In this document: piece after piece, positions 1 to 45,662 of the stretch
How positions within the stretch are numbered: the first letter of the stretch is position 1
Layout of the letters: each line of letters begins with the position of its first letter
From: a virus
Taxonomy: Duplodnaviria; Caudoviricetes
Virus record (IMG/VR): IMGVR_UViG_3300032324_000593
Coordinates: 1-45,662 of that record
Direction: 5' to 3' (one strand)
Length of the DNA stretch: 45,662 nt
Program-made: the position numbers and the translations under genes
Notes under the pieces: model-generated
The model's database searches: none
Told to the model about the DNA's origin: nothing
Seen by the model: only the letters and a program-made list of their open reading frames with translations

Positions 1-1076
1 TAGATAAGTGGATTGGATATGATAAAGACCATTTAATGAATATGAAAAATGGAATGATAGTTTTAAGAGGAACTGATTTAAAAGACATAAAACCAAAAGA
101 TATAAAAGGTTTTGATATGTTAGGTAATAGAGGTTATTCTAAAGGTGGTTCAGTAACAAATGAAAGAAGGCACGTTAATAAAGATGAAGATTATGAAGTA
201 CGTTATTCAAGACCAAGACCAGCAAGAAAAGGTTATTTAGGTAAACGTGATTTTGTTAATGGTGGTGGAGTAGATGATGATACACCTAAAATATATGTTG
301 CTGATTTAGAAGCATACAACAACGGAAGATTATCTGGAGTATGGTTAGATTTAACAAATTATAGCGATGCAGATGAATTAATGGATGCTATAAATGATTT
401 CTTAAAAACTACTGGTGGAGAAGAATATGCAGTTCATGATTATGAAAACCTACCAAGTTCAATGTATTCAGAATATATGGGAGTTAGAGATTTTGAAGAA
501 ATTTATGAAATGCTTGATTTAGCAAAAGAAAACGATTTACCATTAGATGTAGTTATGGAAGTTGTAAGTCAATTTGATAGAAGTGCATTAGATGAATATA
601 CTGGAGTTTATGATAGCGAACAAGATTTTGCAGAACAATTAGTTGATGAAACTGGTATTCAAAGTTTTAACGATTTTCAATATTATTTAGAAGTTTCTGA
701 TACAGACAGAAGGTTATTATCACAAGATATGGCTGATGGTTATGTAGATGATATTAGAGATGAAGATGGTGGAAACAGACTAATTGAAGAAGCTGGTTTA
801 GATGTTGATGAATATGAAGAAGCTGATTCTGAAAGACAAGATGAAATGCTTGATGAAGCAAGAGAAATTGTATATGATGAATATTACAATAATTATTTTG
901 AAGGATTAAGCGACCCATACTACTTTTTAGTAGAGGAACAAGGATTGTATGATGCAGAATCATTTGCTAATGCAAATTTTGTAAGAGTTGATTATGAAAA
1001 ATTAGGCGATGCTTTAGAACAAGATTATACGTTTGTAAGACACGATGGTCAAATTTATGTTTTCAATATTAGATAA
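1..1076 (+). CDS. ardA: 5'-truncated multidomain protein ending in an ArdA-type antirestriction (DNA mimic) domain
   Basis: The frame is open from base 3 (DKWIGYDKDHL before M36), so the gene starts outside the window. ArdA motifs: PKIYVADLEAYNNGRLSGVWLD, EEYAVHDYE, FAEQLVDETG, VDYEKLG. Very acidic. YSKGG and FVNGGG motifs precede the domain. Confidence 0.8.
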   Translation, partial: DKWIGYDKDHLMNMKNGMIVLRGTDLKDIKPKDIKGFDMLGNRGYSKGGSVTNERRHVNKDEDYEVRYSRPRPARKGYLGKRDFVNGGGVDDDTPKIYVADLEAYNNGRLSGVWLDLTNYSDADELMDAINDFLKTTGGEEYAVHDYENLPSSMYSEYMGVRDFEEIYEMLDLAKENDLPLDVVMEVVSQFDRSALDEYTGVYDSEQDFAEQLVDETGIQSFNDFQYYLEVSDTDRRLLSQDMADGYVDDIRDEDGGNRLIEEAGLDVDEYEEADSERQDEMLDEAREIVYDEYYNNYFEGLSDPYYFLVEEQGLYDAESFANANFVRVDYEKLGDALEQDYTFVRHDGQIYVFNIR

Positions 1077-1084
1077 ATAAAATT

Positions 1085-1115
1085 AGCTGGAGAATGTAAA
1101 AGTTTTCCAGCTTTA
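1085..1115 (+). terminator. hairpin, possible weak intrinsic terminator
   Basis: agctggagaa...ttttccagct followed by a short T run, just after the stop at 1076. Confidence 0.4.
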
Positions 1116-1128
1116 ACTAAATATAACT

Positions 1129-4011
1129 ATGACTACATTAGAAAAAAAAATACAAAAAAAAGTAGATGAAATTAATAACTTAATTTCTTTAGCAAGTAAT
1201 TCGGAATCCGATAATGCTTATGATGGTAATTTAATGGTTACAGATACTTCAAGCACATGGGAAGAACCAGCAATTTATAAACCAATTGTTTTTAGAAATG
1301 GTGTTTTATATATTGAATACTTTGAACCATATAGCAACCGAATCAAAAAAGACAAAATTTTAAAAAGAAATTTACAATATGATGGTTATGGTACTTTATT
1401 GGATATTGCAAAAATATACAGACGAGCATTAAAAAAAGAAAATATAAAATATGCTGGTGGTGGAGATTTCCAATCTGGAGTTTATGCTGGAGGTGGAAAA
1501 GTAAAACCTTTTATGTATAAAGAAAAAAATTCAACCATTATGATTAATGGTACAAAGGCAGATGTAAAAAAAATGTATTTAGATTATAAAAACAATTTTT
1601 TAAGCGTTAGTAAATTTGCTGAATATTATAATATTTCTGAAACACAAGCCAATTCTATTATTAATGAAGGCAGAAAATATGCAAAAGAAGATGGTTATTA
1701 TGCTGGTGGTGGAGAATTTATGACAGACCCTACATTTGGTAATTTCCAAAACAATGTTTATGCTGATGGTGGTGGAATTGAAGATGCAATTAAAGGATAT
1801 AAAGAATACACTAAAAAAAATTGGGAAGGTTATGATTATTTTTCTGAAAAATATGCAGTAAATGAACTTGCAGAATTAGAATTAGATTTAAGAAAATTAA
1901 ACGATGGAAGATTAGCACCAAGAAAAGTTGTAGGAAGTGGTTACAAGAACGCAAAAAAAGTAGCACAAGAGTGGTTACAAAGTCAAATTGATAAACAAAA
2001 ATTAGCAATAAAAACAAATGGTTTAAGTAATTATATTAACCATAGAAATTTTAGAAGCGATTTAGTTAATGCTAAAAGAGAAAATATTATTAGCGAAAGA
2101 AAATTTAATGAATTACTGGATGAAAGTAATGAAATAATGGATTCTTTACCAAAATCATTTGCTCGTGGTGGTAAATTACTTTATAAAGATTTATTTGAAG
2201 ATTATGAAAATCAACCAGCAGAATTATCTGAAATTGTAGAAACTTATGTAGAAAAATATGAAACTGATGATTATGATGATTATAATGATACTAAAAAATT
2301 CTTAAAAGAAGTAGAATCAATTGGATATACATTTGATTATGGTTTAGATAACGAACCTTTTGCGTTAAGAAAAAAAGATGTAAAATTAAATCAAGTTATA
2401 GGTTATGAAGATATGTATATAAAAAATGATAATTTTGCTGATGGTGGAGGAGTAGAAAATGATATAAATTTCAGAAAATTTACTATAAATGAATTAATAA
2501 AAAAATTACCACAAGATGTGGAATTTATGTGGATTGTAGAAGAAAAAACACCAAATTTTATTAGAAGAAGCGATAAAGAATTTAAAAAATTATCTAATAC
2601 AGAATTTACAATAACTGATTTTGGAACATTAGAATTAAGCAAAGGTTCAGAAAATTTATATTTAGATATTAAAGTAATGGAAGTTTCAGATAATGCTCCA
2701 GAAGTTTCTTATTTTATTTCTTTGTTTACAAAAGACAATCATAAAGGATTAAAAGAATTTTCTAAAGGATTAATTGAAAAATTTGAAATGGGTGGAGTTA
2801 CTAATAACTTTGTTCCAAGAAGAAATTTAAATACAATTACCATTAAAAAAGGAAATCAAAAATTAACTTACAAAATTTCTGATGTTTTAAATGGTGCATA
2901 TAAATTAGAATTTGGAGCAAGTATTGAAGATATTGCTTTTTACGTTCCTAAAAGAAGTGTAGTAAAAGTACAATTAAAATCTGGAAAAGATTTTAAACCA
3001 GCAAACGGATATTGGATTAAAGATGGTGCTAAACCTATTCATATTACAAAATTTGATGATGGTGGTGTTATGTCAAGATTATTAACTCGTAAAAAAGACC
3101 AACCAAAAGTTGAAACTACTAACGAAGAAATTGATTTAAACGAAGATTCAAGAATTAGAGTAAGACCATCAAGTTTTGTTAGAAAAGATAAAGAAGCAGA
3201 TTGGATGATGAAAAATAATTCATCAAAAGAAGCAAGAACATACGCTGATGGTGGAAAAATAAGATATGAAGATTATGACGATGAAATAGATATGTGGGAT
3301 AAATTAAGTATTTCACAAAGAAAAAAATTATTAGATAGTCAAGAAGATTTAGAACAATATGGAAACCACTCTGAAATAGCACAAGATGATTGGGATGAAT
3401 TAGATGATTATGTTACTGATGTTTTAGAAAATAATTTTAAAAACAAAATGTACGCTGGTGGTGGAAGTGTTGAAAATATTGTTAATAAAGAAGCGAATGA
3501 ATTAATTAAAAAATTAGAAGCTAAAGGTATTTCTGCAAAAAAAAGAGTTTCTAAAAATGGTGTTTTTATTTATGGAGAAAAAAATCAACAAGGAAAATAT
3601 AAATACGAAACTTATTTATCATATTCAGAAATACCAGACAAAAATTTTTTAGAAATTGAAATGTTAGAATTTTTAAGATTAAATAAAAAAATGTATGCTG
3701 GTGGAGGTAAAACCACTTTTTCTGAAAAAGCAAAAGCAATTGCTAAAAATTTTGAAGGTAAGCGTGTCGAACCAAAATACCAAAAAGAGTATGGAAAGGT
3801 TTATGACACAAAAGAAGCTAAAGAAGTAGGAAATAAAATTGCTGGTAGCCAGAAAGCAACATACGATGCTAAAGCAGAAAAGGGAGCAGTAGTTAAAAAA
3901 GGCAAAGGAAACCACAAAATGAAAGCAACTACTGATTTAGCAAGAAAAATACGTAAGGATGGAGAAAAATGGACAGATGCTATCAAACGTGCAAGTTTAC
4001 AATTAAAATAA
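1129..4011 (+). CDS. 960-aa polyvalent/polyprotein-like protein made of small domains separated by [FY]xxGG motifs
   Basis: 11 [FY]xxGG motifs (aa 108,119,191,211,344,436,552,642,705,775,856) separate unrelated segments; basic C-terminus. Confidence 0.7.
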   Translation: MTTLEKKIQKKVDEINNLISLASNSESDNAYDGNLMVTDTSSTWEEPAIYKPIVFRNGVLYIEYFEPYSNRIKKDKILKRNLQYDGYGTLLDIAKIYRRALKKENIKYAGGGDFQSGVYAGGGKVKPFMYKEKNSTIMINGTKADVKKMYLDYKNNFLSVSKFAEYYNISETQANSIINEGRKYAKEDGYYAGGGEFMTDPTFGNFQNNVYADGGGIEDAIKGYKEYTKKNWEGYDYFSEKYAVNELAELELDLRKLNDGRLAPRKVVGSGYKNAKKVAQEWLQSQIDKQKLAIKTNGLSNYINHRNFRSDLVNAKRENIISERKFNELLDESNEIMDSLPKSFARGGKLLYKDLFEDYENQPAELSEIVETYVEKYETDDYDDYNDTKKFLKEVESIGYTFDYGLDNEPFALRKKDVKLNQVIGYEDMYIKNDNFADGGGVENDINFRKFTINELIKKLPQDVEFMWIVEEKTPNFIRRSDKEFKKLSNTEFTITDFGTLELSKGSENLYLDIKVMEVSDNAPEVSYFISLFTKDNHKGLKEFSKGLIEKFEMGGVTNNFVPRRNLNTITIKKGNQKLTYKISDVLNGAYKLEFGASIEDIAFYVPKRSVVKVQLKSGKDFKPANGYWIKDGAKPIHITKFDDGGVMSRLLTRKKDQPKVETTNEEIDLNEDSRIRVRPSSFVRKDKEADWMMKNNSSKEARTYADGGKIRYEDYDDEIDMWDKLSISQRKKLLDSQEDLEQYGNHSEIAQDDWDELDDYVTDVLENNFKNKMYAGGGSVENIVNKEANELIKKLEAKGISAKKRVSKNGVFIYGEKNQQGKYKYETYLSYSEIPDKNFLEIEMLEFLRLNKKMYAGGGKTTFSEKAKAIAKNFEGKRVEPKYQKEYGKVYDTKEAKEVGNKIAGSQKATYDAKAEKGAVVKKGKGNHKMKATTDLARKIRKDGEKWTDAIKRASLQLK

Positions 4012-4048
4012 TTAAGACTTTAAAAGTAAGTTTTTTATAAAAAAATAT

Positions 4049-4056
4049 TATATTTG
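4049..4056 (+). promoter_or_regulatory. Bacteroidota-type -7 promoter box (TATATTTG)
   Basis: Matches TAnnTTTG, about 30 nt upstream of ATG 4087. Confidence 0.6.
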
Positions 4057-4086
4057 TGAATTATTAACTTAAATAAAAATAAAACT

Positions 4087-4500
4087 ATGGACAGAATAGA
4101 AATGTTATTAGAAAAATTAGAGAACAGAATCCCTAATTCATTAGCAAAAAAAATTGATAAACTTGATGATTTTGAAGAAAAATTAATAGTTGCTCAAAAT
4201 GATTTCACTAACGAACCAACGGATGAAAACAAAGACAATCTTAAAGAAGTTACAGATTTTGTAAACGATTTAAAAAACGATGTGATTTCTAATTTAGAAG
4301 ATTTAGTTGCTAAAAAAGTAGCTAAAGAAAAGGAAGTTGAAGCACCAGCACCAGCACCAGCATCAGCACCAACAAGTGAAGTAAAACCAGACGAAAAACC
4401 AAAAGAAGAAAAAAAAGGTGTAAGTATTTTTGGAATTGCTTTAGGAGTTGTTTTATTGGTAGGTACTGCTGGAGCATACAATTACTTTTCAAAAAAATAA
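4087..4500 (+). CDS. membrane protein: coiled coil, Pro/Ala linker, C-terminal TM helix
   Basis: APAPAP linker; IFGIALGVVLLVGTAGAY followed by KK. Confidence 0.75.
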   Translation: MDRIEMLLEKLENRIPNSLAKKIDKLDDFEEKLIVAQNDFTNEPTDENKDNLKEVTDFVNDLKNDVISNLEDLVAKKVAKEKEVEAPAPAPASAPTSEVKPDEKPKEEKKGVSIFGIALGVVLLVGTAGAYNYFSKK

Positions 4501-4526
4501 GTAATTAACAATTAAATATAAAAGTC

Positions 4527-4652
4527 ATGAATACAAAAACAAAAGCATTATTAGTAACTGGATTAGCAATAATAGGTGCAGTATCAGTTTATTTGTTTCT
4601 TATGAAACCAAAAAAGAATGATGATGGATTTTACAATATGTACGGATATTAA
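4527..4652 (+). CDS. 41-aa membrane microprotein (not in the ORF track)
   Basis: MNTKTKALLVTGLAIIGAVSVYLFLMKPKKNDDGFYNMYGY; fills the intergenic gap. Confidence 0.7.
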   Translation: MNTKTKALLVTGLAIIGAVSVYLFLMKPKKNDDGFYNMYGY

Positions 4653-4657
4653 TATTC

Positions 4658-4951
4658 ATGGCATATAAAATTTTACCATATAGCTTTAGAAAGGCAAAGG
4701 AGTTAGGGGTGGTTATAAAACCATCCACTAACTTTTTAAAAAAAATTGATGTCTATAAAGATGGTAAAAAGATTGCTTCAATAGGTGCAAGAGGTATGAA
4801 TGATTACCCTACGTATTTAGAAAAAGAAAAAAAAGGTAGTTTTCCAAAAGGTTACGCAAACAAAAGAAGAAAATTATATAAAGATAGGCATGAAAAAGAT
4901 AGAAACGTAAGAGGTTCTAACGGATATTATGCTGATAAAATTTTGTGGTAA
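4658..4951 (+). CDS. basic 97-aa protein resembling the DUF5754/Tlr6F-like family of giant viruses and polinton-like viruses
   Basis: KKIDVYKDGKKIASIGARGMNDY...RRKLYKDRH...GYYADKILW pattern, recognised from memory. Confidence 0.5.
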   Translation: MAYKILPYSFRKAKELGVVIKPSTNFLKKIDVYKDGKKIASIGARGMNDYPTYLEKEKKGSFPKGYANKRRKLYKDRHEKDRNVRGSNGYYADKILW

Positions 4952-5688
4952 TGGCAGATTATAGAAAAGCGTTATTTTCAATTAAATTACAAGTAGGAGG
5001 TTTAAAATTCAACTTTTTGGGTGGAGATATACCATGCAATTTAGGTATTGAAACCGACCCAGATGAATTGAAAAAATTAGATTTTCTAAAAGATGCACCA
5101 GTTAAGCCACAATTTAAGTTTAATCAAAACAAAGGAATTAACTGGAGTGTTTTTAAAACGTATTCTGATGAATATATTTATGAACCTTCTTGTGAAAACT
5201 TTAAAGAAATGCCAGATGAAATATGGAACACAATATTTAAAAAACAATATTGGGATAGTATAAATGGCGACAAAATAAAAAATCAAGGAGTTGCAAATAT
5301 TATTTCTTACATTGCTTTAAAGAGTGAAGGTGTAATTTTATCATCTGCATTACTTGAAAGTAAATTAAAAGAATTTGGTTTTGTTCCAAAGGTAAAAGTA
5401 AATCAAAATATATTTACGATTAATATAAGTAAATTGGATGATGAATATATTGATTTTATAAATGATTTAGATGCAAAAGGTAAAAGTCCAGAATTGTTTG
5501 ATAAATTATTTTTTGATTATGAAAGAGATATTATACCATTAGACAAAAGAAAAGAAGATGATATTTTAATAAATAAGTTTTATTTACTTAACAAACCTTA
5601 TGCGAGTTCAATTAAAGAAAAAACTTTATTTTTAGGTGGTGTAATAGGTGTAATTGGTGGATTAGTAATTTTAAGTAGGTTAGAATGA
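4951..5688 (+). CDS. GH108-like lysozyme paralogue, probably inactive, with C-terminal TM
   Basis: Aligns by eye with 6705..7409 (MADY, NKGI.W..FK, F..MPD..W..I.K...WD.I.GD.I.NQ..AN, FY.LNKPYA). LQVGG replaces KAEGG. Start at ATG 4951 (TAATG overlap). Confidence 0.65.
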   Translation: MADYRKALFSIKLQVGGLKFNFLGGDIPCNLGIETDPDELKKLDFLKDAPVKPQFKFNQNKGINWSVFKTYSDEYIYEPSCENFKEMPDEIWNTIFKKQYWDSINGDKIKNQGVANIISYIALKSEGVILSSALLESKLKEFGFVPKVKVNQNIFTINISKLDDEYIDFINDLDAKGKSPELFDKLFFDYERDIIPLDKRKEDDILINKFYLLNKPYASSIKEKTLFLGGVIGVIGGLVILSRLE

Positions 5689-6254
5689 TAAATTTAGGAG
5701 GAATTAACAATAATAATATTTATAGTGGTATAAGTGTTGGGGAAATTTTCCCAGAAATTAAACCAGTAGCGGAATTATATGATTATAACCATCCAGCACG
5801 ACCAATTTTTTTAGAACTGACAAAAAAATACCCACCATTACAAGGCGAAAAATCTATAATAAGTTTATTTAACACAGACAAATTAGATGGCAATACTTGT
5901 GTTAGAGCAGATGAAAGTATAAAAGAAATATCTAAAGAAATTGAAGATTTACAAAAAATTACACCAGCTTTAACTGGATATGAATTAGCTACATCAAAAG
6001 ATTTAAATGTAAATAAACTTGAAATATTAAGAAGAATCCTTTTGCAATATAAAATGGCTTTTAATAAAGGAGAATGTACAGATACTTTAGAAAAAATGAA
6101 AGCAGAAGCAAATGCTAAAATTTTAACTAAAGAATCGGCAAAATCTGAAAAACAAGTTTTAGAAAAAAATTATAAAGAGCAATATTTATATATTGGTATA
6201 GGTTCAGTAATATTATTAGTAGGATTATACATTGTAACACGAAGCAAAAAATGA
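5685..6254 (+). CDS. helical protein with C-terminal TM (paralogue family with 6251 and 23290)
   Basis: QVLEKNYKEQYLYIGIGSVILLVGLYIVTR tail; two Cys. Confidence 0.75.
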   Translation: MINLGGINNNNIYSGISVGEIFPEIKPVAELYDYNHPARPIFLELTKKYPPLQGEKSIISLFNTDKLDGNTCVRADESIKEISKEIEDLQKITPALTGYELATSKDLNVNKLEILRRILLQYKMAFNKGECTDTLEKMKAEANAKILTKESAKSEKQVLEKNYKEQYLYIGIGSVILLVGLYIVTRSKK

Positions 6255-6703
6255 GAGGTGTAAATACAAATACAAGAACCAGTAGGTCTGTAAATACAAA
6301 TCTTACTAATAGAATTACTGCACCAGTTGTAGATGGAGTAAGAAAAACTTATGCACAAGAAGATGTAGAAAAATTAGCTTTAAACGATGGTTATGTTTCA
6401 GCTTGTATAAAAATTGACGAAGAAATTAAAAGTATTGCTAAACAAATAAGCGAATCAACAAAAGAAGAAATAGAACTAAATAAACTTTTGTTTGAAAAAA
6501 AACGAGTATTTAATTCTATTTTATGTGCGGATAGTTTAGAACAAAAAAAATCAGTTGAAAACGCAAAAATAATTTCAGAAGAATCTATTAAAGCAGAACA
6601 ACAAGTTTTAGAAAAAAATAAAAAAGAACAATATTTATATATTGGTTTTGGAGCAGTAGTTTTGTTAATTGCATTATTTGTTGTTACACGAAATAAAAAT
6701 TAA
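6251..6703 (+). CDS. helical protein with C-terminal TM (paralogue of 5685)
   Basis: QVLEKNKKEQYLYIGFGAVVLLIALFVVTR tail. Confidence 0.75.
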   Translation: MRGVNTNTRTSRSVNTNLTNRITAPVVDGVRKTYAQEDVEKLALNDGYVSACIKIDEEIKSIAKQISESTKEEIELNKLLFEKKRVFNSILCADSLEQKKSVENAKIISEESIKAEQQVLEKNKKEQYLYIGFGAVVLLIALFVVTRNKN

Positions 6704-6704
6704 A

Positions 6705-7409
6705 ATGGCAGATTATAAAAACATAGTAGCATTTATCAAAAAAGCAGAAGGAGGTTTGTCGTCAGCAACAACTGATACTGCAAGTAGGAATCCATCTCCT
6801 TGTGGTAATGGTAAAAATGGTAAGCCATATCATACAAATAAAGGAATACAATGGATAACATTCAAAGGTTTAGCAAGTCAAGGCGGTTATACTGCAAGTT
6901 GCTCAAACTTTTTAAAAATGCCAGATGATGTTTGGTATAAAGTTTATAAAACTGGATTTTGGGATAAAATTCAAGGAGATAGAATAAGAAATCAAGCAAT
7001 TGCAAATTCATTTGTTGAAATGACTTGGGGAAGTGGTTTAGGATGTAGTGATTTTTCCAAATGTAAGTCTGGAACTATACCATTTTTAAATCAGTTTTTT
7101 AAAAAATATTATAATGAAAATTTATCATCTGTTAGTCAGTACGTAGATTTTGTTAATGAATTAGATAAAAAAGGGCAATCATCTGAATTATTTGAAAATT
7201 TAAACGAATTTAGGGCAAACAAATATGTTGCATTAAATCAGCCAAAAAATTTAAAAGGATGGTTAAGTAGGTTAAATGGTTTTTATGTATTAAACAAACC
7301 TTATGCTTTATCAACAACAGAAAAAAAAAATATAACTAAAGGTTTAGGTGGTGTAATAGCAATAATATTAATAACGTATTTATACAAACAATATGGAAAT
7401 TCAAAATAG
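6705..7409 (+). CDS. GH108-family lysozyme with C-terminal TM anchor (putative virion-associated muramidase)
   Basis: N-terminal FIKKAEGG (catalytic Glu motif), TNKGIQW.T, GWLSRL, TM tail; probable start ATG 6705. Confidence 0.75.
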   Translation: MADYKNIVAFIKKAEGGLSSATTDTASRNPSPCGNGKNGKPYHTNKGIQWITFKGLASQGGYTASCSNFLKMPDDVWYKVYKTGFWDKIQGDRIRNQAIANSFVEMTWGSGLGCSDFSKCKSGTIPFLNQFFKKYYNENLSSVSQYVDFVNELDKKGQSSELFENLNEFRANKYVALNQPKNLKGWLSRLNGFYVLNKPYALSTTEKKNITKGLGGVIAIILITYLYKQYGNSK

Positions 7410-7548
7410 TACAGAAGCACAAAAAGAACAAAAATCAAAAATTCATACACACTTATCAACTACATTTGTAATAGTTGGTATAATTTCTTTTACTTTAGGT
7501 GCAATAGTAAATTATTATACAATTAAACGTTTAAACGGAATAAAATAA
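7393..7548 (+). CDS. 51-aa membrane microprotein (not in the ORF track)
   Basis: MEIQNSTEAQKEQKSKIHTHLSTTFVIVGIISFTLGAIVNYYTIKRLNGIK; TAATG overlap with the next gene. Confidence 0.65.
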   Translation: MEIQNSTEAQKEQKSKIHTHLSTTFVIVGIISFTLGAIVNYYTIKRLNGIK

Positions 7549-7955
7549 TGCAAATAACTGGAAAAATAACAGATAGTAATGGTGTTCCTTTAGGTAGAAC
7601 AACTATTTTAAAAACAACTGGAAAAAATGCTAACAAAGTTGGTGTTTTCTCAAATGATGATGGGTCATTTGATTATGAAAACGATTCAATTGCTCCAGAA
7701 GATAATTTTGAAATAAAATATTTAGGTTTTAAATCTCAATTTTTTAAAGCATCACAACTAAAAAACAAAACTATAAAATTAGAACAACAAACAGATGAAA
7801 TCGAACCAGTTTTAATTGTAGGTCAAGTAAAAAAGAAAAAACAAGAAATAACAAACAACTTCAAACTGCATTTTAACAAACACAAAATGCTTTACGCTGG
7901 AATCGGTGGATTATTAGGATTAGTATTAATTTTTACATCAATTAAAAAAAGATAA
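7548..7955 (+). CDS. CarboxypepD_reg-like (SusC N-terminal-type) beta domain with C-terminal TM
   Basis: ITGKITDSNGVPL...GVFSNDDGSF...IKYLGFK pattern typical of Bacteroidota proteins. Confidence 0.7.
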   Translation: MQITGKITDSNGVPLGRTTILKTTGKNANKVGVFSNDDGSFDYENDSIAPEDNFEIKYLGFKSQFFKASQLKNKTIKLEQQTDEIEPVLIVGQVKKKKQEITNNFKLHFNKHKMLYAGIGGLLGLVLIFTSIKKR

Positions 7956-7956
7956 T

Positions 7957-8562
7957 ATGACAAACGAATTTGATGATTGGAGAAGTAAGTACGATACTAT
8001 GAGTAGTAATGAGCAAGTGGAATATTATAATGAAATAGAAGAATTATATCCAGAACAAGCACATTACAACTATGAAAACGTAAAAATCGTATTAGAATTA
8101 GGTAAAAAAAACGCAGATGTTTTAGAGTTTGGAACTTGGAAAGCAGATTTATGTGAAACCGCTTTAAAAGAATTTGAAATTAATAGTTGGACTGGAATAG
8201 AAATATGCAAGTCAGCTATTGATAAAACAAGATGTAAAGACCCAAAATTCAAATATATTTTTCCAGAAAAATTTGATTGGTTCAATGATAACAATAGACC
8301 AAAATGTGATATTGTAATTGCTACTCATTTTATAGAGCATTTAAGCAACGAACATTTTAACGCATTAGCAAAATATTGTGAAGGAGTAGAATATATTTAC
8401 TTTGAAGCACCATTAAGCGATAATGGAGAAGATTGGAGTGGTTATTTTGGTACACATAAATTATTTTATGGTTGGAATCAAGTAGTCGAAGTTATGGCTC
8501 AAAATAATTTTGAAGTAGTGCATAACTTAAATCAAGGTAAAATATTTAAAACAATTAAATAA
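7957..8562 (+). CDS. class I SAM-dependent methyltransferase-like protein
   Basis: VLEFGTWKADL, WTGIEI, DIVIATHFIEHL. Confidence 0.65.
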   Translation: MTNEFDDWRSKYDTMSSNEQVEYYNEIEELYPEQAHYNYENVKIVLELGKKNADVLEFGTWKADLCETALKEFEINSWTGIEICKSAIDKTRCKDPKFKYIFPEKFDWFNDNNRPKCDIVIATHFIEHLSNEHFNALAKYCEGVEYIYFEAPLSDNGEDWSGYFGTHKLFYGWNQVVEVMAQNNFEVVHNLNQGKIFKTIK

Positions 8563-8569
8563 AAATAAT

Positions 8570-8908
8570 ATGGAAACACAAGTAGATGTGTCAGCACCAG
8601 CACAAGTAGTTGCACCAGCACCAGCACCAGCAGTTGCAGTTGCACCAGCAGTCGCACCAGCAACTCCACAAATGGAAAGTGGTGGATTTATGGAAAGCGT
8701 AACAAAACCAAAAATGAAATTTGTAGATTTATTTATAGCTGGATTATTAATTGCTACACAAATTTATCTTATTGTAGATACAAGAAGAAGAATCAAAAAA
8801 GAAAATGAAATGCCTTCAAAAGAAGAATTTGAAAACTTTGTTGATGATTTAAATGAAGTAAAATACAATGTTGAAAAAGCATTAGGAAAAAAATATGTTA
8901 AAACCTAA
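8570..8908 (+). CDS. membrane protein with Ala/Pro-rich N-terminus
   Basis: APAV repeats, MESGG motif, central TM helix. Confidence 0.7.
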   Translation: METQVDVSAPAQVVAPAPAPAVAVAPAVAPATPQMESGGFMESVTKPKMKFVDLFIAGLLIATQIYLIVDTRRRIKKENEMPSKEEFENFVDDLNEVKYNVEKALGKKYVKT

Positions 8909-8918
8909 TAAATAAGTT

Positions 8919-9494
8919 ATGGCAGTAAAAACTAAATCAGAAATGCAAAATATGACTAACGACCAGTTAGTCGCATACTTAAATGGTTTAAGTAAAAGCG
9001 ATTTCAATAGTTTTATTGATGCTGATACTAAAGTTCGTTATTTTATTTATCTGTATGGAGATGGAATAGCAAAAGCAATTAAAGGAACAAAATTGTATTT
9101 TTCTGGAATAACCGCTTTAAAAATTACTGAATCTGGTTATGGTAGAAATATTCCATTAAATTCTTTTAACTTTGGTGGTGTAAAATACAATCCAAATATT
9201 CATACCGATTTTGTACTTGCTGACACTTCTGAAATAGTTAAAGGGAAAAGAATATTTATAAAGGCAAAATTTGCAAAATTTAAAGATGCCGAAGATGGAA
9301 TTAGAAAAAATATAGCAGTTTTATTAGGAGATAGGTATAAAAATGCTCGTTTAAATGCAAGAAGTCCAGAAGAACAAATTAAACTAATTGCACAAGCTGG
9401 TTACACAACAACACCATCAACAAGTTATTTAAAATTAATGCAAGGAAACATTGATAGAGTAAGAAAAAAAACTGGATTTGGTAGAATAGAATAG
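8919..9494 (+). CDS. GH73 glucosaminidase/muramidase (FlgJ-like)
   Basis: ITESGYG, NFGGVK, FAKF, AGYTT motifs. Confidence 0.8.
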   Translation: MAVKTKSEMQNMTNDQLVAYLNGLSKSDFNSFIDADTKVRYFIYLYGDGIAKAIKGTKLYFSGITALKITESGYGRNIPLNSFNFGGVKYNPNIHTDFVLADTSEIVKGKRIFIKAKFAKFKDAEDGIRKNIAVLLGDRYKNARLNARSPEEQIKLIAQAGYTTTPSTSYLKLMQGNIDRVRKKTGFGRIE

Positions 9495-9496
9495 TT

Positions 9497-9652
9497 ATGA
9501 CAAAAACATTAAAATATACATTAGTAGGATTAGGTTTGGCTGGAGTGTCATACTTATCATTTTTAACATGGACAAGATTTTTAGAAGCTAAATGGGATGG
9601 TACAAATGTAACATTAACAGAAGCAGAAGATATAATTAAAAACGTAAAATAA
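9497..9652 (+). CDS. 51-aa N-anchored membrane microprotein (not in the ORF track)
   Basis: MTKTLKYTLVGLGLAGVSYLSFLTWTRFLEAKWDGTNVTLTEAEDIIKNVK. Confidence 0.65.
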   Translation: MTKTLKYTLVGLGLAGVSYLSFLTWTRFLEAKWDGTNVTLTEAEDIIKNVK

Positions 9653-9653
9653 A

Positions 9654-9821
9654 ATGAAAAATAAAAAATTACTATACGGATTATTAGGTATTGGAGTAAT
9701 AGCTGGTTTTTATTTTTACAATAAAAATAAAATGCCAAAAGATTTAGGAAAAAGAAAAAATTTATTAGCAATAGAACCAGAACCAAAAGGACAAATCATG
9801 TGTATAAAAGCACCATGTTAA
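9654..9821 (+). CDS. 55-aa N-anchored membrane microprotein ending CIKAPC (not in the ORF track)
   Basis: MKNKKLLYGLLGIGVIAGFYFYNKNK...QIMCIKAPC. Confidence 0.65.
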   Translation: MKNKKLLYGLLGIGVIAGFYFYNKNKMPKDLGKRKNLLAIEPEPKGQIMCIKAPC

Positions 9822-9848
9822 ATTAAAAACAATTTAAAAAAAAAACAA

Positions 9849-10109
9849 ATGACAACAAAAGATGTATTATTAGTATTAGGTGGAGTAGCAATAGGTTATT
9901 ACGCTTTTAAAATGAATTTCATGAAAAAAACTGCAATGGTAGTTGAAGAAGTGGTATCAGAGGTAAAAGATGCAGTTGTAGATACTGCAAAATTAACTAA
10001 ATGTGAAGCCGAATGGACTGAAAAAATTGGTTCAACTACAAGATTTTCTTCTCCAGAAGCAATGGAAAAATCGAAAAGCGATTATTTAAAAGATTGCTTA
10101 ACAAAATAA
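9849..10109 (+). CDS. N-anchored membrane protein with a Cys pair
   Basis: VLLVLGGVAIGYYAF TM; KCEAEW...KDCL. Confidence 0.7.
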   Translation: MTTKDVLLVLGGVAIGYYAFKMNFMKKTAMVVEEVVSEVKDAVVDTAKLTKCEAEWTEKIGSTTRFSSPEAMEKSKSDYLKDCLTK

Positions 10110-10115
10110 AATACC

Positions 10116-10760
10116 ATGAATTTAGACCAAGTAACTTACGGAAATCCAACAATTGAACAAAAGAAATATCTTGAAGAAATTTCTATTGTAGATAATTTAT
10201 TTCCAAAACTAAAAGAGAATAGTTTTCCACTAACAAGTTCAGAATTAGTCAAAGACGAATTAAATGAAATTGTTGATTATTTAAAAGATATTTCAAGTGA
10301 AGGTAACGAATCTTATTTAGCAAGGTATAAGTCATACGATAGAAGTTTACTTCAAGTTATTATAACAACGTTTCAAGAAAAAGAAATTGATGTAGAAGAT
10401 TTATGCACTAATATTATTAAAGATGTTAGACCACTTCTTATTAAATTAAAATATCATTTTCAAAGACCAAGACCAAAACAAGTTGCACAATACTATAAAC
10501 TTAAATTATTTCCATATACAAGTTTTTCAGCAGATACACCATCATACCCATCTGGACACACTTTAGAAGCGTATGTTATGTTAAATGTTATTGCAGACAA
10601 ATATCCAAATGAATATCAATTTTGTAAAGAAATGATTAACGATATTGCTTATTCAAGAATTTATTTAGGTTTACATTTTGCTACTGACAATGATTTTGCT
10701 AAATTTGTAGGGCAAGAGATAGTAAAGAATCCAAATTTTACAAAGAAATATGAAATATAA
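10116..10760 (+). CDS. PAP2/vanadium haloperoxidase-superfamily phosphatase
   Basis: All three motifs: KYHFQRPRP, PSYPSGH, SRIYLGLHFATD. Confidence 0.85.
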   Translation: MNLDQVTYGNPTIEQKKYLEEISIVDNLFPKLKENSFPLTSSELVKDELNEIVDYLKDISSEGNESYLARYKSYDRSLLQVIITTFQEKEIDVEDLCTNIIKDVRPLLIKLKYHFQRPRPKQVAQYYKLKLFPYTSFSADTPSYPSGHTLEAYVMLNVIADKYPNEYQFCKEMINDIAYSRIYLGLHFATDNDFAKFVGQEIVKNPNFTKKYEI

Positions 10761-10770
10761 CTAAAAAAAA

Positions 10771-11214
10771 ATGAACCAAGAAACTAACAACATAACTAAA
10801 GTCTTATCTGAATTAAACAAAACAATTCATGTGATAGGTGCTGACAAACTTATTGAAATACTAAAAATTTCAAGAGAAAACGATACTGATTTAGATGATG
10901 ATACAATTATCAAATCCAGAATGATAATTCAAATTGTATGTGATGAATTTAAAATAAAATATGATGATTTCTTTTCTCGAATGAGAAAAAACAATCGTAG
11001 ATATGCAATTGGAATTACTACTACACTACTAAAAGATATTCTAAAACTTGATGTTGCAGACATTTCTTTTTTGCTAAAAAAACCAAACAATTTAATTTCA
11101 ATTTATTCTAATGAAGTTATGGAGTTAAATCCAAAACACAAATCTGATATTGTAATTATAGAAAAAATTGAAAACATAAACACCAAACTTAAAAACATAA
11201 ATTATGGAAATTAA
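10771..11214 (+). CDS. helical protein resembling the DnaA C-terminal (domain IV) HTH
   Basis: IIQIVCDEFKIKYDDFFSRMRK...RYAI...DISFLLKK pattern. Confidence 0.45.
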   Translation: MNQETNNITKVLSELNKTIHVIGADKLIEILKISRENDTDLDDDTIIKSRMIIQIVCDEFKIKYDDFFSRMRKNNRRYAIGITTTLLKDILKLDVADISFLLKKPNNLISIYSNEVMELNPKHKSDIVIIEKIENINTKLKNINYGN

Positions 11215-12232
11215 TCAAGAACCAGAAACAACTATTGAAGCACAAATTGTAGATACCGATTTTAGTCCTTTAGATGCACCAGTAAAGAAAAGAGCATATA
11301 CTAACCATGTTTTAGCAAGTGATGATGCAGTTTTAGAAGATTTAGCAGAACCTACTTTTCAAACACCATCTTTTTCAGATTTTGACCCAGAGCAAGAAAA
11401 AGGAAGTAAAGAACCAGATAGACCATTTAACGAAAGTTATTCTGAATTAGATAACAAAGATAAAACAATGGGTGCAGAAATGATGGCAGATATGACATTA
11501 GATTTGTACGAGAAAGGTTGTGGTTTTTTAGGAAAGTTACCAGAAATTAACGAAAGAAAATTAGACACTTTAATTGCAGAAGGAGAAATTGACCCAAACA
11601 TTGAAATACCAACGGAATCTGGAAACTTATTAGTTAAAGAATTTGCACAAGAATATAATTCAAGTATTAAAGATGCTTTTGAAGTTTCAGATGAATTTAA
11701 AGATAAAGTAAGACCTCCATTAATTAGAGTACTTAAAAAACGTGGAATCGGTATGACCGATGAACAAACATTATTGTATCTTTTCGGAACAGATATAGCA
11801 ACAAAAGGCACACAAGCATTTATGTTAAGAAAAACTGCTAATAGTATTGTAGATTCATTAAAAGAAAACACACAAGTATTGCGTGAAACACTAATACCAA
11901 GACCAGCACAAGCACCAGTACAAAAAGAAGCTGAACCTATAAAATATTATGAAGAATCGGAAGAAGAAAAAGTTGTAGTACGACGTAGAAAACCAAAAAC
12001 AAATTTAGAAGAACAAATTGAATTTTTTGAACCAGAAGAAGCTGGAAGCGTTTTTAACAATTTAAAAGATTCTGGTGGATTCTCACAAGAGTATAATGAA
12101 GCAGATAATATGCCTAAATTTGGAGATAGAGAAATTTTATCTCAATTGGAAAAATTAAGTGAAGAACCAACTAAACCAGTAAGAAAATCAAATACTGGAG
12201 CAAAAAGAGGTCGTAAACCTAAAGCTAAATAA
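11204..12232 (+). CDS. acidic 342-aa hypothetical protein upstream of the packaging ATPase
   Basis: Long ORF with normal codon usage; basic tail KRGRKPK. Confidence 0.7.
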   Translation: MEINQEPETTIEAQIVDTDFSPLDAPVKKRAYTNHVLASDDAVLEDLAEPTFQTPSFSDFDPEQEKGSKEPDRPFNESYSELDNKDKTMGAEMMADMTLDLYEKGCGFLGKLPEINERKLDTLIAEGEIDPNIEIPTESGNLLVKEFAQEYNSSIKDAFEVSDEFKDKVRPPLIRVLKKRGIGMTDEQTLLYLFGTDIATKGTQAFMLRKTANSIVDSLKENTQVLRETLIPRPAQAPVQKEAEPIKYYEESEEEKVVVRRRKPKTNLEEQIEFFEPEEAGSVFNNLKDSGGFSQEYNEADNMPKFGDREILSQLEKLSEEPTKPVRKSNTGAKRGRKPKAK

Positions 12233-12234
12233 AA

Positions 12235-12354
12235 ATGAAAAAATATAATACAAATCCAGACGAGGATAAAAAAATATTTCTTTTGTATATAATTAGTATG
12301 TTGGTTTATATAATTTGTGTTTTATTATTTGTAAGTGATTTTTTTAAAAAATAA
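12235..12354 (+). CDS. 39-aa TM microprotein directly before the ATPase (not in the ORF track)
   Basis: MKKYNTNPDEDKKIFLLYIISMLVYIICVLLFVSDFFKK. Confidence 0.55.
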   Translation: MKKYNTNPDEDKKIFLLYIISMLVYIICVLLFVSDFFKK

Positions 12355-12356
12355 CT

Positions 12357-13178
12357 ATGGAAGAAAGAGAACCAAAATTAGGAGTTGCAGTTGGAAGAAA
12401 AGGTTGTGGTAAAACATATACTACCAGAAAAATGATGCAACAATATGTTGTGGGAAATCCCTTAAAAGGAATTGCTCCCAGAAGGGTATTAATTTTAGAT
12501 GTAAACGATGAATTTGATGATATTAGAGCATTAAGTATAAATGATATTATGCGTTTTTCAGTTCATCCAAAAATAGAAATGAGAAGAATTAGACCTTTTC
12601 ATGATAGCGGAAAGCGTATGACAATTAATGATATACAAGAAACGCTTTTTAAGATTTTAAATGATTTTAGAGGAGGATTATTACTTATAGAAGATGTTAA
12701 TAGATATATTTCAGATTATTTACCGAATGACCTTGTGGGTGCTATATGTACTAACAGACATACCGATACCGACATTATCTTACACTTTCAATCGGTTGGT
12801 AGAGTTTCTCCGAAAATCTGGCAAAACTTAAACTGGATTAGATTCCACAAAAATACGGATAGTGTCGATAAGCACAGAACAAAATTTGACGACAAATATG
12901 AAATGCTTAAATTGGTTGAGAATTACGTTAATAGTGAATATCATACTTACAACAATCAAAGGTATTTTGCTTACGTAGATATTGATGATGAAAAAATTAA
13001 AGGTGTAGATAGAAAGAAATTTGAAAATGTTGTAGATTTGTACATATCGGAAAATTATAAAAAAATGATTTCTCCAATGTTACAGACAAGAGATATTGGA
13101 AAAGGAACAAAAGTTTATACACCAGAATCAGCAGTAAAAGAACAAAAGAAAAGAATTTTAAGCTACTATTTAGATTAA
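12357..13178 (+). CDS. FtsK/HerA-superfamily genome-packaging ATPase (A32/P9-like)
   Basis: Walker A GRKGCGKT at the N-terminus, VLILD strand, Walker B LLLIED, Arg-finger NRH followed by IILHFQ; 273 aa with no nuclease domain. Confidence 0.75.
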   Translation: MEEREPKLGVAVGRKGCGKTYTTRKMMQQYVVGNPLKGIAPRRVLILDVNDEFDDIRALSINDIMRFSVHPKIEMRRIRPFHDSGKRMTINDIQETLFKILNDFRGGLLLIEDVNRYISDYLPNDLVGAICTNRHTDTDIILHFQSVGRVSPKIWQNLNWIRFHKNTDSVDKHRTKFDDKYEMLKLVENYVNSEYHTYNNQRYFAYVDIDDEKIKGVDRKKFENVVDLYISENYKKMISPMLQTRDIGKGTKVYTPESAVKEQKKRILSYYLD

Positions 13179-13339
13179 TGGAAGAAATAGAAGTAATAAA
13201 ATTTTGCCGAGAAACTAATAATGTATTAAAAAGAAAAATTATGACAATTTCAGATTGGCATAAAATAAGCAAGTTAAATTTTGCAAATTTTTATTATAAA
13301 GCATATCAGTTAGGATTTTATCAATTTTTTAATATTTAA
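13178..13339 (+). CDS. 53-aa hypothetical protein (not in the ORF track)
   Basis: MEEIEVIKFCRETNNVLKRKIMTISDWHK...; TAATG overlap with the ATPase stop. Confidence 0.5.
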   Translation: MEEIEVIKFCRETNNVLKRKIMTISDWHKISKLNFANFYYKAYQLGFYQFFNI

Positions 13340-13348
13340 ATTTTTATT

Positions 13349-13591
13349 ATGAAAAAAGAAAGAGGATTTATAGCAAAATTTTTTTGCGAAGGAAACGAGC
13401 CAAGTTCAAAAAGGTTTGTAGGTATTTTAGGGTCATTGACTTTATTTAGTACATTGTTATTTAATTCATTCACTAATAATGCTAATTTACCAAGTGAAGC
13501 GTTAATTAATGCAGTTGCGTTTTTGTCATTTGGAGCATTAGGAATTACTGGAGCAGAAAAAATATTTTCTAAAAAGGACAAAAAAGAATAG
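13349..13591 (+). CDS. holin-like two-TM protein
   Basis: SSKRFVG motif, two TM helices, charged tail, upstream of the endolysin. Confidence 0.6.
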   Translation: MKKERGFIAKFFCEGNEPSSKRFVGILGSLTLFSTLLFNSFTNNANLPSEALINAVAFLSFGALGITGAEKIFSKKDKKE

Positions 13592-13594
13592 ATT

Positions 13595-13924
13595 ATGTTT
13601 AGTATTGGAGGATTAACAATGATTGTAGGAGTTTTTTTTGCAATTATTTGCATTATGATTTTTATTTGGTATATAAATACAAGAATAGTAGCGAAAAATC
13701 AACAAGAGTGGCTAACAAGATTTACTGCAATATTGTTAAGTGCTTTATTGGGTTTATTTATAGTAGATAAGGTAATTGCTTTTCAAATACCATTACTAAC
13801 ACCACAGATGAGTGATGAATTATTTAATTTAATAAAAAATATAGTTTTAATCATTTTCGGTTATCAATTTAACCGAACAAAACAAACAGAAATCAAACAA
13901 AACGATAAAAATAAAACAAACTAA
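13595..13924 (+). CDS. three-TM membrane protein (holin/antiholin candidate)
   Basis: Three hydrophobic segments ending IIFGYQF; inside the lysis cassette. Confidence 0.55.
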   Translation: MFSIGGLTMIVGVFFAIICIMIFIWYINTRIVAKNQQEWLTRFTAILLSALLGLFIVDKVIAFQIPLLTPQMSDELFNLIKNIVLIIFGYQFNRTKQTEIKQNDKNKTN

Positions 13925-13926
13925 TT

Positions 13927-14394
13927 ATGCAAATTACACAACATTTAAGTTTAGCAGAAGTTACAAGAAGTGAAACTGCAAAAAGAAAAGGTATAAGCAA
14001 TATGCCTACACCAGAACATTTAGAAAATTTCAAAAATTTAGGAATTAATATTTTTGAACCAATTAGAAGATATTTTGATAAACCAATACATATTAGTAGT
14101 GGTTACAGAAGTAAAGCATTAAATACTGCAATAGGTGGTAGTTTAACATCACAACATTGCTCTGGAGAAGCAATTGATATTGACATGGATGGTAATTCAA
14201 ATGCAATTACAAATAAACACGTTTTTGATTACATTAAGCAACATTTAAATTTTGACCAATTAATTTGGGAATTTGGAACAAAAGATAATCCAGATTGGGT
14301 ACACGTTTCTTATAAAACAAATGGAAACCAGCGTAAGCAAGTTTTAAGAGCAGTTAAGCAAGGTGGTAAAACATCATACATACCTTATGTATAA
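13927..14394 (+). CDS. peptidase M15 family endolysin
   Basis: ISSGYRS..LN..IGGS.TSQH..GEAIDI and WVHVSY (Zn ligands H, D, H). Confidence 0.9.
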   Translation: MQITQHLSLAEVTRSETAKRKGISNMPTPEHLENFKNLGINIFEPIRRYFDKPIHISSGYRSKALNTAIGGSLTSQHCSGEAIDIDMDGNSNAITNKHVFDYIKQHLNFDQLIWEFGTKDNPDWVHVSYKTNGNQRKQVLRAVKQGGKTSYIPYV

Positions 14395-14743
14395 TTATTT
14401 AAAAGAGAAATTTCCAACACTATTGATACTATTTGTATCAATAGTATTGTTTTTTGTTTTATTGAATTTTATTTTTACTTTTCTAAATAATAGTAAAGTA
14501 GATTACATTAAAACACAGATGATTGAAGTTCAAAAAGAAATTAATGAAATTCAAATTGACAATAAATCTTTAGATAAAAAATTTGAAAACTTAAATCTTC
14601 AAATTAAAGATATAGATAAAAATATTGAAAAAAATAATCAATCAATAAAAAACTTAAATCAAGATGAAAAAATTACAATTGATTCTTTTAGGAATTATAC
14701 TAATAACGAGTGGGAAAAGTATTTCACAGAACGATACAACTAA
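14387..14743 (+). CDS. i-spanin-like protein (N-terminal TM plus coiled coil)
   Basis: Follows the endolysin; TM then heptad coiled coil; probable start ATG 14387. Confidence 0.55.
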   Translation: MYNYLKEKFPTLLILFVSIVLFFVLLNFIFTFLNNSKVDYIKTQMIEVQKEINEIQIDNKSLDKKFENLNLQIKDIDKNIEKNNQSIKNLNQDEKITIDSFRNYTNNEWEKYFTERYN

Positions 14744-15074
14744 AGTCGTAATTACAACTACTATTGCTAAAAAAATTGCTACTGATTTAGTTGCTGGAGA
14801 TTTCTGTAAAAAAAAGGTTGATTTTTTACAATTAAACATTAAAGAATTAGAAAAAAAAGTAATTGTAAAAGATAGCATGATTTTTAATCGTGAAAGTAAA
14901 ATAACAAACTTAAATTCTATAATTTTTAAGAAAGATGAAATGTTTTTAATGCAAGAAGAAATTTCTAAAACTTATTTAAAAGATTTACGCAAATCCAAAC
15001 GCACTACATTATTATATAAAATATTTGCAATAATAGGAGCAACAACAACTGGATATTACATATTAAGTAAATAA
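14664..15074 (+). CDS. spanin partner-like protein (signal peptide, coiled coil, C-terminal hydrophobic segment)
   Basis: Overlaps the 3' end of the previous gene in another frame; no lipobox Cys visible. Confidence 0.5.
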   Translation: MKKLQLILLGIILITSGKSISQNDTTKVVITTTIAKKIATDLVAGDFCKKKVDFLQLNIKELEKKVIVKDSMIFNRESKITNLNSIIFKKDEMFLMQEEISKTYLKDLRKSKRTTLLYKIFAIIGATTTGYYILSK

Positions 15075-15093
15075 AAATTTAGCAATTAAAATC

Positions 15094-15119
15094 AAGCCAC
15101 TTTTATAGTGGCTTTTTTA
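15094..15119 (+). terminator. intrinsic terminator after the lysis cassette
   Basis: aagccact-tttat-agtggctt followed by a T tract. Confidence 0.75.
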
Positions 15120-15200
15120 TTTTCATAAATGAAACAAAAGTCGTAATAAGTTGTTTCTAATATTTGTAAAAAAAATAGTTTTTATAATATTTTTTCTTTA

Positions 15201-15208
15201 TACTTTTG
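15201..15208 (+). promoter_or_regulatory. -7 promoter box (TACTTTTG) for the capsid operon
   Basis: TAnnTTTG match in the long intergenic region upstream of 15293/15465. Confidence 0.5.
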
Positions 15209-15292
15209 AAAATGTAAAAATGATATTGTATCTGTATATAAATATTATTTAAACAAAAATTAAATTAAACAAATAAAGTAAATCATTCTGAA

Positions 15293-15430
15293 ATGGTCAA
15301 AAAAGAATTAGTAACAATTTTAAAAACGTTCCTTATTGTAACTGGAGCAGTTTTAGTGGCAAATGCAATCGAAAGAAAGTATTTAAAATCTAAAGTAGCC
15401 ATCCCAATGGATGCTACACCAATCGAGTAA
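15293..15430 (+). CDS. 45-aa TM microprotein directly upstream of the capsid candidate (not in the ORF track)
   Basis: MVKKELVTILKTFLIVTGAVLVANAIERKYLKSKVAIPMDATPIE. Confidence 0.65.
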   Translation: MVKKELVTILKTFLIVTGAVLVANAIERKYLKSKVAIPMDATPIE

Positions 15431-15464
15431 AAAAAAATTTATTAAAATATAAAAATTAAACAAA

Positions 15465-16163
15465 ATGTCAAACGTAAGAAAATATTTAGCTTCGGCTCAA
15501 AGAAATGCAATGGAATCTTTTGCTAATGCAGATGGATTTATTGATGAAGATTTATCATTCACTGGAGATGATTTCTTTAACGCTGGTGGAAACATGGGCG
15601 GTGGAAATGTACAAACTTCACAACCTTATATTGTAAACGTTACTTCAACTTCTGGTTCAGCAGTTAATAACTTTGAAATATTAGGTTCTTACCAATATAT
15701 TAACAATGCTGGTTTTACTTCTGGTGGAGATTTAGTAATTGGTTCAATCACAATTAGTTCTGGTATTTCAGATGTAGATTATCGTGAAATGTTATACCAA
15801 TTTATGAATAATCCTTATTCAGTTGGTTTAACTTACATTCAATCAGCTACTGCTAACCAAGTATTAGAAACTTTAAGTGTAAACACAAGAGATGCTAATG
15901 GTAATTTAGCACAAAAAACTTTAGTACCAACTATTGACCCTTATCAGCAACAAACGACTATCATCGCTATGAAGTATGCTTATAGAATTGATGGTTTCAC
16001 TAAAATTATCATTCGTCAAGTATTGGCAAATGCTACTTTGAAACTATACTTCTACCCAGCAGACAACATAAACCTTGCTCGTGCATTAGGTGGTCAAGCA
16101 GTAAGCAGACAATTCGGAACTCCGCCAGTTACTAATGGTCAAACTATTAGAATTAAAGCGTAA
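15465..16163 (+). CDS. putative major capsid protein (beta-rich, possibly single jelly-roll)
   Basis: Alternating beta-strand pattern, no TM, many TTC/AAC/ATC/CGT codons suggesting high expression, own terminator, heads the membrane-protein cluster, has a paralogue at 37402. Confidence 0.6.
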   Translation: MSNVRKYLASAQRNAMESFANADGFIDEDLSFTGDDFFNAGGNMGGGNVQTSQPYIVNVTSTSGSAVNNFEILGSYQYINNAGFTSGGDLVIGSITISSGISDVDYREMLYQFMNNPYSVGLTYIQSATANQVLETLSVNTRDANGNLAQKTLVPTIDPYQQQTTIIAMKYAYRIDGFTKIIIRQVLANATLKLYFYPADNINLARALGGQAVSRQFGTPPVTNGQTIRIKA

Positions 16164-16204
16164 TTTATCCTTTAGTGAGATAAAATCGAATTAATGTATA
16201 ATTG

Positions 16205-16244
16205 AAAAGGGCAAGAATGATTCATTTCAACTTGCCCTTTTTTT
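16205..16244 (+). terminator. intrinsic terminator after the capsid candidate
   Basis: aaaagggcaag...cttgccctttt followed by a T run. Confidence 0.8.
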
Positions 16245-16258
16245 ATAAAAATTAAATT

Positions 16259-16645
16259 ATGTCAGTATATCAATATGTTGCAGAAAGCAATCCTATGGAA
16301 GCTGAAAGAATTATAGATTCTTTTGGCTATACTATTGCAAAAACACCAGATATGGGATTATCTCAATTGGTTGCAAATGTAGGAGAACCAGCTTTAAAAA
16401 AAGTCATGGAAAACCATCCAGACAAGGAAATTATATTAGAAATGTTTGGCAATGAATCAAATGATAATAAACCATGTGGTTGTAAGTCTTGTACTTCAAA
16501 ATATGAAAATTATTTAAACGCTACTGGAGATACTACAAATAATACACCAACAAAATCACAAGATGTTATAGCAAATCAAACAAATGTAATTTTATTAGTG
16601 AGTGCTTTGTTTATTTCAGTTGCATTAATTTATAAAAATAACTAA
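16259..16645 (+). CDS. virion membrane protein candidate with CGCKSC and C-terminal TM
   Basis: HPDKE motif, Cys cluster, YLNATG motif, TM tail. Confidence 0.7.
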   Translation: MSVYQYVAESNPMEAERIIDSFGYTIAKTPDMGLSQLVANVGEPALKKVMENHPDKEIILEMFGNESNDNKPCGCKSCTSKYENYLNATGDTTNNTPTKSQDVIANQTNVILLVSALFISVALIYKNN

Positions 16646-16646
16646 T

Positions 16647-17303
16647 ATGAGATTAGCAAATCCAAATTTAGGTGCAACATCAGTTATGTATGTTGTAATG
16701 AAAAAAAGAGCAAAACTTCTTGCTTTATTAACAAAAAATGGAGTAAAATATCCAGCAAATGCTACCGATATGCAACTTGCATTAATTGTAACTAATTTAT
16801 TAAAATCATCAAAATCATTTAAAAAAGATTTTGAACAATTACTTGCGGAAGAAGATACAATTGTAAGTATATTTAGTGGAATGGATGGATTTTATTCTAA
16901 TTTTACGTTTAATACACAACAATTTGACCCAAACGCATTTTCTACACCATCTTCAACTTTTACACCACCAAAAGCCAAACCATATAATTTAACTTTTCCA
17001 AAAAGTACAGATACAAAACCAAAAGAAAAAAGTAAATTTAATTTTGGTTCAGCATTAGAATTATTACAAACTGGTTTTGCTGGTTATTTAGCTTTAGATG
17101 AAAATAAAACTAAAAAAGCATTAGCGGATGCAAGTGTACAAATTAAACAAACTGATAAAGAATTAGCAGAATTGGGAGTTTTACCATCTGGTAATATACC
17201 TAAAAAAGAAGGTTTATCTACTGGAGCAATTATAGGAATTAGTTTAGCTGGTATTTTAGTATTAGGTGGAGTAATTTATTTTGCAACCAAAAAAACCGCA
17301 TAA
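16647..17303 (+). CDS. C-anchored membrane protein (paralogue of 17305)
   Basis: LLTKNGV...SKSFKKDF shared with the next gene; TM GAIIGISLAGILVLGGVIYF. Confidence 0.75.
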   Translation: MRLANPNLGATSVMYVVMKKRAKLLALLTKNGVKYPANATDMQLALIVTNLLKSSKSFKKDFEQLLAEEDTIVSIFSGMDGFYSNFTFNTQQFDPNAFSTPSSTFTPPKAKPYNLTFPKSTDTKPKEKSKFNFGSALELLQTGFAGYLALDENKTKKALADASVQIKQTDKELAELGVLPSGNIPKKEGLSTGAIIGISLAGILVLGGVIYFATKKTA

Positions 17304-17304
17304 T

Positions 17305-17862
17305 ATGAACGAGCAAAAAATAAGTACTTTAGTAGGTGGAATGGTTGGTTTATTTCCAACTGAAATCACAGAATTATTAACTAAAAATAATGTAGTAGTT
17401 GATACAATTAACTTAAACATTGATAATTTAGTTACTGCAACTTTTTATGCTTTAGACACATCAGTTTCATTTAGAAAAGATTTTATAAATCTTTACAAAA
17501 ACAATGAAGAATTAATAAATTCAAAAATTGAAAGTGAATATGCTAATAAAGATGGTGCTGGTAGTGGTACTGATTATAGTGGAATAGCATCAAGTTTAAT
17601 TGGTGGTATTGGTGGATTTTTTGGAAGTAAAAACAATTTAAAGTCAGCACAAGCACAAGCAGATGCAATGGTCAGAGGTGGAGAATTATCTTTAGAAGCA
17701 CAAAAATTAGCATTAGAAGGTAAAAAAATTGATGCCCAAACTGCCCTTGCTTTAGCAAGTGCAAAACCACAAGGAAATACAATGTTATATGTAGCATTAG
17801 GAATTGGTGGTGTATTAGTTTTAGGAGTTATAATTTTTGCAGTAACCAGAAAAAGAGCATAA
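17305..17862 (+). CDS. C-anchored membrane protein with a Gly-rich helix
   Basis: LLTKNNV...SVSFRKDF; YANKDG; TM tail; probable start ATG 17305. Confidence 0.75.
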   Translation: MNEQKISTLVGGMVGLFPTEITELLTKNNVVVDTINLNIDNLVTATFYALDTSVSFRKDFINLYKNNEELINSKIESEYANKDGAGSGTDYSGIASSLIGGIGGFFGSKNNLKSAQAQADAMVRGGELSLEAQKLALEGKKIDAQTALALASAKPQGNTMLYVALGIGGVLVLGVIIFAVTRKRA

Positions 17863-17863
17863 C

Positions 17864-18088
17864 ATGGATGATGAAAAAGATTACTTAAAAGAAGTAAAAG
17901 ATATTGTTAGTAAAGATAAAAGAGAAATTCTTTTGCTTACTACAAAAGCATCTGTTAATGGTGCAGTAACTGGTTTAGTAATTGGTATGATGTTTGGTTT
18001 TTACAAGCAAAAAAGTATTTATGTTTCTGGATTAGTTGGTGGAATAATTGGCGGTGTTGCAACTGCTTTAATTGTAAATAAAAAATAA
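17864..18088 (+). CDS. glycine-zipper two-TM protein
   Basis: GAVTGLVIGMMFG and GLVGGIIGGVA. Confidence 0.7.
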   Translation: MDDEKDYLKEVKDIVSKDKREILLLTTKASVNGAVTGLVIGMMFGFYKQKSIYVSGLVGGIIGGVATALIVNKK

Positions 18089-18092
18089 AATC

Positions 18093-18506
18093 ATGGGAAT
18101 ACGTTTAAGAAATATAACAAGACAAATAAGTCTTAAAAATATTAATCCAGTAGCAAGAGTAGTTAGCGTAGTGCCTACAACTATTAAAAAAGTAATTGAT
18201 ACAAAAACAATAGGTATCAAAGATTATATTGCACTTTCTCCAATAGGATTAGCTCAAGGTTTAACAAATACTGGAACATCAATAATTAAAGAGGTTGTTA
18301 CGGATAAACCAATTGAGCCAGAAGCAATCGTTCAAACTAATGTAGATACACAAACTGCACCAGCTACAACTACACCAGCTACAACTACACCAGCAGTTGC
18401 AGTTGCACCACCAGTTAAAAAGAAACCAAATACTTTAATGTATGCTGGAATTGGAGTGGGGGTTTTAGTATTAGGATATTTTGGATATAGAATGTTTAAA
18501 AAATAA
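18093..18506 (+). CDS. C-anchored membrane protein with Thr/Pro/Ala linker
   Basis: PATTT repeats; TM YAGIGVGVLVLGYFGY. Confidence 0.7.
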   Translation: MGIRLRNITRQISLKNINPVARVVSVVPTTIKKVIDTKTIGIKDYIALSPIGLAQGLTNTGTSIIKEVVTDKPIEPEAIVQTNVDTQTAPATTTPATTTPAVAVAPPVKKKPNTLMYAGIGVGVLVLGYFGYRMFKK

Positions 18507-18518
18507 AAAATATAAATT

Positions 18519-18632
18519 ATGAAAAAGACAAATATAGTAATGGGATTAGTAGGAGTAGTACTTTCTTTAGGAATGGTATATGCTTATGCTTTCATCGTAG
18601 GAAAAGGGTGGAAAAAATCACAAGAGAAATAA
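18519..18632 (+). CDS. 37-aa TM microprotein (paralogue of 19204; not in the ORF track)
   Basis: MKKTNIVMGLVGVVLSLGMVYAYAFIVGKGWKKSQEK. Confidence 0.7.
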   Translation: MKKTNIVMGLVGVVLSLGMVYAYAFIVGKGWKKSQEK

Positions 18633-18665
18633 AATAATTGTTTAACTTTACAAAAATTAAAAAAA

Positions 18666-19181
18666 ATGGATAATAAAAAAGTATTTATAGGATTAGGTTT
18701 ATTAGCAGTAGGAACAATAGGTTACTTTGCTTTAAAAAACAAAAAAATAAAAAATGATGTTGCTAATGCAGAAAGTCTTGTAATAGATGATTCAGACATT
18801 TCTGAATCTGATATAAATTATTTAAGTTCTAATGGTATTAAACCAGTAAGTATTAAAAAATATTTAACTTATCTAAAAAATAATCCATCTAACATGAACT
18901 CTAAACTTTATAATGACAAACAAATTTTTAGTTTGTTTGATAATTTAAATATTAGAGATGAAGCATGGGTTAATCCTTCAACTAAAATTGGTGTTGTTAG
19001 TAAAAAATATACATATTTAGGAAGAATAAAAGGATTAGCTTTAGACGAAAACAAAGAATTATTTTTTAAACTTACACCTCCAACAAGTAATTATAATATT
19101 AAAGATTCATTTAATTGGGGTTCTGGAACTAATCCTTTTATAAGATACGTAAAAGCAAGTGCGGTATTTGCTAATATTTAA
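18666..19181 (+). CDS. N-anchored membrane protein with possible SH3-like C-terminal domain
   Basis: TM VFIGLGLLAVGTIGYF; LNIRDEA...YLGRI...RYVKAS pattern. Confidence 0.6.
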   Translation: MDNKKVFIGLGLLAVGTIGYFALKNKKIKNDVANAESLVIDDSDISESDINYLSSNGIKPVSIKKYLTYLKNNPSNMNSKLYNDKQIFSLFDNLNIRDEAWVNPSTKIGVVSKKYTYLGRIKGLALDENKELFFKLTPPTSNYNIKDSFNWGSGTNPFIRYVKASAVFANI

Positions 19182-19203
19182 AATTTTAACAAAAATAAAA
19201 AAA

Positions 19204-19338
19204 ATGGAAAATTTTTATAACACAGATAAAAAACAAACTACAACTCAATATGTATTAGGTGTAGGAACTGGATTATTAGTTTTATTTGCAGTCGTATATG
19301 TTGTAGGTAAAGCATGGAAAAAAAGCCAAAACGTATAA
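19204..19338 (+). CDS. 44-aa TM microprotein (not in the ORF track)
   Basis: MENFYNTDKKQTTTQYVLGVGTGLLVLFAVVYVVGKAWKKSQNV; shares VGK.WKKSQ with 18519. Confidence 0.7.
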   Translation: MENFYNTDKKQTTTQYVLGVGTGLLVLFAVVYVVGKAWKKSQNV

Positions 19339-19341
19339 TAT

Positions 19342-19497
19342 ATGAAAAAGAAAAAAATTTTAGGAGCAGTATTATTTTCAGTAGGTATTGGTGCATTAGT
19401 TTATCTTTACAAAGGTTTTTATGCTCCAAAAAAAGAAATTGAAAATTTACCTATTGCAGAATTAAAAAAACAAGGAACTACAACTACAACAAAATAA
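19342..19497 (+). CDS. 51-aa N-anchored microprotein (not in the ORF track)
   Basis: MKKKKILGAVLFSVGIGALVYLYKGFY... Confidence 0.65.
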   Translation: MKKKKILGAVLFSVGIGALVYLYKGFYAPKKEIENLPIAELKKQGTTTTTK

Positions 19498-19499
19498 TT

Positions 19500-19835
19500 A
19501 TGGTAAGAAGTGCGAATCAACTTTGGAAAGAAAGTAATACATCTTTAAGTTTTAAAGATTGGCTTGAAAGAGAAAAATCAAAAGGTGTTTTTATTCCTAA
19601 TAAAAAGTATTTAGCTTTTGAAGGTGTAGATACAGAAGCATCTATTAATAATCCTTCAATAAAAGATACTTTAAATATTTCAAAAGATAGATTTGAAAAA
19701 GAATTAGGAATTGATAAAAAACCAATAATTTCTAAAAATAACAAATTATTTGGTTTAAACAAAAATATTTTAATTGTTTCTACATTATTGATTGTAGGTG
19801 CAATAGGATATAAAATTTATCAAAAAAGAAAGTAA
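19500..19835 (+). CDS. C-anchored membrane protein
   Basis: SANQLWKES..SFKDWLEREK N-terminal motif; TM tail. Confidence 0.7.
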   Translation: MVRSANQLWKESNTSLSFKDWLEREKSKGVFIPNKKYLAFEGVDTEASINNPSIKDTLNISKDRFEKELGIDKKPIISKNNKLFGLNKNILIVSTLLIVGAIGYKIYQKRK

Positions 19836-19836
19836 A

Positions 19837-20622
19837 ATGAATTTTAGAATACAAACAAGATATAATGAAATGTGCCTTAAAGTTGTTGTAAAAGTAAATA
19901 CACCAACAAAAGTTACAATTAAAATTGTTGATGAAGAAAAATCTAAAATCATTTTTACAGACAGATATAAAACAATTCAAAATACAGAAACGTTTTATAT
20001 TAGGATGCCTTTAACTTCAAATTCTGTTATATTATCAGTTTATGATGAAAATAAAGGTAATGTTCCTAAAGAACAAGAAAAAAATATACAAGTTGTTAGT
20101 ATTGATAAAACACCATTAGAAAAACGAATGGATGTTGTAGATATTAAAAACAAAAATGTTGCTTATTTTGTAGATTTTGCACAAAGATTTTGTTATAACG
20201 CATCATATTTAGCAACTAATAAATCATATAAATCAGATAATGGTCAGTTTATAATTGAATATTTACCAACTATTATTAGTACAAGCGGAAAAGAACTTAC
20301 TACTCCAGCCAGAATATCAAAAGTTTCTGGAAGGATTCAAGTTTCTAAAAAACAATTTGACAAATATACCATACCAATGCGTTTTGCTATTCTTTGTCAT
20401 GAATTTAGTCATTTTTATGTAAATGATGATATGGATAACGAAAGTGAAGCAGATATAAACGGATTATTGATTTATTTAGGTCTGGGTTATCCACGAATTG
20501 AAGGGTATCAAGCATTTTTAGAAGTTTTTAAAGATGCACCAAACGATAGTAACAAGAAAAGATTTGATAGGATTGATAAATTCATCAGAAACTTTGAAAA
20601 AAATAAAATGGTAATAAGATAA
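19837..20622 (+). CDS. zincin-type metallopeptidase (HExxH) with N-terminal beta domain
   Basis: FAILCHEFSHFY...ESEAD. Confidence 0.7.
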   Translation: MNFRIQTRYNEMCLKVVVKVNTPTKVTIKIVDEEKSKIIFTDRYKTIQNTETFYIRMPLTSNSVILSVYDENKGNVPKEQEKNIQVVSIDKTPLEKRMDVVDIKNKNVAYFVDFAQRFCYNASYLATNKSYKSDNGQFIIEYLPTIISTSGKELTTPARISKVSGRIQVSKKQFDKYTIPMRFAILCHEFSHFYVNDDMDNESEADINGLLIYLGLGYPRIEGYQAFLEVFKDAPNDSNKKRFDRIDKFIRNFEKNKMVIR

Positions 20623-20633
20623 AAAATAACATC

Positions 20634-20966
20634 ATGAACGGAACGACAAAAAAATACTTAACAATTGGAGCAGTAATTATTTTAGGTGCATATTTAGTAA
20701 AATACGCAATTAAAAAATTTAAACAACCAAGTGCTGAACAAGAAGCAATGCTTGACAAAACATTAACTTTAGAAAAAGGTTCTACTGGTAGTGAAGTAGC
20801 AGAATTACAAAGAATCTTAAAATACGATTTTGGTAAAAACATTGGTTTTACTGGAGTTGATAAAGATGGTGTTGATGGAGATTTTGGAAATTTAACTGAA
20901 ACTGCATTAATGGAAGTTAAAGGAGTGAAAAAAATAACATTAAACGAAATGTCAGATGCAAAATAA
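20634..20966 (+). CDS. N-anchored peptidoglycan-binding (PG_binding_1) protein
   Basis: LEKGSTGSEVAELQRIL...VDGDFGNLTETAL. Confidence 0.8.
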   Translation: MNGTTKKYLTIGAVIILGAYLVKYAIKKFKQPSAEQEAMLDKTLTLEKGSTGSEVAELQRILKYDFGKNIGFTGVDKDGVDGDFGNLTETALMEVKGVKKITLNEMSDAK

Positions 20967-21195
20967 AAATTTATATTACGTATTAGGTGGAGTAGTAGCA
21001 ATAGGTCTTGTTTATTTTATAACAAAAAAGAAAAAAGAAGATGTAGTTGTTAATTTAAATCCACCAATGGAAATGGATGATGAATATTCAACATCAAATC
21101 CAAACACAAATGTGGTATCAATTTTGGATAAAATCAAAGAGATTATTCAAGAAGTAAAAAATAAAAGTTTAGCAACACCTCCAACAAATCCATAA
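20956..21195 (+). CDS. N-anchored membrane protein
   Basis: TM YYVLGGVVAIGLVYFI followed by KKKK. Confidence 0.7.
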   Translation: MQNKNLYYVLGGVVAIGLVYFITKKKKEDVVVNLNPPMEMDDEYSTSNPNTNVVSILDKIKEIIQEVKNKSLATPPTNP

Positions 21196-21198
21196 ATT

Positions 21199-21474
21199 AT
21201 GAAAAATAAAACAACATATATAGTAAGTGGTTTGATAGTTTTAGTAGGTGGATATTTCATTTACAATAAATTTTATAAAACTACACCCAGAACAAAAGAA
21301 GAAAGTATAAAGTTAATTGTTTCTTCAAATAATAGCAGTAATGCAGAAAACGTTTTATCTACATTTGAGGATAATTTTATAAAGGAATGGGCAAATGCAG
21401 TTGAAAAACGTAATGATATGTTCAAATACAACGGAAAATCATATTTAACAAAAGGCGGTAGAGCAATAAAATAA
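21199..21474 (+). CDS. N-anchored membrane protein
   Basis: TM YIVSGLIVLVGGYFIY. Confidence 0.7.
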   Translation: MKNKTTYIVSGLIVLVGGYFIYNKFYKTTPRTKEESIKLIVSSNNSSNAENVLSTFEDNFIKEWANAVEKRNDMFKYNGKSYLTKGGRAIK

Positions 21475-21479
21475 ATATT

Positions 21480-22019
21480 ATGGCAAATTTTAATTTTCAA
21501 GACAAATTAGCAAAAACTGGAACATTTATCGCAAATAATAAAAAACCTTTATTATATGTAGGTGGAGCAGTTGTTTTAGTTGTTTTAGGTTACTCTATTG
21601 TTTCAAGAACAAAAAGAGGAATTACAAGTATATTTACTGATAAAAGTAAAGGAGAAACACCATTTGTAGATGTAGAAATAGATGATACTAAAGTTACAAT
21701 TTCTGATTCAGTTGCAAATGCTTATGCAAACCAATTATATGGTGCAATGGCTAATGCTGGAACAGATGAAGATTTAATTTATGCTATCATGAAAAAAATC
21801 GAAAAGAAAGATGATTTTAGAAAAGTTTATAATGCTTATGGTAAAAAATCTTATGTTGGAAAATTTGTTGGTGGCTCTCCAACAAAATTAGATAAATGGT
21901 TAGGAAATTATGATGATTTTGATTTAATACAATGGTTTAACGAAGAAGTTGGTTACTCAAATCCGCTAACTTATAATTTAATTAAAAAAGTGGTTAATAA
22001 CGCTGGATTTAGTTTCTAA
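21480..22019 (+). CDS. membrane-anchored annexin-repeat-like protein
   Basis: ANQLYGAMANAGTDEDLIYAIM...FRKVYNAYG matches the annexin AMxGxGTDE pattern. Confidence 0.6.
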   Translation: MANFNFQDKLAKTGTFIANNKKPLLYVGGAVVLVVLGYSIVSRTKRGITSIFTDKSKGETPFVDVEIDDTKVTISDSVANAYANQLYGAMANAGTDEDLIYAIMKKIEKKDDFRKVYNAYGKKSYVGKFVGGSPTKLDKWLGNYDDFDLIQWFNEEVGYSNPLTYNLIKKVVNNAGFSF

Positions 22020-22021
22020 TT

Positions 22022-22216
22022 ATGGCTGGAAAAATATACGATAAAACTGAATCTCAAAGAGTTGCTGATTTTTTATCTAATCAAACATCCGAATTAGAGA
22101 AAATAGATAAAGAAAAAGAATTTTCAGATAAGAAAGTATTAAGATACACAATTATGCTTACTGGAAGTGTAATTCTTTTGGTATTATTAAAATATTTAGT
22201 AAGTAGAAAAAAATAA
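22022..22216 (+). CDS. C-anchored small membrane protein
   Basis: TM YTIMLTGSVILLVLL. Confidence 0.65.
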   Translation: MAGKIYDKTESQRVADFLSNQTSELEKIDKEKEFSDKKVLRYTIMLTGSVILLVLLKYLVSRKK

Positions 22217-22842
22217 AAGTTATGAATAAGAAATTAATAATTATAGGTGTTTTAGGTTTAGCTGGTGCTGGTGCATTTTTGTATTTCAAATCTAAAAATA
22301 AATTAGGTAAAAACAACATTCCATCATCTGCTGGAGGTTTAGCACCTACTTCTGATAATTCTGTTTTATCAACAAATACAACAACTACAACAACTACACC
22401 ACCACAACCAGTTCAAGAAATATCTCCAGCATCACTTTCTGATTTACAAGCAGTTATTTATTTAGTTAAATATCCAGACTTAAATAGTGCTTTCAATGGT
22501 AATTTACAAAGGGCTAAAGAGCATTGGGTTAATTTAGGAAAATCTGAACAAAGAACTATTCCGAATATTAAAAATAGCATTAGTAGTCCTACTGAATTAT
22601 CAGACGACCAAGCAATGATTTATTTGTCAAAATATAATGATTTATTACAAACATTTGGAATTAACCTTAATTTAGCAAAACAACATTGGGTTAATTTAGG
22701 TAAAGCAGAGAATAGAACAATTGACATATTTATTTAATTTAATTATTAATGTAACTATAAAATATTTAGCAAGTAGAAAAAAATGAAAAATTATGAATAA
22801 GAAATTAATAATTATAGGTGTTTTAGGTTTAGCTGGTGCTGG
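22188..22842 (+). repeat. direct repeat of about 84 bp (22188-22271 and 22758-22842)
   Basis: taaaatatttag(t/c)aagtagaaaaaaat...atgaataagaaattaataattataggtgttttaggtttagctggtgctgg occurs twice. Confidence 0.9.
22222..22737 (+). CDS. N-anchored protein with two YL.KY.DL...F..NL..AK.HWVNLGK.E.RTI repeats
   Basis: Internal tandem repeat after a Thr/Pro linker. Confidence 0.75.
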   Translation: MNKKLIIIGVLGLAGAGAFLYFKSKNKLGKNNIPSSAGGLAPTSDNSVLSTNTTTTTTTPPQPVQEISPASLSDLQAVIYLVKYPDLNSAFNGNLQRAKEHWVNLGKSEQRTIPNIKNSISSPTELSDDQAMIYLSKYNDLLQTFGINLNLAKQHWVNLGKAENRTIDIFI

Positions 22843-23272
22843 ATATTATTTTTATAATAAAAAGAAAAAAGAAACTCCAGTTTTAGCCAATACAAGTGAT
22901 GATGAAACTGATGTTTCAATAAAATCAACTACTACAACCACTGAAAATGTTAAACCAGATTGGAACAAAATTCTGAAAAAAGGTTCAAAAGGAATAGAGG
23001 TTAGAACACTTCAAAAAGCATTAAAGAGAATAGATGTAGATGGAGATTTTGGAGTTGGTACTGAAAATAGATTAAAACAAGTAACTGGTTTAAATCAAAT
23101 TTCTGTTAATCAATATAATCAAGCAATTGTTAATTTGCAGAACATAAAGACAAAAAAATTAAAAGAAGAAGAAAAGAAAAAAGCAGAACAAAAACTAAAA
23201 GAAGCTAAACAATTGGTCGCACAAGCACCACCACAAACTTCATTTACTTCTGGTCTTATTACAACTTTATAA
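22793..23272 (+). CDS. N-anchored peptidoglycan-binding (PG_binding_1) protein
   Basis: LKKGSKGIEVRTLQKAL..IDVDGDFGVGTE; first 17 aa identical to 22222. Confidence 0.8.
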   Translation: MNKKLIIIGVLGLAGAGYYFYNKKKKETPVLANTSDDETDVSIKSTTTTTENVKPDWNKILKKGSKGIEVRTLQKALKRIDVDGDFGVGTENRLKQVTGLNQISVNQYNQAIVNLQNIKTKKLKEEEKKKAEQKLKEAKQLVAQAPPQTSFTSGLITTL

Positions 23273-23289
23273 AAATAAAATAAAAAAAT

Positions 23290-23631
23290 ATGGTTACATC
23301 TGAACAAATATCTTTATGTAAAGATTTAAATGTAAAAATATTAAATAAAATTGATGTTTTATCATCTAATGCTGGTTATAGTCCAAGTTATCTAAATACT
23401 CAACAAATTGATTTAAATAGTTTTAAACAAACTTTTGCTAAAAATGATTGTGATAAAGTTTTAATTCAATCCAAACTTAAAAATGTAGATGCTTTAGTAG
23501 AAAAATATTCTGATATTGACAAAATTAGAATAGAAACAGATAGTTTTAAACAAAGAAATTATAGATTAATTTTAGGAGCAGTAATTTTAGTTTCTGGATT
23601 ATTAATAGTTGTTACAATAAGTAGAAAATAA
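23290..23631 (+). CDS. C-anchored helical protein (distant paralogue of 5685/6251)
   Basis: C.....KI...F..NDC pattern and TM tail. Confidence 0.65.
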   Translation: MVTSEQISLCKDLNVKILNKIDVLSSNAGYSPSYLNTQQIDLNSFKQTFAKNDCDKVLIQSKLKNVDALVEKYSDIDKIRIETDSFKQRNYRLILGAVILVSGLLIVVTISRK

Positions 23632-24192
23632 ATGAAAAAAGCATTATTAATTGGAGGTTTAGGATTAGCTGGTTTTGGTTTTTACAGATATTTTAAATAT
23701 CAAGTAAATCAAGCAGTTAATTATGGCTATGCTATAAAAAACTTTAAAGTTTTAGAAAACGATAATCAATCTGTAAAAGTCGAGTTAGAAATTGAAATTG
23801 AAAACAAATCATCGTTTGAAGTTTTAATTAAAAGTTACAACTTGAAATTAGCTTTTAAAGGAAAACAATTTGCATCTTCTGTAAGCACAAAAGAATTTAA
23901 AGTATTACCAAATAGTTCTTTTTCTTTGAAAACAATAGGAACAATTAACTTGGAACAAAGTAAAGTAGCAGTACTTCCTTTTCTTATGGATGTAGTTAAA
24001 AGAAAACCAATAAATATTGAAGTTAGTGGTGTTATTAGAGTTAAATTTTTAGGTATAAATAGCACTTTAAATTTTGACAAACAACAATTTACATATTCTG
24101 CCGATTTATTAAAAGATTATAATTTAGCAAAACCACTTGAATCATTTTGGAAAAAATATCCAAAACTTGCAAATTTATTAAAGATAAATTAG
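23632..24192 (+). CDS. N-anchored LEA_2/WHy-like beta-sandwich protein
   Basis: LEIEIENKSSFEVLIKSYNLKLAFKGKQFA...LPNSS pattern. Confidence 0.65.
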   Translation: MKKALLIGGLGLAGFGFYRYFKYQVNQAVNYGYAIKNFKVLENDNQSVKVELEIEIENKSSFEVLIKSYNLKLAFKGKQFASSVSTKEFKVLPNSSFSLKTIGTINLEQSKVAVLPFLMDVVKRKPINIEVSGVIRVKFLGINSTLNFDKQQFTYSADLLKDYNLAKPLESFWKKYPKLANLLKIN

Positions 24193-24200
24193 TATTTTTG
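24193..24200 (+). promoter_or_regulatory. -7 promoter box (TATTTTTG)
   Basis: TAnnTTTG about 28 nt upstream of ATG 24228. Confidence 0.45.
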
Positions 24201-24227
24201 AATCGAGAAACTTAAAAATAAATAACT

Positions 24228-24626
24228 ATGGTTGAGGGTATTGTAAAAAAAATTATGCTTACTGGTATTAAAAAATATGCAAATATTTACGAAGTAGAGC
24301 CAAAAAACATACAAATTTATGTAAAAGACAAACCAAATGGTTCAGTTACTTTTCAAATTTGTAAAGAATTTAAAGTGCAAGAAGAAGTTACTTTTTTGCA
24401 AATAATGGACAAAAAAATAGATTTATTACAATATGAATCTTTAGCAAGTCCATATTTAAAAAAGTCTTTAGAAATGTACGCATTTGAAACAAATGACGAA
24501 TTGACAAACGTTAGTTGTTTTATAATGATGCCAGTACCAAATGAAATTGGATTGGCTTTTTATAATGGTTATAAAAACGGAAAAAATGTTTCAATTGCAA
24601 AATTTTTGCAAGAATTAGGTTTATGA
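24228..24626 (+). CDS. hypothetical protein
   Basis: 132-aa ORF in operon context. Confidence 0.65.
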   Translation: MVEGIVKKIMLTGIKKYANIYEVEPKNIQIYVKDKPNGSVTFQICKEFKVQEEVTFLQIMDKKIDLLQYESLASPYLKKSLEMYAFETNDELTNVSCFIMMPVPNEIGLAFYNGYKNGKNVSIAKFLQELGL

Positions 24627-24627
24627 T

Positions 24628-24945
24628 ATGGCAGAGGAAACAAATAAAAGAGTTAGCAGAAGGACAAAAGAAGTAATTGTAAGTTCTAATGATATAGAAT
24701 TTATAAAAGATATGTTATCTAAATTATCTGGAAAAGTTCAAGAAATGGATTTAACTTTGATAAAATTAAACCATACAATTATTGGCGACAATGATTATGG
24801 ACAAAAAGGTATTATTGAACACGTTAGAGAACATTCAGATTATATAGAAAGCGACAAAACATATAAAGCAAAAGTTGTTGGTGCTGGTTCGGTATTGGTA
24901 ATACTTTACGGATTAGTAATTAAATTCTGGGAAAAGATTTTCTAA
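24628..24945 (+). CDS. coiled-coil protein with C-terminal TM
   Basis: IIGDNDYGQKGII motif; TM VVGAGSVLVILYGLVI. Confidence 0.65.
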   Translation: MAEETNKRVSRRTKEVIVSSNDIEFIKDMLSKLSGKVQEMDLTLIKLNHTIIGDNDYGQKGIIEHVREHSDYIESDKTYKAKVVGAGSVLVILYGLVIKFWEKIF

Positions 24946-24960
24946 AATAAAAACAAAAAA

Positions 24961-25560
24961 ATGACACTAATAAAATCAGAAATAGGAAGCGTTCAATCAA
25001 TAAATGGTAGTTTAGCAGTTTATGTAAACAATCAAGGAGTTGTTATGCTTAAAGATATGTATAATAATGTTCAACCATTAGCAGATTTCTTAAATTTCAA
25101 CAAAGTGATTTTAGTAATGGAAGGAGAAAATTCTATTAAACCTTTAAATGGTAAAAATATACTTGATGAAGAAAAAGAATTTTCTGTAATTTCTGGTGGA
25201 GATTATAACACAAATAGAGGAACTTATTCAGTAATTGCTGGAGGATGTGCAAACACAACTTCCGCAAAATCTTCGGTAGTTTCTGGTGGTCAAGGAAATA
25301 TAGCCGACAAAGACTTTGCTTTTGTAGGTGGTGGTCAAAACAATAGAGCAAACGCAGAACATTCATCTGTTGTTGGTGGTTATAACAATACTACAAAAGA
25401 ATACAAAAATACTCACATTGTTGGCTCAAATATTGAAGCTGATAGAGAAGATACTACATTTGTAAACAATTTATCAATCAAAGATATACCAACCAGTAAA
25501 ACAAATTTACCTAAAGGGTCAATTTGGAGCAATAAAGGAGTATTAACAATAGTTGAATAA
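24961..25560 (+). CDS. short fibre/adhesin with beta-helix (S.I.GG..N) repeats
   Basis: Five SV[IV].GG..N repeats; N- and C-termini resemble those of 25578. Confidence 0.7.
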   Translation: MTLIKSEIGSVQSINGSLAVYVNNQGVVMLKDMYNNVQPLADFLNFNKVILVMEGENSIKPLNGKNILDEEKEFSVISGGDYNTNRGTYSVIAGGCANTTSAKSSVVSGGQGNIADKDFAFVGGGQNNRANAEHSSVVGGYNNTTKEYKNTHIVGSNIEADREDTTFVNNLSIKDIPTSKTNLPKGSIWSNKGVLTIVE

Positions 25561-25577
25561 CTAAAAAATTACTCTAA

Positions 25578-28500
25578 ATGGGAAATGTAAGTAAATCTGG
25601 TAAATCTAACATCCAATCTCCAGATGGAAATGCGTTAGCGTTATTCATTGATGGGATTACAAGTGATGCTTTAATAAAAGATATATACGGAAACGTAGAA
25701 AGACTACAAGATTATATAACTGGAGGAACTTCTGGAAGTAGTGGTACATCTGGTACATCTGGAGTTAATGGTACATCTGGTGTTAATGGTACATCTGGTA
25801 TTAATGGTACATCTGGAGTTAATGGTACATCTGGTTCAAATGGTTCAAGTGGTACATCTGGTTCAAATGGTTCAAGTGGTACAAATGGAACTTCTGGTTC
25901 TGGTGGTACTTCTGGAACTTCTGGATTAACTGGTACTTCTGGTACTGATGGTACATCTGGGGTTAATGGAACATCTGGTACATCTGGTATTAATGGTACT
26001 TCTGGAACATCTGGAATAAATGGTACATCTGGTTCTAATGGAACTTCTGGTTCTGGAGGAACATCTGGTACTACTGGAACTTCTGGTTCATCTGGTTCAT
26101 CTGGTTTAAATGGTTCATCTGGTGCTGGAATAGCTAACTGGTATGGTAGTTTTTCTGATACTACTACACAAGTCGTTACTGGGTCAAACATACCAACAAT
26201 AATTACATATAACACAACAGAAATTAGTAATGGAATCACAATAAGTGGTTCTCAAATTACTTTTCCGTATGCTGGTATTTATGAAATAGGATATTCTGCA
26301 CAAATAGATAAAAATAGTGGCGGTAATGATGAAGTAAAAATTTGGGCAAGAATTAATGGGTTTGATGAAGCACGAACTACATCTTACGTTGAATTAATTG
26401 GAGCAAACGCTGAATCTTTACCTTTTGTTTCTTATATTTTTGATTTACAAGCAAATGATTATGTAGAATTTGTTTTTGCTTCTGCTGATGCAACTGCAAG
26501 AATAGTAACTAAACCAGCTACTACAATACCTTACGCTTCTCCTTTAGCACCTTCTATTATTATTGTTGCTAATCAAGTAGGAGTAGCGGTAGGTAGTACA
26601 TCTGGAACTTCTGGAACTACTGGTACATCTGGAGTAAACGGAACATCTGGAACTTCTGGATTAAATGGTACATCTGGTACATCTGGAATTAATGGTACAA
26701 GCGGAACTGATGGTACATCTGGTTCATCTGGTTCATCTGGTATTAATGGAACTTCTGGAACTTCTGGTATTAACGGAACTTCTGGTTCTTCTGGTTTGGA
26801 TGGTACATCTGGAACTTCTGGTACAAATGGTACTGGAGGAACTTCTGGTATTAATGGTACAAGTGGAACTTCTGGAACTGCTGGTTCTGGTGGAACTTCT
26901 GGTACTACTGGAACATCTGGTTCGTCTGGAACTTCTGGTTTAGATGGCGACCAATACAAAACAACATCAACAACTTCTTTTACATTAGGAAATTCTGGAA
27001 CATTAATTGTTGGTACTGGACTTGCATATACACCAGCACAATCTATTATTATTGTTTTTAACACTTCAAATTTTCAAGAATGTGAAGTTATAACATATAA
27101 TTCTGGTACTGGAGCATTAGCTTTTGGAACACCAACGAGAACGGTAGGTTCTGGAACATACGCATTATGGAGTGTAAATTTAGATGGTGCATCTGGTGGA
27201 GATGGTTCATCTGGTACATCTGGAGTAAATGGAACATCTGGAACTACTGGTACATCTGGTAGTGGAGGAACTTCTGGTATTGATGGCACAAGTGGTTCAT
27301 CTGGAACTGCTGGTTCTGGTGGTACATCTGGAGTAAACGGAACATCTGGTACTACTGGTACATCTGGTACTGATGGAACATCTGGAACTGCTGGTTCTGG
27401 TGGTACATCTGGCTCATCTGGAGTAAATGGCACAAGTGGTGTAAATGGAACTTCTGGTTCATCTGGTACAAACGGAACTTCTGGTTCTGGAGGAACTTCT
27501 GGTTCTTCTGGAACAACTGGAACGGATGGTACATCTGGTTCATCTGGTGTATCTGGTACATCTGGTTCATCTGGAGTTAATGGAACGAGTGGTACTGATG
27601 GTACATCTGGTTCATCTGGTGTAAATGGTACTTCTGGTACATCTGGTATAAATGGAACATCTGGAGTAAATGGAACAAGCGGAACATCTGGAGTAAATGG
27701 CACAAGTGGAACTGATGGTACATCTGGTTCATCTGGAGTAAATGGAACATCTGGTTCATCTGGTATAAACGGAACTTCTGGAATAAATGGAACATCTGGT
27801 TCATCTGGAGTATCTGGTACATCTGGTGTTAATGGAACAAGTGGTACTGATGGAACATCTGGTTCATCTGGAGTAAACGGAACATCTGGTACTACTGGTA
27901 CATCTGGTTCATCTGGTGTAAATGGTGCAAACGGAACATCTGGTACTGATGGAACATCTGGAATTAACGGAACTTCTGGAATTAACGGAACTTCTGGAGT
28001 AAATGGAACTTCTGGAGTAAATGGAACTTCTGGTAGTAGTGGTAGTAGTGGAACAAACGTGGGTTCAAGTGCAGTTATTATTTTAGGTGCTGGAGGAAAT
28101 TCATCTGTTAGGACTGGAGTTGGAAATAATGCTGGTGGTTTATATAGTGGCTCTTTAAGTGGAAAAAATAATAATTCAAACGCAAATTATTCAACAATAG
28201 TTGGAGGTATTAATAATACTATAACTGGACAAAAATCTATAATAAGTGGAGGTCAAAACAATACAAATATTGGAGATTTTGCGACAATTGGTGGTGGTCG
28301 TTACAATAATGCAAATGCACAAGCATCAACAATAGCTGGTGGTCTTTATAATTTAGCTTGTTATCGTTCTTCTGTAAGTGGCGGTATAATAAATCTTGCG
28401 TGTGGTACATATTCATCAATTGGTGGTGGTAGCTCAAATACTGCAATTGGAACTCGCTCTACAATAAGTGGCGGTAGCAATAATACTTCAAGTGGTAGTT

Positions 28501-30155
28501 GGTCAATAATAGGTGGGGGTTCTGGTAATACTGCAAGCAGTAGTTGTTCAACAATTGGAGGAGGTGCTTCTAATATTACAAGTGCTACTTATTCAACTAT
28601 TGGTGGGGGTCAATCAAATCTTGCAAGTGGTGGTCATTCTTCTATTGCTGGTGGTAATAATGTTTGTGCAACTGGTTGTAATTCTTTTGTTGGAGGAGGG
28701 ATAAGAAATTCAGCAAGTGGTTGTAATTCTGGTGTTTCAAGTGGTGGTAGAAATAACGCATCAGCAACTAATTCATCTGTATTAGGTGGTTGTTGTAATA
28801 TAACAAACGCAAGATACTCTACGATAGGAGGTGGTCAAAGAAATATAATTACATCGCCAACAAACGAATGTTGTTCTTTTGGTGTAACCATAGGTGGTGG
28901 TATAGGTCATAATACTGCTGGGGGTACATTTGATACTACTACTGGTGCTTTAACTCTTGCAATTACTTGTTGTAATTCTGGTAGATTATCTACTATTGGT
29001 GGTGGTTTTAGAAATTGTGGTACTGGATATTTATCAACAATAGGTGGTGGTAGTAATAATACTGCAAGTGGTCAAAATTCAACAATTTCTGGTGGATATA
29101 ATAATAATGTTTTTGGTAATCAATCAATAATTAGTGGAGGGTATGCTAACATTGTTAGTGGATTATGTTCATTTATTGGTGGGGGTAGTTACAATAATAA
29201 TTGTGCAAATAGTTCAACTATTGGTGGTGGTTTATCTAATATAACATCTGGAAATAAATCTGTTATTTCTGGAGGTTCTAATAATACTGCATCTTCTAAT
29301 GGTTCTTTTATAGGTGGTGGAAAAACAAATATTGCTTCTAATAGTTATTCAACAGTTGGTGGTGGTTATTATAATACTGCTTCTGATTCTTACTCATTTG
29401 TTGGTGGTGGTCTATGTAATACTGCTTCTGGTTATCGTTCAACAATTGGTGGAGGTAGAAATAATATTAGTTCTGCTAATAGTACTATAATTGGAGGAGG
29501 TTATTATAATTGTGCAAGTGGTCAATATTCAACAATAGGTGGTGGTTACTGCAATATTATTTTTGCTTGTGGTAATAGTCATACATTTATTGGTGGTGGT
29601 AAATTAAATAATATTAATAGTGGTTCAGAATATTCTTCTATAATTGGAGGTAAAAGTAATTTTACTTGTGGTTGCACAAACGTACACATGATTGGAAGTA
29701 GTATGTGTGCAACAATACGTGATACTACATTTGTTGAAAATATATGTGTTTTTGGAAGTATTACAAAAGGAAGTGGTTCTTTTAGTATTTCACATCCAGA
29801 CCCAAGTAAAACAAAAACTCATAAATTAATTCATAACTTTGTAGAAAGTCCTACTGCTGGAGATAATATTTATAGATATGAAGTAGAAGTAAAAGATGGT
29901 GTTGCTGAAATACAATTACCAGATTATTACAAATTCTTAAATGAAAACACGCAAATTTGGGTTACTGCTAAAAATGGTTTTGGTATGGGGTATGGTATTA
30001 TAAATGAAGATATGACTAATATAACTATACTTGCAGACAAAGATTTAACTTACAATATTTTAGTAATAGGAACTCGTAAAGATGAAATTGCTAAAAAATA
30101 TTGGAAAGGTGTTGAAGTAGAGAAAAACGAAGTTGAAAAACAAAATAACAATTAA
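25578..30155 (+). CDS. 1525-aa fibre/spike protein: three Gly-X-Y (GTS/GSS/GVN) collagen-like tracts, two beta domains, Cys-rich beta-helix head and C-terminal domain
   Basis: Gly every third residue in the tracts; many S.IGGG..N.A repeats; C-terminal HPDP...HNFVESP segment. Confidence 0.8.
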   Translation: MGNVSKSGKSNIQSPDGNALALFIDGITSDALIKDIYGNVERLQDYITGGTSGSSGTSGTSGVNGTSGVNGTSGINGTSGVNGTSGSNGSSGTSGSNGSSGTNGTSGSGGTSGTSGLTGTSGTDGTSGVNGTSGTSGINGTSGTSGINGTSGSNGTSGSGGTSGTTGTSGSSGSSGLNGSSGAGIANWYGSFSDTTTQVVTGSNIPTIITYNTTEISNGITISGSQITFPYAGIYEIGYSAQIDKNSGGNDEVKIWARINGFDEARTTSYVELIGANAESLPFVSYIFDLQANDYVEFVFASADATARIVTKPATTIPYASPLAPSIIIVANQVGVAVGSTSGTSGTTGTSGVNGTSGTSGLNGTSGTSGINGTSGTDGTSGSSGSSGINGTSGTSGINGTSGSSGLDGTSGTSGTNGTGGTSGINGTSGTSGTAGSGGTSGTTGTSGSSGTSGLDGDQYKTTSTTSFTLGNSGTLIVGTGLAYTPAQSIIIVFNTSNFQECEVITYNSGTGALAFGTPTRTVGSGTYALWSVNLDGASGGDGSSGTSGVNGTSGTTGTSGSGGTSGIDGTSGSSGTAGSGGTSGVNGTSGTTGTSGTDGTSGTAGSGGTSGSSGVNGTSGVNGTSGSSGTNGTSGSGGTSGSSGTTGTDGTSGSSGVSGTSGSSGVNGTSGTDGTSGSSGVNGTSGTSGINGTSGVNGTSGTSGVNGTSGTDGTSGSSGVNGTSGSSGINGTSGINGTSGSSGVSGTSGVNGTSGTDGTSGSSGVNGTSGTTGTSGSSGVNGANGTSGTDGTSGINGTSGINGTSGVNGTSGVNGTSGSSGSSGTNVGSSAVIILGAGGNSSVRTGVGNNAGGLYSGSLSGKNNNSNANYSTIVGGINNTITGQKSIISGGQNNTNIGDFATIGGGRYNNANAQASTIAGGLYNLACYRSSVSGGIINLACGTYSSIGGGSSNTAIGTRSTISGGSNNTSSGSWSIIGGGSGNTASSSCSTIGGGASNITSATYSTIGGGQSNLASGGHSSIAGGNNVCATGCNSFVGGGIRNSASGCNSGVSSGGRNNASATNSSVLGGCCNITNARYSTIGGGQRNIITSPTNECCSFGVTIGGGIGHNTAGGTFDTTTGALTLAITCCNSGRLSTIGGGFRNCGTGYLSTIGGGSNNTASGQNSTISGGYNNNVFGNQSIISGGYANIVSGLCSFIGGGSYNNNCANSSTIGGGLSNITSGNKSVISGGSNNTASSNGSFIGGGKTNIASNSYSTVGGGYYNTASDSYSFVGGGLCNTASGYRSTIGGGRNNISSANSTIIGGGYYNCASGQYSTIGGGYCNIIFACGNSHTFIGGGKLNNINSGSEYSSIIGGKSNFTCGCTNVHMIGSSMCATIRDTTFVENICVFGSITKGSGSFSISHPDPSKTKTHKLIHNFVESPTAGDNIYRYEVEVKDGVAEIQLPDYYKFLNENTQIWVTAKNGFGMGYGIINEDMTNITILADKDLTYNILVIGTRKDEIAKKYWKGVEVEKNEVEKQNNN
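25722..28058 (+). repeat. 9-bp-period coding repeats (about 25722-26123, 26592-26948, 27186-28058)
   Basis: ggtacatct/ggaacttct/ggttcatct/ggagtaaat units. Confidence 0.9.
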
Positions 30156-30171
30156 AACAAAATAAAAAATT

Positions 30172-30477
30172 ATGGAAAATTTCACAATTCATATTTTTGG
30201 ATATGGCGAAACACAAATTAATTCTAATGAATTTTCAAACAAAATAGCAACAACTGAACTTACAAAAGTAAAACCTTTAGTTGATGCTATATGGAATAAA
30301 AAACCTTTAGATTTAGAAACAGAAGAAAAATATCACGTTATACATATTTTTGGTTACAATGATATTAGATTTAAAAGTAAAGATGGGTTTGATTTAAAAG
30401 ACCAAGATGATTTAAAAACATTAATAGATGATTTAATAGCTGAACTTAAAGAAAAATCTGTAAAAAAACAAGAATAA
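30172..30477 (+). CDS. hypothetical protein after the fibre gene
   Basis: IHIFGY occurs twice. Confidence 0.65.
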   Translation: MENFTIHIFGYGETQINSNEFSNKIATTELTKVKPLVDAIWNKKPLDLETEEKYHVIHIFGYNDIRFKSKDGFDLKDQDDLKTLIDDLIAELKEKSVKKQE

Positions 30478-30488
30478 TTTAAATAATA

Positions 30489-30526
30489 AATAATGCGAGA
30501 TTTTTTTAAATTCTCGCATTATTATT
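30489..30526 (+). terminator. hairpin/terminator ending the structural operon
   Basis: aataatgcgaga...tctcgcattatt inverted repeat. Confidence 0.65.
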
Positions 30527-30534
30527 TATATTTG
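30527..30534 (+). promoter_or_regulatory. -7 promoter box (TATATTTG)
   Basis: TAnnTTTG about 22 nt upstream of ATG 30556. Confidence 0.6.
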
Positions 30535-30555
30535 TAAAACAAAACCAAGAAACTA

Positions 30556-31374
30556 ATGAAAACTATTTTTTACAATTCCTCTCTACCCAGAAGTGGTAGC
30601 ACTTTAATTCAAAACATTATTGCACAAAATCCAGATTTTTATACTACACCAACAAGTGGTTTAGTTGATTTAATTTTGGCATCAAAAAACAATTACAATC
30701 ATTCCCAATCATTTATTGCACAAGACCAAAAGCAAATGGAAAATGCGTTTTTAACATATTGCAAAGCTGGTATGCAAGGATATTTTGAAGGACTAACCGA
30801 CAAACCATTTGTAGTTGATAAAAGTCGTGAATGGAGTATAAATTATGGTTTGTTAAATATGTTTTTTCCAAATCCAAAAATTATTTGTATGGTAAGGGAT
30901 ATAAGATGTATTTATTCTTCAATGGAAAAAAACTTTAGAAAAAATCCACATAAAGAAAATCATATACAAAACGCACCACAATTAGTAGGTACTACTCTAA
31001 ACAAAAGACTTGATTTATGGGCAAGTGGAGTGCCAGTAGGAGTTGCAATAGATAGGTTACAAGATGTTATTCAACAAGGTTTGGATAAAAATTTATTATT
31101 TATTCGTTATGAAGATTTGATGGATAATCCAGAAAATGAAATGAAGCGTATTTACGAGTATTTTAATGTACCTTACTATGATAACCACGATTTTGAAAAC
31201 ATAACGCAACACACACAAGAAAACGATACCATTCATGGTATATATGGCGACCACACTTTAAGAACAAAATTTGAACGTAAACCAGATGATTATTTAGATG
31301 TTTTAGGATATGAACTATCAATGAACATTAGAAACCACTATAAATGGTTTTACGATTATTTCGGATATGTATAA
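30556..31374 (+). CDS. PAPS-dependent sulfotransferase
   Basis: 5'-PSB loop SSLPRSGSTL, KIICMVRD...SS, IRYEDL. Confidence 0.85.
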   Translation: MKTIFYNSSLPRSGSTLIQNIIAQNPDFYTTPTSGLVDLILASKNNYNHSQSFIAQDQKQMENAFLTYCKAGMQGYFEGLTDKPFVVDKSREWSINYGLLNMFFPNPKIICMVRDIRCIYSSMEKNFRKNPHKENHIQNAPQLVGTTLNKRLDLWASGVPVGVAIDRLQDVIQQGLDKNLLFIRYEDLMDNPENEMKRIYEYFNVPYYDNHDFENITQHTQENDTIHGIYGDHTLRTKFERKPDDYLDVLGYELSMNIRNHYKWFYDYFGYV

Positions 31375-31385
31375 ACAATAGGGTA

Positions 31386-33503
31386 CTAAATATGTACCCT
31401 ATTTTTTTTGTTTATTCCTATCTTAATAACCATATCGTGTACTGATATTCCTTTTTGACACTCAAATTGCTTATCGTAACCATCCCAAATAGGACACCAA
31501 TTCCAGTTTCCTTTGTCAAATTTAAAGTTTTTGTTATTCCAGCAACCATGACAAACAGATGTATTTGTCAATCTGGTACAATCACTTTGAAATTCATGGT
31601 CGGCAGTAGTGAAATTAGCAATCATGTAAACGTGTTTGTTTAATGCCCAAGCTAACCAGCTTAAACCACTACTTAAACCAATAAAATATTCTGAAAAGTG
31701 AATAATTTGCATAGTAGTTTCTAAAGACAAATCTTTTGGTTCTAAAACTTTTTCTAAATTATATTTTGTATTTATTGATACATTAACAACTTCAAAACCA
31801 TTATCAATTAGATAATAAACTAACTTTTGCCAATTCCATAAATCCCATTCTTTACAACCAGCAGTTGAATCTGGAGCAATACAAACATAAGGTTTTTGAG
31901 TATTGCTCAATTCCATTTTTGGTGTAAAATTCAATTTAGGTTTTAATTCACTAAAACTTAACCCTAAAATATTTGTAGCAGTTTGTTGTAATGGTATTGT
32001 ATTAGGTAAAACTGGCTCTTTATTACTATCATAAAACCATCCTAAATCAAATTTTGCTTGTAAATTATTAATTACTTCGGCTGGTTCAATAAAAAATATA
32101 TTTGGATATTGGTCTTTAAATAAGAAGTTTTTAAAAGTTGAAACAAACAAAACGCAATCATGTTTTTTCTGAAATTCATCACAATAAGGCAACCATGCCA
32201 AAGTGTCGCCTAATGAACTACTTTCAAAAGAAATCATAACTCGCTTACCTTTTAAATCAAACATTTGGTCAAAAATAACCTCACTTGTTTTTTGTTTGTC
32301 AGCTTTAATTTCAGTAACTTTTATATGGTATTCTGTATAGTATTTTCTGTTTAATTTTACCCACGAATTACATTTAATGGTATCTTCATAAAACAAACCA
32401 TTTTCATCAAAAAATTCAACTTTAAAAGTGCTTGTAGATTTTCCATTTATTTCAATAAAAGCACCATCTACAAAATGATGATTAATACTTACTTTTCCTT
32501 CTTTTGGTTGTTTCATAATTTTTGATTTTAAAATTGATTTATACAAATCTTCATGGTCGTTTTTGAAATGAAATGTATCATTATTACTATTTATTCTTGC
32601 TTTATATTTTAATGGACTATCTAAAGGTTTTATAATTCCATCATACATACCACAATATTGCGGTAAATTATTAGCATAAATGGTTAATTCATGGCTTATT
32701 GCTTCACGTAACACAATAGGATTACACTCTTTTTTACTTGGAAATAAAAATATGTCAGATAAAATCATAAAATCCTCAATATCTTCTCTTTCTCCCCAAA
32801 CTTTTACATTTTTTGGAATTTTTTTCATTAATGGTTTCCAATAATCAGCAAAGTTTTCAGCTTGATTACCAACTATATGAAAATCATAATCTGGATATTG
32901 TTCAGCAATTTCTAAAACTTTTGCTTGATTTTTATTATCACACCATAATCCAACGGATAAAACATTTGTTTTTTTTGTGTCAAATTTTAGTTTATCAAGT
33001 GCATTTTTGTGTTTAATTTCATTAAATGGTATTATTTCTAAAGGGTACATGATTACTTTCTTTTCCGTTTGAATATCTTTAAAAGTTTCAAGATGATATG
33101 GAGTACAAAAAGCAAAAGCATCTGGAATAAATATTTTATTTTTAGGATTAAAAGAAACATTATGACACGTTTCAACAATACGATAGTTACGATTATTTGC
33201 ATAAAGTTTTTCCATTAAATTTAAATCAAAACCCTCTGCTTCGTGGTCAATATGTACAATTTGTACACTTTTTTCTTTAATAATATCTATTAGCTTAAAT
33301 TTATTATCATCCAATGTAAATAAATTTTCTTTGCCTATTAAATTAATGATTTGATTTCTTTGTACAACATATTGGTCAGACAAACATTCATACTCAACAA
33401 GAAATATTTTGTTATAAGTATCTATAAGATTTTCAATTCTTTTTAAAAGAAATTGTGGCATACCACCAGTAGATAAGTGTGGTGCTAAAAATAATATGTT
33501 CAT
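31386..33503 (-). CDS. fusion of a GT4-like glycosyltransferase and an autotransporter O-heptosyltransferase (Aah/TibC-like) domain
   Basis: N-terminal HLSTGGMPQ and FLFPSKKECNPIVLREA; C-terminal SLGDTLAWLPY, GLSSGLSWLAW and four Cys CHGC...WCP...FEC. Confidence 0.75.
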   Translation of the reverse strand: MNILFLAPHLSTGGMPQFLLKRIENLIDTYNKIFLVEYECLSDQYVVQRNQIINLIGKENLFTLDDNKFKLIDIIKEKSVQIVHIDHEAEGFDLNLMEKLYANNRNYRIVETCHNVSFNPKNKIFIPDAFAFCTPYHLETFKDIQTEKKVIMYPLEIIPFNEIKHKNALDKLKFDTKKTNVLSVGLWCDNKNQAKVLEIAEQYPDYDFHIVGNQAENFADYWKPLMKKIPKNVKVWGEREDIEDFMILSDIFLFPSKKECNPIVLREAISHELTIYANNLPQYCGMYDGIIKPLDSPLKYKARINSNNDTFHFKNDHEDLYKSILKSKIMKQPKEGKVSINHHFVDGAFIEINGKSTSTFKVEFFDENGLFYEDTIKCNSWVKLNRKYYTEYHIKVTEIKADKQKTSEVIFDQMFDLKGKRVMISFESSSLGDTLAWLPYCDEFQKKHDCVLFVSTFKNFLFKDQYPNIFFIEPAEVINNLQAKFDLGWFYDSNKEPVLPNTIPLQQTATNILGLSFSELKPKLNFTPKMELSNTQKPYVCIAPDSTAGCKEWDLWNWQKLVYYLIDNGFEVVNVSINTKYNLEKVLEPKDLSLETTMQIIHFSEYFIGLSSGLSWLAWALNKHVYMIANFTTADHEFQSDCTRLTNTSVCHGCWNNKNFKFDKGNWNWCPIWDGYDKQFECQKGISVHDMVIKIGINKKNRVHI

Positions 33504-33516
33504 AAAAATATTTTTT

Positions 33517-33535
33517 GGTTACTGGTACAAATATA
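33517..33535 (-). promoter_or_regulatory. conserved promoter element TATATTTGTACCAGTAACC (copy 1 of 3)
   Basis: Same element at 43303 and 45589; contains TAnnTTTG; upstream of the 33503 start. Confidence 0.75.
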
Positions 33536-33547
33536 ATATTTTTTTTG

Positions 33548-33555
33548 TATATTTG
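33548..33555 (+). promoter_or_regulatory. divergent -7 promoter box (TATATTTG)
   Basis: About 29 nt upstream of ATG 33584. Confidence 0.6.
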
Positions 33556-33583
33556 AAAAAAAAAGAAACTTAAATTTATAACT

Positions 33584-34051
33584 ATGATTTACAACTTTAT
33601 TGGGCAACCACACGCTGGTAAAACCACACTTGCTAAACATCTAAAAAATGTTTTAGAAACTAATTATAATCCAATGCTTTTCAAACATTGTATTTTAGTT
33701 GATGGAGATAATTTGAGAGATATTCTTAAAAACAAAGACTTTTCGGAACAAGGAAGAAGAAACAATATCAATCAAGCATATAATATTGCTAAATTTTTAG
33801 ATAAAGATTCATGTTTTGATGTTGTAATTGCAGTTGTTTCGCCTTTTTTAGATTTAAGAGAAAAATTAAAAAAAGAAGCAGATGTAATTGAAATTTATGT
33901 ACATACAACAGATATTAGAGGTCGAGAAGCATATCATGTACCTTATTTTGAAGCACCTATGCGTAATTTTATTGATGTTGATACAACAAATATTGATGAA
34001 TTAACAACTATGAATGAACTACTAAACAATATCGAAAATTATGGAAAATAA
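33584..34051 (+). CDS. cysC: adenylyl-sulfate (APS) kinase
   Basis: P-loop GQPHAGKTT, LVDGDNLR, DFSEQGRRNNI, VVSPF, FEAP. Confidence 0.85.
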   Translation: MIYNFIGQPHAGKTTLAKHLKNVLETNYNPMLFKHCILVDGDNLRDILKNKDFSEQGRRNNINQAYNIAKFLDKDSCFDVVIAVVSPFLDLREKLKKEADVIEIYVHTTDIRGREAYHVPYFEAPMRNFIDVDTTNIDELTTMNELLNNIENYGK

Positions 34052-34349
34052 AGAATTACAAAATACTGCAAGTGTTATTCAAAAATTTATAATAGAAGGA
34101 AGAAAATTATTTTTTAAAGAAAATCAACCTATGTTTGTTGAAATTCGTTTTAATAATAACGATGTAGATGGAACAAGGAAATGGAGAGTAATTTTTAGTG
34201 GAAAAGAATTTCATACTGCTGAAATTTTTATTGAAATTCCATGCAAAACTGAAAGTAAATTTTATGAAGAATTAGGAGGTTATAAACATCATATTGTATG
34301 TGATGCTAATATAATTTATTTTGAAAATAACATTTGTAGAATAAAATAA
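34041..34349 (+). CDS. hypothetical protein
   Basis: IRFN...WRV...KHHIVC; overlapping start. Confidence 0.6.
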   Translation: MENKELQNTASVIQKFIIEGRKLFFKENQPMFVEIRFNNNDVDGTRKWRVIFSGKEFHTAEIFIEIPCKTESKFYEELGGYKHHIVCDANIIYFENNICRIK

Positions 34350-34350
34350 T

Positions 34351-34755
34351 ATGGAAAATTGGAATAAAAAAATTCACGTTAAATCTTCATTACCTAAAAA
34401 AGATGGTCAATATGCAATGTTTATTGGAAGATGGCAACCATTACATGATGGTCATAAAGCTATGTTTCAAAAAGCAATGCAACAAGGAAAAAACGTACTT
34501 ATTTGTGTCAGAGATGGAGAAGTAAACGAAAAAAACCCTTTTACTTCTGAACAAGTTAAAGAAAATATAGAAACTAATTACGCTTCATTTTTCAAACAAG
34601 GCGAAGTAAAAGTTATGGTAATTCCAGATATTTGTAGTGTAGAATTTGGTCGTGGAGTAGGTTATGATATTATTGAACATATACCACCAACTGAAATTGC
34701 AGAAATTTCGGCTACAAAAATTCGAGAAGAAATGAAAAAAAACGGAGAATTGTAA
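34351..34755 (+). CDS. HIGH-superfamily (cytidylyltransferase-like) nucleotidyltransferase
   Basis: FIGRWQPLHDGH, NPF, ISATKIR. Confidence 0.85.
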   Translation: MENWNKKIHVKSSLPKKDGQYAMFIGRWQPLHDGHKAMFQKAMQQGKNVLICVRDGEVNEKNPFTSEQVKENIETNYASFFKQGEVKVMVIPDICSVEFGRGVGYDIIEHIPPTEIAEISATKIREEMKKNGEL

Positions 34756-34970
34756 TGGAAGTAACAAAAAAACGACATATTGCAAAAACAATAAGTTATA
34801 GATTAGTTTCAACCGCAATTGGTTTTGGTGTAGTTTGGGCAGTTAGTGGCTCAATAACTATTGGAAGTGCATTTGGATTTGCTGAATTAGTTTACAAACC
34901 AATACAATATTATATTCACGAAAGAATATGGTACAGATACATTAAATACGGACTTAAAAATAAAAAATAA
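34755..34970 (+). CDS. DUF2061-like small membrane protein
   Basis: RHIAKTISYR...YYIHERIW. Confidence 0.8.
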   Translation: MEVTKKRHIAKTISYRLVSTAIGFGVVWAVSGSITIGSAFGFAELVYKPIQYYIHERIWYRYIKYGLKNKK

Positions 34971-35839
34971 TGAATGTAATTTTTCAAATAGATGGTGGAT
35001 TAGGAAAGTCAATTATGGCAACCGCAGTTTTAAAAGCAATAAAAAAGAAATACTCAAAAGCAAATATAATTGTTGTTAGTTCGTACCCAGATGTTTTTAT
35101 AAGTAATCCAAACGTAAATAGAGTTATAACACATGAACAATTAACTGGTATTTATGAAAAGTGGATAATGCTAAAAGAAGCAAAAGTTTTTGTTTCAGAC
35201 CCTTATCAAAGTTCAGATTTTATAACTGAAAGCAAACATTTAATTGAAATTTGGTGTGATATGTATGGTTTAAAATATGATGGAGAAAAACCAGAATTAT
35301 TTATTTCTAAATCTGAAAAACAATATTTTGAACCATTTTACAGATTAGACAAACCAATTTTAGCAATACAACCTAATGGTGGAGCATTAAATCAACCATT
35401 AAAATATAGTTGGACAAGAGATATTCCACAACCAGCTATGCAAGATATAGTTAATCATTTTGCTAACGATTATGCAATATTGCACATAAAACGTGATGAC
35501 CAAATAATATATGAAAATACAATGGCTTGTTTGGATAACTTTAGAAGTATAGCTATTATGTTATCTATGTCTGAAAAAAGATTATTAATTGATTCTTCGG
35601 CTATGCACATTGCAACTGCTTTAGGTTTACCATCAGTTGTTTGTTGGGTAGGCACAAATCCAAAAGTGTTTGGGTATGATATGCACACAAATATTGAAGC
35701 AAACGCACCAGATTCCGAGCCAAATCTTAATCATCCGAATTATAGTAAATATTTGTTATTTCAAGATATTAGCACAATACCTTATACAGATTTAAATAAT
35801 GTTTTTGATAAAAATTTAATAATAAATGCCTTAAAATAA
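34970..35839 (+). CDS. GT9-like (heptosyltransferase-fold) glycosyltransferase
   Basis: GGLGKSIMAT, NPNV, IDSSAMHIATALGLPSVVCW. Confidence 0.75.
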   Translation: MNVIFQIDGGLGKSIMATAVLKAIKKKYSKANIIVVSSYPDVFISNPNVNRVITHEQLTGIYEKWIMLKEAKVFVSDPYQSSDFITESKHLIEIWCDMYGLKYDGEKPELFISKSEKQYFEPFYRLDKPILAIQPNGGALNQPLKYSWTRDIPQPAMQDIVNHFANDYAILHIKRDDQIIYENTMACLDNFRSIAIMLSMSEKRLLIDSSAMHIATALGLPSVVCWVGTNPKVFGYDMHTNIEANAPDSEPNLNHPNYSKYLLFQDISTIPYTDLNNVFDKNLIINALK

Positions 35840-35887
35840 TATTATTAATAAGTTTTTTTGTAATATTGCTATATTTTTTATAACAAA

Positions 35888-36367
35888 ATGGAATTAGAAA
35901 CATTAGAAAACAAATCAATAGTATTATTTGAACAAGATGGTTCAAATTTTATGGAGCAAGTTGAAAATTTGGAAAGGTTACTAATTAATAGTGGCTCTCC
36001 AGATATTTTTGTAGGTAATTCAGAAGAATTGCCTTTAAAACATTTGTTTTCAGATGGAATTTACACAAGAGAAATATTTTTAAGAAAAGAAATGTTTGCT
36101 ATTGGAAAAATTCATAAATATGAACATACTTTTTTTTTAATAAAAGGAAAATTAAGAATATGCACAGAAAATGGTGTAAAAGAAATTGAAGCACCTTTTT
36201 ATGGTGTTTCTCCTTCTGGAACTAAAAGAGTTGTATATGCTTTAGAAGATAGTATATTTGTAAATGTTCATGCTAATCCAGATAATATATCTAATATAGA
36301 ACAATTAGAAGAAAAATTTGTAGTTTCTTCTTATGAAGAATACAACAAATACAAACAATTAAAATAA
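35888..36367 (+). CDS. cupin-like phage protein
   Basis: HLFSDGIYTREI...GKIHKYEH...GTKRVVYALED...NVH. Confidence 0.65.
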   Translation: MELETLENKSIVLFEQDGSNFMEQVENLERLLINSGSPDIFVGNSEELPLKHLFSDGIYTREIFLRKEMFAIGKIHKYEHTFFLIKGKLRICTENGVKEIEAPFYGVSPSGTKRVVYALEDSIFVNVHANPDNISNIEQLEEKFVVSSYEEYNKYKQLK

Positions 36368-36372
36368 TTATT

Positions 36373-36708
36373 ATGAGTTATATTGCAGTAGCTGGATTGG
36401 GAGTTTCAGTAATAACAAGTATTGCTGGTGGAAACGCTGCGAAAAAACAAGCAGAACAAACCAGACAACAAGAAAGGCAATTAAGGTTAGCTGAAATGTC
36501 TTTAAATGAAAAAATGGCATCCGAAAAATTAAGAGTGGAAGCAGAAATTTCTAGAACTAATATTTTAGCGAGTTCTTTATTGGCTTACAGAACAACTTTA
36601 CAAACTGAAAGTACTCAAAGGTTAAAAGATACTTGGCTATATCAAACTGGTACTGGAATTGGTTTAGGAGTGTTTTATGGATTGTATTTAATGACTTCAA
36701 AAGAATAA
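36373..36708 (+). CDS. small virion/membrane protein
   Basis: Gly/Ala-rich N-terminus, coiled coil, C-terminal hydrophobic helix. Confidence 0.65.
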   Translation: MSYIAVAGLGVSVITSIAGGNAAKKQAEQTRQQERQLRLAEMSLNEKMASEKLRVEAEISRTNILASSLLAYRTTLQTESTQRLKDTWLYQTGTGIGLGVFYGLYLMTSKE

Positions 36709-36710
36709 TT

Positions 36711-37058
36711 ATGGCTGGAGATTTAACAAGTGCTGGTGTAGGAGCAGTAAGTCAAGTAGCGACTACTTTAATTACTTCTGCGTTTGCAAAAGCAGATGCA
36801 AAAAAGCAAAGGGAGTTAATTGATGAATTAGGTAGATTAGATTTAGCACAACAAAAAGAATTAGAAATTCGTTTACAAGATGTAAAAGGAGAATTAGCTA
36901 AACAAGAAATCATTTATAAATATATTGCAGTACAAAAAAATGATGAAGCATTAGCAAAAATTAAATCAAAAAGATATACTTCTTACATTGTTTTAGGTGG
37001 TGCAGTAGTTGGATTAACATTAGTAATAATTTTATTAGCAAAAAAGAAAAATGGATAG
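36711..37058 (+). CDS. coiled-coil protein with C-terminal TM
   Basis: Probable start ATG 36711 (MAGDLTS); TM YIVLGGAVVGLTLVIILL. Confidence 0.7.
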   Translation: MAGDLTSAGVGAVSQVATTLITSAFAKADAKKQRELIDELGRLDLAQQKELEIRLQDVKGELAKQEIIYKYIAVQKNDEALAKIKSKRYTSYIVLGGAVVGLTLVIILLAKKKNG

Positions 37059-37398
37059 AGATACAAAATTTTTTATTGGCTCTTTAGGTGTAGCAATTGT
37101 TATTTTATTTCTTATTGGAAATAAGAACAAAAAAAGTACAAAAGATTTATTAAATGTAAAATATGCTGAACCTAAACAAGTAGAAGATACAGAAATTAAA
37201 GACAAAGAAAATGCAGTAATTGGTTTAAAAGCAATGCGTGAAGCAATGGATAGTAAAGAATCAAAAGCCGAGTTAGACAAACTAAACAATATAATTTTTA
37301 AAGATTATGGTGTTAAAATTATGCCTAATAAATCTACTGGATTACTTCGTGCAATGTCAAAAAAAGGAAAAGTTTTAGCAGAAGAAACAAAAGAATAA
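37051..37398 (+). CDS. N-anchored membrane protein
   Basis: TM FFIGSLGVAIVILFLIG. Confidence 0.7.
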   Translation: MDRDTKFFIGSLGVAIVILFLIGNKNKKSTKDLLNVKYAEPKQVEDTEIKDKENAVIGLKAMREAMDSKESKAELDKLNNIIFKDYGVKIMPNKSTGLLRAMSKKGKVLAEETKE

Positions 37399-37401
37399 GT
37401 T

Positions 37402-37863
37402 ATGCCAGTAATTATACCAACTATAACATTTTACGCAAATAATGTGGTTTCGGTTGTATCTTTAGATTCAACTCCATATTTTGTTATTCAAAATAGTATG
37501 GGTAGTTTTGTTTATGGTCTTACAGAATTATACTTAAAAGCAAATTCAAATTCTCAAATATTGCAATCTTATAAATTTAATAGATATGATGTAAATGGAA
37601 CGTTAGAATCTTTTTCACAAATTCCTATAATTGACCCTTATCAATTTCAATCATCTTTATTTGTTGAAATGCAAAAAGAAAATGTATATTTAGATGGAAG
37701 AACAAATTTAGCTTTTACAATTTTACCAAACGAAACTTTATTTTTAATTCTTTATAATGACCAAATTGCTAATAGAGATTTTGTTCCAGCAACAGATTTC
37801 TTTAATGATGATTTTTTTAACAAACAATATAACGTATTAAATGACTACCAAGAACTACTATAA
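37402..37863 (+). CDS. paralogue of the capsid candidate (minor capsid protein)
   Basis: QILQSYKFNRYDVNG...PIIDPYQFQ...LDGRT...ILPNETLFLILY aligns with QVLETLSVNTRDANG...PTIDPYQQQ...IDGFT...VLANATLKLYFY of 15465. Confidence 0.7.
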   Translation: MPVIIPTITFYANNVVSVVSLDSTPYFVIQNSMGSFVYGLTELYLKANSNSQILQSYKFNRYDVNGTLESFSQIPIIDPYQFQSSLFVEMQKENVYLDGRTNLAFTILPNETLFLILYNDQIANRDFVPATDFFNDDFFNKQYNVLNDYQELL

Positions 37864-38314
37864 ACATTCATCACTATTAAAGATAAAGTTAGAAAATAAA
37901 AAAAATACAATATTAAAACTAAAGACTGGAGATTTAGTTAAAACAAAAGCAGAAGATTATCCATTAATATATCATTATGGAATAGTAGATAAGACCAAAG
38001 ATGGTTTTTTTATTTTGCATAATCATCCAGATAAAATAAATTCAAAAGGTGGCTCTATTGTAAAAGAATCTTTTGAAAAATGGATTAAAGGAAAAGAAAT
38101 TGTTTCGGTAGAATCAACAAACCTAAAAACAGATGATATTGATGAATTATATCAAAAACTAAAAGTTTATAAATATGATTTTATTAATTTTAATTGTGAG
38201 CATTTTGTTAATTTTGCTAAAAATAATGATTATGTAAGCCCACAAGTTTTGAGATGGACTTCATTAATTGCTATTGGAATTATTACGTTTTATTTATTAA
38301 GAAAAAAAATATGA
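37841..38314 (+). CDS. LRAT-like permuted NlpC/P60 enzyme with C-terminal TM
   Basis: GDLV...HYGIV (His), YDFINFNCEHFV (catalytic Cys, NCEHF signature). Confidence 0.8.
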   Translation: MTTKNYYKHSSLLKIKLENKKNTILKLKTGDLVKTKAEDYPLIYHYGIVDKTKDGFFILHNHPDKINSKGGSIVKESFEKWIKGKEIVSVESTNLKTDDIDELYQKLKVYKYDFINFNCEHFVNFAKNNDYVSPQVLRWTSLIAIGIITFYLLRKKI

Positions 38315-39501
38315 AAGCATTAAAAAGTCAAATAAATTTAAGAATCGTCAATAATACATCTTTTAATCAGTTTGTTGATATTTTAAGTGTTATCCCTAAT
38401 CCGTTATCAGCTAATGAATCTAATGGATTGTATAATTTCAATATGTCAAGTGTTTCTTTTTTTGGAATAAATAACGTTAGTATTACATATTATTTAACAT
38501 CAAATCCTACACCAGTAACATCTACTGCAAGTGTAACAACACAAAACATTCAAGGAGTAGTAACTGCTTTAAACACTTTAGGAATTGGAATTTTTAATTT
38601 TTCTGGAACGACAATTTATGTTTCTTCAAGCACTTACGTTTATTCTAATATAACTATTGCTGGAAGCTCTATTTTAGGTACTACTGGTATTGACCCATCT
38701 GGTATTGTTTTAGATAGTTTTGGAAATGTATATACTTGTAATCAAGGAAGTGATGATGTAAGCAAAATTACACCATCTGGAGTATCTACAATTTTAGCAT
38801 CTACTGGTGGAGTTGATTGTAAGGGAATTACAATTGATACTTCTAATAATTTATATGTTTGTAATGCTGTTACTGGTAATGTTTCAAAAATAACACCATT
38901 AGGAGTTGCTACAATTTTTGCATCAACTGGTGGAGTTCCATCAGCAATTACAATTGATAGTTTAGGTAATTTGTATGTTTCTGATTCTGGAACAAATAAT
39001 GTTGTAAAAATAACACCATTAGGAGTTTCTACAACTTTAGGAGCAACTGGAAACACACCAAATGCAATAACTATTGATAGTTCTGGAAATATTTATACTG
39101 CAAATTCTGTTTCAAACAATGTTTCAAAAATTACACCATTAGGAGTTTCTACAATTTTAGGAACAACTGGCTCTAATCCAAAAGGTATAACTATTGATAG
39201 TTCTGGAAATATTTATACTGCAAATTATAATTCAAATAATGTTTCAAAAATAACACAATTAGGAGTTTCTACAATTTTAGGAACAACTGGCACTAATCCA
39301 TTTGGAATAACTATTGATAGTTCTGGAAATATTTATACTGCAAATGATGGTTCAGATAATGTGAGTAAAATTACACCATTAGGAGTTTCTACCATTGTAA
39401 ATACAACTGGAGCAAATCCAGTAGCAATTACAATTAATGCTTTAGGAAATATTTATACTGCTAATGCTGGTTCAGATAATGTTTCTTTAATAGTACAATA
39501 A
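38311..39501 (+). CDS. spike candidate: capsid-like N-terminal strands plus a 7-repeat NHL/Vgb-like beta-propeller
   Basis: Start ATG 38311 (ATGA overlap); seven ~40-aa repeats P.GITIDSSGNIYTAN..SNNVSKITP.G. Confidence 0.75.
   Translation: MKALKSQINLRIVNNTSFNQFVDILSVIPNPLSANESNGLYNFNMSSVSFFGINNVSITYYLTSNPTPVTSTASVTTQNIQGVVTALNTLGIGIFNFSGTTIYVSSSTYVYSNITIAGSSILGTTGIDPSGIVLDSFGNVYTCNQGSDDVSKITPSGVSTILASTGGVDCKGITIDTSNNLYVCNAVTGNVSKITPLGVATIFASTGGVPSAITIDSLGNLYVSDSGTNNVVKITPLGVSTTLGATGNTPNAITIDSSGNIYTANSVSNNVSKITPLGVSTILGTTGSNPKGITIDSSGNIYTANYNSNNVSKITQLGVSTILGTTGTNPFGITIDSSGNIYTANDGSDNVSKITPLGVSTIVNTTGANPVAITINALGNIYTANAGSDNVSLIVQ
38668..39498 (+). repeat. 120-bp-period coding tandem repeat (7 copies)
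   Basis: actattgatagttctggaaatatttatactgcaaat recurs near 39070, 39190 and 39310. Confidence 0.85.
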
Positions 39502-39539
39502 AGAAAAAGGCAAATCGTTTTGAGAAACAATTTGCCTTT
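39501..39539 (-). terminator. terminator between convergent gene blocks
   Basis: Minus strand aaaggcaaattgttt-ctca-aaacgatttgccttt is a perfect stem with one G-U, followed by Ts. Confidence 0.75.
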
Positions 39540-39603
39540 ATAGTAACCTTCTTAAAAAAAAACCTTATTCTTTATGGAAGAAGTACAAATATATAAAATA
39601 ATT

Positions 39604-39828
39604 TTATAACTTGTATATTCTTCTTAATAATTTTTCATATTCACGTTTTTTTTCTTCTAAAAAACCAATATGTATTATTATTGTTTTATATTCCTCCATG
39701 AATTTAAAGAAAACTTTAGTGTTTTCATGCTTTTTTCTTACAATCCATTTTTGAAGTAAGTTTTGATAGTTTGTAAAATAATCAATTTCTTCTTGAATTT
39801 CATCAATAATATTCTGAATAATTATCAT
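39604..39828 (-). CDS. hypothetical helical protein
   Basis: 74-aa ORF with TAATG overlap. Confidence 0.55.
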   Translation of the reverse strand: MIIIQNIIDEIQEEIDYFTNYQNLLQKWIVRKKHENTKVFFKFMEEYKTIIIHIGFLEEKKREYEKLLRRIYKL

Positions 39829-40121
39829 TAGGATTTTTTAAGTTGTTGTATTTTGTCATATTCACTTTGCAATAACCAACCATCTGTTGTATGCTCTAAA
39901 CCAACCCAAATAAATTCATTACCTTTTTTCTTTCTTTTAGATATACCTATTATTGGTGTTTCTACTCTTATGTCAATTAAATCTTTAACGCTTATAGGCA
40001 CTTTACTTCTTTCTTTTAGTTCTTGCATCATCTGGTCAGCTTGAAGTCTGGTTTCTGCTTCCATTATGATAGGTTTGTCATTTCCAATGAAGTAGTATTT
40101 ATAAAAGCGTATAGTTACCAT
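39828..40121 (-). CDS. hypothetical protein
   Basis: 97-aa ORF. Confidence 0.65.
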   Translation of the reverse strand: MVTIRFYKYYFIGNDKPIIMEAETRLQADQMMQELKERSKVPISVKDLIDIRVETPIIGISKRKKKGNEFIWVGLEHTTDGWLLQSEYDKIQQLKKS

Positions 40122-40255
40122 AAATGAAATAGATAATTTTTATAATGATTTCTAATATAACTACCAAAATACATTTTTAATACAGATAAAAATTTTACTT
40201 TTGGAAATAATAACATCATTATCCATAGTAGTGTTTGTTGTTTAAGTTTCTTGGT

Positions 40256-40287
40256 AAGAGTGGGAGTAGTTACCCACTCTTTTTTTT
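40256..40287 (+). terminator. plus-strand intrinsic terminator inside a minus-strand block
   Basis: aagagtggg-agtagtta-cccactctt followed by a T tract. Confidence 0.6.
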
Positions 40288-40297
40288 GTGTAAAAAA

Positions 40298-40594
40298 TTA
40301 ATTCGGTAACATATCAAATTCATCAATATCTTCAATCAAAATTGCATTTCCAGAAATATAATCACTTGGACTAATAGAATTGTTATCTCGAGCAATAAAA
40401 GTTGCTAATTCGTTAAAATCCAAATCTTTAAACTTTCCTTCTTCGTCAATAATTAAGCATGAATTATTTTCTAAATGCACAACTTCCATTGGAGATTTAT
40501 AAAAGTCTGAACATATTTTAGTTTTTAAATCTCTGATTGATTTAATCTCAATATTTTTCTTTTCGTTATCTGTTGTCAATAATATTGCCTTCAT
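40298..40594 (-). CDS. DUF3846-like protein
   Basis: LIIDEEGKFKDLDFNELAT...DYISGNAIL. Confidence 0.7.
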   Translation of the reverse strand: MKAILLTTDNEKKNIEIKSIRDLKTKICSDFYKSPMEVVHLENNSCLIIDEEGKFKDLDFNELATFIARDNNSISPSDYISGNAILIEDIDEFDMLPN

Positions 40595-41016
40595 TACATT
40601 ATTTGCATTACGTTTGGGTATTTTTTTTCTAATCTTCCAACTTCATTCCATGCTTGAACAAATTGCATCAAAGCAAAATCTAATCTGGCACTTAAATAGT
40701 CGCTTTTTAGATGTTTTACTAATTCTTTATCAAAACCATAATTTATAAGTTCTTCAACTGATTCTCCTTTAAAAGTTAATAGAAAAGTACTTAAAGCACT
40801 TGCTATTGAACATTGTAAGTTTTCTTCTTCATCACTAATTACCTTTGGTCTTGCTTTTAAAAGTAACATTCCAGAAATTATAGAATTGTCAATTGGATTT
40901 TCCATAATTTCCATTGATTCTTGTGCAAATTCTTTGTTAGTATTTGGTAATTTTGACATTGCTGAAAAAATATCCAAAACTAATTGGTCGGCTAATTCTT
41001 TTGAAACTCTTGTCAT
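40594..41016 (-). CDS. hypothetical protein
   Basis: 140-aa ORF coupled to its neighbours. Confidence 0.6.
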   Translation of the reverse strand: MTRVSKELADQLVLDIFSAMSKLPNTNKEFAQESMEIMENPIDNSIISGMLLLKARPKVISDEEENLQCSIASALSTFLLTFKGESVEELINYGFDKELVKHLKSDYLSARLDFALMQFVQAWNEVGRLEKKYPNVMQIM

Positions 41017-41306
41017 CGTTTTTTTAATTTGTAAATAAATGGCACACCTTCTTTTTGTACTTGTGTTATTGCGGAATAAATTTCTCGCATCTTACTTCTA
41101 CTATCTGCTACTGCTACTGAATTAAAGTACCAAAATAATTCATCTCCTAATTTTAAACCAAATTTATAAAAATTACCAGATGGTATTTTATTTAAATTAG
41201 TTACTTCATTAAGCATTATCATTTTTACATCTAATTCTCTAAATGCAGTAAAAGTGTAGTTTTTTTTCTTTTCCAATTCTGTGAAAGGAATCAATTTTAA
41301 GTTCAT
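41013..41306 (-). CDS. hypothetical protein
   Basis: 97-aa ORF; TATATTTG box at 41326-41333 upstream on the minus strand. Confidence 0.6.
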   Translation of the reverse strand: MNLKLIPFTELEKKKNYTFTAFRELDVKMIMLNEVTNLNKIPSGNFYKFGLKLGDELFWYFNSVAVADSRSKMREIYSAITQVQKEGVPFIYKLKKR

Positions 41307-41401
41307 TGTCTTGGATTTATAAAAGCAAATATAATTAAAAAATATTACAAATAAAATAAATATTATAAAAAATTAAATATATTTTTTATAATAAGAAATA
41401 A

Positions 41402-42118
41402 TTACACTAATTGCTTGTAGAACATTTGTTTTGAATTAAAGTAATCATGTACTAATGCTCTATTTTCTGGAGTATCACGATAATAAATGCAATCAGTTTT
41501 ATAAGAATCAAAATCTTTACCTAATTTTAATGAAAGTTCATACATCATATAATAACAACTATATCGTATATCTTTATAAACATCCAGCAAAACTTCATCT
41601 TTTTTTCTTTTTATTTCTTGTTTTACTAAAACACCATTTTCGTAAATATCATAAATACGTTCAGTACCTAATGTAGATAACGTTGCTAATCGTAATGCTT
41701 TTGCTTTTTCAATTAAACCTCTTTCGTATGTTTTTTCAGAAATATAACCTTTCACATAAGCAATTCTCCAAAACGCATGATTTAAGTCTGTACCAGTAAT
41801 TTTACCTTTATCATGTTCGTAATTGTAATTGTATTTTCCAACATCTACTAAAGGTGGTAAAATAACTTCTGGATTATCTTTTAAATAACGCTTTACATCA
41901 TCCCTAACTATTTTAAACATATAAATCATATCTGGTGGAAAATTCTTCCTACCACAAGAAAATATAGTTAGTTTTTTATCAAAAATAAGTTCATTTACTT
42001 CTGTTCCCTTACGTACAACAAAAGAACCTTTCCCACGAATCAATCTATCTAAAAAGTTTTCAATTTTTCCAGTTGAGTAAGCTCTTTTGTTAATTTCTAA
42101 ATTTTTTACTTCTTCCAT
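41402..42118 (-). CDS. miniature family-B DNA polymerase-like palm protein
   Basis: TDLNHAFW (motif A-like), KALRLATLSTLG (motif B-like), YKTDCIYY (motif C-like), in canonical order. Confidence 0.45.
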   Translation of the reverse strand: MEEVKNLEINKRAYSTGKIENFLDRLIRGKGSFVVRKGTEVNELIFDKKLTIFSCGRKNFPPDMIYMFKIVRDDVKRYLKDNPEVILPPLVDVGKYNYNYEHDKGKITGTDLNHAFWRIAYVKGYISEKTYERGLIEKAKALRLATLSTLGTERIYDIYENGVLVKQEIKRKKDEVLLDVYKDIRYSCYYMMYELSLKLGKDFDSYKTDCIYYRDTPENRALVHDYFNSKQMFYKQLV

Positions 42119-42133
42119 AGTCAGTATAAAATA

Positions 42134-43003
42134 TTAAATTTCTCCTCCTTTTTCAAGTTTTTGTTTTAATTCTCTAACTGCACTTTCAAAAAACTCTTTT
42201 GATATAACTTTTGAATTATACAATTTTTCTAAATTTTTCAAAGTTTCTAAAGACAACTTTTTATCTTCTTCTTCTTTTCCTTCAACTTGTTTTGGTCTTA
42301 ATTTCTTTTCTGCTTTTTCTTTTAAACTTCTTTCTTTTCTTATTGCTTCCAGTTCACGAAACCTTACATCCCTTTTTCTTTTAGCTTCCGAAGATAAATC
42401 ACTTTCTCCAACAATTTTTAATGCTTCATCTTCATCTCCTTTAATGTCATACGAAGAATTTAAAGTAGTTATCAATAAATAGTATGAACAAGGTTTTCCA
42501 TCATCTTTTTTATTTGGAGCAATCATTGTTTTCATAATCAACATTTCGTCTGAACCAAAATTCTTTAAACGTAAATCTTCAACAATTTCTTTAGGATTAA
42601 GTAAATCAGATTTCTTTATAATTCCAGTATCAATAATATTATCAAAAGCAACTCGAATTTTTAAGTTTGGGTCTAATGTTTGTACAAATTCTGCAAACAA
42701 CCACCAATTCTTATCAATTAAATCAGATGTAGGAATATCAAATGGACTTGCACAAATTTCTCTAATAGGTGCTGGTATTTTACCAAAATCAATTGGTTTT
42801 TTTTCTAAAATAGAATTAATTACAGAATCAACTTCTGTTACTTTAATTTTTGAAATTGGTCTGCCTTTGTACAATTGAAATAAGTTTGCCGAAACCCACT
42901 TTTGAGAATCATTCCAAGTAAAACCTAATTTTCTTTTTTTAGAAATTTTATAAATTCTTCTGGTAAGTAAGACAAAAATTTGTCTTGAATAGTTCTTTTT
43001 CAT
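42134..43003 (-). CDS. hypothetical protein with C-terminal SHOCT-like helix pair
   Basis: LKNLEKLYNSKVISKEFFESAVREL; ends LEKGGEI. Confidence 0.6.
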   Translation of the reverse strand: MKKNYSRQIFVLLTRRIYKISKKRKLGFTWNDSQKWVSANLFQLYKGRPISKIKVTEVDSVINSILEKKPIDFGKIPAPIREICASPFDIPTSDLIDKNWWLFAEFVQTLDPNLKIRVAFDNIIDTGIIKKSDLLNPKEIVEDLRLKNFGSDEMLIMKTMIAPNKKDDGKPCSYYLLITTLNSSYDIKGDEDEALKIVGESDLSSEAKRKRDVRFRELEAIRKERSLKEKAEKKLRPKQVEGKEEEDKKLSLETLKNLEKLYNSKVISKEFFESAVRELKQKLEKGGEI

Positions 43004-43288
43004 TTATAAATCTTGATATTTTTTATATTTTTTAATTGTAGATAATGATAATCCAAAATGTTTACTCGCATCTGCTAAAGTACTATCTTTACAATAATCT
43101 GCAATTTGAGATTTAAGTTCTGTATCTACTGGAGGAATTTTCATTCCTATATCAGTAAGTTCATTTTCTCTGCAATGATAATTGATTGTACCTCTGGAGC
43201 ATATTAATTCTTTTTGTATTTCTCGATATGATTTACCTTGATTTCTCAAAGTTAAAATTTGATTTTTTAAATTTCTTTTTATAGCCAT
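43004..43288 (-). CDS. double-HTH DNA-binding protein
   Basis: Probable start MAIKR at 43288; LRNQGKSYREIQKELICSRGTINYH and TLADASKHFGLSLSTIKKY. Confidence 0.75.
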   Translation of the reverse strand: MAIKRNLKNQILTLRNQGKSYREIQKELICSRGTINYHCRENELTDIGMKIPPVDTELKSQIADYCKDSTLADASKHFGLSLSTIKKYKKYQDL

Positions 43289-43302
43289 CTTTTTGTTGTT
43301 TT

Positions 43303-43321
43303 GGTTACTGGTACAAATATA
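43303..43321 (-). promoter_or_regulatory. conserved promoter element TATATTTGTACCAGTAACC (copy 2 of 3)
   Basis: Identical to 33517-33535; upstream of the HTH gene. Confidence 0.75.
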
Positions 43322-43418
43322 GTAAATAGTTACAAAAAAAAGTGCATTTAGCACCTTTTTTTTTAAACTTTCACATGGTTTCATTTGAATAAACAAAGAG
43401 GAGTTACCATGCACAAAA

Positions 43419-43694
43419 TTATTTTAATATTCCTAAACCTAAAGGTTTAAACTGAAATTCAATATTTGAGTTAAATTTTGGCAAATTAGCAAAAACTTGT
43501 GAATAATCCATTGTAGAAACTGGAGTAGTAACATCAGAAGTCGTTACTTCTTCTTCTTCTTCTCCTAAAACAACATTTGTGTTATCAACATTAATTCCTT
43601 TTTTTGAAACTGCAAAATAAACCATTGCACCTACTAATCCTAAACCTAATGCTAATCCTAAATATCCTAATATTTTTTTATTTTCTGTTGTCAT
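43419..43694 (-). CDS. N-anchored membrane protein
   Basis: TM ILGYLGLALGLGLVGAMVYFAV. Confidence 0.7.
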   Translation of the reverse strand: MTTENKKILGYLGLALGLGLVGAMVYFAVSKKGINVDNTNVVLGEEEEEVTTSDVTTPVSTMDYSQVFANLPKFNSNIEFQFKPLGLGILK

Positions 43695-43705
43695 AATATT
43701 TTAAT

Positions 43706-44266
43706 TTACATTACACCTCTGTATAATCTACCATTAATAACTCTACCTCGTGAACCTACACCATTTGCACTTAAAGTTGCTGATGCAATATTTAAATCTT
43801 TTGGATTTCTAATAATATTATTTCCAAATTGCTCTGTTTTTATAATATTATTTAAATATTCATCACTTGATGCTGGTAAAACATCTTCACTTTTAGTTAT
43901 TAATCTATCTGGAAATTTAACAATCGGAGTTGTTAAAACACCTCCTTGTTGTACTGCGACTTCTGTTGGAACACCAGTACCACCAGTTAAATTTGGTAAA
44001 TCCATATTTGGCGGTAATTCTAATCCATAAATTTGTTCTGGTTTAGTTGAAACTAATGGAATACTTGTAACTAATCCAGAAGCAATAGTATCTCCTTTAA
44101 TTGGCATACCTAATCCTCCAGTTGGTATTGCTCCAGTTGTTGCACCACCAGTTGTTTCATTTAATCCAGCAAGACCTTTAGAATCTTTTGCTTTTTTACT
44201 TTTTCTCCATAATAAATAGATAATGGTTGCTCCAGCACCTACTAATAATATGTCTTTTGTTTTCAT
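43706..44266 (-). CDS. N-anchored Gly/Thr/Pro-rich membrane protein
   Basis: Probable start MKTKDILLVGAGATIIYLLW at 44266. Confidence 0.7.
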   Translation of the reverse strand: MKTKDILLVGAGATIIYLLWRKSKKAKDSKGLAGLNETTGGATTGAIPTGGLGMPIKGDTIASGLVTSIPLVSTKPEQIYGLELPPNMDLPNLTGGTGVPTEVAVQQGGVLTTPIVKFPDRLITKSEDVLPASSDEYLNNIIKTEQFGNNIIRNPKDLNIASATLSANGVGSRGRVINGRLYRGVM

Positions 44267-44368
44267 AATTAAATTTTTAAAAATATCGTAAAAATACACA
44301 TTATAAATAAATTGTATTATAAGCAATATAAAAATAATCTGAACAATTATTAAATATAAAAATTCATT

Positions 44369-44617
44369 TTAAAACATATTGAAAAAAAACTTACTTAAAA
44401 TTAAACCTAATATTGAACCAACACCAGCACCTAAAGAATAATATAACCTATCTTTAAAGCTACCAAAAGCAATTCTTTTTACATTCCACGACCAGATTAA
44501 TGATATAGTTAAACTACCAAAAAAAACACCAACGTAAAACTCTTTAAATATAAAATAAGTATTTATTGTAACCAAAAATACTTGAAAAAAACCAGTAATA
44601 AATAATTTTAATTTCAT
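44369..44617 (-). CDS. three-TM small phage membrane protein
   Basis: FITGFFQVFLVTINTY...WSWNVKRIAF...YSLGAGVGS. Confidence 0.7.
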   Translation of the reverse strand: MKLKLFITGFFQVFLVTINTYFIFKEFYVGVFFGSLTISLIWSWNVKRIAFGSFKDRLYYSLGAGVGSILGLILSKFFFNMF

Positions 44618-44620
44618 GTT

Positions 44621-44707
44621 TTATTTTTTTTTATTATTTGTAATGTAACCCACCAAAATAAATTTTCCGTAGCACCATTTGTAGTATGGTATTTTTTCTT
44701 CTTCCAT
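44621..44707 (-). CDS. possible 28-aa peptide
   Basis: MEEEKIPYYKWCYGKFILVGYITNNKKK fills the gap between neighbours exactly. Confidence 0.35.
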   Translation of the reverse strand: MEEEKIPYYKWCYGKFILVGYITNNKKK

Positions 44708-44710
44708 ATC

Positions 44711-45280
44711 TTATTGTCCTAAAAATTTAAGTTCACAAGATTCCATAAATTCACATAATTCATTTTGACTTTTTGCTCCAAACATTCTTCTATTTTTAAT
44801 ATCTGACCTTCTAATTTTTTTTAATTGTTCTAAATAAATTAAATCCATAGCTTTTAAACAATTTAATAATCTGTTTGAAAGTTCAAAATCTTCAAATTTT
44901 AATTTATTTATTTTTTTAATTTGATTTGATAAATCATCTTGAATTAAAACACCAGCTTGTAATAAAATTTCTTCAATTTCTGTTAATCTTGCAATACCAA
45001 TACCACGACATGATAAAAAATCTTTTTTTGAATATCCTTTTAATTCTTTAAGTTGCATATTTGCAATGTTTTGCTCTTTTTTCCAAGTATTATTATATTT
45101 TTCTTTTAATTCTGGTTTACTCCAGCAAAAATACAATAAACTTATTCTACCTCTTACACTTAAATTTGTTTCATGTACAAAACTTTCCTCTGTTATTTCT
45201 TTTTTAATTTTATTGTTTTGTAATTTGTAAGTGTTTACAATTTTTAACGCTTCTTTAAATTTTTCTTCTGTAATTTTCAT
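44711..45280 (-). CDS. protein with two RNA polymerase alpha-CTD-like domains
   Basis: LSVRGRISL...DFLSCRGIGIARLTEI and FELSNRLLNCLKAMDL...RMFGAKSQNEL. Confidence 0.75.
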   Translation of the reverse strand: MKITEEKFKEALKIVNTYKLQNNKIKKEITEESFVHETNLSVRGRISLLYFCWSKPELKEKYNNTWKKEQNIANMQLKELKGYSKKDFLSCRGIGIARLTEIEEILLQAGVLIQDDLSNQIKKINKLKFEDFELSNRLLNCLKAMDLIYLEQLKKIRRSDIKNRRMFGAKSQNELCEFMESCELKFLGQ

Positions 45281-45283
45281 ATC

Positions 45284-45574
45284 TTATTTGTTTTTATCTT
45301 TATATAACTTTTTAGTTTCTAAAAACCTTTCATTTTGAATAGGAATATTCATCCAATATTGCCTTTGATTTTCTTCTTTGTAAGCTAAAAACTTTTCATA
45401 AGAAGCATAATGTACATTTTGTACTTTATTCTTCAACCAGTCTAAAAATTTATCCTCGTTTCTAATTATTTGATTAACTCCAGATGCACTTTTTTTTAAT
45501 TCTAATGGTTGATTAACTTTTTCAAAAGCAATATCCATTAAACGCTTATTGATTTCTAAATTTACTTTTTGCAT
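45284..45574 (-). CDS. hypothetical protein
   Basis: 96-aa ORF downstream of a conserved promoter element. Confidence 0.6.
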   Translation of the reverse strand: MQKVNLEINKRLMDIAFEKVNQPLELKKSASGVNQIIRNEDKFLDWLKNKVQNVHYASYEKFLAYKEENQRQYWMNIPIQNERFLETKKLYKDKNK

Positions 45575-45588
45575 TTTTTATTATTTAA

Positions 45589-45607
45589 GGTTACTGGTAC
45601 AAATGTA
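45589..45607 (-). promoter_or_regulatory. conserved promoter element TACATTTGTACCAGTAACC (copy 3 of 3)
   Basis: One mismatch to the other copies, at an 'n' position of TAnnTTTG. Confidence 0.75.
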
Positions 45608-45662
45608 ATAAAAGTTTTTGGTTTGACAAATTGTTTATAAAGTTTTTTACTTTTTTATTTCA

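Follow-up and report, generated by a model that had tools for sequence, protein, structure and literature searches.

The window analysed here is an entire IMG/VR record of 45,662 bases from an uncultured freshwater bacterial virus. At its left end, two open reading frames are punctuated by a short peptide of the form [FY]-x-x-G-G, which raises the question whether a protein reads this peptide and, if so, whether the chain is cut there. An earlier note had put forward that small anti-defence or early proteins are strung into polyproteins, packaged by way of the basic C-terminus and released by a viral protease, or else that the motif serves as a packaging or ejection tag.

The motif and where it occurs

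The 960-aa polyprotein (1129..4011, plus strand) consists of 12 segments divided by 11 motifs, namely YAGGG at aa 108, 119, 191, 775 and 856, YADGG at aa 211 and 705, FARGG at aa 344, FADGG at aa 436, FEMGG at aa 552 and FDDGG at aa 642; they start at nt 1450, 1483, 1699, 1759, 2158, 2434, 2782, 3052, 3241, 3451 and 3694. The original count of 11 is exact: all 11 runs of at least two glycines have F or Y three positions before GG, and [FY]xxGG occurs 12 times if overlaps are counted, whereas 100,000 shuffles gave 0.52 on average and never more than 6. The distances between motifs, given before as about 10-130 aa, measure 6-128 aa. Two further plus-strand sites had been listed as degenerate. 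LEFGA (aa 593, nt 2905) is a true variant, homologues having LEDGG (46), LESGA (30) or LExGG (12) at this place; for AEKGA (aa 916, nt 3874) the support is indirect and consists of a motif that divides the last 100 aa of many homologues 34-44 aa from their end. The chain closes with a basic module (3709..4008, plus strand; 28 K/R vs 13 D/E). With it the last polyprotein has a conserved ending, and two related terminal clusters close 111 of 120 homologues.

The upstream ORF (3..1076, plus strand) is the 3' part of a polyprotein that ends in an ArdA anti-restriction module. Its 5' end is lost at the end of the record, and its orthologues in G007 (921 aa) and G006 (1127 aa) have 9-10 motifs. On the plus strand it carries YSKGG (135..149, aa 45 of the ORF) and FVNGG(G) (252..266, aa 84), the second, as claimed, directly ahead of ArdA: the match to PF07275 (E 2e-23, aa 97-232) begins 8 residues behind the motif and at position 1 of the model. 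Contigs from the RNA runs X18 and X20 lie on both polyprotein ORFs, which is not proof of transcription.

The window virus and 14 relatives make up a set of 15 genomes; counts for close genomes use n=11. Polyproteins with the motif occur in all 14 related genomes, with up to 34 copies per chain and nearly every joint marked. The full motif comprises seven residues, aromatic/Leu/Met-(A)-x-G-G-x-hydrophobic: F, Y, M or L stands three before GG in 328 of 474 isolated GG pairs, and a hydrophobic residue follows two after GG at 344 of 373 sites. Its codons vary freely, its residues are kept and F, Y, L and M interchange, which argues for selection on the peptide. A fixed-sequence DNA recombination site was rejected because the motif codons differ.

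Two occurrences outside the polyproteins, both named in the earlier note, are present and conserved. The core small protein encoded at 8570..8908 (plus strand) contains a hydrophobic, likely membrane stretch and has a Pro/Ala-rich N-terminus followed by MESGG (nt 8672-8686, plus strand). Its gene is found in 11/11 close genomes, and the motif is kept in 8 of the 11 orthologues and replaced by a Gly run in the other three. A 289-aa protein (42134..43003, minus strand) ends in LEKGGEI (nt 42143-42157), and 10 of 11 orthologues likewise have the motif at the C-terminus. In these ten, as in the first polyprotein of 8/10 relatives, it lies 2-4 residues from the end, and the hydrophobic +2 residue is retained even in such copies.

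A cut 2-4 residues from the C-terminus, or at the inter-motif segments of merely 3-6 aa that also occur, frees nothing, which counts against a processing signal. Conservation of the C-terminal copies including +2, and the motif on the membrane-type protein 8570, suit a docking tag that is not cut and that a virion component would bind, either to load the cargo or to ratchet it out at ejection. The tag foreseen as an alternative is thus a serious rival of limited probability. Its weak point is the motif at nearly every joint: one per protein would suffice, yet a chain has up to 34.

Modules and their exchange

That the motif marks module boundaries, first proposed for ArdA, is borne out by the homologues. 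Once the motifs were masked, ungapped homology ended no more than 10 aa from a motif in 486 of 711 cases, where 23% would be expected, and only 6 of 32 known-domain matches span one against 18.5 expected. Judged from homology boundaries and HMM hits, the motifs appear to lie between domains. ArdA, LPD11, ART-PolyVal, zeta toxin, DUF2958 and DUF5661, which are unrelated enzymes or binders, are found whole between motifs. The predicted anti-defence domains, and domains of polyvalent proteins, are present among the modules, ArdA in the window and LPD11, ART-PolyVal and zeta toxin in relatives; the 960-aa ORF itself is without any domain match in the Pfam scan.

Modules have a median size of 55-67 aa. 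The shuffling expected among relatives is evident from 107 module clusters in 372 distinct adjacencies (120 homologues), and a standalone homologue of module size exists as well. The module at aa 124-189 (1498..1695, plus strand; PHROG 26669 and 4907) corresponds to an entire 77-aa gene, gp027 of Erwinia phage phiEa104, with 44% identity over aa 139-192. The acidic module at aa 349-435 (2173..2433, plus strand; PHROG 37263) shares 49% identity with part of gp134 of Cellulophaga phage phi17:2, in which LDEGG stands before the shared module, in the same register as the motif of the window.

Crossover inside the motif DNA adds modules to strains, removes them and changes their order. Natural contigs show 21 joints, nine of which lead from motif to motif; one joins 253 to 1701 at FVNGG(G), and an in-frame skip of 1023 nt, present in 4 of 8 runs, is an example of such a joint. 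The sequence as far as the aromatic residue goes with the preceding module; position three and what comes after it go with the following one. Taken by themselves, the crossovers inside the motif, the motif-to-motif joints and the presence of RecT in 11/15 genomes would fit a mere flexible linker that provides DNA microhomology for in-frame recombination and is read by no protein. We consider this improbable, as synonymous codons are not fixed, a plain linker needs neither an aromatic residue at -3 nor a hydrophobic one at +2, and the motif persists where modules are not exchanged, at C-termini and in proteins of a single module.

Since motif-bearing polyproteins are found in 14/14 relatives, with ArdA, LPD11, ART-PolyVal and zeta-toxin domains between the motifs, the window ORFs are, on sequence grounds, classed as polyvalent proteins built of small swappable modules. 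The likeness to the 2017 description (Iyer et al., 2017; PMC5512222) covers virus-encoded long chains of unrelated conflict domains in mosaic order and delivery with the DNA, which is proposed there just as packaging is suggested by analogy here. They differ in that a fixed peptide stands at nearly every joint, the modules are very small, the zincin is encoded by a core gene apart from the chain, and the virus that carries them probably has no tail. In that source, processing by a zincin is proposed and P1 DdrB is processed, an in-chain zincin (MPTase) is present in 36% of polyvalent proteins and not required, and N4 vRNAP, ArdC and TraC1 travel uncut; its main text, in which 'glycine' occurs 0 times, names no junction motif in the portion available (PMC5512222). 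An in-chain metallopeptidase was rejected for the present group: none of 38 polyproteins has an in-cis HEXXH domain, the single HExxH match being incidental.

For the processing of polyvalent proteins proposed in 2017 (PMC5512222), the locus offers exact candidate bonds and ranked candidate enzymes. The motif also allows polyproteins that otherwise lack annotation to be divided module by module, and one query yielded 107 recurring families; nearly all of them are unnamed and, standing beside ArdA, LPD11 and ART-PolyVal, form a candidate anti-defence list.

Cutting or binding, and by what

On the analogy of polyvalent proteins of the ArdA/Dar type and of crAss001 gp45, the polyproteins are probably virion cargo that is delivered to the host. 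Whether the joint peptide is a cut processing signal in such cargo stands, in our estimate, about evenly balanced; that the motif is cut at all we slightly favour. Chains of swappable modules would be carried in the virion and delivered, and cutting at the seven-residue joint would free the modules.

The nearest measured case is the tape measure protein pb2 of phage T5, which is cut after R1127 (PMC10038345). The site, R|AEGGMM, is a look-alike of the motif in which the cut precedes AxGG instead of following GG. It differs in being a single cut in a tail protein of an unrelated phage, with Arg in place of the aromatic residue. If the motif is cut, the bond between the aromatic residue and AxGG, as in pb2, appears the more probable one, over GG|x. 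That the T5 look-alike is cut also speaks against a docking tag. Lambda gpH has FATGG at residue 733 of 853, about 120 aa from the end, and is shortened by about 14 kDa in a Gly-rich region; the cut site is unmapped and the manner of cutting is stated to be unknown (PMC12617516). Homology with pb2 or gpH was not detected at profile level.

The cargo protein gp45 (C1) of crAss001 is proven virion cargo, in this case of a tailed phage, and has five motif-like peptides (at 17, 260, 329, 559 and 825). Its describers take it for a single chain that runs through the portal, and the text available to us mentions neither motif nor cleavage ('cleav' 0 times) (PMC10172136). Two of the five peptides lie just beyond the resolved segments 214-245 and 425-552, and such flanking positions would agree with a tag that is bound and left uncut.

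ASFV polyproteins are cut at a GG-containing consensus, and the earlier proposal can be read as a comparable cut after GG, made by a cysteine protease of the virus that is adenain-like or is the product of 37841. GG-containing sites repeated over several proteins are a common trait, the window virus being probably a jelly-roll virus, no part of the motif varies less than the GG pair, and YAGGG happens to suit hydrophobic-x-G-G|G. The cargo, however, consists of conflict modules and not of core shell proteins, and the spacing does not agree: the adenovirus AVP consensus is (M/I/L)xGG|x or (M/I/L)xGx|G (PMC4246237), and M, I or L two before GG is found in 43 of the 474 isolated GG pairs, against the 328 with F/Y/M/L three before. 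The measured T5 cut before AxGG points the same way. No adenain/Ulp1/I7 (clan CE) or JAB family was matched in Pfam scans of 57 window proteins, 52 of 96 proteins of G007 (for most of the others the window orthologue was scanned) and 91 of the 100 G011 proteins, which a divergent member could escape, and regular expressions for adenain and JAB motifs gave, over 11 genomes, no JAB and two incidental matches to the Cys pattern.

Members of the Peptidase_C97 family cut after GG in ubiquitin and SUMO conjugates. The accessory protein at 37841..38314 (plus strand), a PPPDE/LRAT-like permuted papain, matches this family at E 4e-5, under the curated cut-off. It is present in 8/15 genomes and missing from 7/15, all of which keep the motif; among the latter is G001 with 39 motifs, where nothing matches at E<=1 and the two neighbour genes adjoin. 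On this distribution 37841 was rejected as the general protease, and the earlier proposal that it cuts the motif has become improbable, as has cutting after GG in the adenovirus/ASFV manner altogether.

The other enzyme proposed, the core zinc-metalloprotease-like protein at 19837..20622 (plus strand), has fared better. A beta-sandwich is followed by an M48-like HEXXH...E domain; the model (pLDDT 91) resembles BepA (Z 8.5, rmsd 3.6, 116 aligned), Q74D82 (Z 6.7) and ZMPSTE24 (Z 6.1), and H188, E189, H192 and E202 are invariant in 99 sequences. There being no Pfam match, we term it M48-'like' and do not file it as a family member. It is the sole protease-fold gene found in all 15 genomes, a co-occurrence with the motif that covers genomes down to about 45% capsid identity. 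It has no match in 50,697 phage records, yet the look-alikes occur in T5, lambda and crAss001, so 19837 cannot be their enzyme. If the motif is cut, 19837 is nonetheless our first candidate, named tentatively, and a host protease is a possible but weaker one. A second motif, [FY]xNAxG, is found in capsid and membrane proteins and is an alternative possible substrate for 19837.

A further candidate, which we hold unlikely as the cutting enzyme, is a GG-His-Glu domain that occurs once per genome in 14/14 relatives. It itself ends in the motif and has a match at the C-terminal end of the TCUEAP1 phage tape measure protein, and these features also favour the domain as the binder of a docking tag. 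The packaging vertex and a MoxR AAA/vWA pair in the polyprotein cluster are the other candidate binders; the pair, which lends the tag some support, is present in 12/15 genomes and is sited between polyprotein genes in G007. In the ESM Atlas the domain scored 0.90 with crAss_CARG1 (141 shared features), but its profile gave no confirmation on gp45 and left pb2 and gpH unscored as well. Against PDB sequences neither the domain nor 41402 had a significant match, and PHROGs gave at best E 0.016.

A wider and rather doubtful reading is that one seven-residue cargo code with a single conserved reader is shared across virus realms, by the T5 tape measure, crAss cargo and, in dozens of copies per genome, the polyproteins of a large tailless jelly-roll phage. 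The GG-His-Glu domain in trans, or a host protease, would cut or thread the peptide, and the motif DNA as crossover point would make it an in-frame cassette system: a small anti-defence gene acquiring the peptide would be packaged, delivered and released.

The virus and its possible host

The virus is probably tailless. Pfam scans of the window, G007 and G011 proteins gave no tailed-phage structural families. The protein at 15465..16163 (plus strand) is likely a single jelly-roll capsid protein; its model (pLDDT 88) is a confident single beta-sandwich (best Z 6.6, PR772 chain 6.2, FLiP MCP 5.4), and the structural matches include viral jelly rolls with Z scores within the range of common folds. 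In the ESM Atlas its best score (0.80) was uninformative, and for the models of 15465 and 19837 Foldseek returned nothing at E<=0.001 against the PDB and low TM-score matches in BFVD. The core P-loop ATPase at 12357..13178 (plus strand; 11/11 close genomes), likely the packaging motor, has weak matches throughout (AAA_22 and HerA in Pfam, a terminase PHROG at E 5e-6). ITRs are present in G007 and G011. Should the virus indeed lack a tail, a jelly-roll phage group would be seen to deliver protein cargo in the manner of tailed phages.

The group has no match in the 50,697 phage records, and neither it nor the motif was found described in the literature searched, most subscription journals lying outside its coverage. 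Searches with single distant proteins for distant family members returned none or mostly the same clade. A bacterial host is indicated by ArdA and by cell-wall hydrolases among the window proteins. Seven MAG contigs contain 19837, three assigned to Bacteroidota and four to others; a Sediminibacterium contig looks viral at both ends, so the seven are probably binned viruses and give a weak hint of the host.

A fixed joint peptide bounds the modules of polyvalent proteins

The ORF at 1129-4011 (+), which encodes a 960-aa polyprotein, contains 70 glycines, with 11 stretches of at least two in a row, and all 11 carry F or Y three residues before the GG pair. The earlier note's list of [FY]xxGG motifs in this protein is exact; counted with overlaps there are 12 motifs, whereas 100,000 shuffles gave 0.52 on average and never more than 6. 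The upstream ORF (3-1076, +) has two motifs, the second, as had been noticed, just ahead of the ArdA domain, namely 8 residues before a match (E 2e-23) that starts at model position 1. The window is an entire 45,662-base virus record starting within a gene, and because orthologues of this ORF are 921 and 1127 aa long and contain 9 and 10 motifs, it represents the 3' portion of a longer polyprotein.

The motif finding is real. In the best 120 of 263 protein-search matches (7,998 candidates scored), F, Y or M occupies position -3 in 1,298 of 1,823 Gly runs, compared with 97 of 791 after shuffling. Splitting these homologues at the motif yielded 1,565 segments (median 55 aa) that form 107 recurring clusters and 188 singletons, and most modules of the 960-aa query are flanked by various others on either side. 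When the motif residues were masked, 486 of the 711 internal endpoints of ungapped alignments came to within 10 aa of a query motif, where 23% would be expected; in 452 of these cases both proteins have a motif there. At 70% identity or more, strict motifs stand at 279 of 400 ends, or 353 when LEFGA and AEKGA are included. In 32 hand-picked domain matches, from which some duplicate entries within a family were omitted, a motif is spanned six times (18.5 expected), by four matches to two related PHROG families, a weak SPOR match and DUF5824. As judged from sequence, the motif bounds modules, in line with the earlier proposal. The standalone homologues it predicted exist for aa 124-189, which match an entire 77-aa gene of Erwinia phage phiEa104; aa 349-435 match the interior of gp134 of Cellulophaga phage phi17:2, with LDEGG in the same register. 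Homologues in annotated phages were found for these two modules only.

All ten of the closer relatives (G001-G010; 62-102 kb) carry motif polyproteins, as do all four that are farther removed (G011-G014), whose capsid candidate is 46-60% identical; the highest number is 34 motifs, in 2,781 aa. Domains between motifs include ArdA, LPD11, ART-PolyVal, zeta toxin, DUF2958 and DUF5661. By the definition in the available text of Iyer et al. (PMC5512222) they are polyvalent proteins, and as such already known. In the literature searched, which lay mostly outside subscription journals, no description of the fixed joint peptide or of the virus group was found.

Module exchange within the motif

At 675 sites, the upstream module is the best predictor of the residues as far as the aromatic, and the downstream module of those from the third motif position onward. 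Since this switch occurs within the motif, crossovers fall inside it. In 38 polyproteins of 11 genomes (43,265 aa), 373 motifs occur among 537 Gly runs; position 1 is Y, F, L or M, position 2 mostly A, E or K, and V, I, L, T, M or F stands two residues past GG in 344 of 373. Because these residue classes hold while the Gly codons vary, selection acts on the peptide, which makes it quite unlikely that the motif is a plain linker. Its occurrence outside joints, discussed below, likewise argues against that reading.

Natural contigs were taken from 8 of the 20 listed runs, most of them of freshwater or aquatic origin, and aligned at 85% likeness. They gave at least 21 distinct joints, some of which may stem from other organisms at this likeness; among the joints listed, 24 of 42 ends are no more than 10 nt from a motif (11% background), as are both ends in 9 of 21. 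Four runs show a 1,023-nt in-frame skip that leads from YADGG to FEMGG, and two show a 60-nt skip, although runs X7 and X8 possibly hold the same strain. The locus thereby adds nucleotide-level module swaps at the motif, and the anticipated shuffling of segments among related genomes is borne out by both the multiple neighbours and the motif-to-motif joints. A RecT gene is present in 11 of 15 genomes (window plus relatives).

Host and particle

The virus infects bacteria, as it encodes cell-wall hydrolases. Few Shine-Dalgarno-like words together with A at -3 are a link to Bacteroidota, and with 2 and 41 of 57 window genes, respectively, showing these features, the host is probably a member of this phylum. 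A 132-kb contig of the virus family (L264 / G016:C9) was binned in a Sediminibacterium MAG; it is not established as a provirus because both ends look viral.

The capsid candidate (15465-16163, +) is confidently modelled as a single beta-sandwich that weakly resembles viral jelly rolls (Z at most 6.6). There is a core P-loop ATPase gene, inverted terminal repeats occur in two relatives, and Pfam scans gave no match to tailed-phage structural families. Taken together this is suggestive, not decisive, of a tailless particle. By direct test, the locus adds a probably tailless virus to those with the motif. Neither the capsid candidate nor the zincin encoded at 19837 has a match among 50,697 phage records. 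A short paralogue of the capsid candidate lies at 37402-37863 (profile E 9e-16), two complete capsid-like genes stand in tandem in G010, and G002 carries additional and duplicated ones. At 30556-35839, genes for a sulfotransferase, APS kinase, nucleotidyltransferase and glycosyltransferases adjoin a 1525-aa GTS/N-repeat fibre gene, which suggests sulfated glycosylation of a virion fibre. A conserved 238-aa protein (41402-42118, -), found in 12 of 15 genomes and without match in Pfam, PHROG or PDB, has invariant TDL.HA.W and TDCIYYRD stretches, which by eye resemble family-B polymerase palm motifs. With the neighbouring motif-ended 42134 product, and given the inverted terminal repeats of relatives, it may form a pair of tiny polymerase and terminal protein.

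Readers of the motif and a possible cut

As the earlier note had seen, the motif also stands at the end of 42134 and within 8570, and orthologues keep both: it is C-terminal with two or three residues after it in 10 of 11 for 42134, and in 8 of 11 for 8570 it comes after an arm rich in Pro and Ala. The first polyprotein ends in it in 8 of 10 relatives. These placements argue that something reads the peptide, presumably a protein. The polyproteins themselves are probably virion cargo. An uncut tag would account for the same placements better than a release site would; we nevertheless regard such a tag as the less probable reading and lean slightly towards cutting. Several short polyproteins of G002, G003, G005 and G008 end in the motif followed by a common 16-residue tail (..PDYL.MFLG.), possibly a second sorting tag.

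Were the motif cut, the bond between the aromatic residue and AxGG would be the likelier site. The earlier note had envisaged release after GG as in adenovirus, whose protease consensus is, in the part of the source available, (M/I/L)xGG|x or (M/I/L)xGx|G (PMC4246237). That spacing fits 43 of 474 isolated GG pairs, whereas the longer one fits 328. In T5 pb2, mass spectrometry places the cut after R1127, according to the available text of PMC10038345, and as the record there reads R|AEGGMM, this cut precedes AxGG. Processing of the adenovirus type is accordingly improbable. Lambda gpH, with FATGG at 733 of 853, is shortened by about 14 kDa in a Gly-rich region, and the sections available (PMC12617516) state that both the site and the enzyme are unknown. 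The crAss001 cargo protein gp45 has five motif-like peptides, yet the accessible portion of its structure paper (PMC10172136) interprets it as a single chain, with no mention of cleavage. For the retained C-terminal tape measure fragments of DT57C, lambda and 80alpha, the accessible text of PMC10713586 reports no conserved motif.

The PPPDE/LRAT-like product of 37841, put forward earlier as a candidate enzyme, occurs in only 8 of 15 genomes, which also counts against adenovirus-type processing. Truncation may account for some absences (G005, G008), but G001 has no match although the two neighbour genes are directly adjacent there, and G011, also without it, has terminal repeats. Evidence against 37841 and against the adenovirus spacing is a further addition by this locus. 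The zincin 19837 is found in all 15 genomes, with H188, E189, H192 and E202 invariant; its model (pLDDT 91) combines a beta-sandwich with an M48-like zincin (BepA Z 8.5, rmsd 3.6, 116 aligned). If there is a cut, 19837 may be its enzyme, at somewhat less than even chance. The main objection is that tailed phages have look-alike peptides without 19837.

A small domain (about 75 aa), in which Gly-Gly, His and two Glu are invariant and for which no solved structure was found, occurs exactly once in each of the 14 relatives (L038:11813-12166 in G007), its C-terminal end being the motif. A tape measure protein of a tailed phage, Elizabethkingia phage TCUEAP1, matches this domain at its C-terminus (E 4e-4 within the collection; 3.6e-7 in a profile comparison with three proteins). 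The locus also adds a once-per-genome link from polyproteins to tape measure C-termini. In the window virus this domain would lie upstream of the record's cut end. A MoxR-type AAA ATPase and a vWA-like (DUF7192) protein, possible cargo loader or unfoldase, are encoded within the polyprotein cluster and occur in 12 of 15 genomes; in G007 their genes stand between polyprotein genes (L038:16495-19436).

A further objection to 19837 is that its target may instead be a second motif, [FY]xNAxG. Found at 15465-17862 of the window and in relatives, it reads FANADG in the capsid candidate's N-terminal arm, which is modelled at low confidence, and YLNATG or YANKDG in several small membrane-type proteins; a loose form occurs in 63 of 117 distant capsid homologues.

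Follow-up and report, generated by a model that had tools for sequence, protein, structure and literature searches.

The window analysed here, a virus record taken over its entire length of 45,662 bases (~27% G+C), is likely the particle-building half of a large dsDNA virus, likely one of Bacteroidota. Its lineage likely comprises widespread, unusually large (100-132 kb) lipid-lined viruses with smaller relatives integrated in Bacteroidota chromosomes. We consider it probable that the particle is tailless, with a shell of the protein 15465 (genes are named by their first base) over an internal membrane that we infer from gene content, filled by the ATPase 12357, with 37402 at its vertices, wall enzymes acting at entry and lysis by a holin, endolysin and spanin. 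The gene set consisted of 80 genes drawn from ORF lists, 65 of which start within 4087-39501, and all 80 were scanned against Pfam and PHROGs. The main features were as follows.

4087-10109, + strand: membrane-anchored proteins including GH108 proteins 4945 and 6669 and glucosaminidase 8919, candidate entry enzymes (Pfam/PHROGs, hydropathy)
10771-12232, + strand: two conserved genes 5' of the ATPase, 10771 (147 aa) and 11204 (342 aa), candidate packaging accessories
12357-13178, + strand: FtsK/HerA-type ATPase of 273 aa, predicted genome-packaging motor (AF2 model, Foldseek, conserved residues)
13349-15074, + strand: likely lysis cassette of two 2-helix holin-like proteins, M15 endolysin and Rz-like spanin (Pfam, PHROGs, hydropathy)
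15293-24945, + strand: small proteins bearing membrane helices at their termini, plus zincin 19837 (HEFSH), PG-binding-like 20634/22793 and LEA_2-like 23632 (Pfam/PHROGs, hydropathy)
15465-16163, + strand: predicted major capsid protein with an N-terminal helix and disordered arm, a single jelly-roll-type core (~51-205) and a C-terminal arm
24961-30477, + strand: fibre genes, one of them encoding the Gly-rich repeat fibre 25578 of 1525 aa (Collagen E 3e-64; PHROG fibre families)
30556-35839, no strand assigned: sulfation/glycosylation block of sulfotransferase, glycosyltransferases, APS kinase and nucleotidyltransferase (Pfam)
36373-39501, + strand: three membrane proteins, the capsid paralogue, PPPDE/LRAT-like peptidase 37841 and NHL beta-propeller 38254, a candidate vertex/spike block (Pfam, hydropathy)
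37402-37863, + strand: shorter, faster-evolving capsid paralogue, candidate vertex or minor capsid protein (15465 profile)

The ATPase 12357 was modelled with AlphaFold (AF2) and the model (pLDDT 89.6) predicted a single P-loop domain with a helical C-terminal part. An earlier note on this DNA had described an A32/P9-like ATPase without a nuclease domain, and the 273-aa model indeed leaves no room for one. Foldseek returned the B204 proteins of STIV2 and STIV, which are solved viral packaging ATPases, as top matches (E 1.4e-8, TM 0.52/0.68), followed by Zot (6e-6) and then RecA-type folds, with an R388 type IV secretion chain among the lower matches (E 8e-5); terminase was absent among the matches listed. 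The family numbered 717 relatives at E<=0.001, and residues G13, G18, K19, D48, E52, E112, D113, R134, H135 and Q145 were invariant in 87/87 distinct members. We take the invariant arginine and glutamine to be the FtsK/HerA finger and sensor. The Walker B motif was hhhhED, not hhhhDE, in the same 87 members (window 12690-12695, residues 112-113). In a test on 10 proteins the family profile picked up the P23-77 ATPase only marginally (E 0.015); both Walker motifs (A and B) and the arginine were in register. A tree with the PRD1, PM2 and P23-77 ATPases gave no placement for the family. The predicted fold thus supports 12357 as a tailless-type (B204/P9-type) packaging ATPase. It presents both the FtsK/HerA-superfamily packaging ATPase expected of Singelaviria (Helvetiavirae) and the A32/P9/B204-type packaging ATPase expected of Varidnaviria.

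The ATPase domain of terminases is N-terminal. The weak match of 12357 to phrog_2666 'terminase large subunit' (E 5e-6) covers the C-terminal 40% of that profile, and with its B204-like fold and length of 273 aa the protein was rejected as a terminase.

A capsid gene was present at 64/80 viral ATPase loci, and the remaining 16 loci end 2.5 kb or less from the ATPase. In the window this gene is 15465, which encodes 232 aa with one beta-sandwich domain in the predicted structure. The model supports a jelly-roll-type capsid protein, and the capsid role itself is suggested by analogy. Relatives with 67-94% identity were found at 37 viral loci in IMG/VR on contigs up to 102 kb, and the family formed 544 clusters at 50% identity. 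Fold searches linked 15465 to neither Singelaviria nor Varidnaviria, known icosahedral capsids did not rise above background, no sequence or fold match was found between 15465 and P23-77 VP16/VP17, and SPV1 VP4 was not among the fold-match rows listed. The beta-rich capsid candidate had been proposed to have a paralogue, and 37402 matched the 15465 profile at E 3e-17 with the next match at E 0.1. This paralogue is short, fast-evolving and 22 kb from 15465; its orthologues in the large relatives G001, G002, G003, G004 and G006 formed one branch (SH-aLRT 99, quick tree) and it was not found in four integrated elements.

Extra capsid paralogues were seen at L044 (G002) 6650-7174, 14648-15112 and 17225-18418, L028:9276-10702, L009:6784-7437 and L013:7724-8305, and include a 397-aa two-repeat form (G002) in which the jelly-roll domain is naturally fused in tandem. 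The capsid arm (15519-15590) has two copies of a short aromatic-x-Asn-small-x-Gly motif, which is also found in 4527 (4629-4646) and 16259 (16511-16528), and a variant is present in the arm of 3/4 provirus capsids. Two separate capsid-gene matches per genome, megabases apart or on different chromosomal contigs, were observed in G029 C1, G235 C1 and G010 C1+C2.

Membrane helices were predicted using two hydropathy rules, each of which called 32 of the 65 genes in 4087-39501. Their union of 38 was reduced to 36 by dropping two evident false positives (fibre 25578 and propeller 38254); five further genes with a terminal hydrophobic stretch were judged by eye only. Residue-shuffled window proteins (200 shuffles) gave a mean of 3.9 and a maximum of 8 calls. 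Membrane calls in G001 were 42/84 in the structural part vs 4/63 elsewhere, and in G003 27/70 vs 8/103. The excess of predicted membrane proteins is real, and the earlier figure of about 40 single-pass proteins was slightly generous. The proteins 13349, 13595, 14363 and 34755 are probably lysis or accessory proteins, not virion proteins.

Membrane-anchored wall hydrolases and binders and fibres had also been claimed, and domain searches recovered GH108 (4945, 6669), glucosaminidase 8919, the M15 peptidase 13927 (Peptidase_M15_3 E 3e-20), weak PG-binding matches in 20634/22793 and the fibre 25578. The M15 gene lies in the likely lysis cassette with the Rz-like spanin (phrog_739 E 3e-6) and the holin-like 13349 and 13595, which have two predicted helices apiece. 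The sulfation/glycosylation block may decorate the fibre or particle. The morphogenesis region also contains a PPPDE/LRAT-like papain-fold protein (37841-38314) and a PAP2 phosphatase (10116-10760), and both families can act on lipids or lipidated proteins. Window 36-4011 encodes an ArdA fusion and a polyvalent-type protein of 960 aa in which aromatic-Ala-Gly-Gly-Gly linkers recur. In relatives (L039:122-18619) the polyvalent-type versions are 1900-2600 aa long and include zeta-toxin and ART-PolyVal domains, and a MoxR-like AAA gene is also present. These proteins are possibly packaged, cleaved anti-defence cargo.

So many membrane proteins, set against entire annotated features of 31 for PRD1, 23 for PM2 and 37 for P23-77, could also be read as an enveloped or pleomorphic particle in which the membrane is outermost, with single-pass proteins and fibres on its outer face and 15465 as a lattice or matrix inside. 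The genome size range of 32 to 132 kb, Zot as the second family in the ATPase fold search and the background-level matches to known icosahedral capsids would fit such a particle. We nevertheless consider it unlikely, as a B204-like motor and a conserved jelly-roll protein that has a distinct paralogue fit a shell with a packaging vertex, and the holin-endolysin-spanin cassette points to lysis, not extrusion.

Pfam and PHROGs gave no match to portal, HK97 capsid, sheath or tape measure for any of the 80 window genes, and the only terminase match was the weak one of the ATPase itself, which agrees with the earlier note. As the record ends with the window, the absence of tailed-phage genes had to be checked in relatives, and G001 (101 kb), G002 (102 kb), G003 (100 kb), G004, G005 and the 132-kb contig G006 C9 were fetched. 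Gene order near the ATPase and capsid is kept in these relatives, and the 36373-39501 block is kept in G001, G003 and G006. PHROGs was run on 46/147 G001, 58/147 G002 and 87/173 G003 ORFs (chiefly >=90-100 aa without a window homologue) and on 56/57 G006 C9 ORFs >=200 aa, and Pfam was run on 70 G001 ORFs. A search for TerL and portal in the rest of the contig had been suggested earlier. In the relatives, Terminase_6N was detected in 0/5 (G001-G005), with 5/14 controls positive and records that may be incomplete, and within the sensitivity of the HMMs the scanned ORFs of G001-G003 and G006 C9 gave no portal, HK97 capsid, sheath or tape-measure match. Tail-class matches in the relatives were fibre repeats, spikes and lytic enzyme domains of hub families, along with two weak single matches to major tail protein (E 4e-4) and baseplate wedge (E 2e-6).

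It is hardly plausible that the window comes from a tailed phage in which these genes (terminase, portal and HK97 capsid) have diverged beyond recognition or were left unassembled, with 15465 as a cement or decoration protein, given the B204-like ATPase fold and the four 100-132-kb relatives without terminase, portal or HK97 capsid among scanned ORFs. Integrated elements of 32-54 kb with att-like repeats at their borders also hold the module whole, and for the one in Fluviicola Pfam and PHROGs gave no head or tail matches other than the weak ATPase match and a CHAP-type enzyme domain. Caudoviricetes was rejected as an assignment, with no two-domain terminase, HK97 capsid or portal in the window and scanned relatives at HMM sensitivity.

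No end repeats were found in G001-G005. G006 C9, which looks wholly viral (132 kb; L061, L067), has tandem 11-mer copies at 1-90 and 132250-132486 in inverted orientation, followed by G-rich tracts, and its genes point inward from both ends; the ends of G001 and G003 are also G-rich. With these inverted repeats at both ends G006 C9 may be nearly complete, although a related motif is internal in another assembly; the arrays may represent either terminal repeats or the inverted iterons of a circular origin. An initiator (phrog_428), RecT and exonucleases were seen in G001, G002, G003 and G006, and at least 7 DNA methyltransferases in G001. No DNA polymerase match was found among the scanned ORFs of these four 100-132-kb relatives, and neither a protein-primed polymerase nor a rolling-circle initiator was found in the relatives scanned.

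An ATPase alignment search identified 20 loci in GTDB genomes, 8 of which (34-37% identity) were in Crocinitomicaceae, Parvicellaceae and Flavobacteriales records and one titled Glaciecola. The title of this last genome (G008, L092, Glaciecola amylolytica) looks wrong, as its malate dehydrogenase is 96% identical to that of Fluviicola and the genome is drawn within Fluviicola's family. A capsid match was found in 5/5 tested genomes with an integrated ATPase (E 1e-30 to 1e-41), and a survey covering Fluviicola's family and order gave capsid matches in 11/301 genomes of the family and 10/401 of the order, centre genome included. By profile, four elements carried the ATPase, 11204, capsid, zincin 19837 and GH108 in 4/4, 10771, 21480 and 23632 in 3/4, and 16647, 17281 and 24228 in 2/4; the order of 10771 and 11204 is kept in the free relatives as well. 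The elements have largely the window's gene order with housekeeping genes on their flanks, and every one ends at a tRNA gene adjoining a serine or tyrosine recombinase. The tRNA end was repeated at the far side over 15 bp in Fluviicola chungangensis MAH-3 (33.6-kb element), 13 bp in G009 (37.9 kb; a 13-bp repeat alone is not significant, E 0.19) and 44 and 46 bp in G010 (31.9 and 53.8 kb elements), while the G008 repeat was ambiguous (17 bp, from the 5' part of the tRNA). The integrated ATPases formed one branch (99/99), as did the capsids. The lineage has two parts: free members with large genomes of 100-132 kb, and a branch of smaller elements, 32-54 kb, that integrates at Crocinitomicaceae/Parvicellaceae tRNA genes.

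In two serine-recombinase elements (L175:6268-7908, L180:5954-7597) the integrase frame runs into an opposite-strand tRNA-Arg gene, and integration may change the integrase C-terminus in such elements. Peptide-modification clusters were present as cargo in three integrated elements (L176:12015-19509, L181:10843-19083, L183:12-2457), two of which carry C39 ABC exporter, HlyD and outer-membrane efflux genes.

No recognised fibre, separate capsid paralogue or replication gene was seen in the integrated elements, which could represent small temperate viruses, satellites that depend on a helper, or proviruses in decay. These absences, the cargo of peptide-export ABC transporter clusters and defence-like genes, and the R388 chain among the lower ATPase matches would also suit a non-viral plasmid or integrative element that uses the FtsK/HerA ATPase and membrane proteins as a DNA-transfer apparatus with 15465 as its structural subunit. 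This is very unlikely: relaxase and conjugation families were absent among the proteins scanned, the large members encode a lysis cassette and fibres along with replication and recombination genes of phage type, and the nearest ATPase is a viral packaging motor.

A Bacteroidota host had been suggested, and the integrated relatives in Crocinitomicaceae/Parvicellaceae agree with it. For the window itself the signs are indirect: 71% of genes had A at -12 and -11 vs an estimated background of ~42%, and Shine-Dalgarno-like words preceded 5/80 genes. Upstream A enrichment with few Shine-Dalgarno words is a typical Bacteroidota pattern, and the window's host is likely a member of this phylum.

For the tailless, membrane-lined particle that we favour, membrane proteins and host lipid would form a vesicle on which 15465 would assemble the shell, its arms binding neighbours and membrane. 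The protein 37402 and the 36373-39501 block would build the vertices with propeller and fibre proteins, and 12357 would pump in DNA together with 10771 and 11204. The anchored GH108 and glucosaminidase would open the wall at entry, and progeny would be released when the holin, M15 endolysin and spanin break the cell open. This scheme builds on observed gene content, homology, synteny and integration and on predicted folds and helices, and it assigns particle roles by analogy with PRD1 and P23-77.

Comparison with known systems placed B204 of STIV/STIV2 (Turriviridae) as the nearest solved structure to 12357, which differs in its hhhhED Walker B. STIV itself infects archaea and builds its capsid from a double jelly-roll protein. 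A similar plan is that of Halopanivirales (P23-77, SH1, SNJ1), where, as here, an FtsK/HerA ATPase lies near a single jelly-roll gene, genes for small membrane proteins and wall hydrolases come next (P23-77 map) and temperate members exist. However, Halopanivirales have two adjacent major single jelly-roll proteins (PMC8812541), whereas here one conserved gene has a distant shorter paralogue, and P23-77 and simulovirids have genomes of 16-19 kb vs 32-132 kb here. PRD1/PR772 (Tectiviridae), PM2 (Corticoviridae), FLiP and phiCjT23 have a double jelly-roll major capsid and genomes <20 kb, unlike this lineage. A Varidnaviria double jelly-roll assignment was rejected, since 15465 is one beta-sandwich and Pfam/PHROGs gave no second window candidate, with the two-repeat paralogue of G002 as a caveat. 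Portogloboviridae, with a single jelly-roll capsid and, in SPV1, no packaging ATPase, was also rejected, as here the ATPase is present and linked to the capsid gene. As to size, published sources treat double jelly-roll genomes of 10-17 kb (PMC5894146), describe prokaryotic double jelly-roll viruses of <20 kb (PMC8812541) and put eight small-genome realms (other than Varidnaviria and Duplodnaviria) below ~60 kb (PMC13598248).

The Varidnaviria affinity claimed earlier stands for the plan of tailless-type ATPase, predicted jelly roll and probable membrane but not for the realm: Singelaviria was created for single vertical jelly-roll viruses (PMC12714852) and is defined by two single jelly-roll capsid proteins (PMC8812541), and 15465 is tied to neither realm. 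Viruses of that realm form hetero-capsomers from the two proteins, with vertical barrels in an icosahedral shell around an internal membrane, a feature on which the excess of membrane helices here bears indirectly. The proposed large lipid-containing lineage fared better, with the ATPase, the jelly-roll candidate and the long relatives lacking tailed hallmarks all agreeing with it. The lineage had no match among 50,697 GenBank phages, and no description of it was found in the literature, supplements and subscription papers aside. In freshwater/aquatic-labelled sequencing runs of three further studies 48-60% of sampled words were present. We regard the lineage as real, a large and so far unclassified version of the tailless jelly-roll plan whose host group is supported. 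More tentatively, and less likely than not, it could be the third time that a jelly-roll protein was independently recruited to build the shell of a membrane-lined dsDNA virus with an ATPase packaging motor. It would then be a group at the level of realm or kingdom that is abundant in freshwater, reaches 130 kb with no tail, portal or double jelly roll, and has inducible proviruses in cultured Bacteroidota.

If true, single jelly-roll viruses of 100-132 kb without tails would add to the bacterial virosphere a major branch that is still unclassified and that would escape marker sets relying on terminases or double jelly rolls. Fluviicola chungangensis MAH-3, whose module looks intact, is a named strain where particles could be sought.
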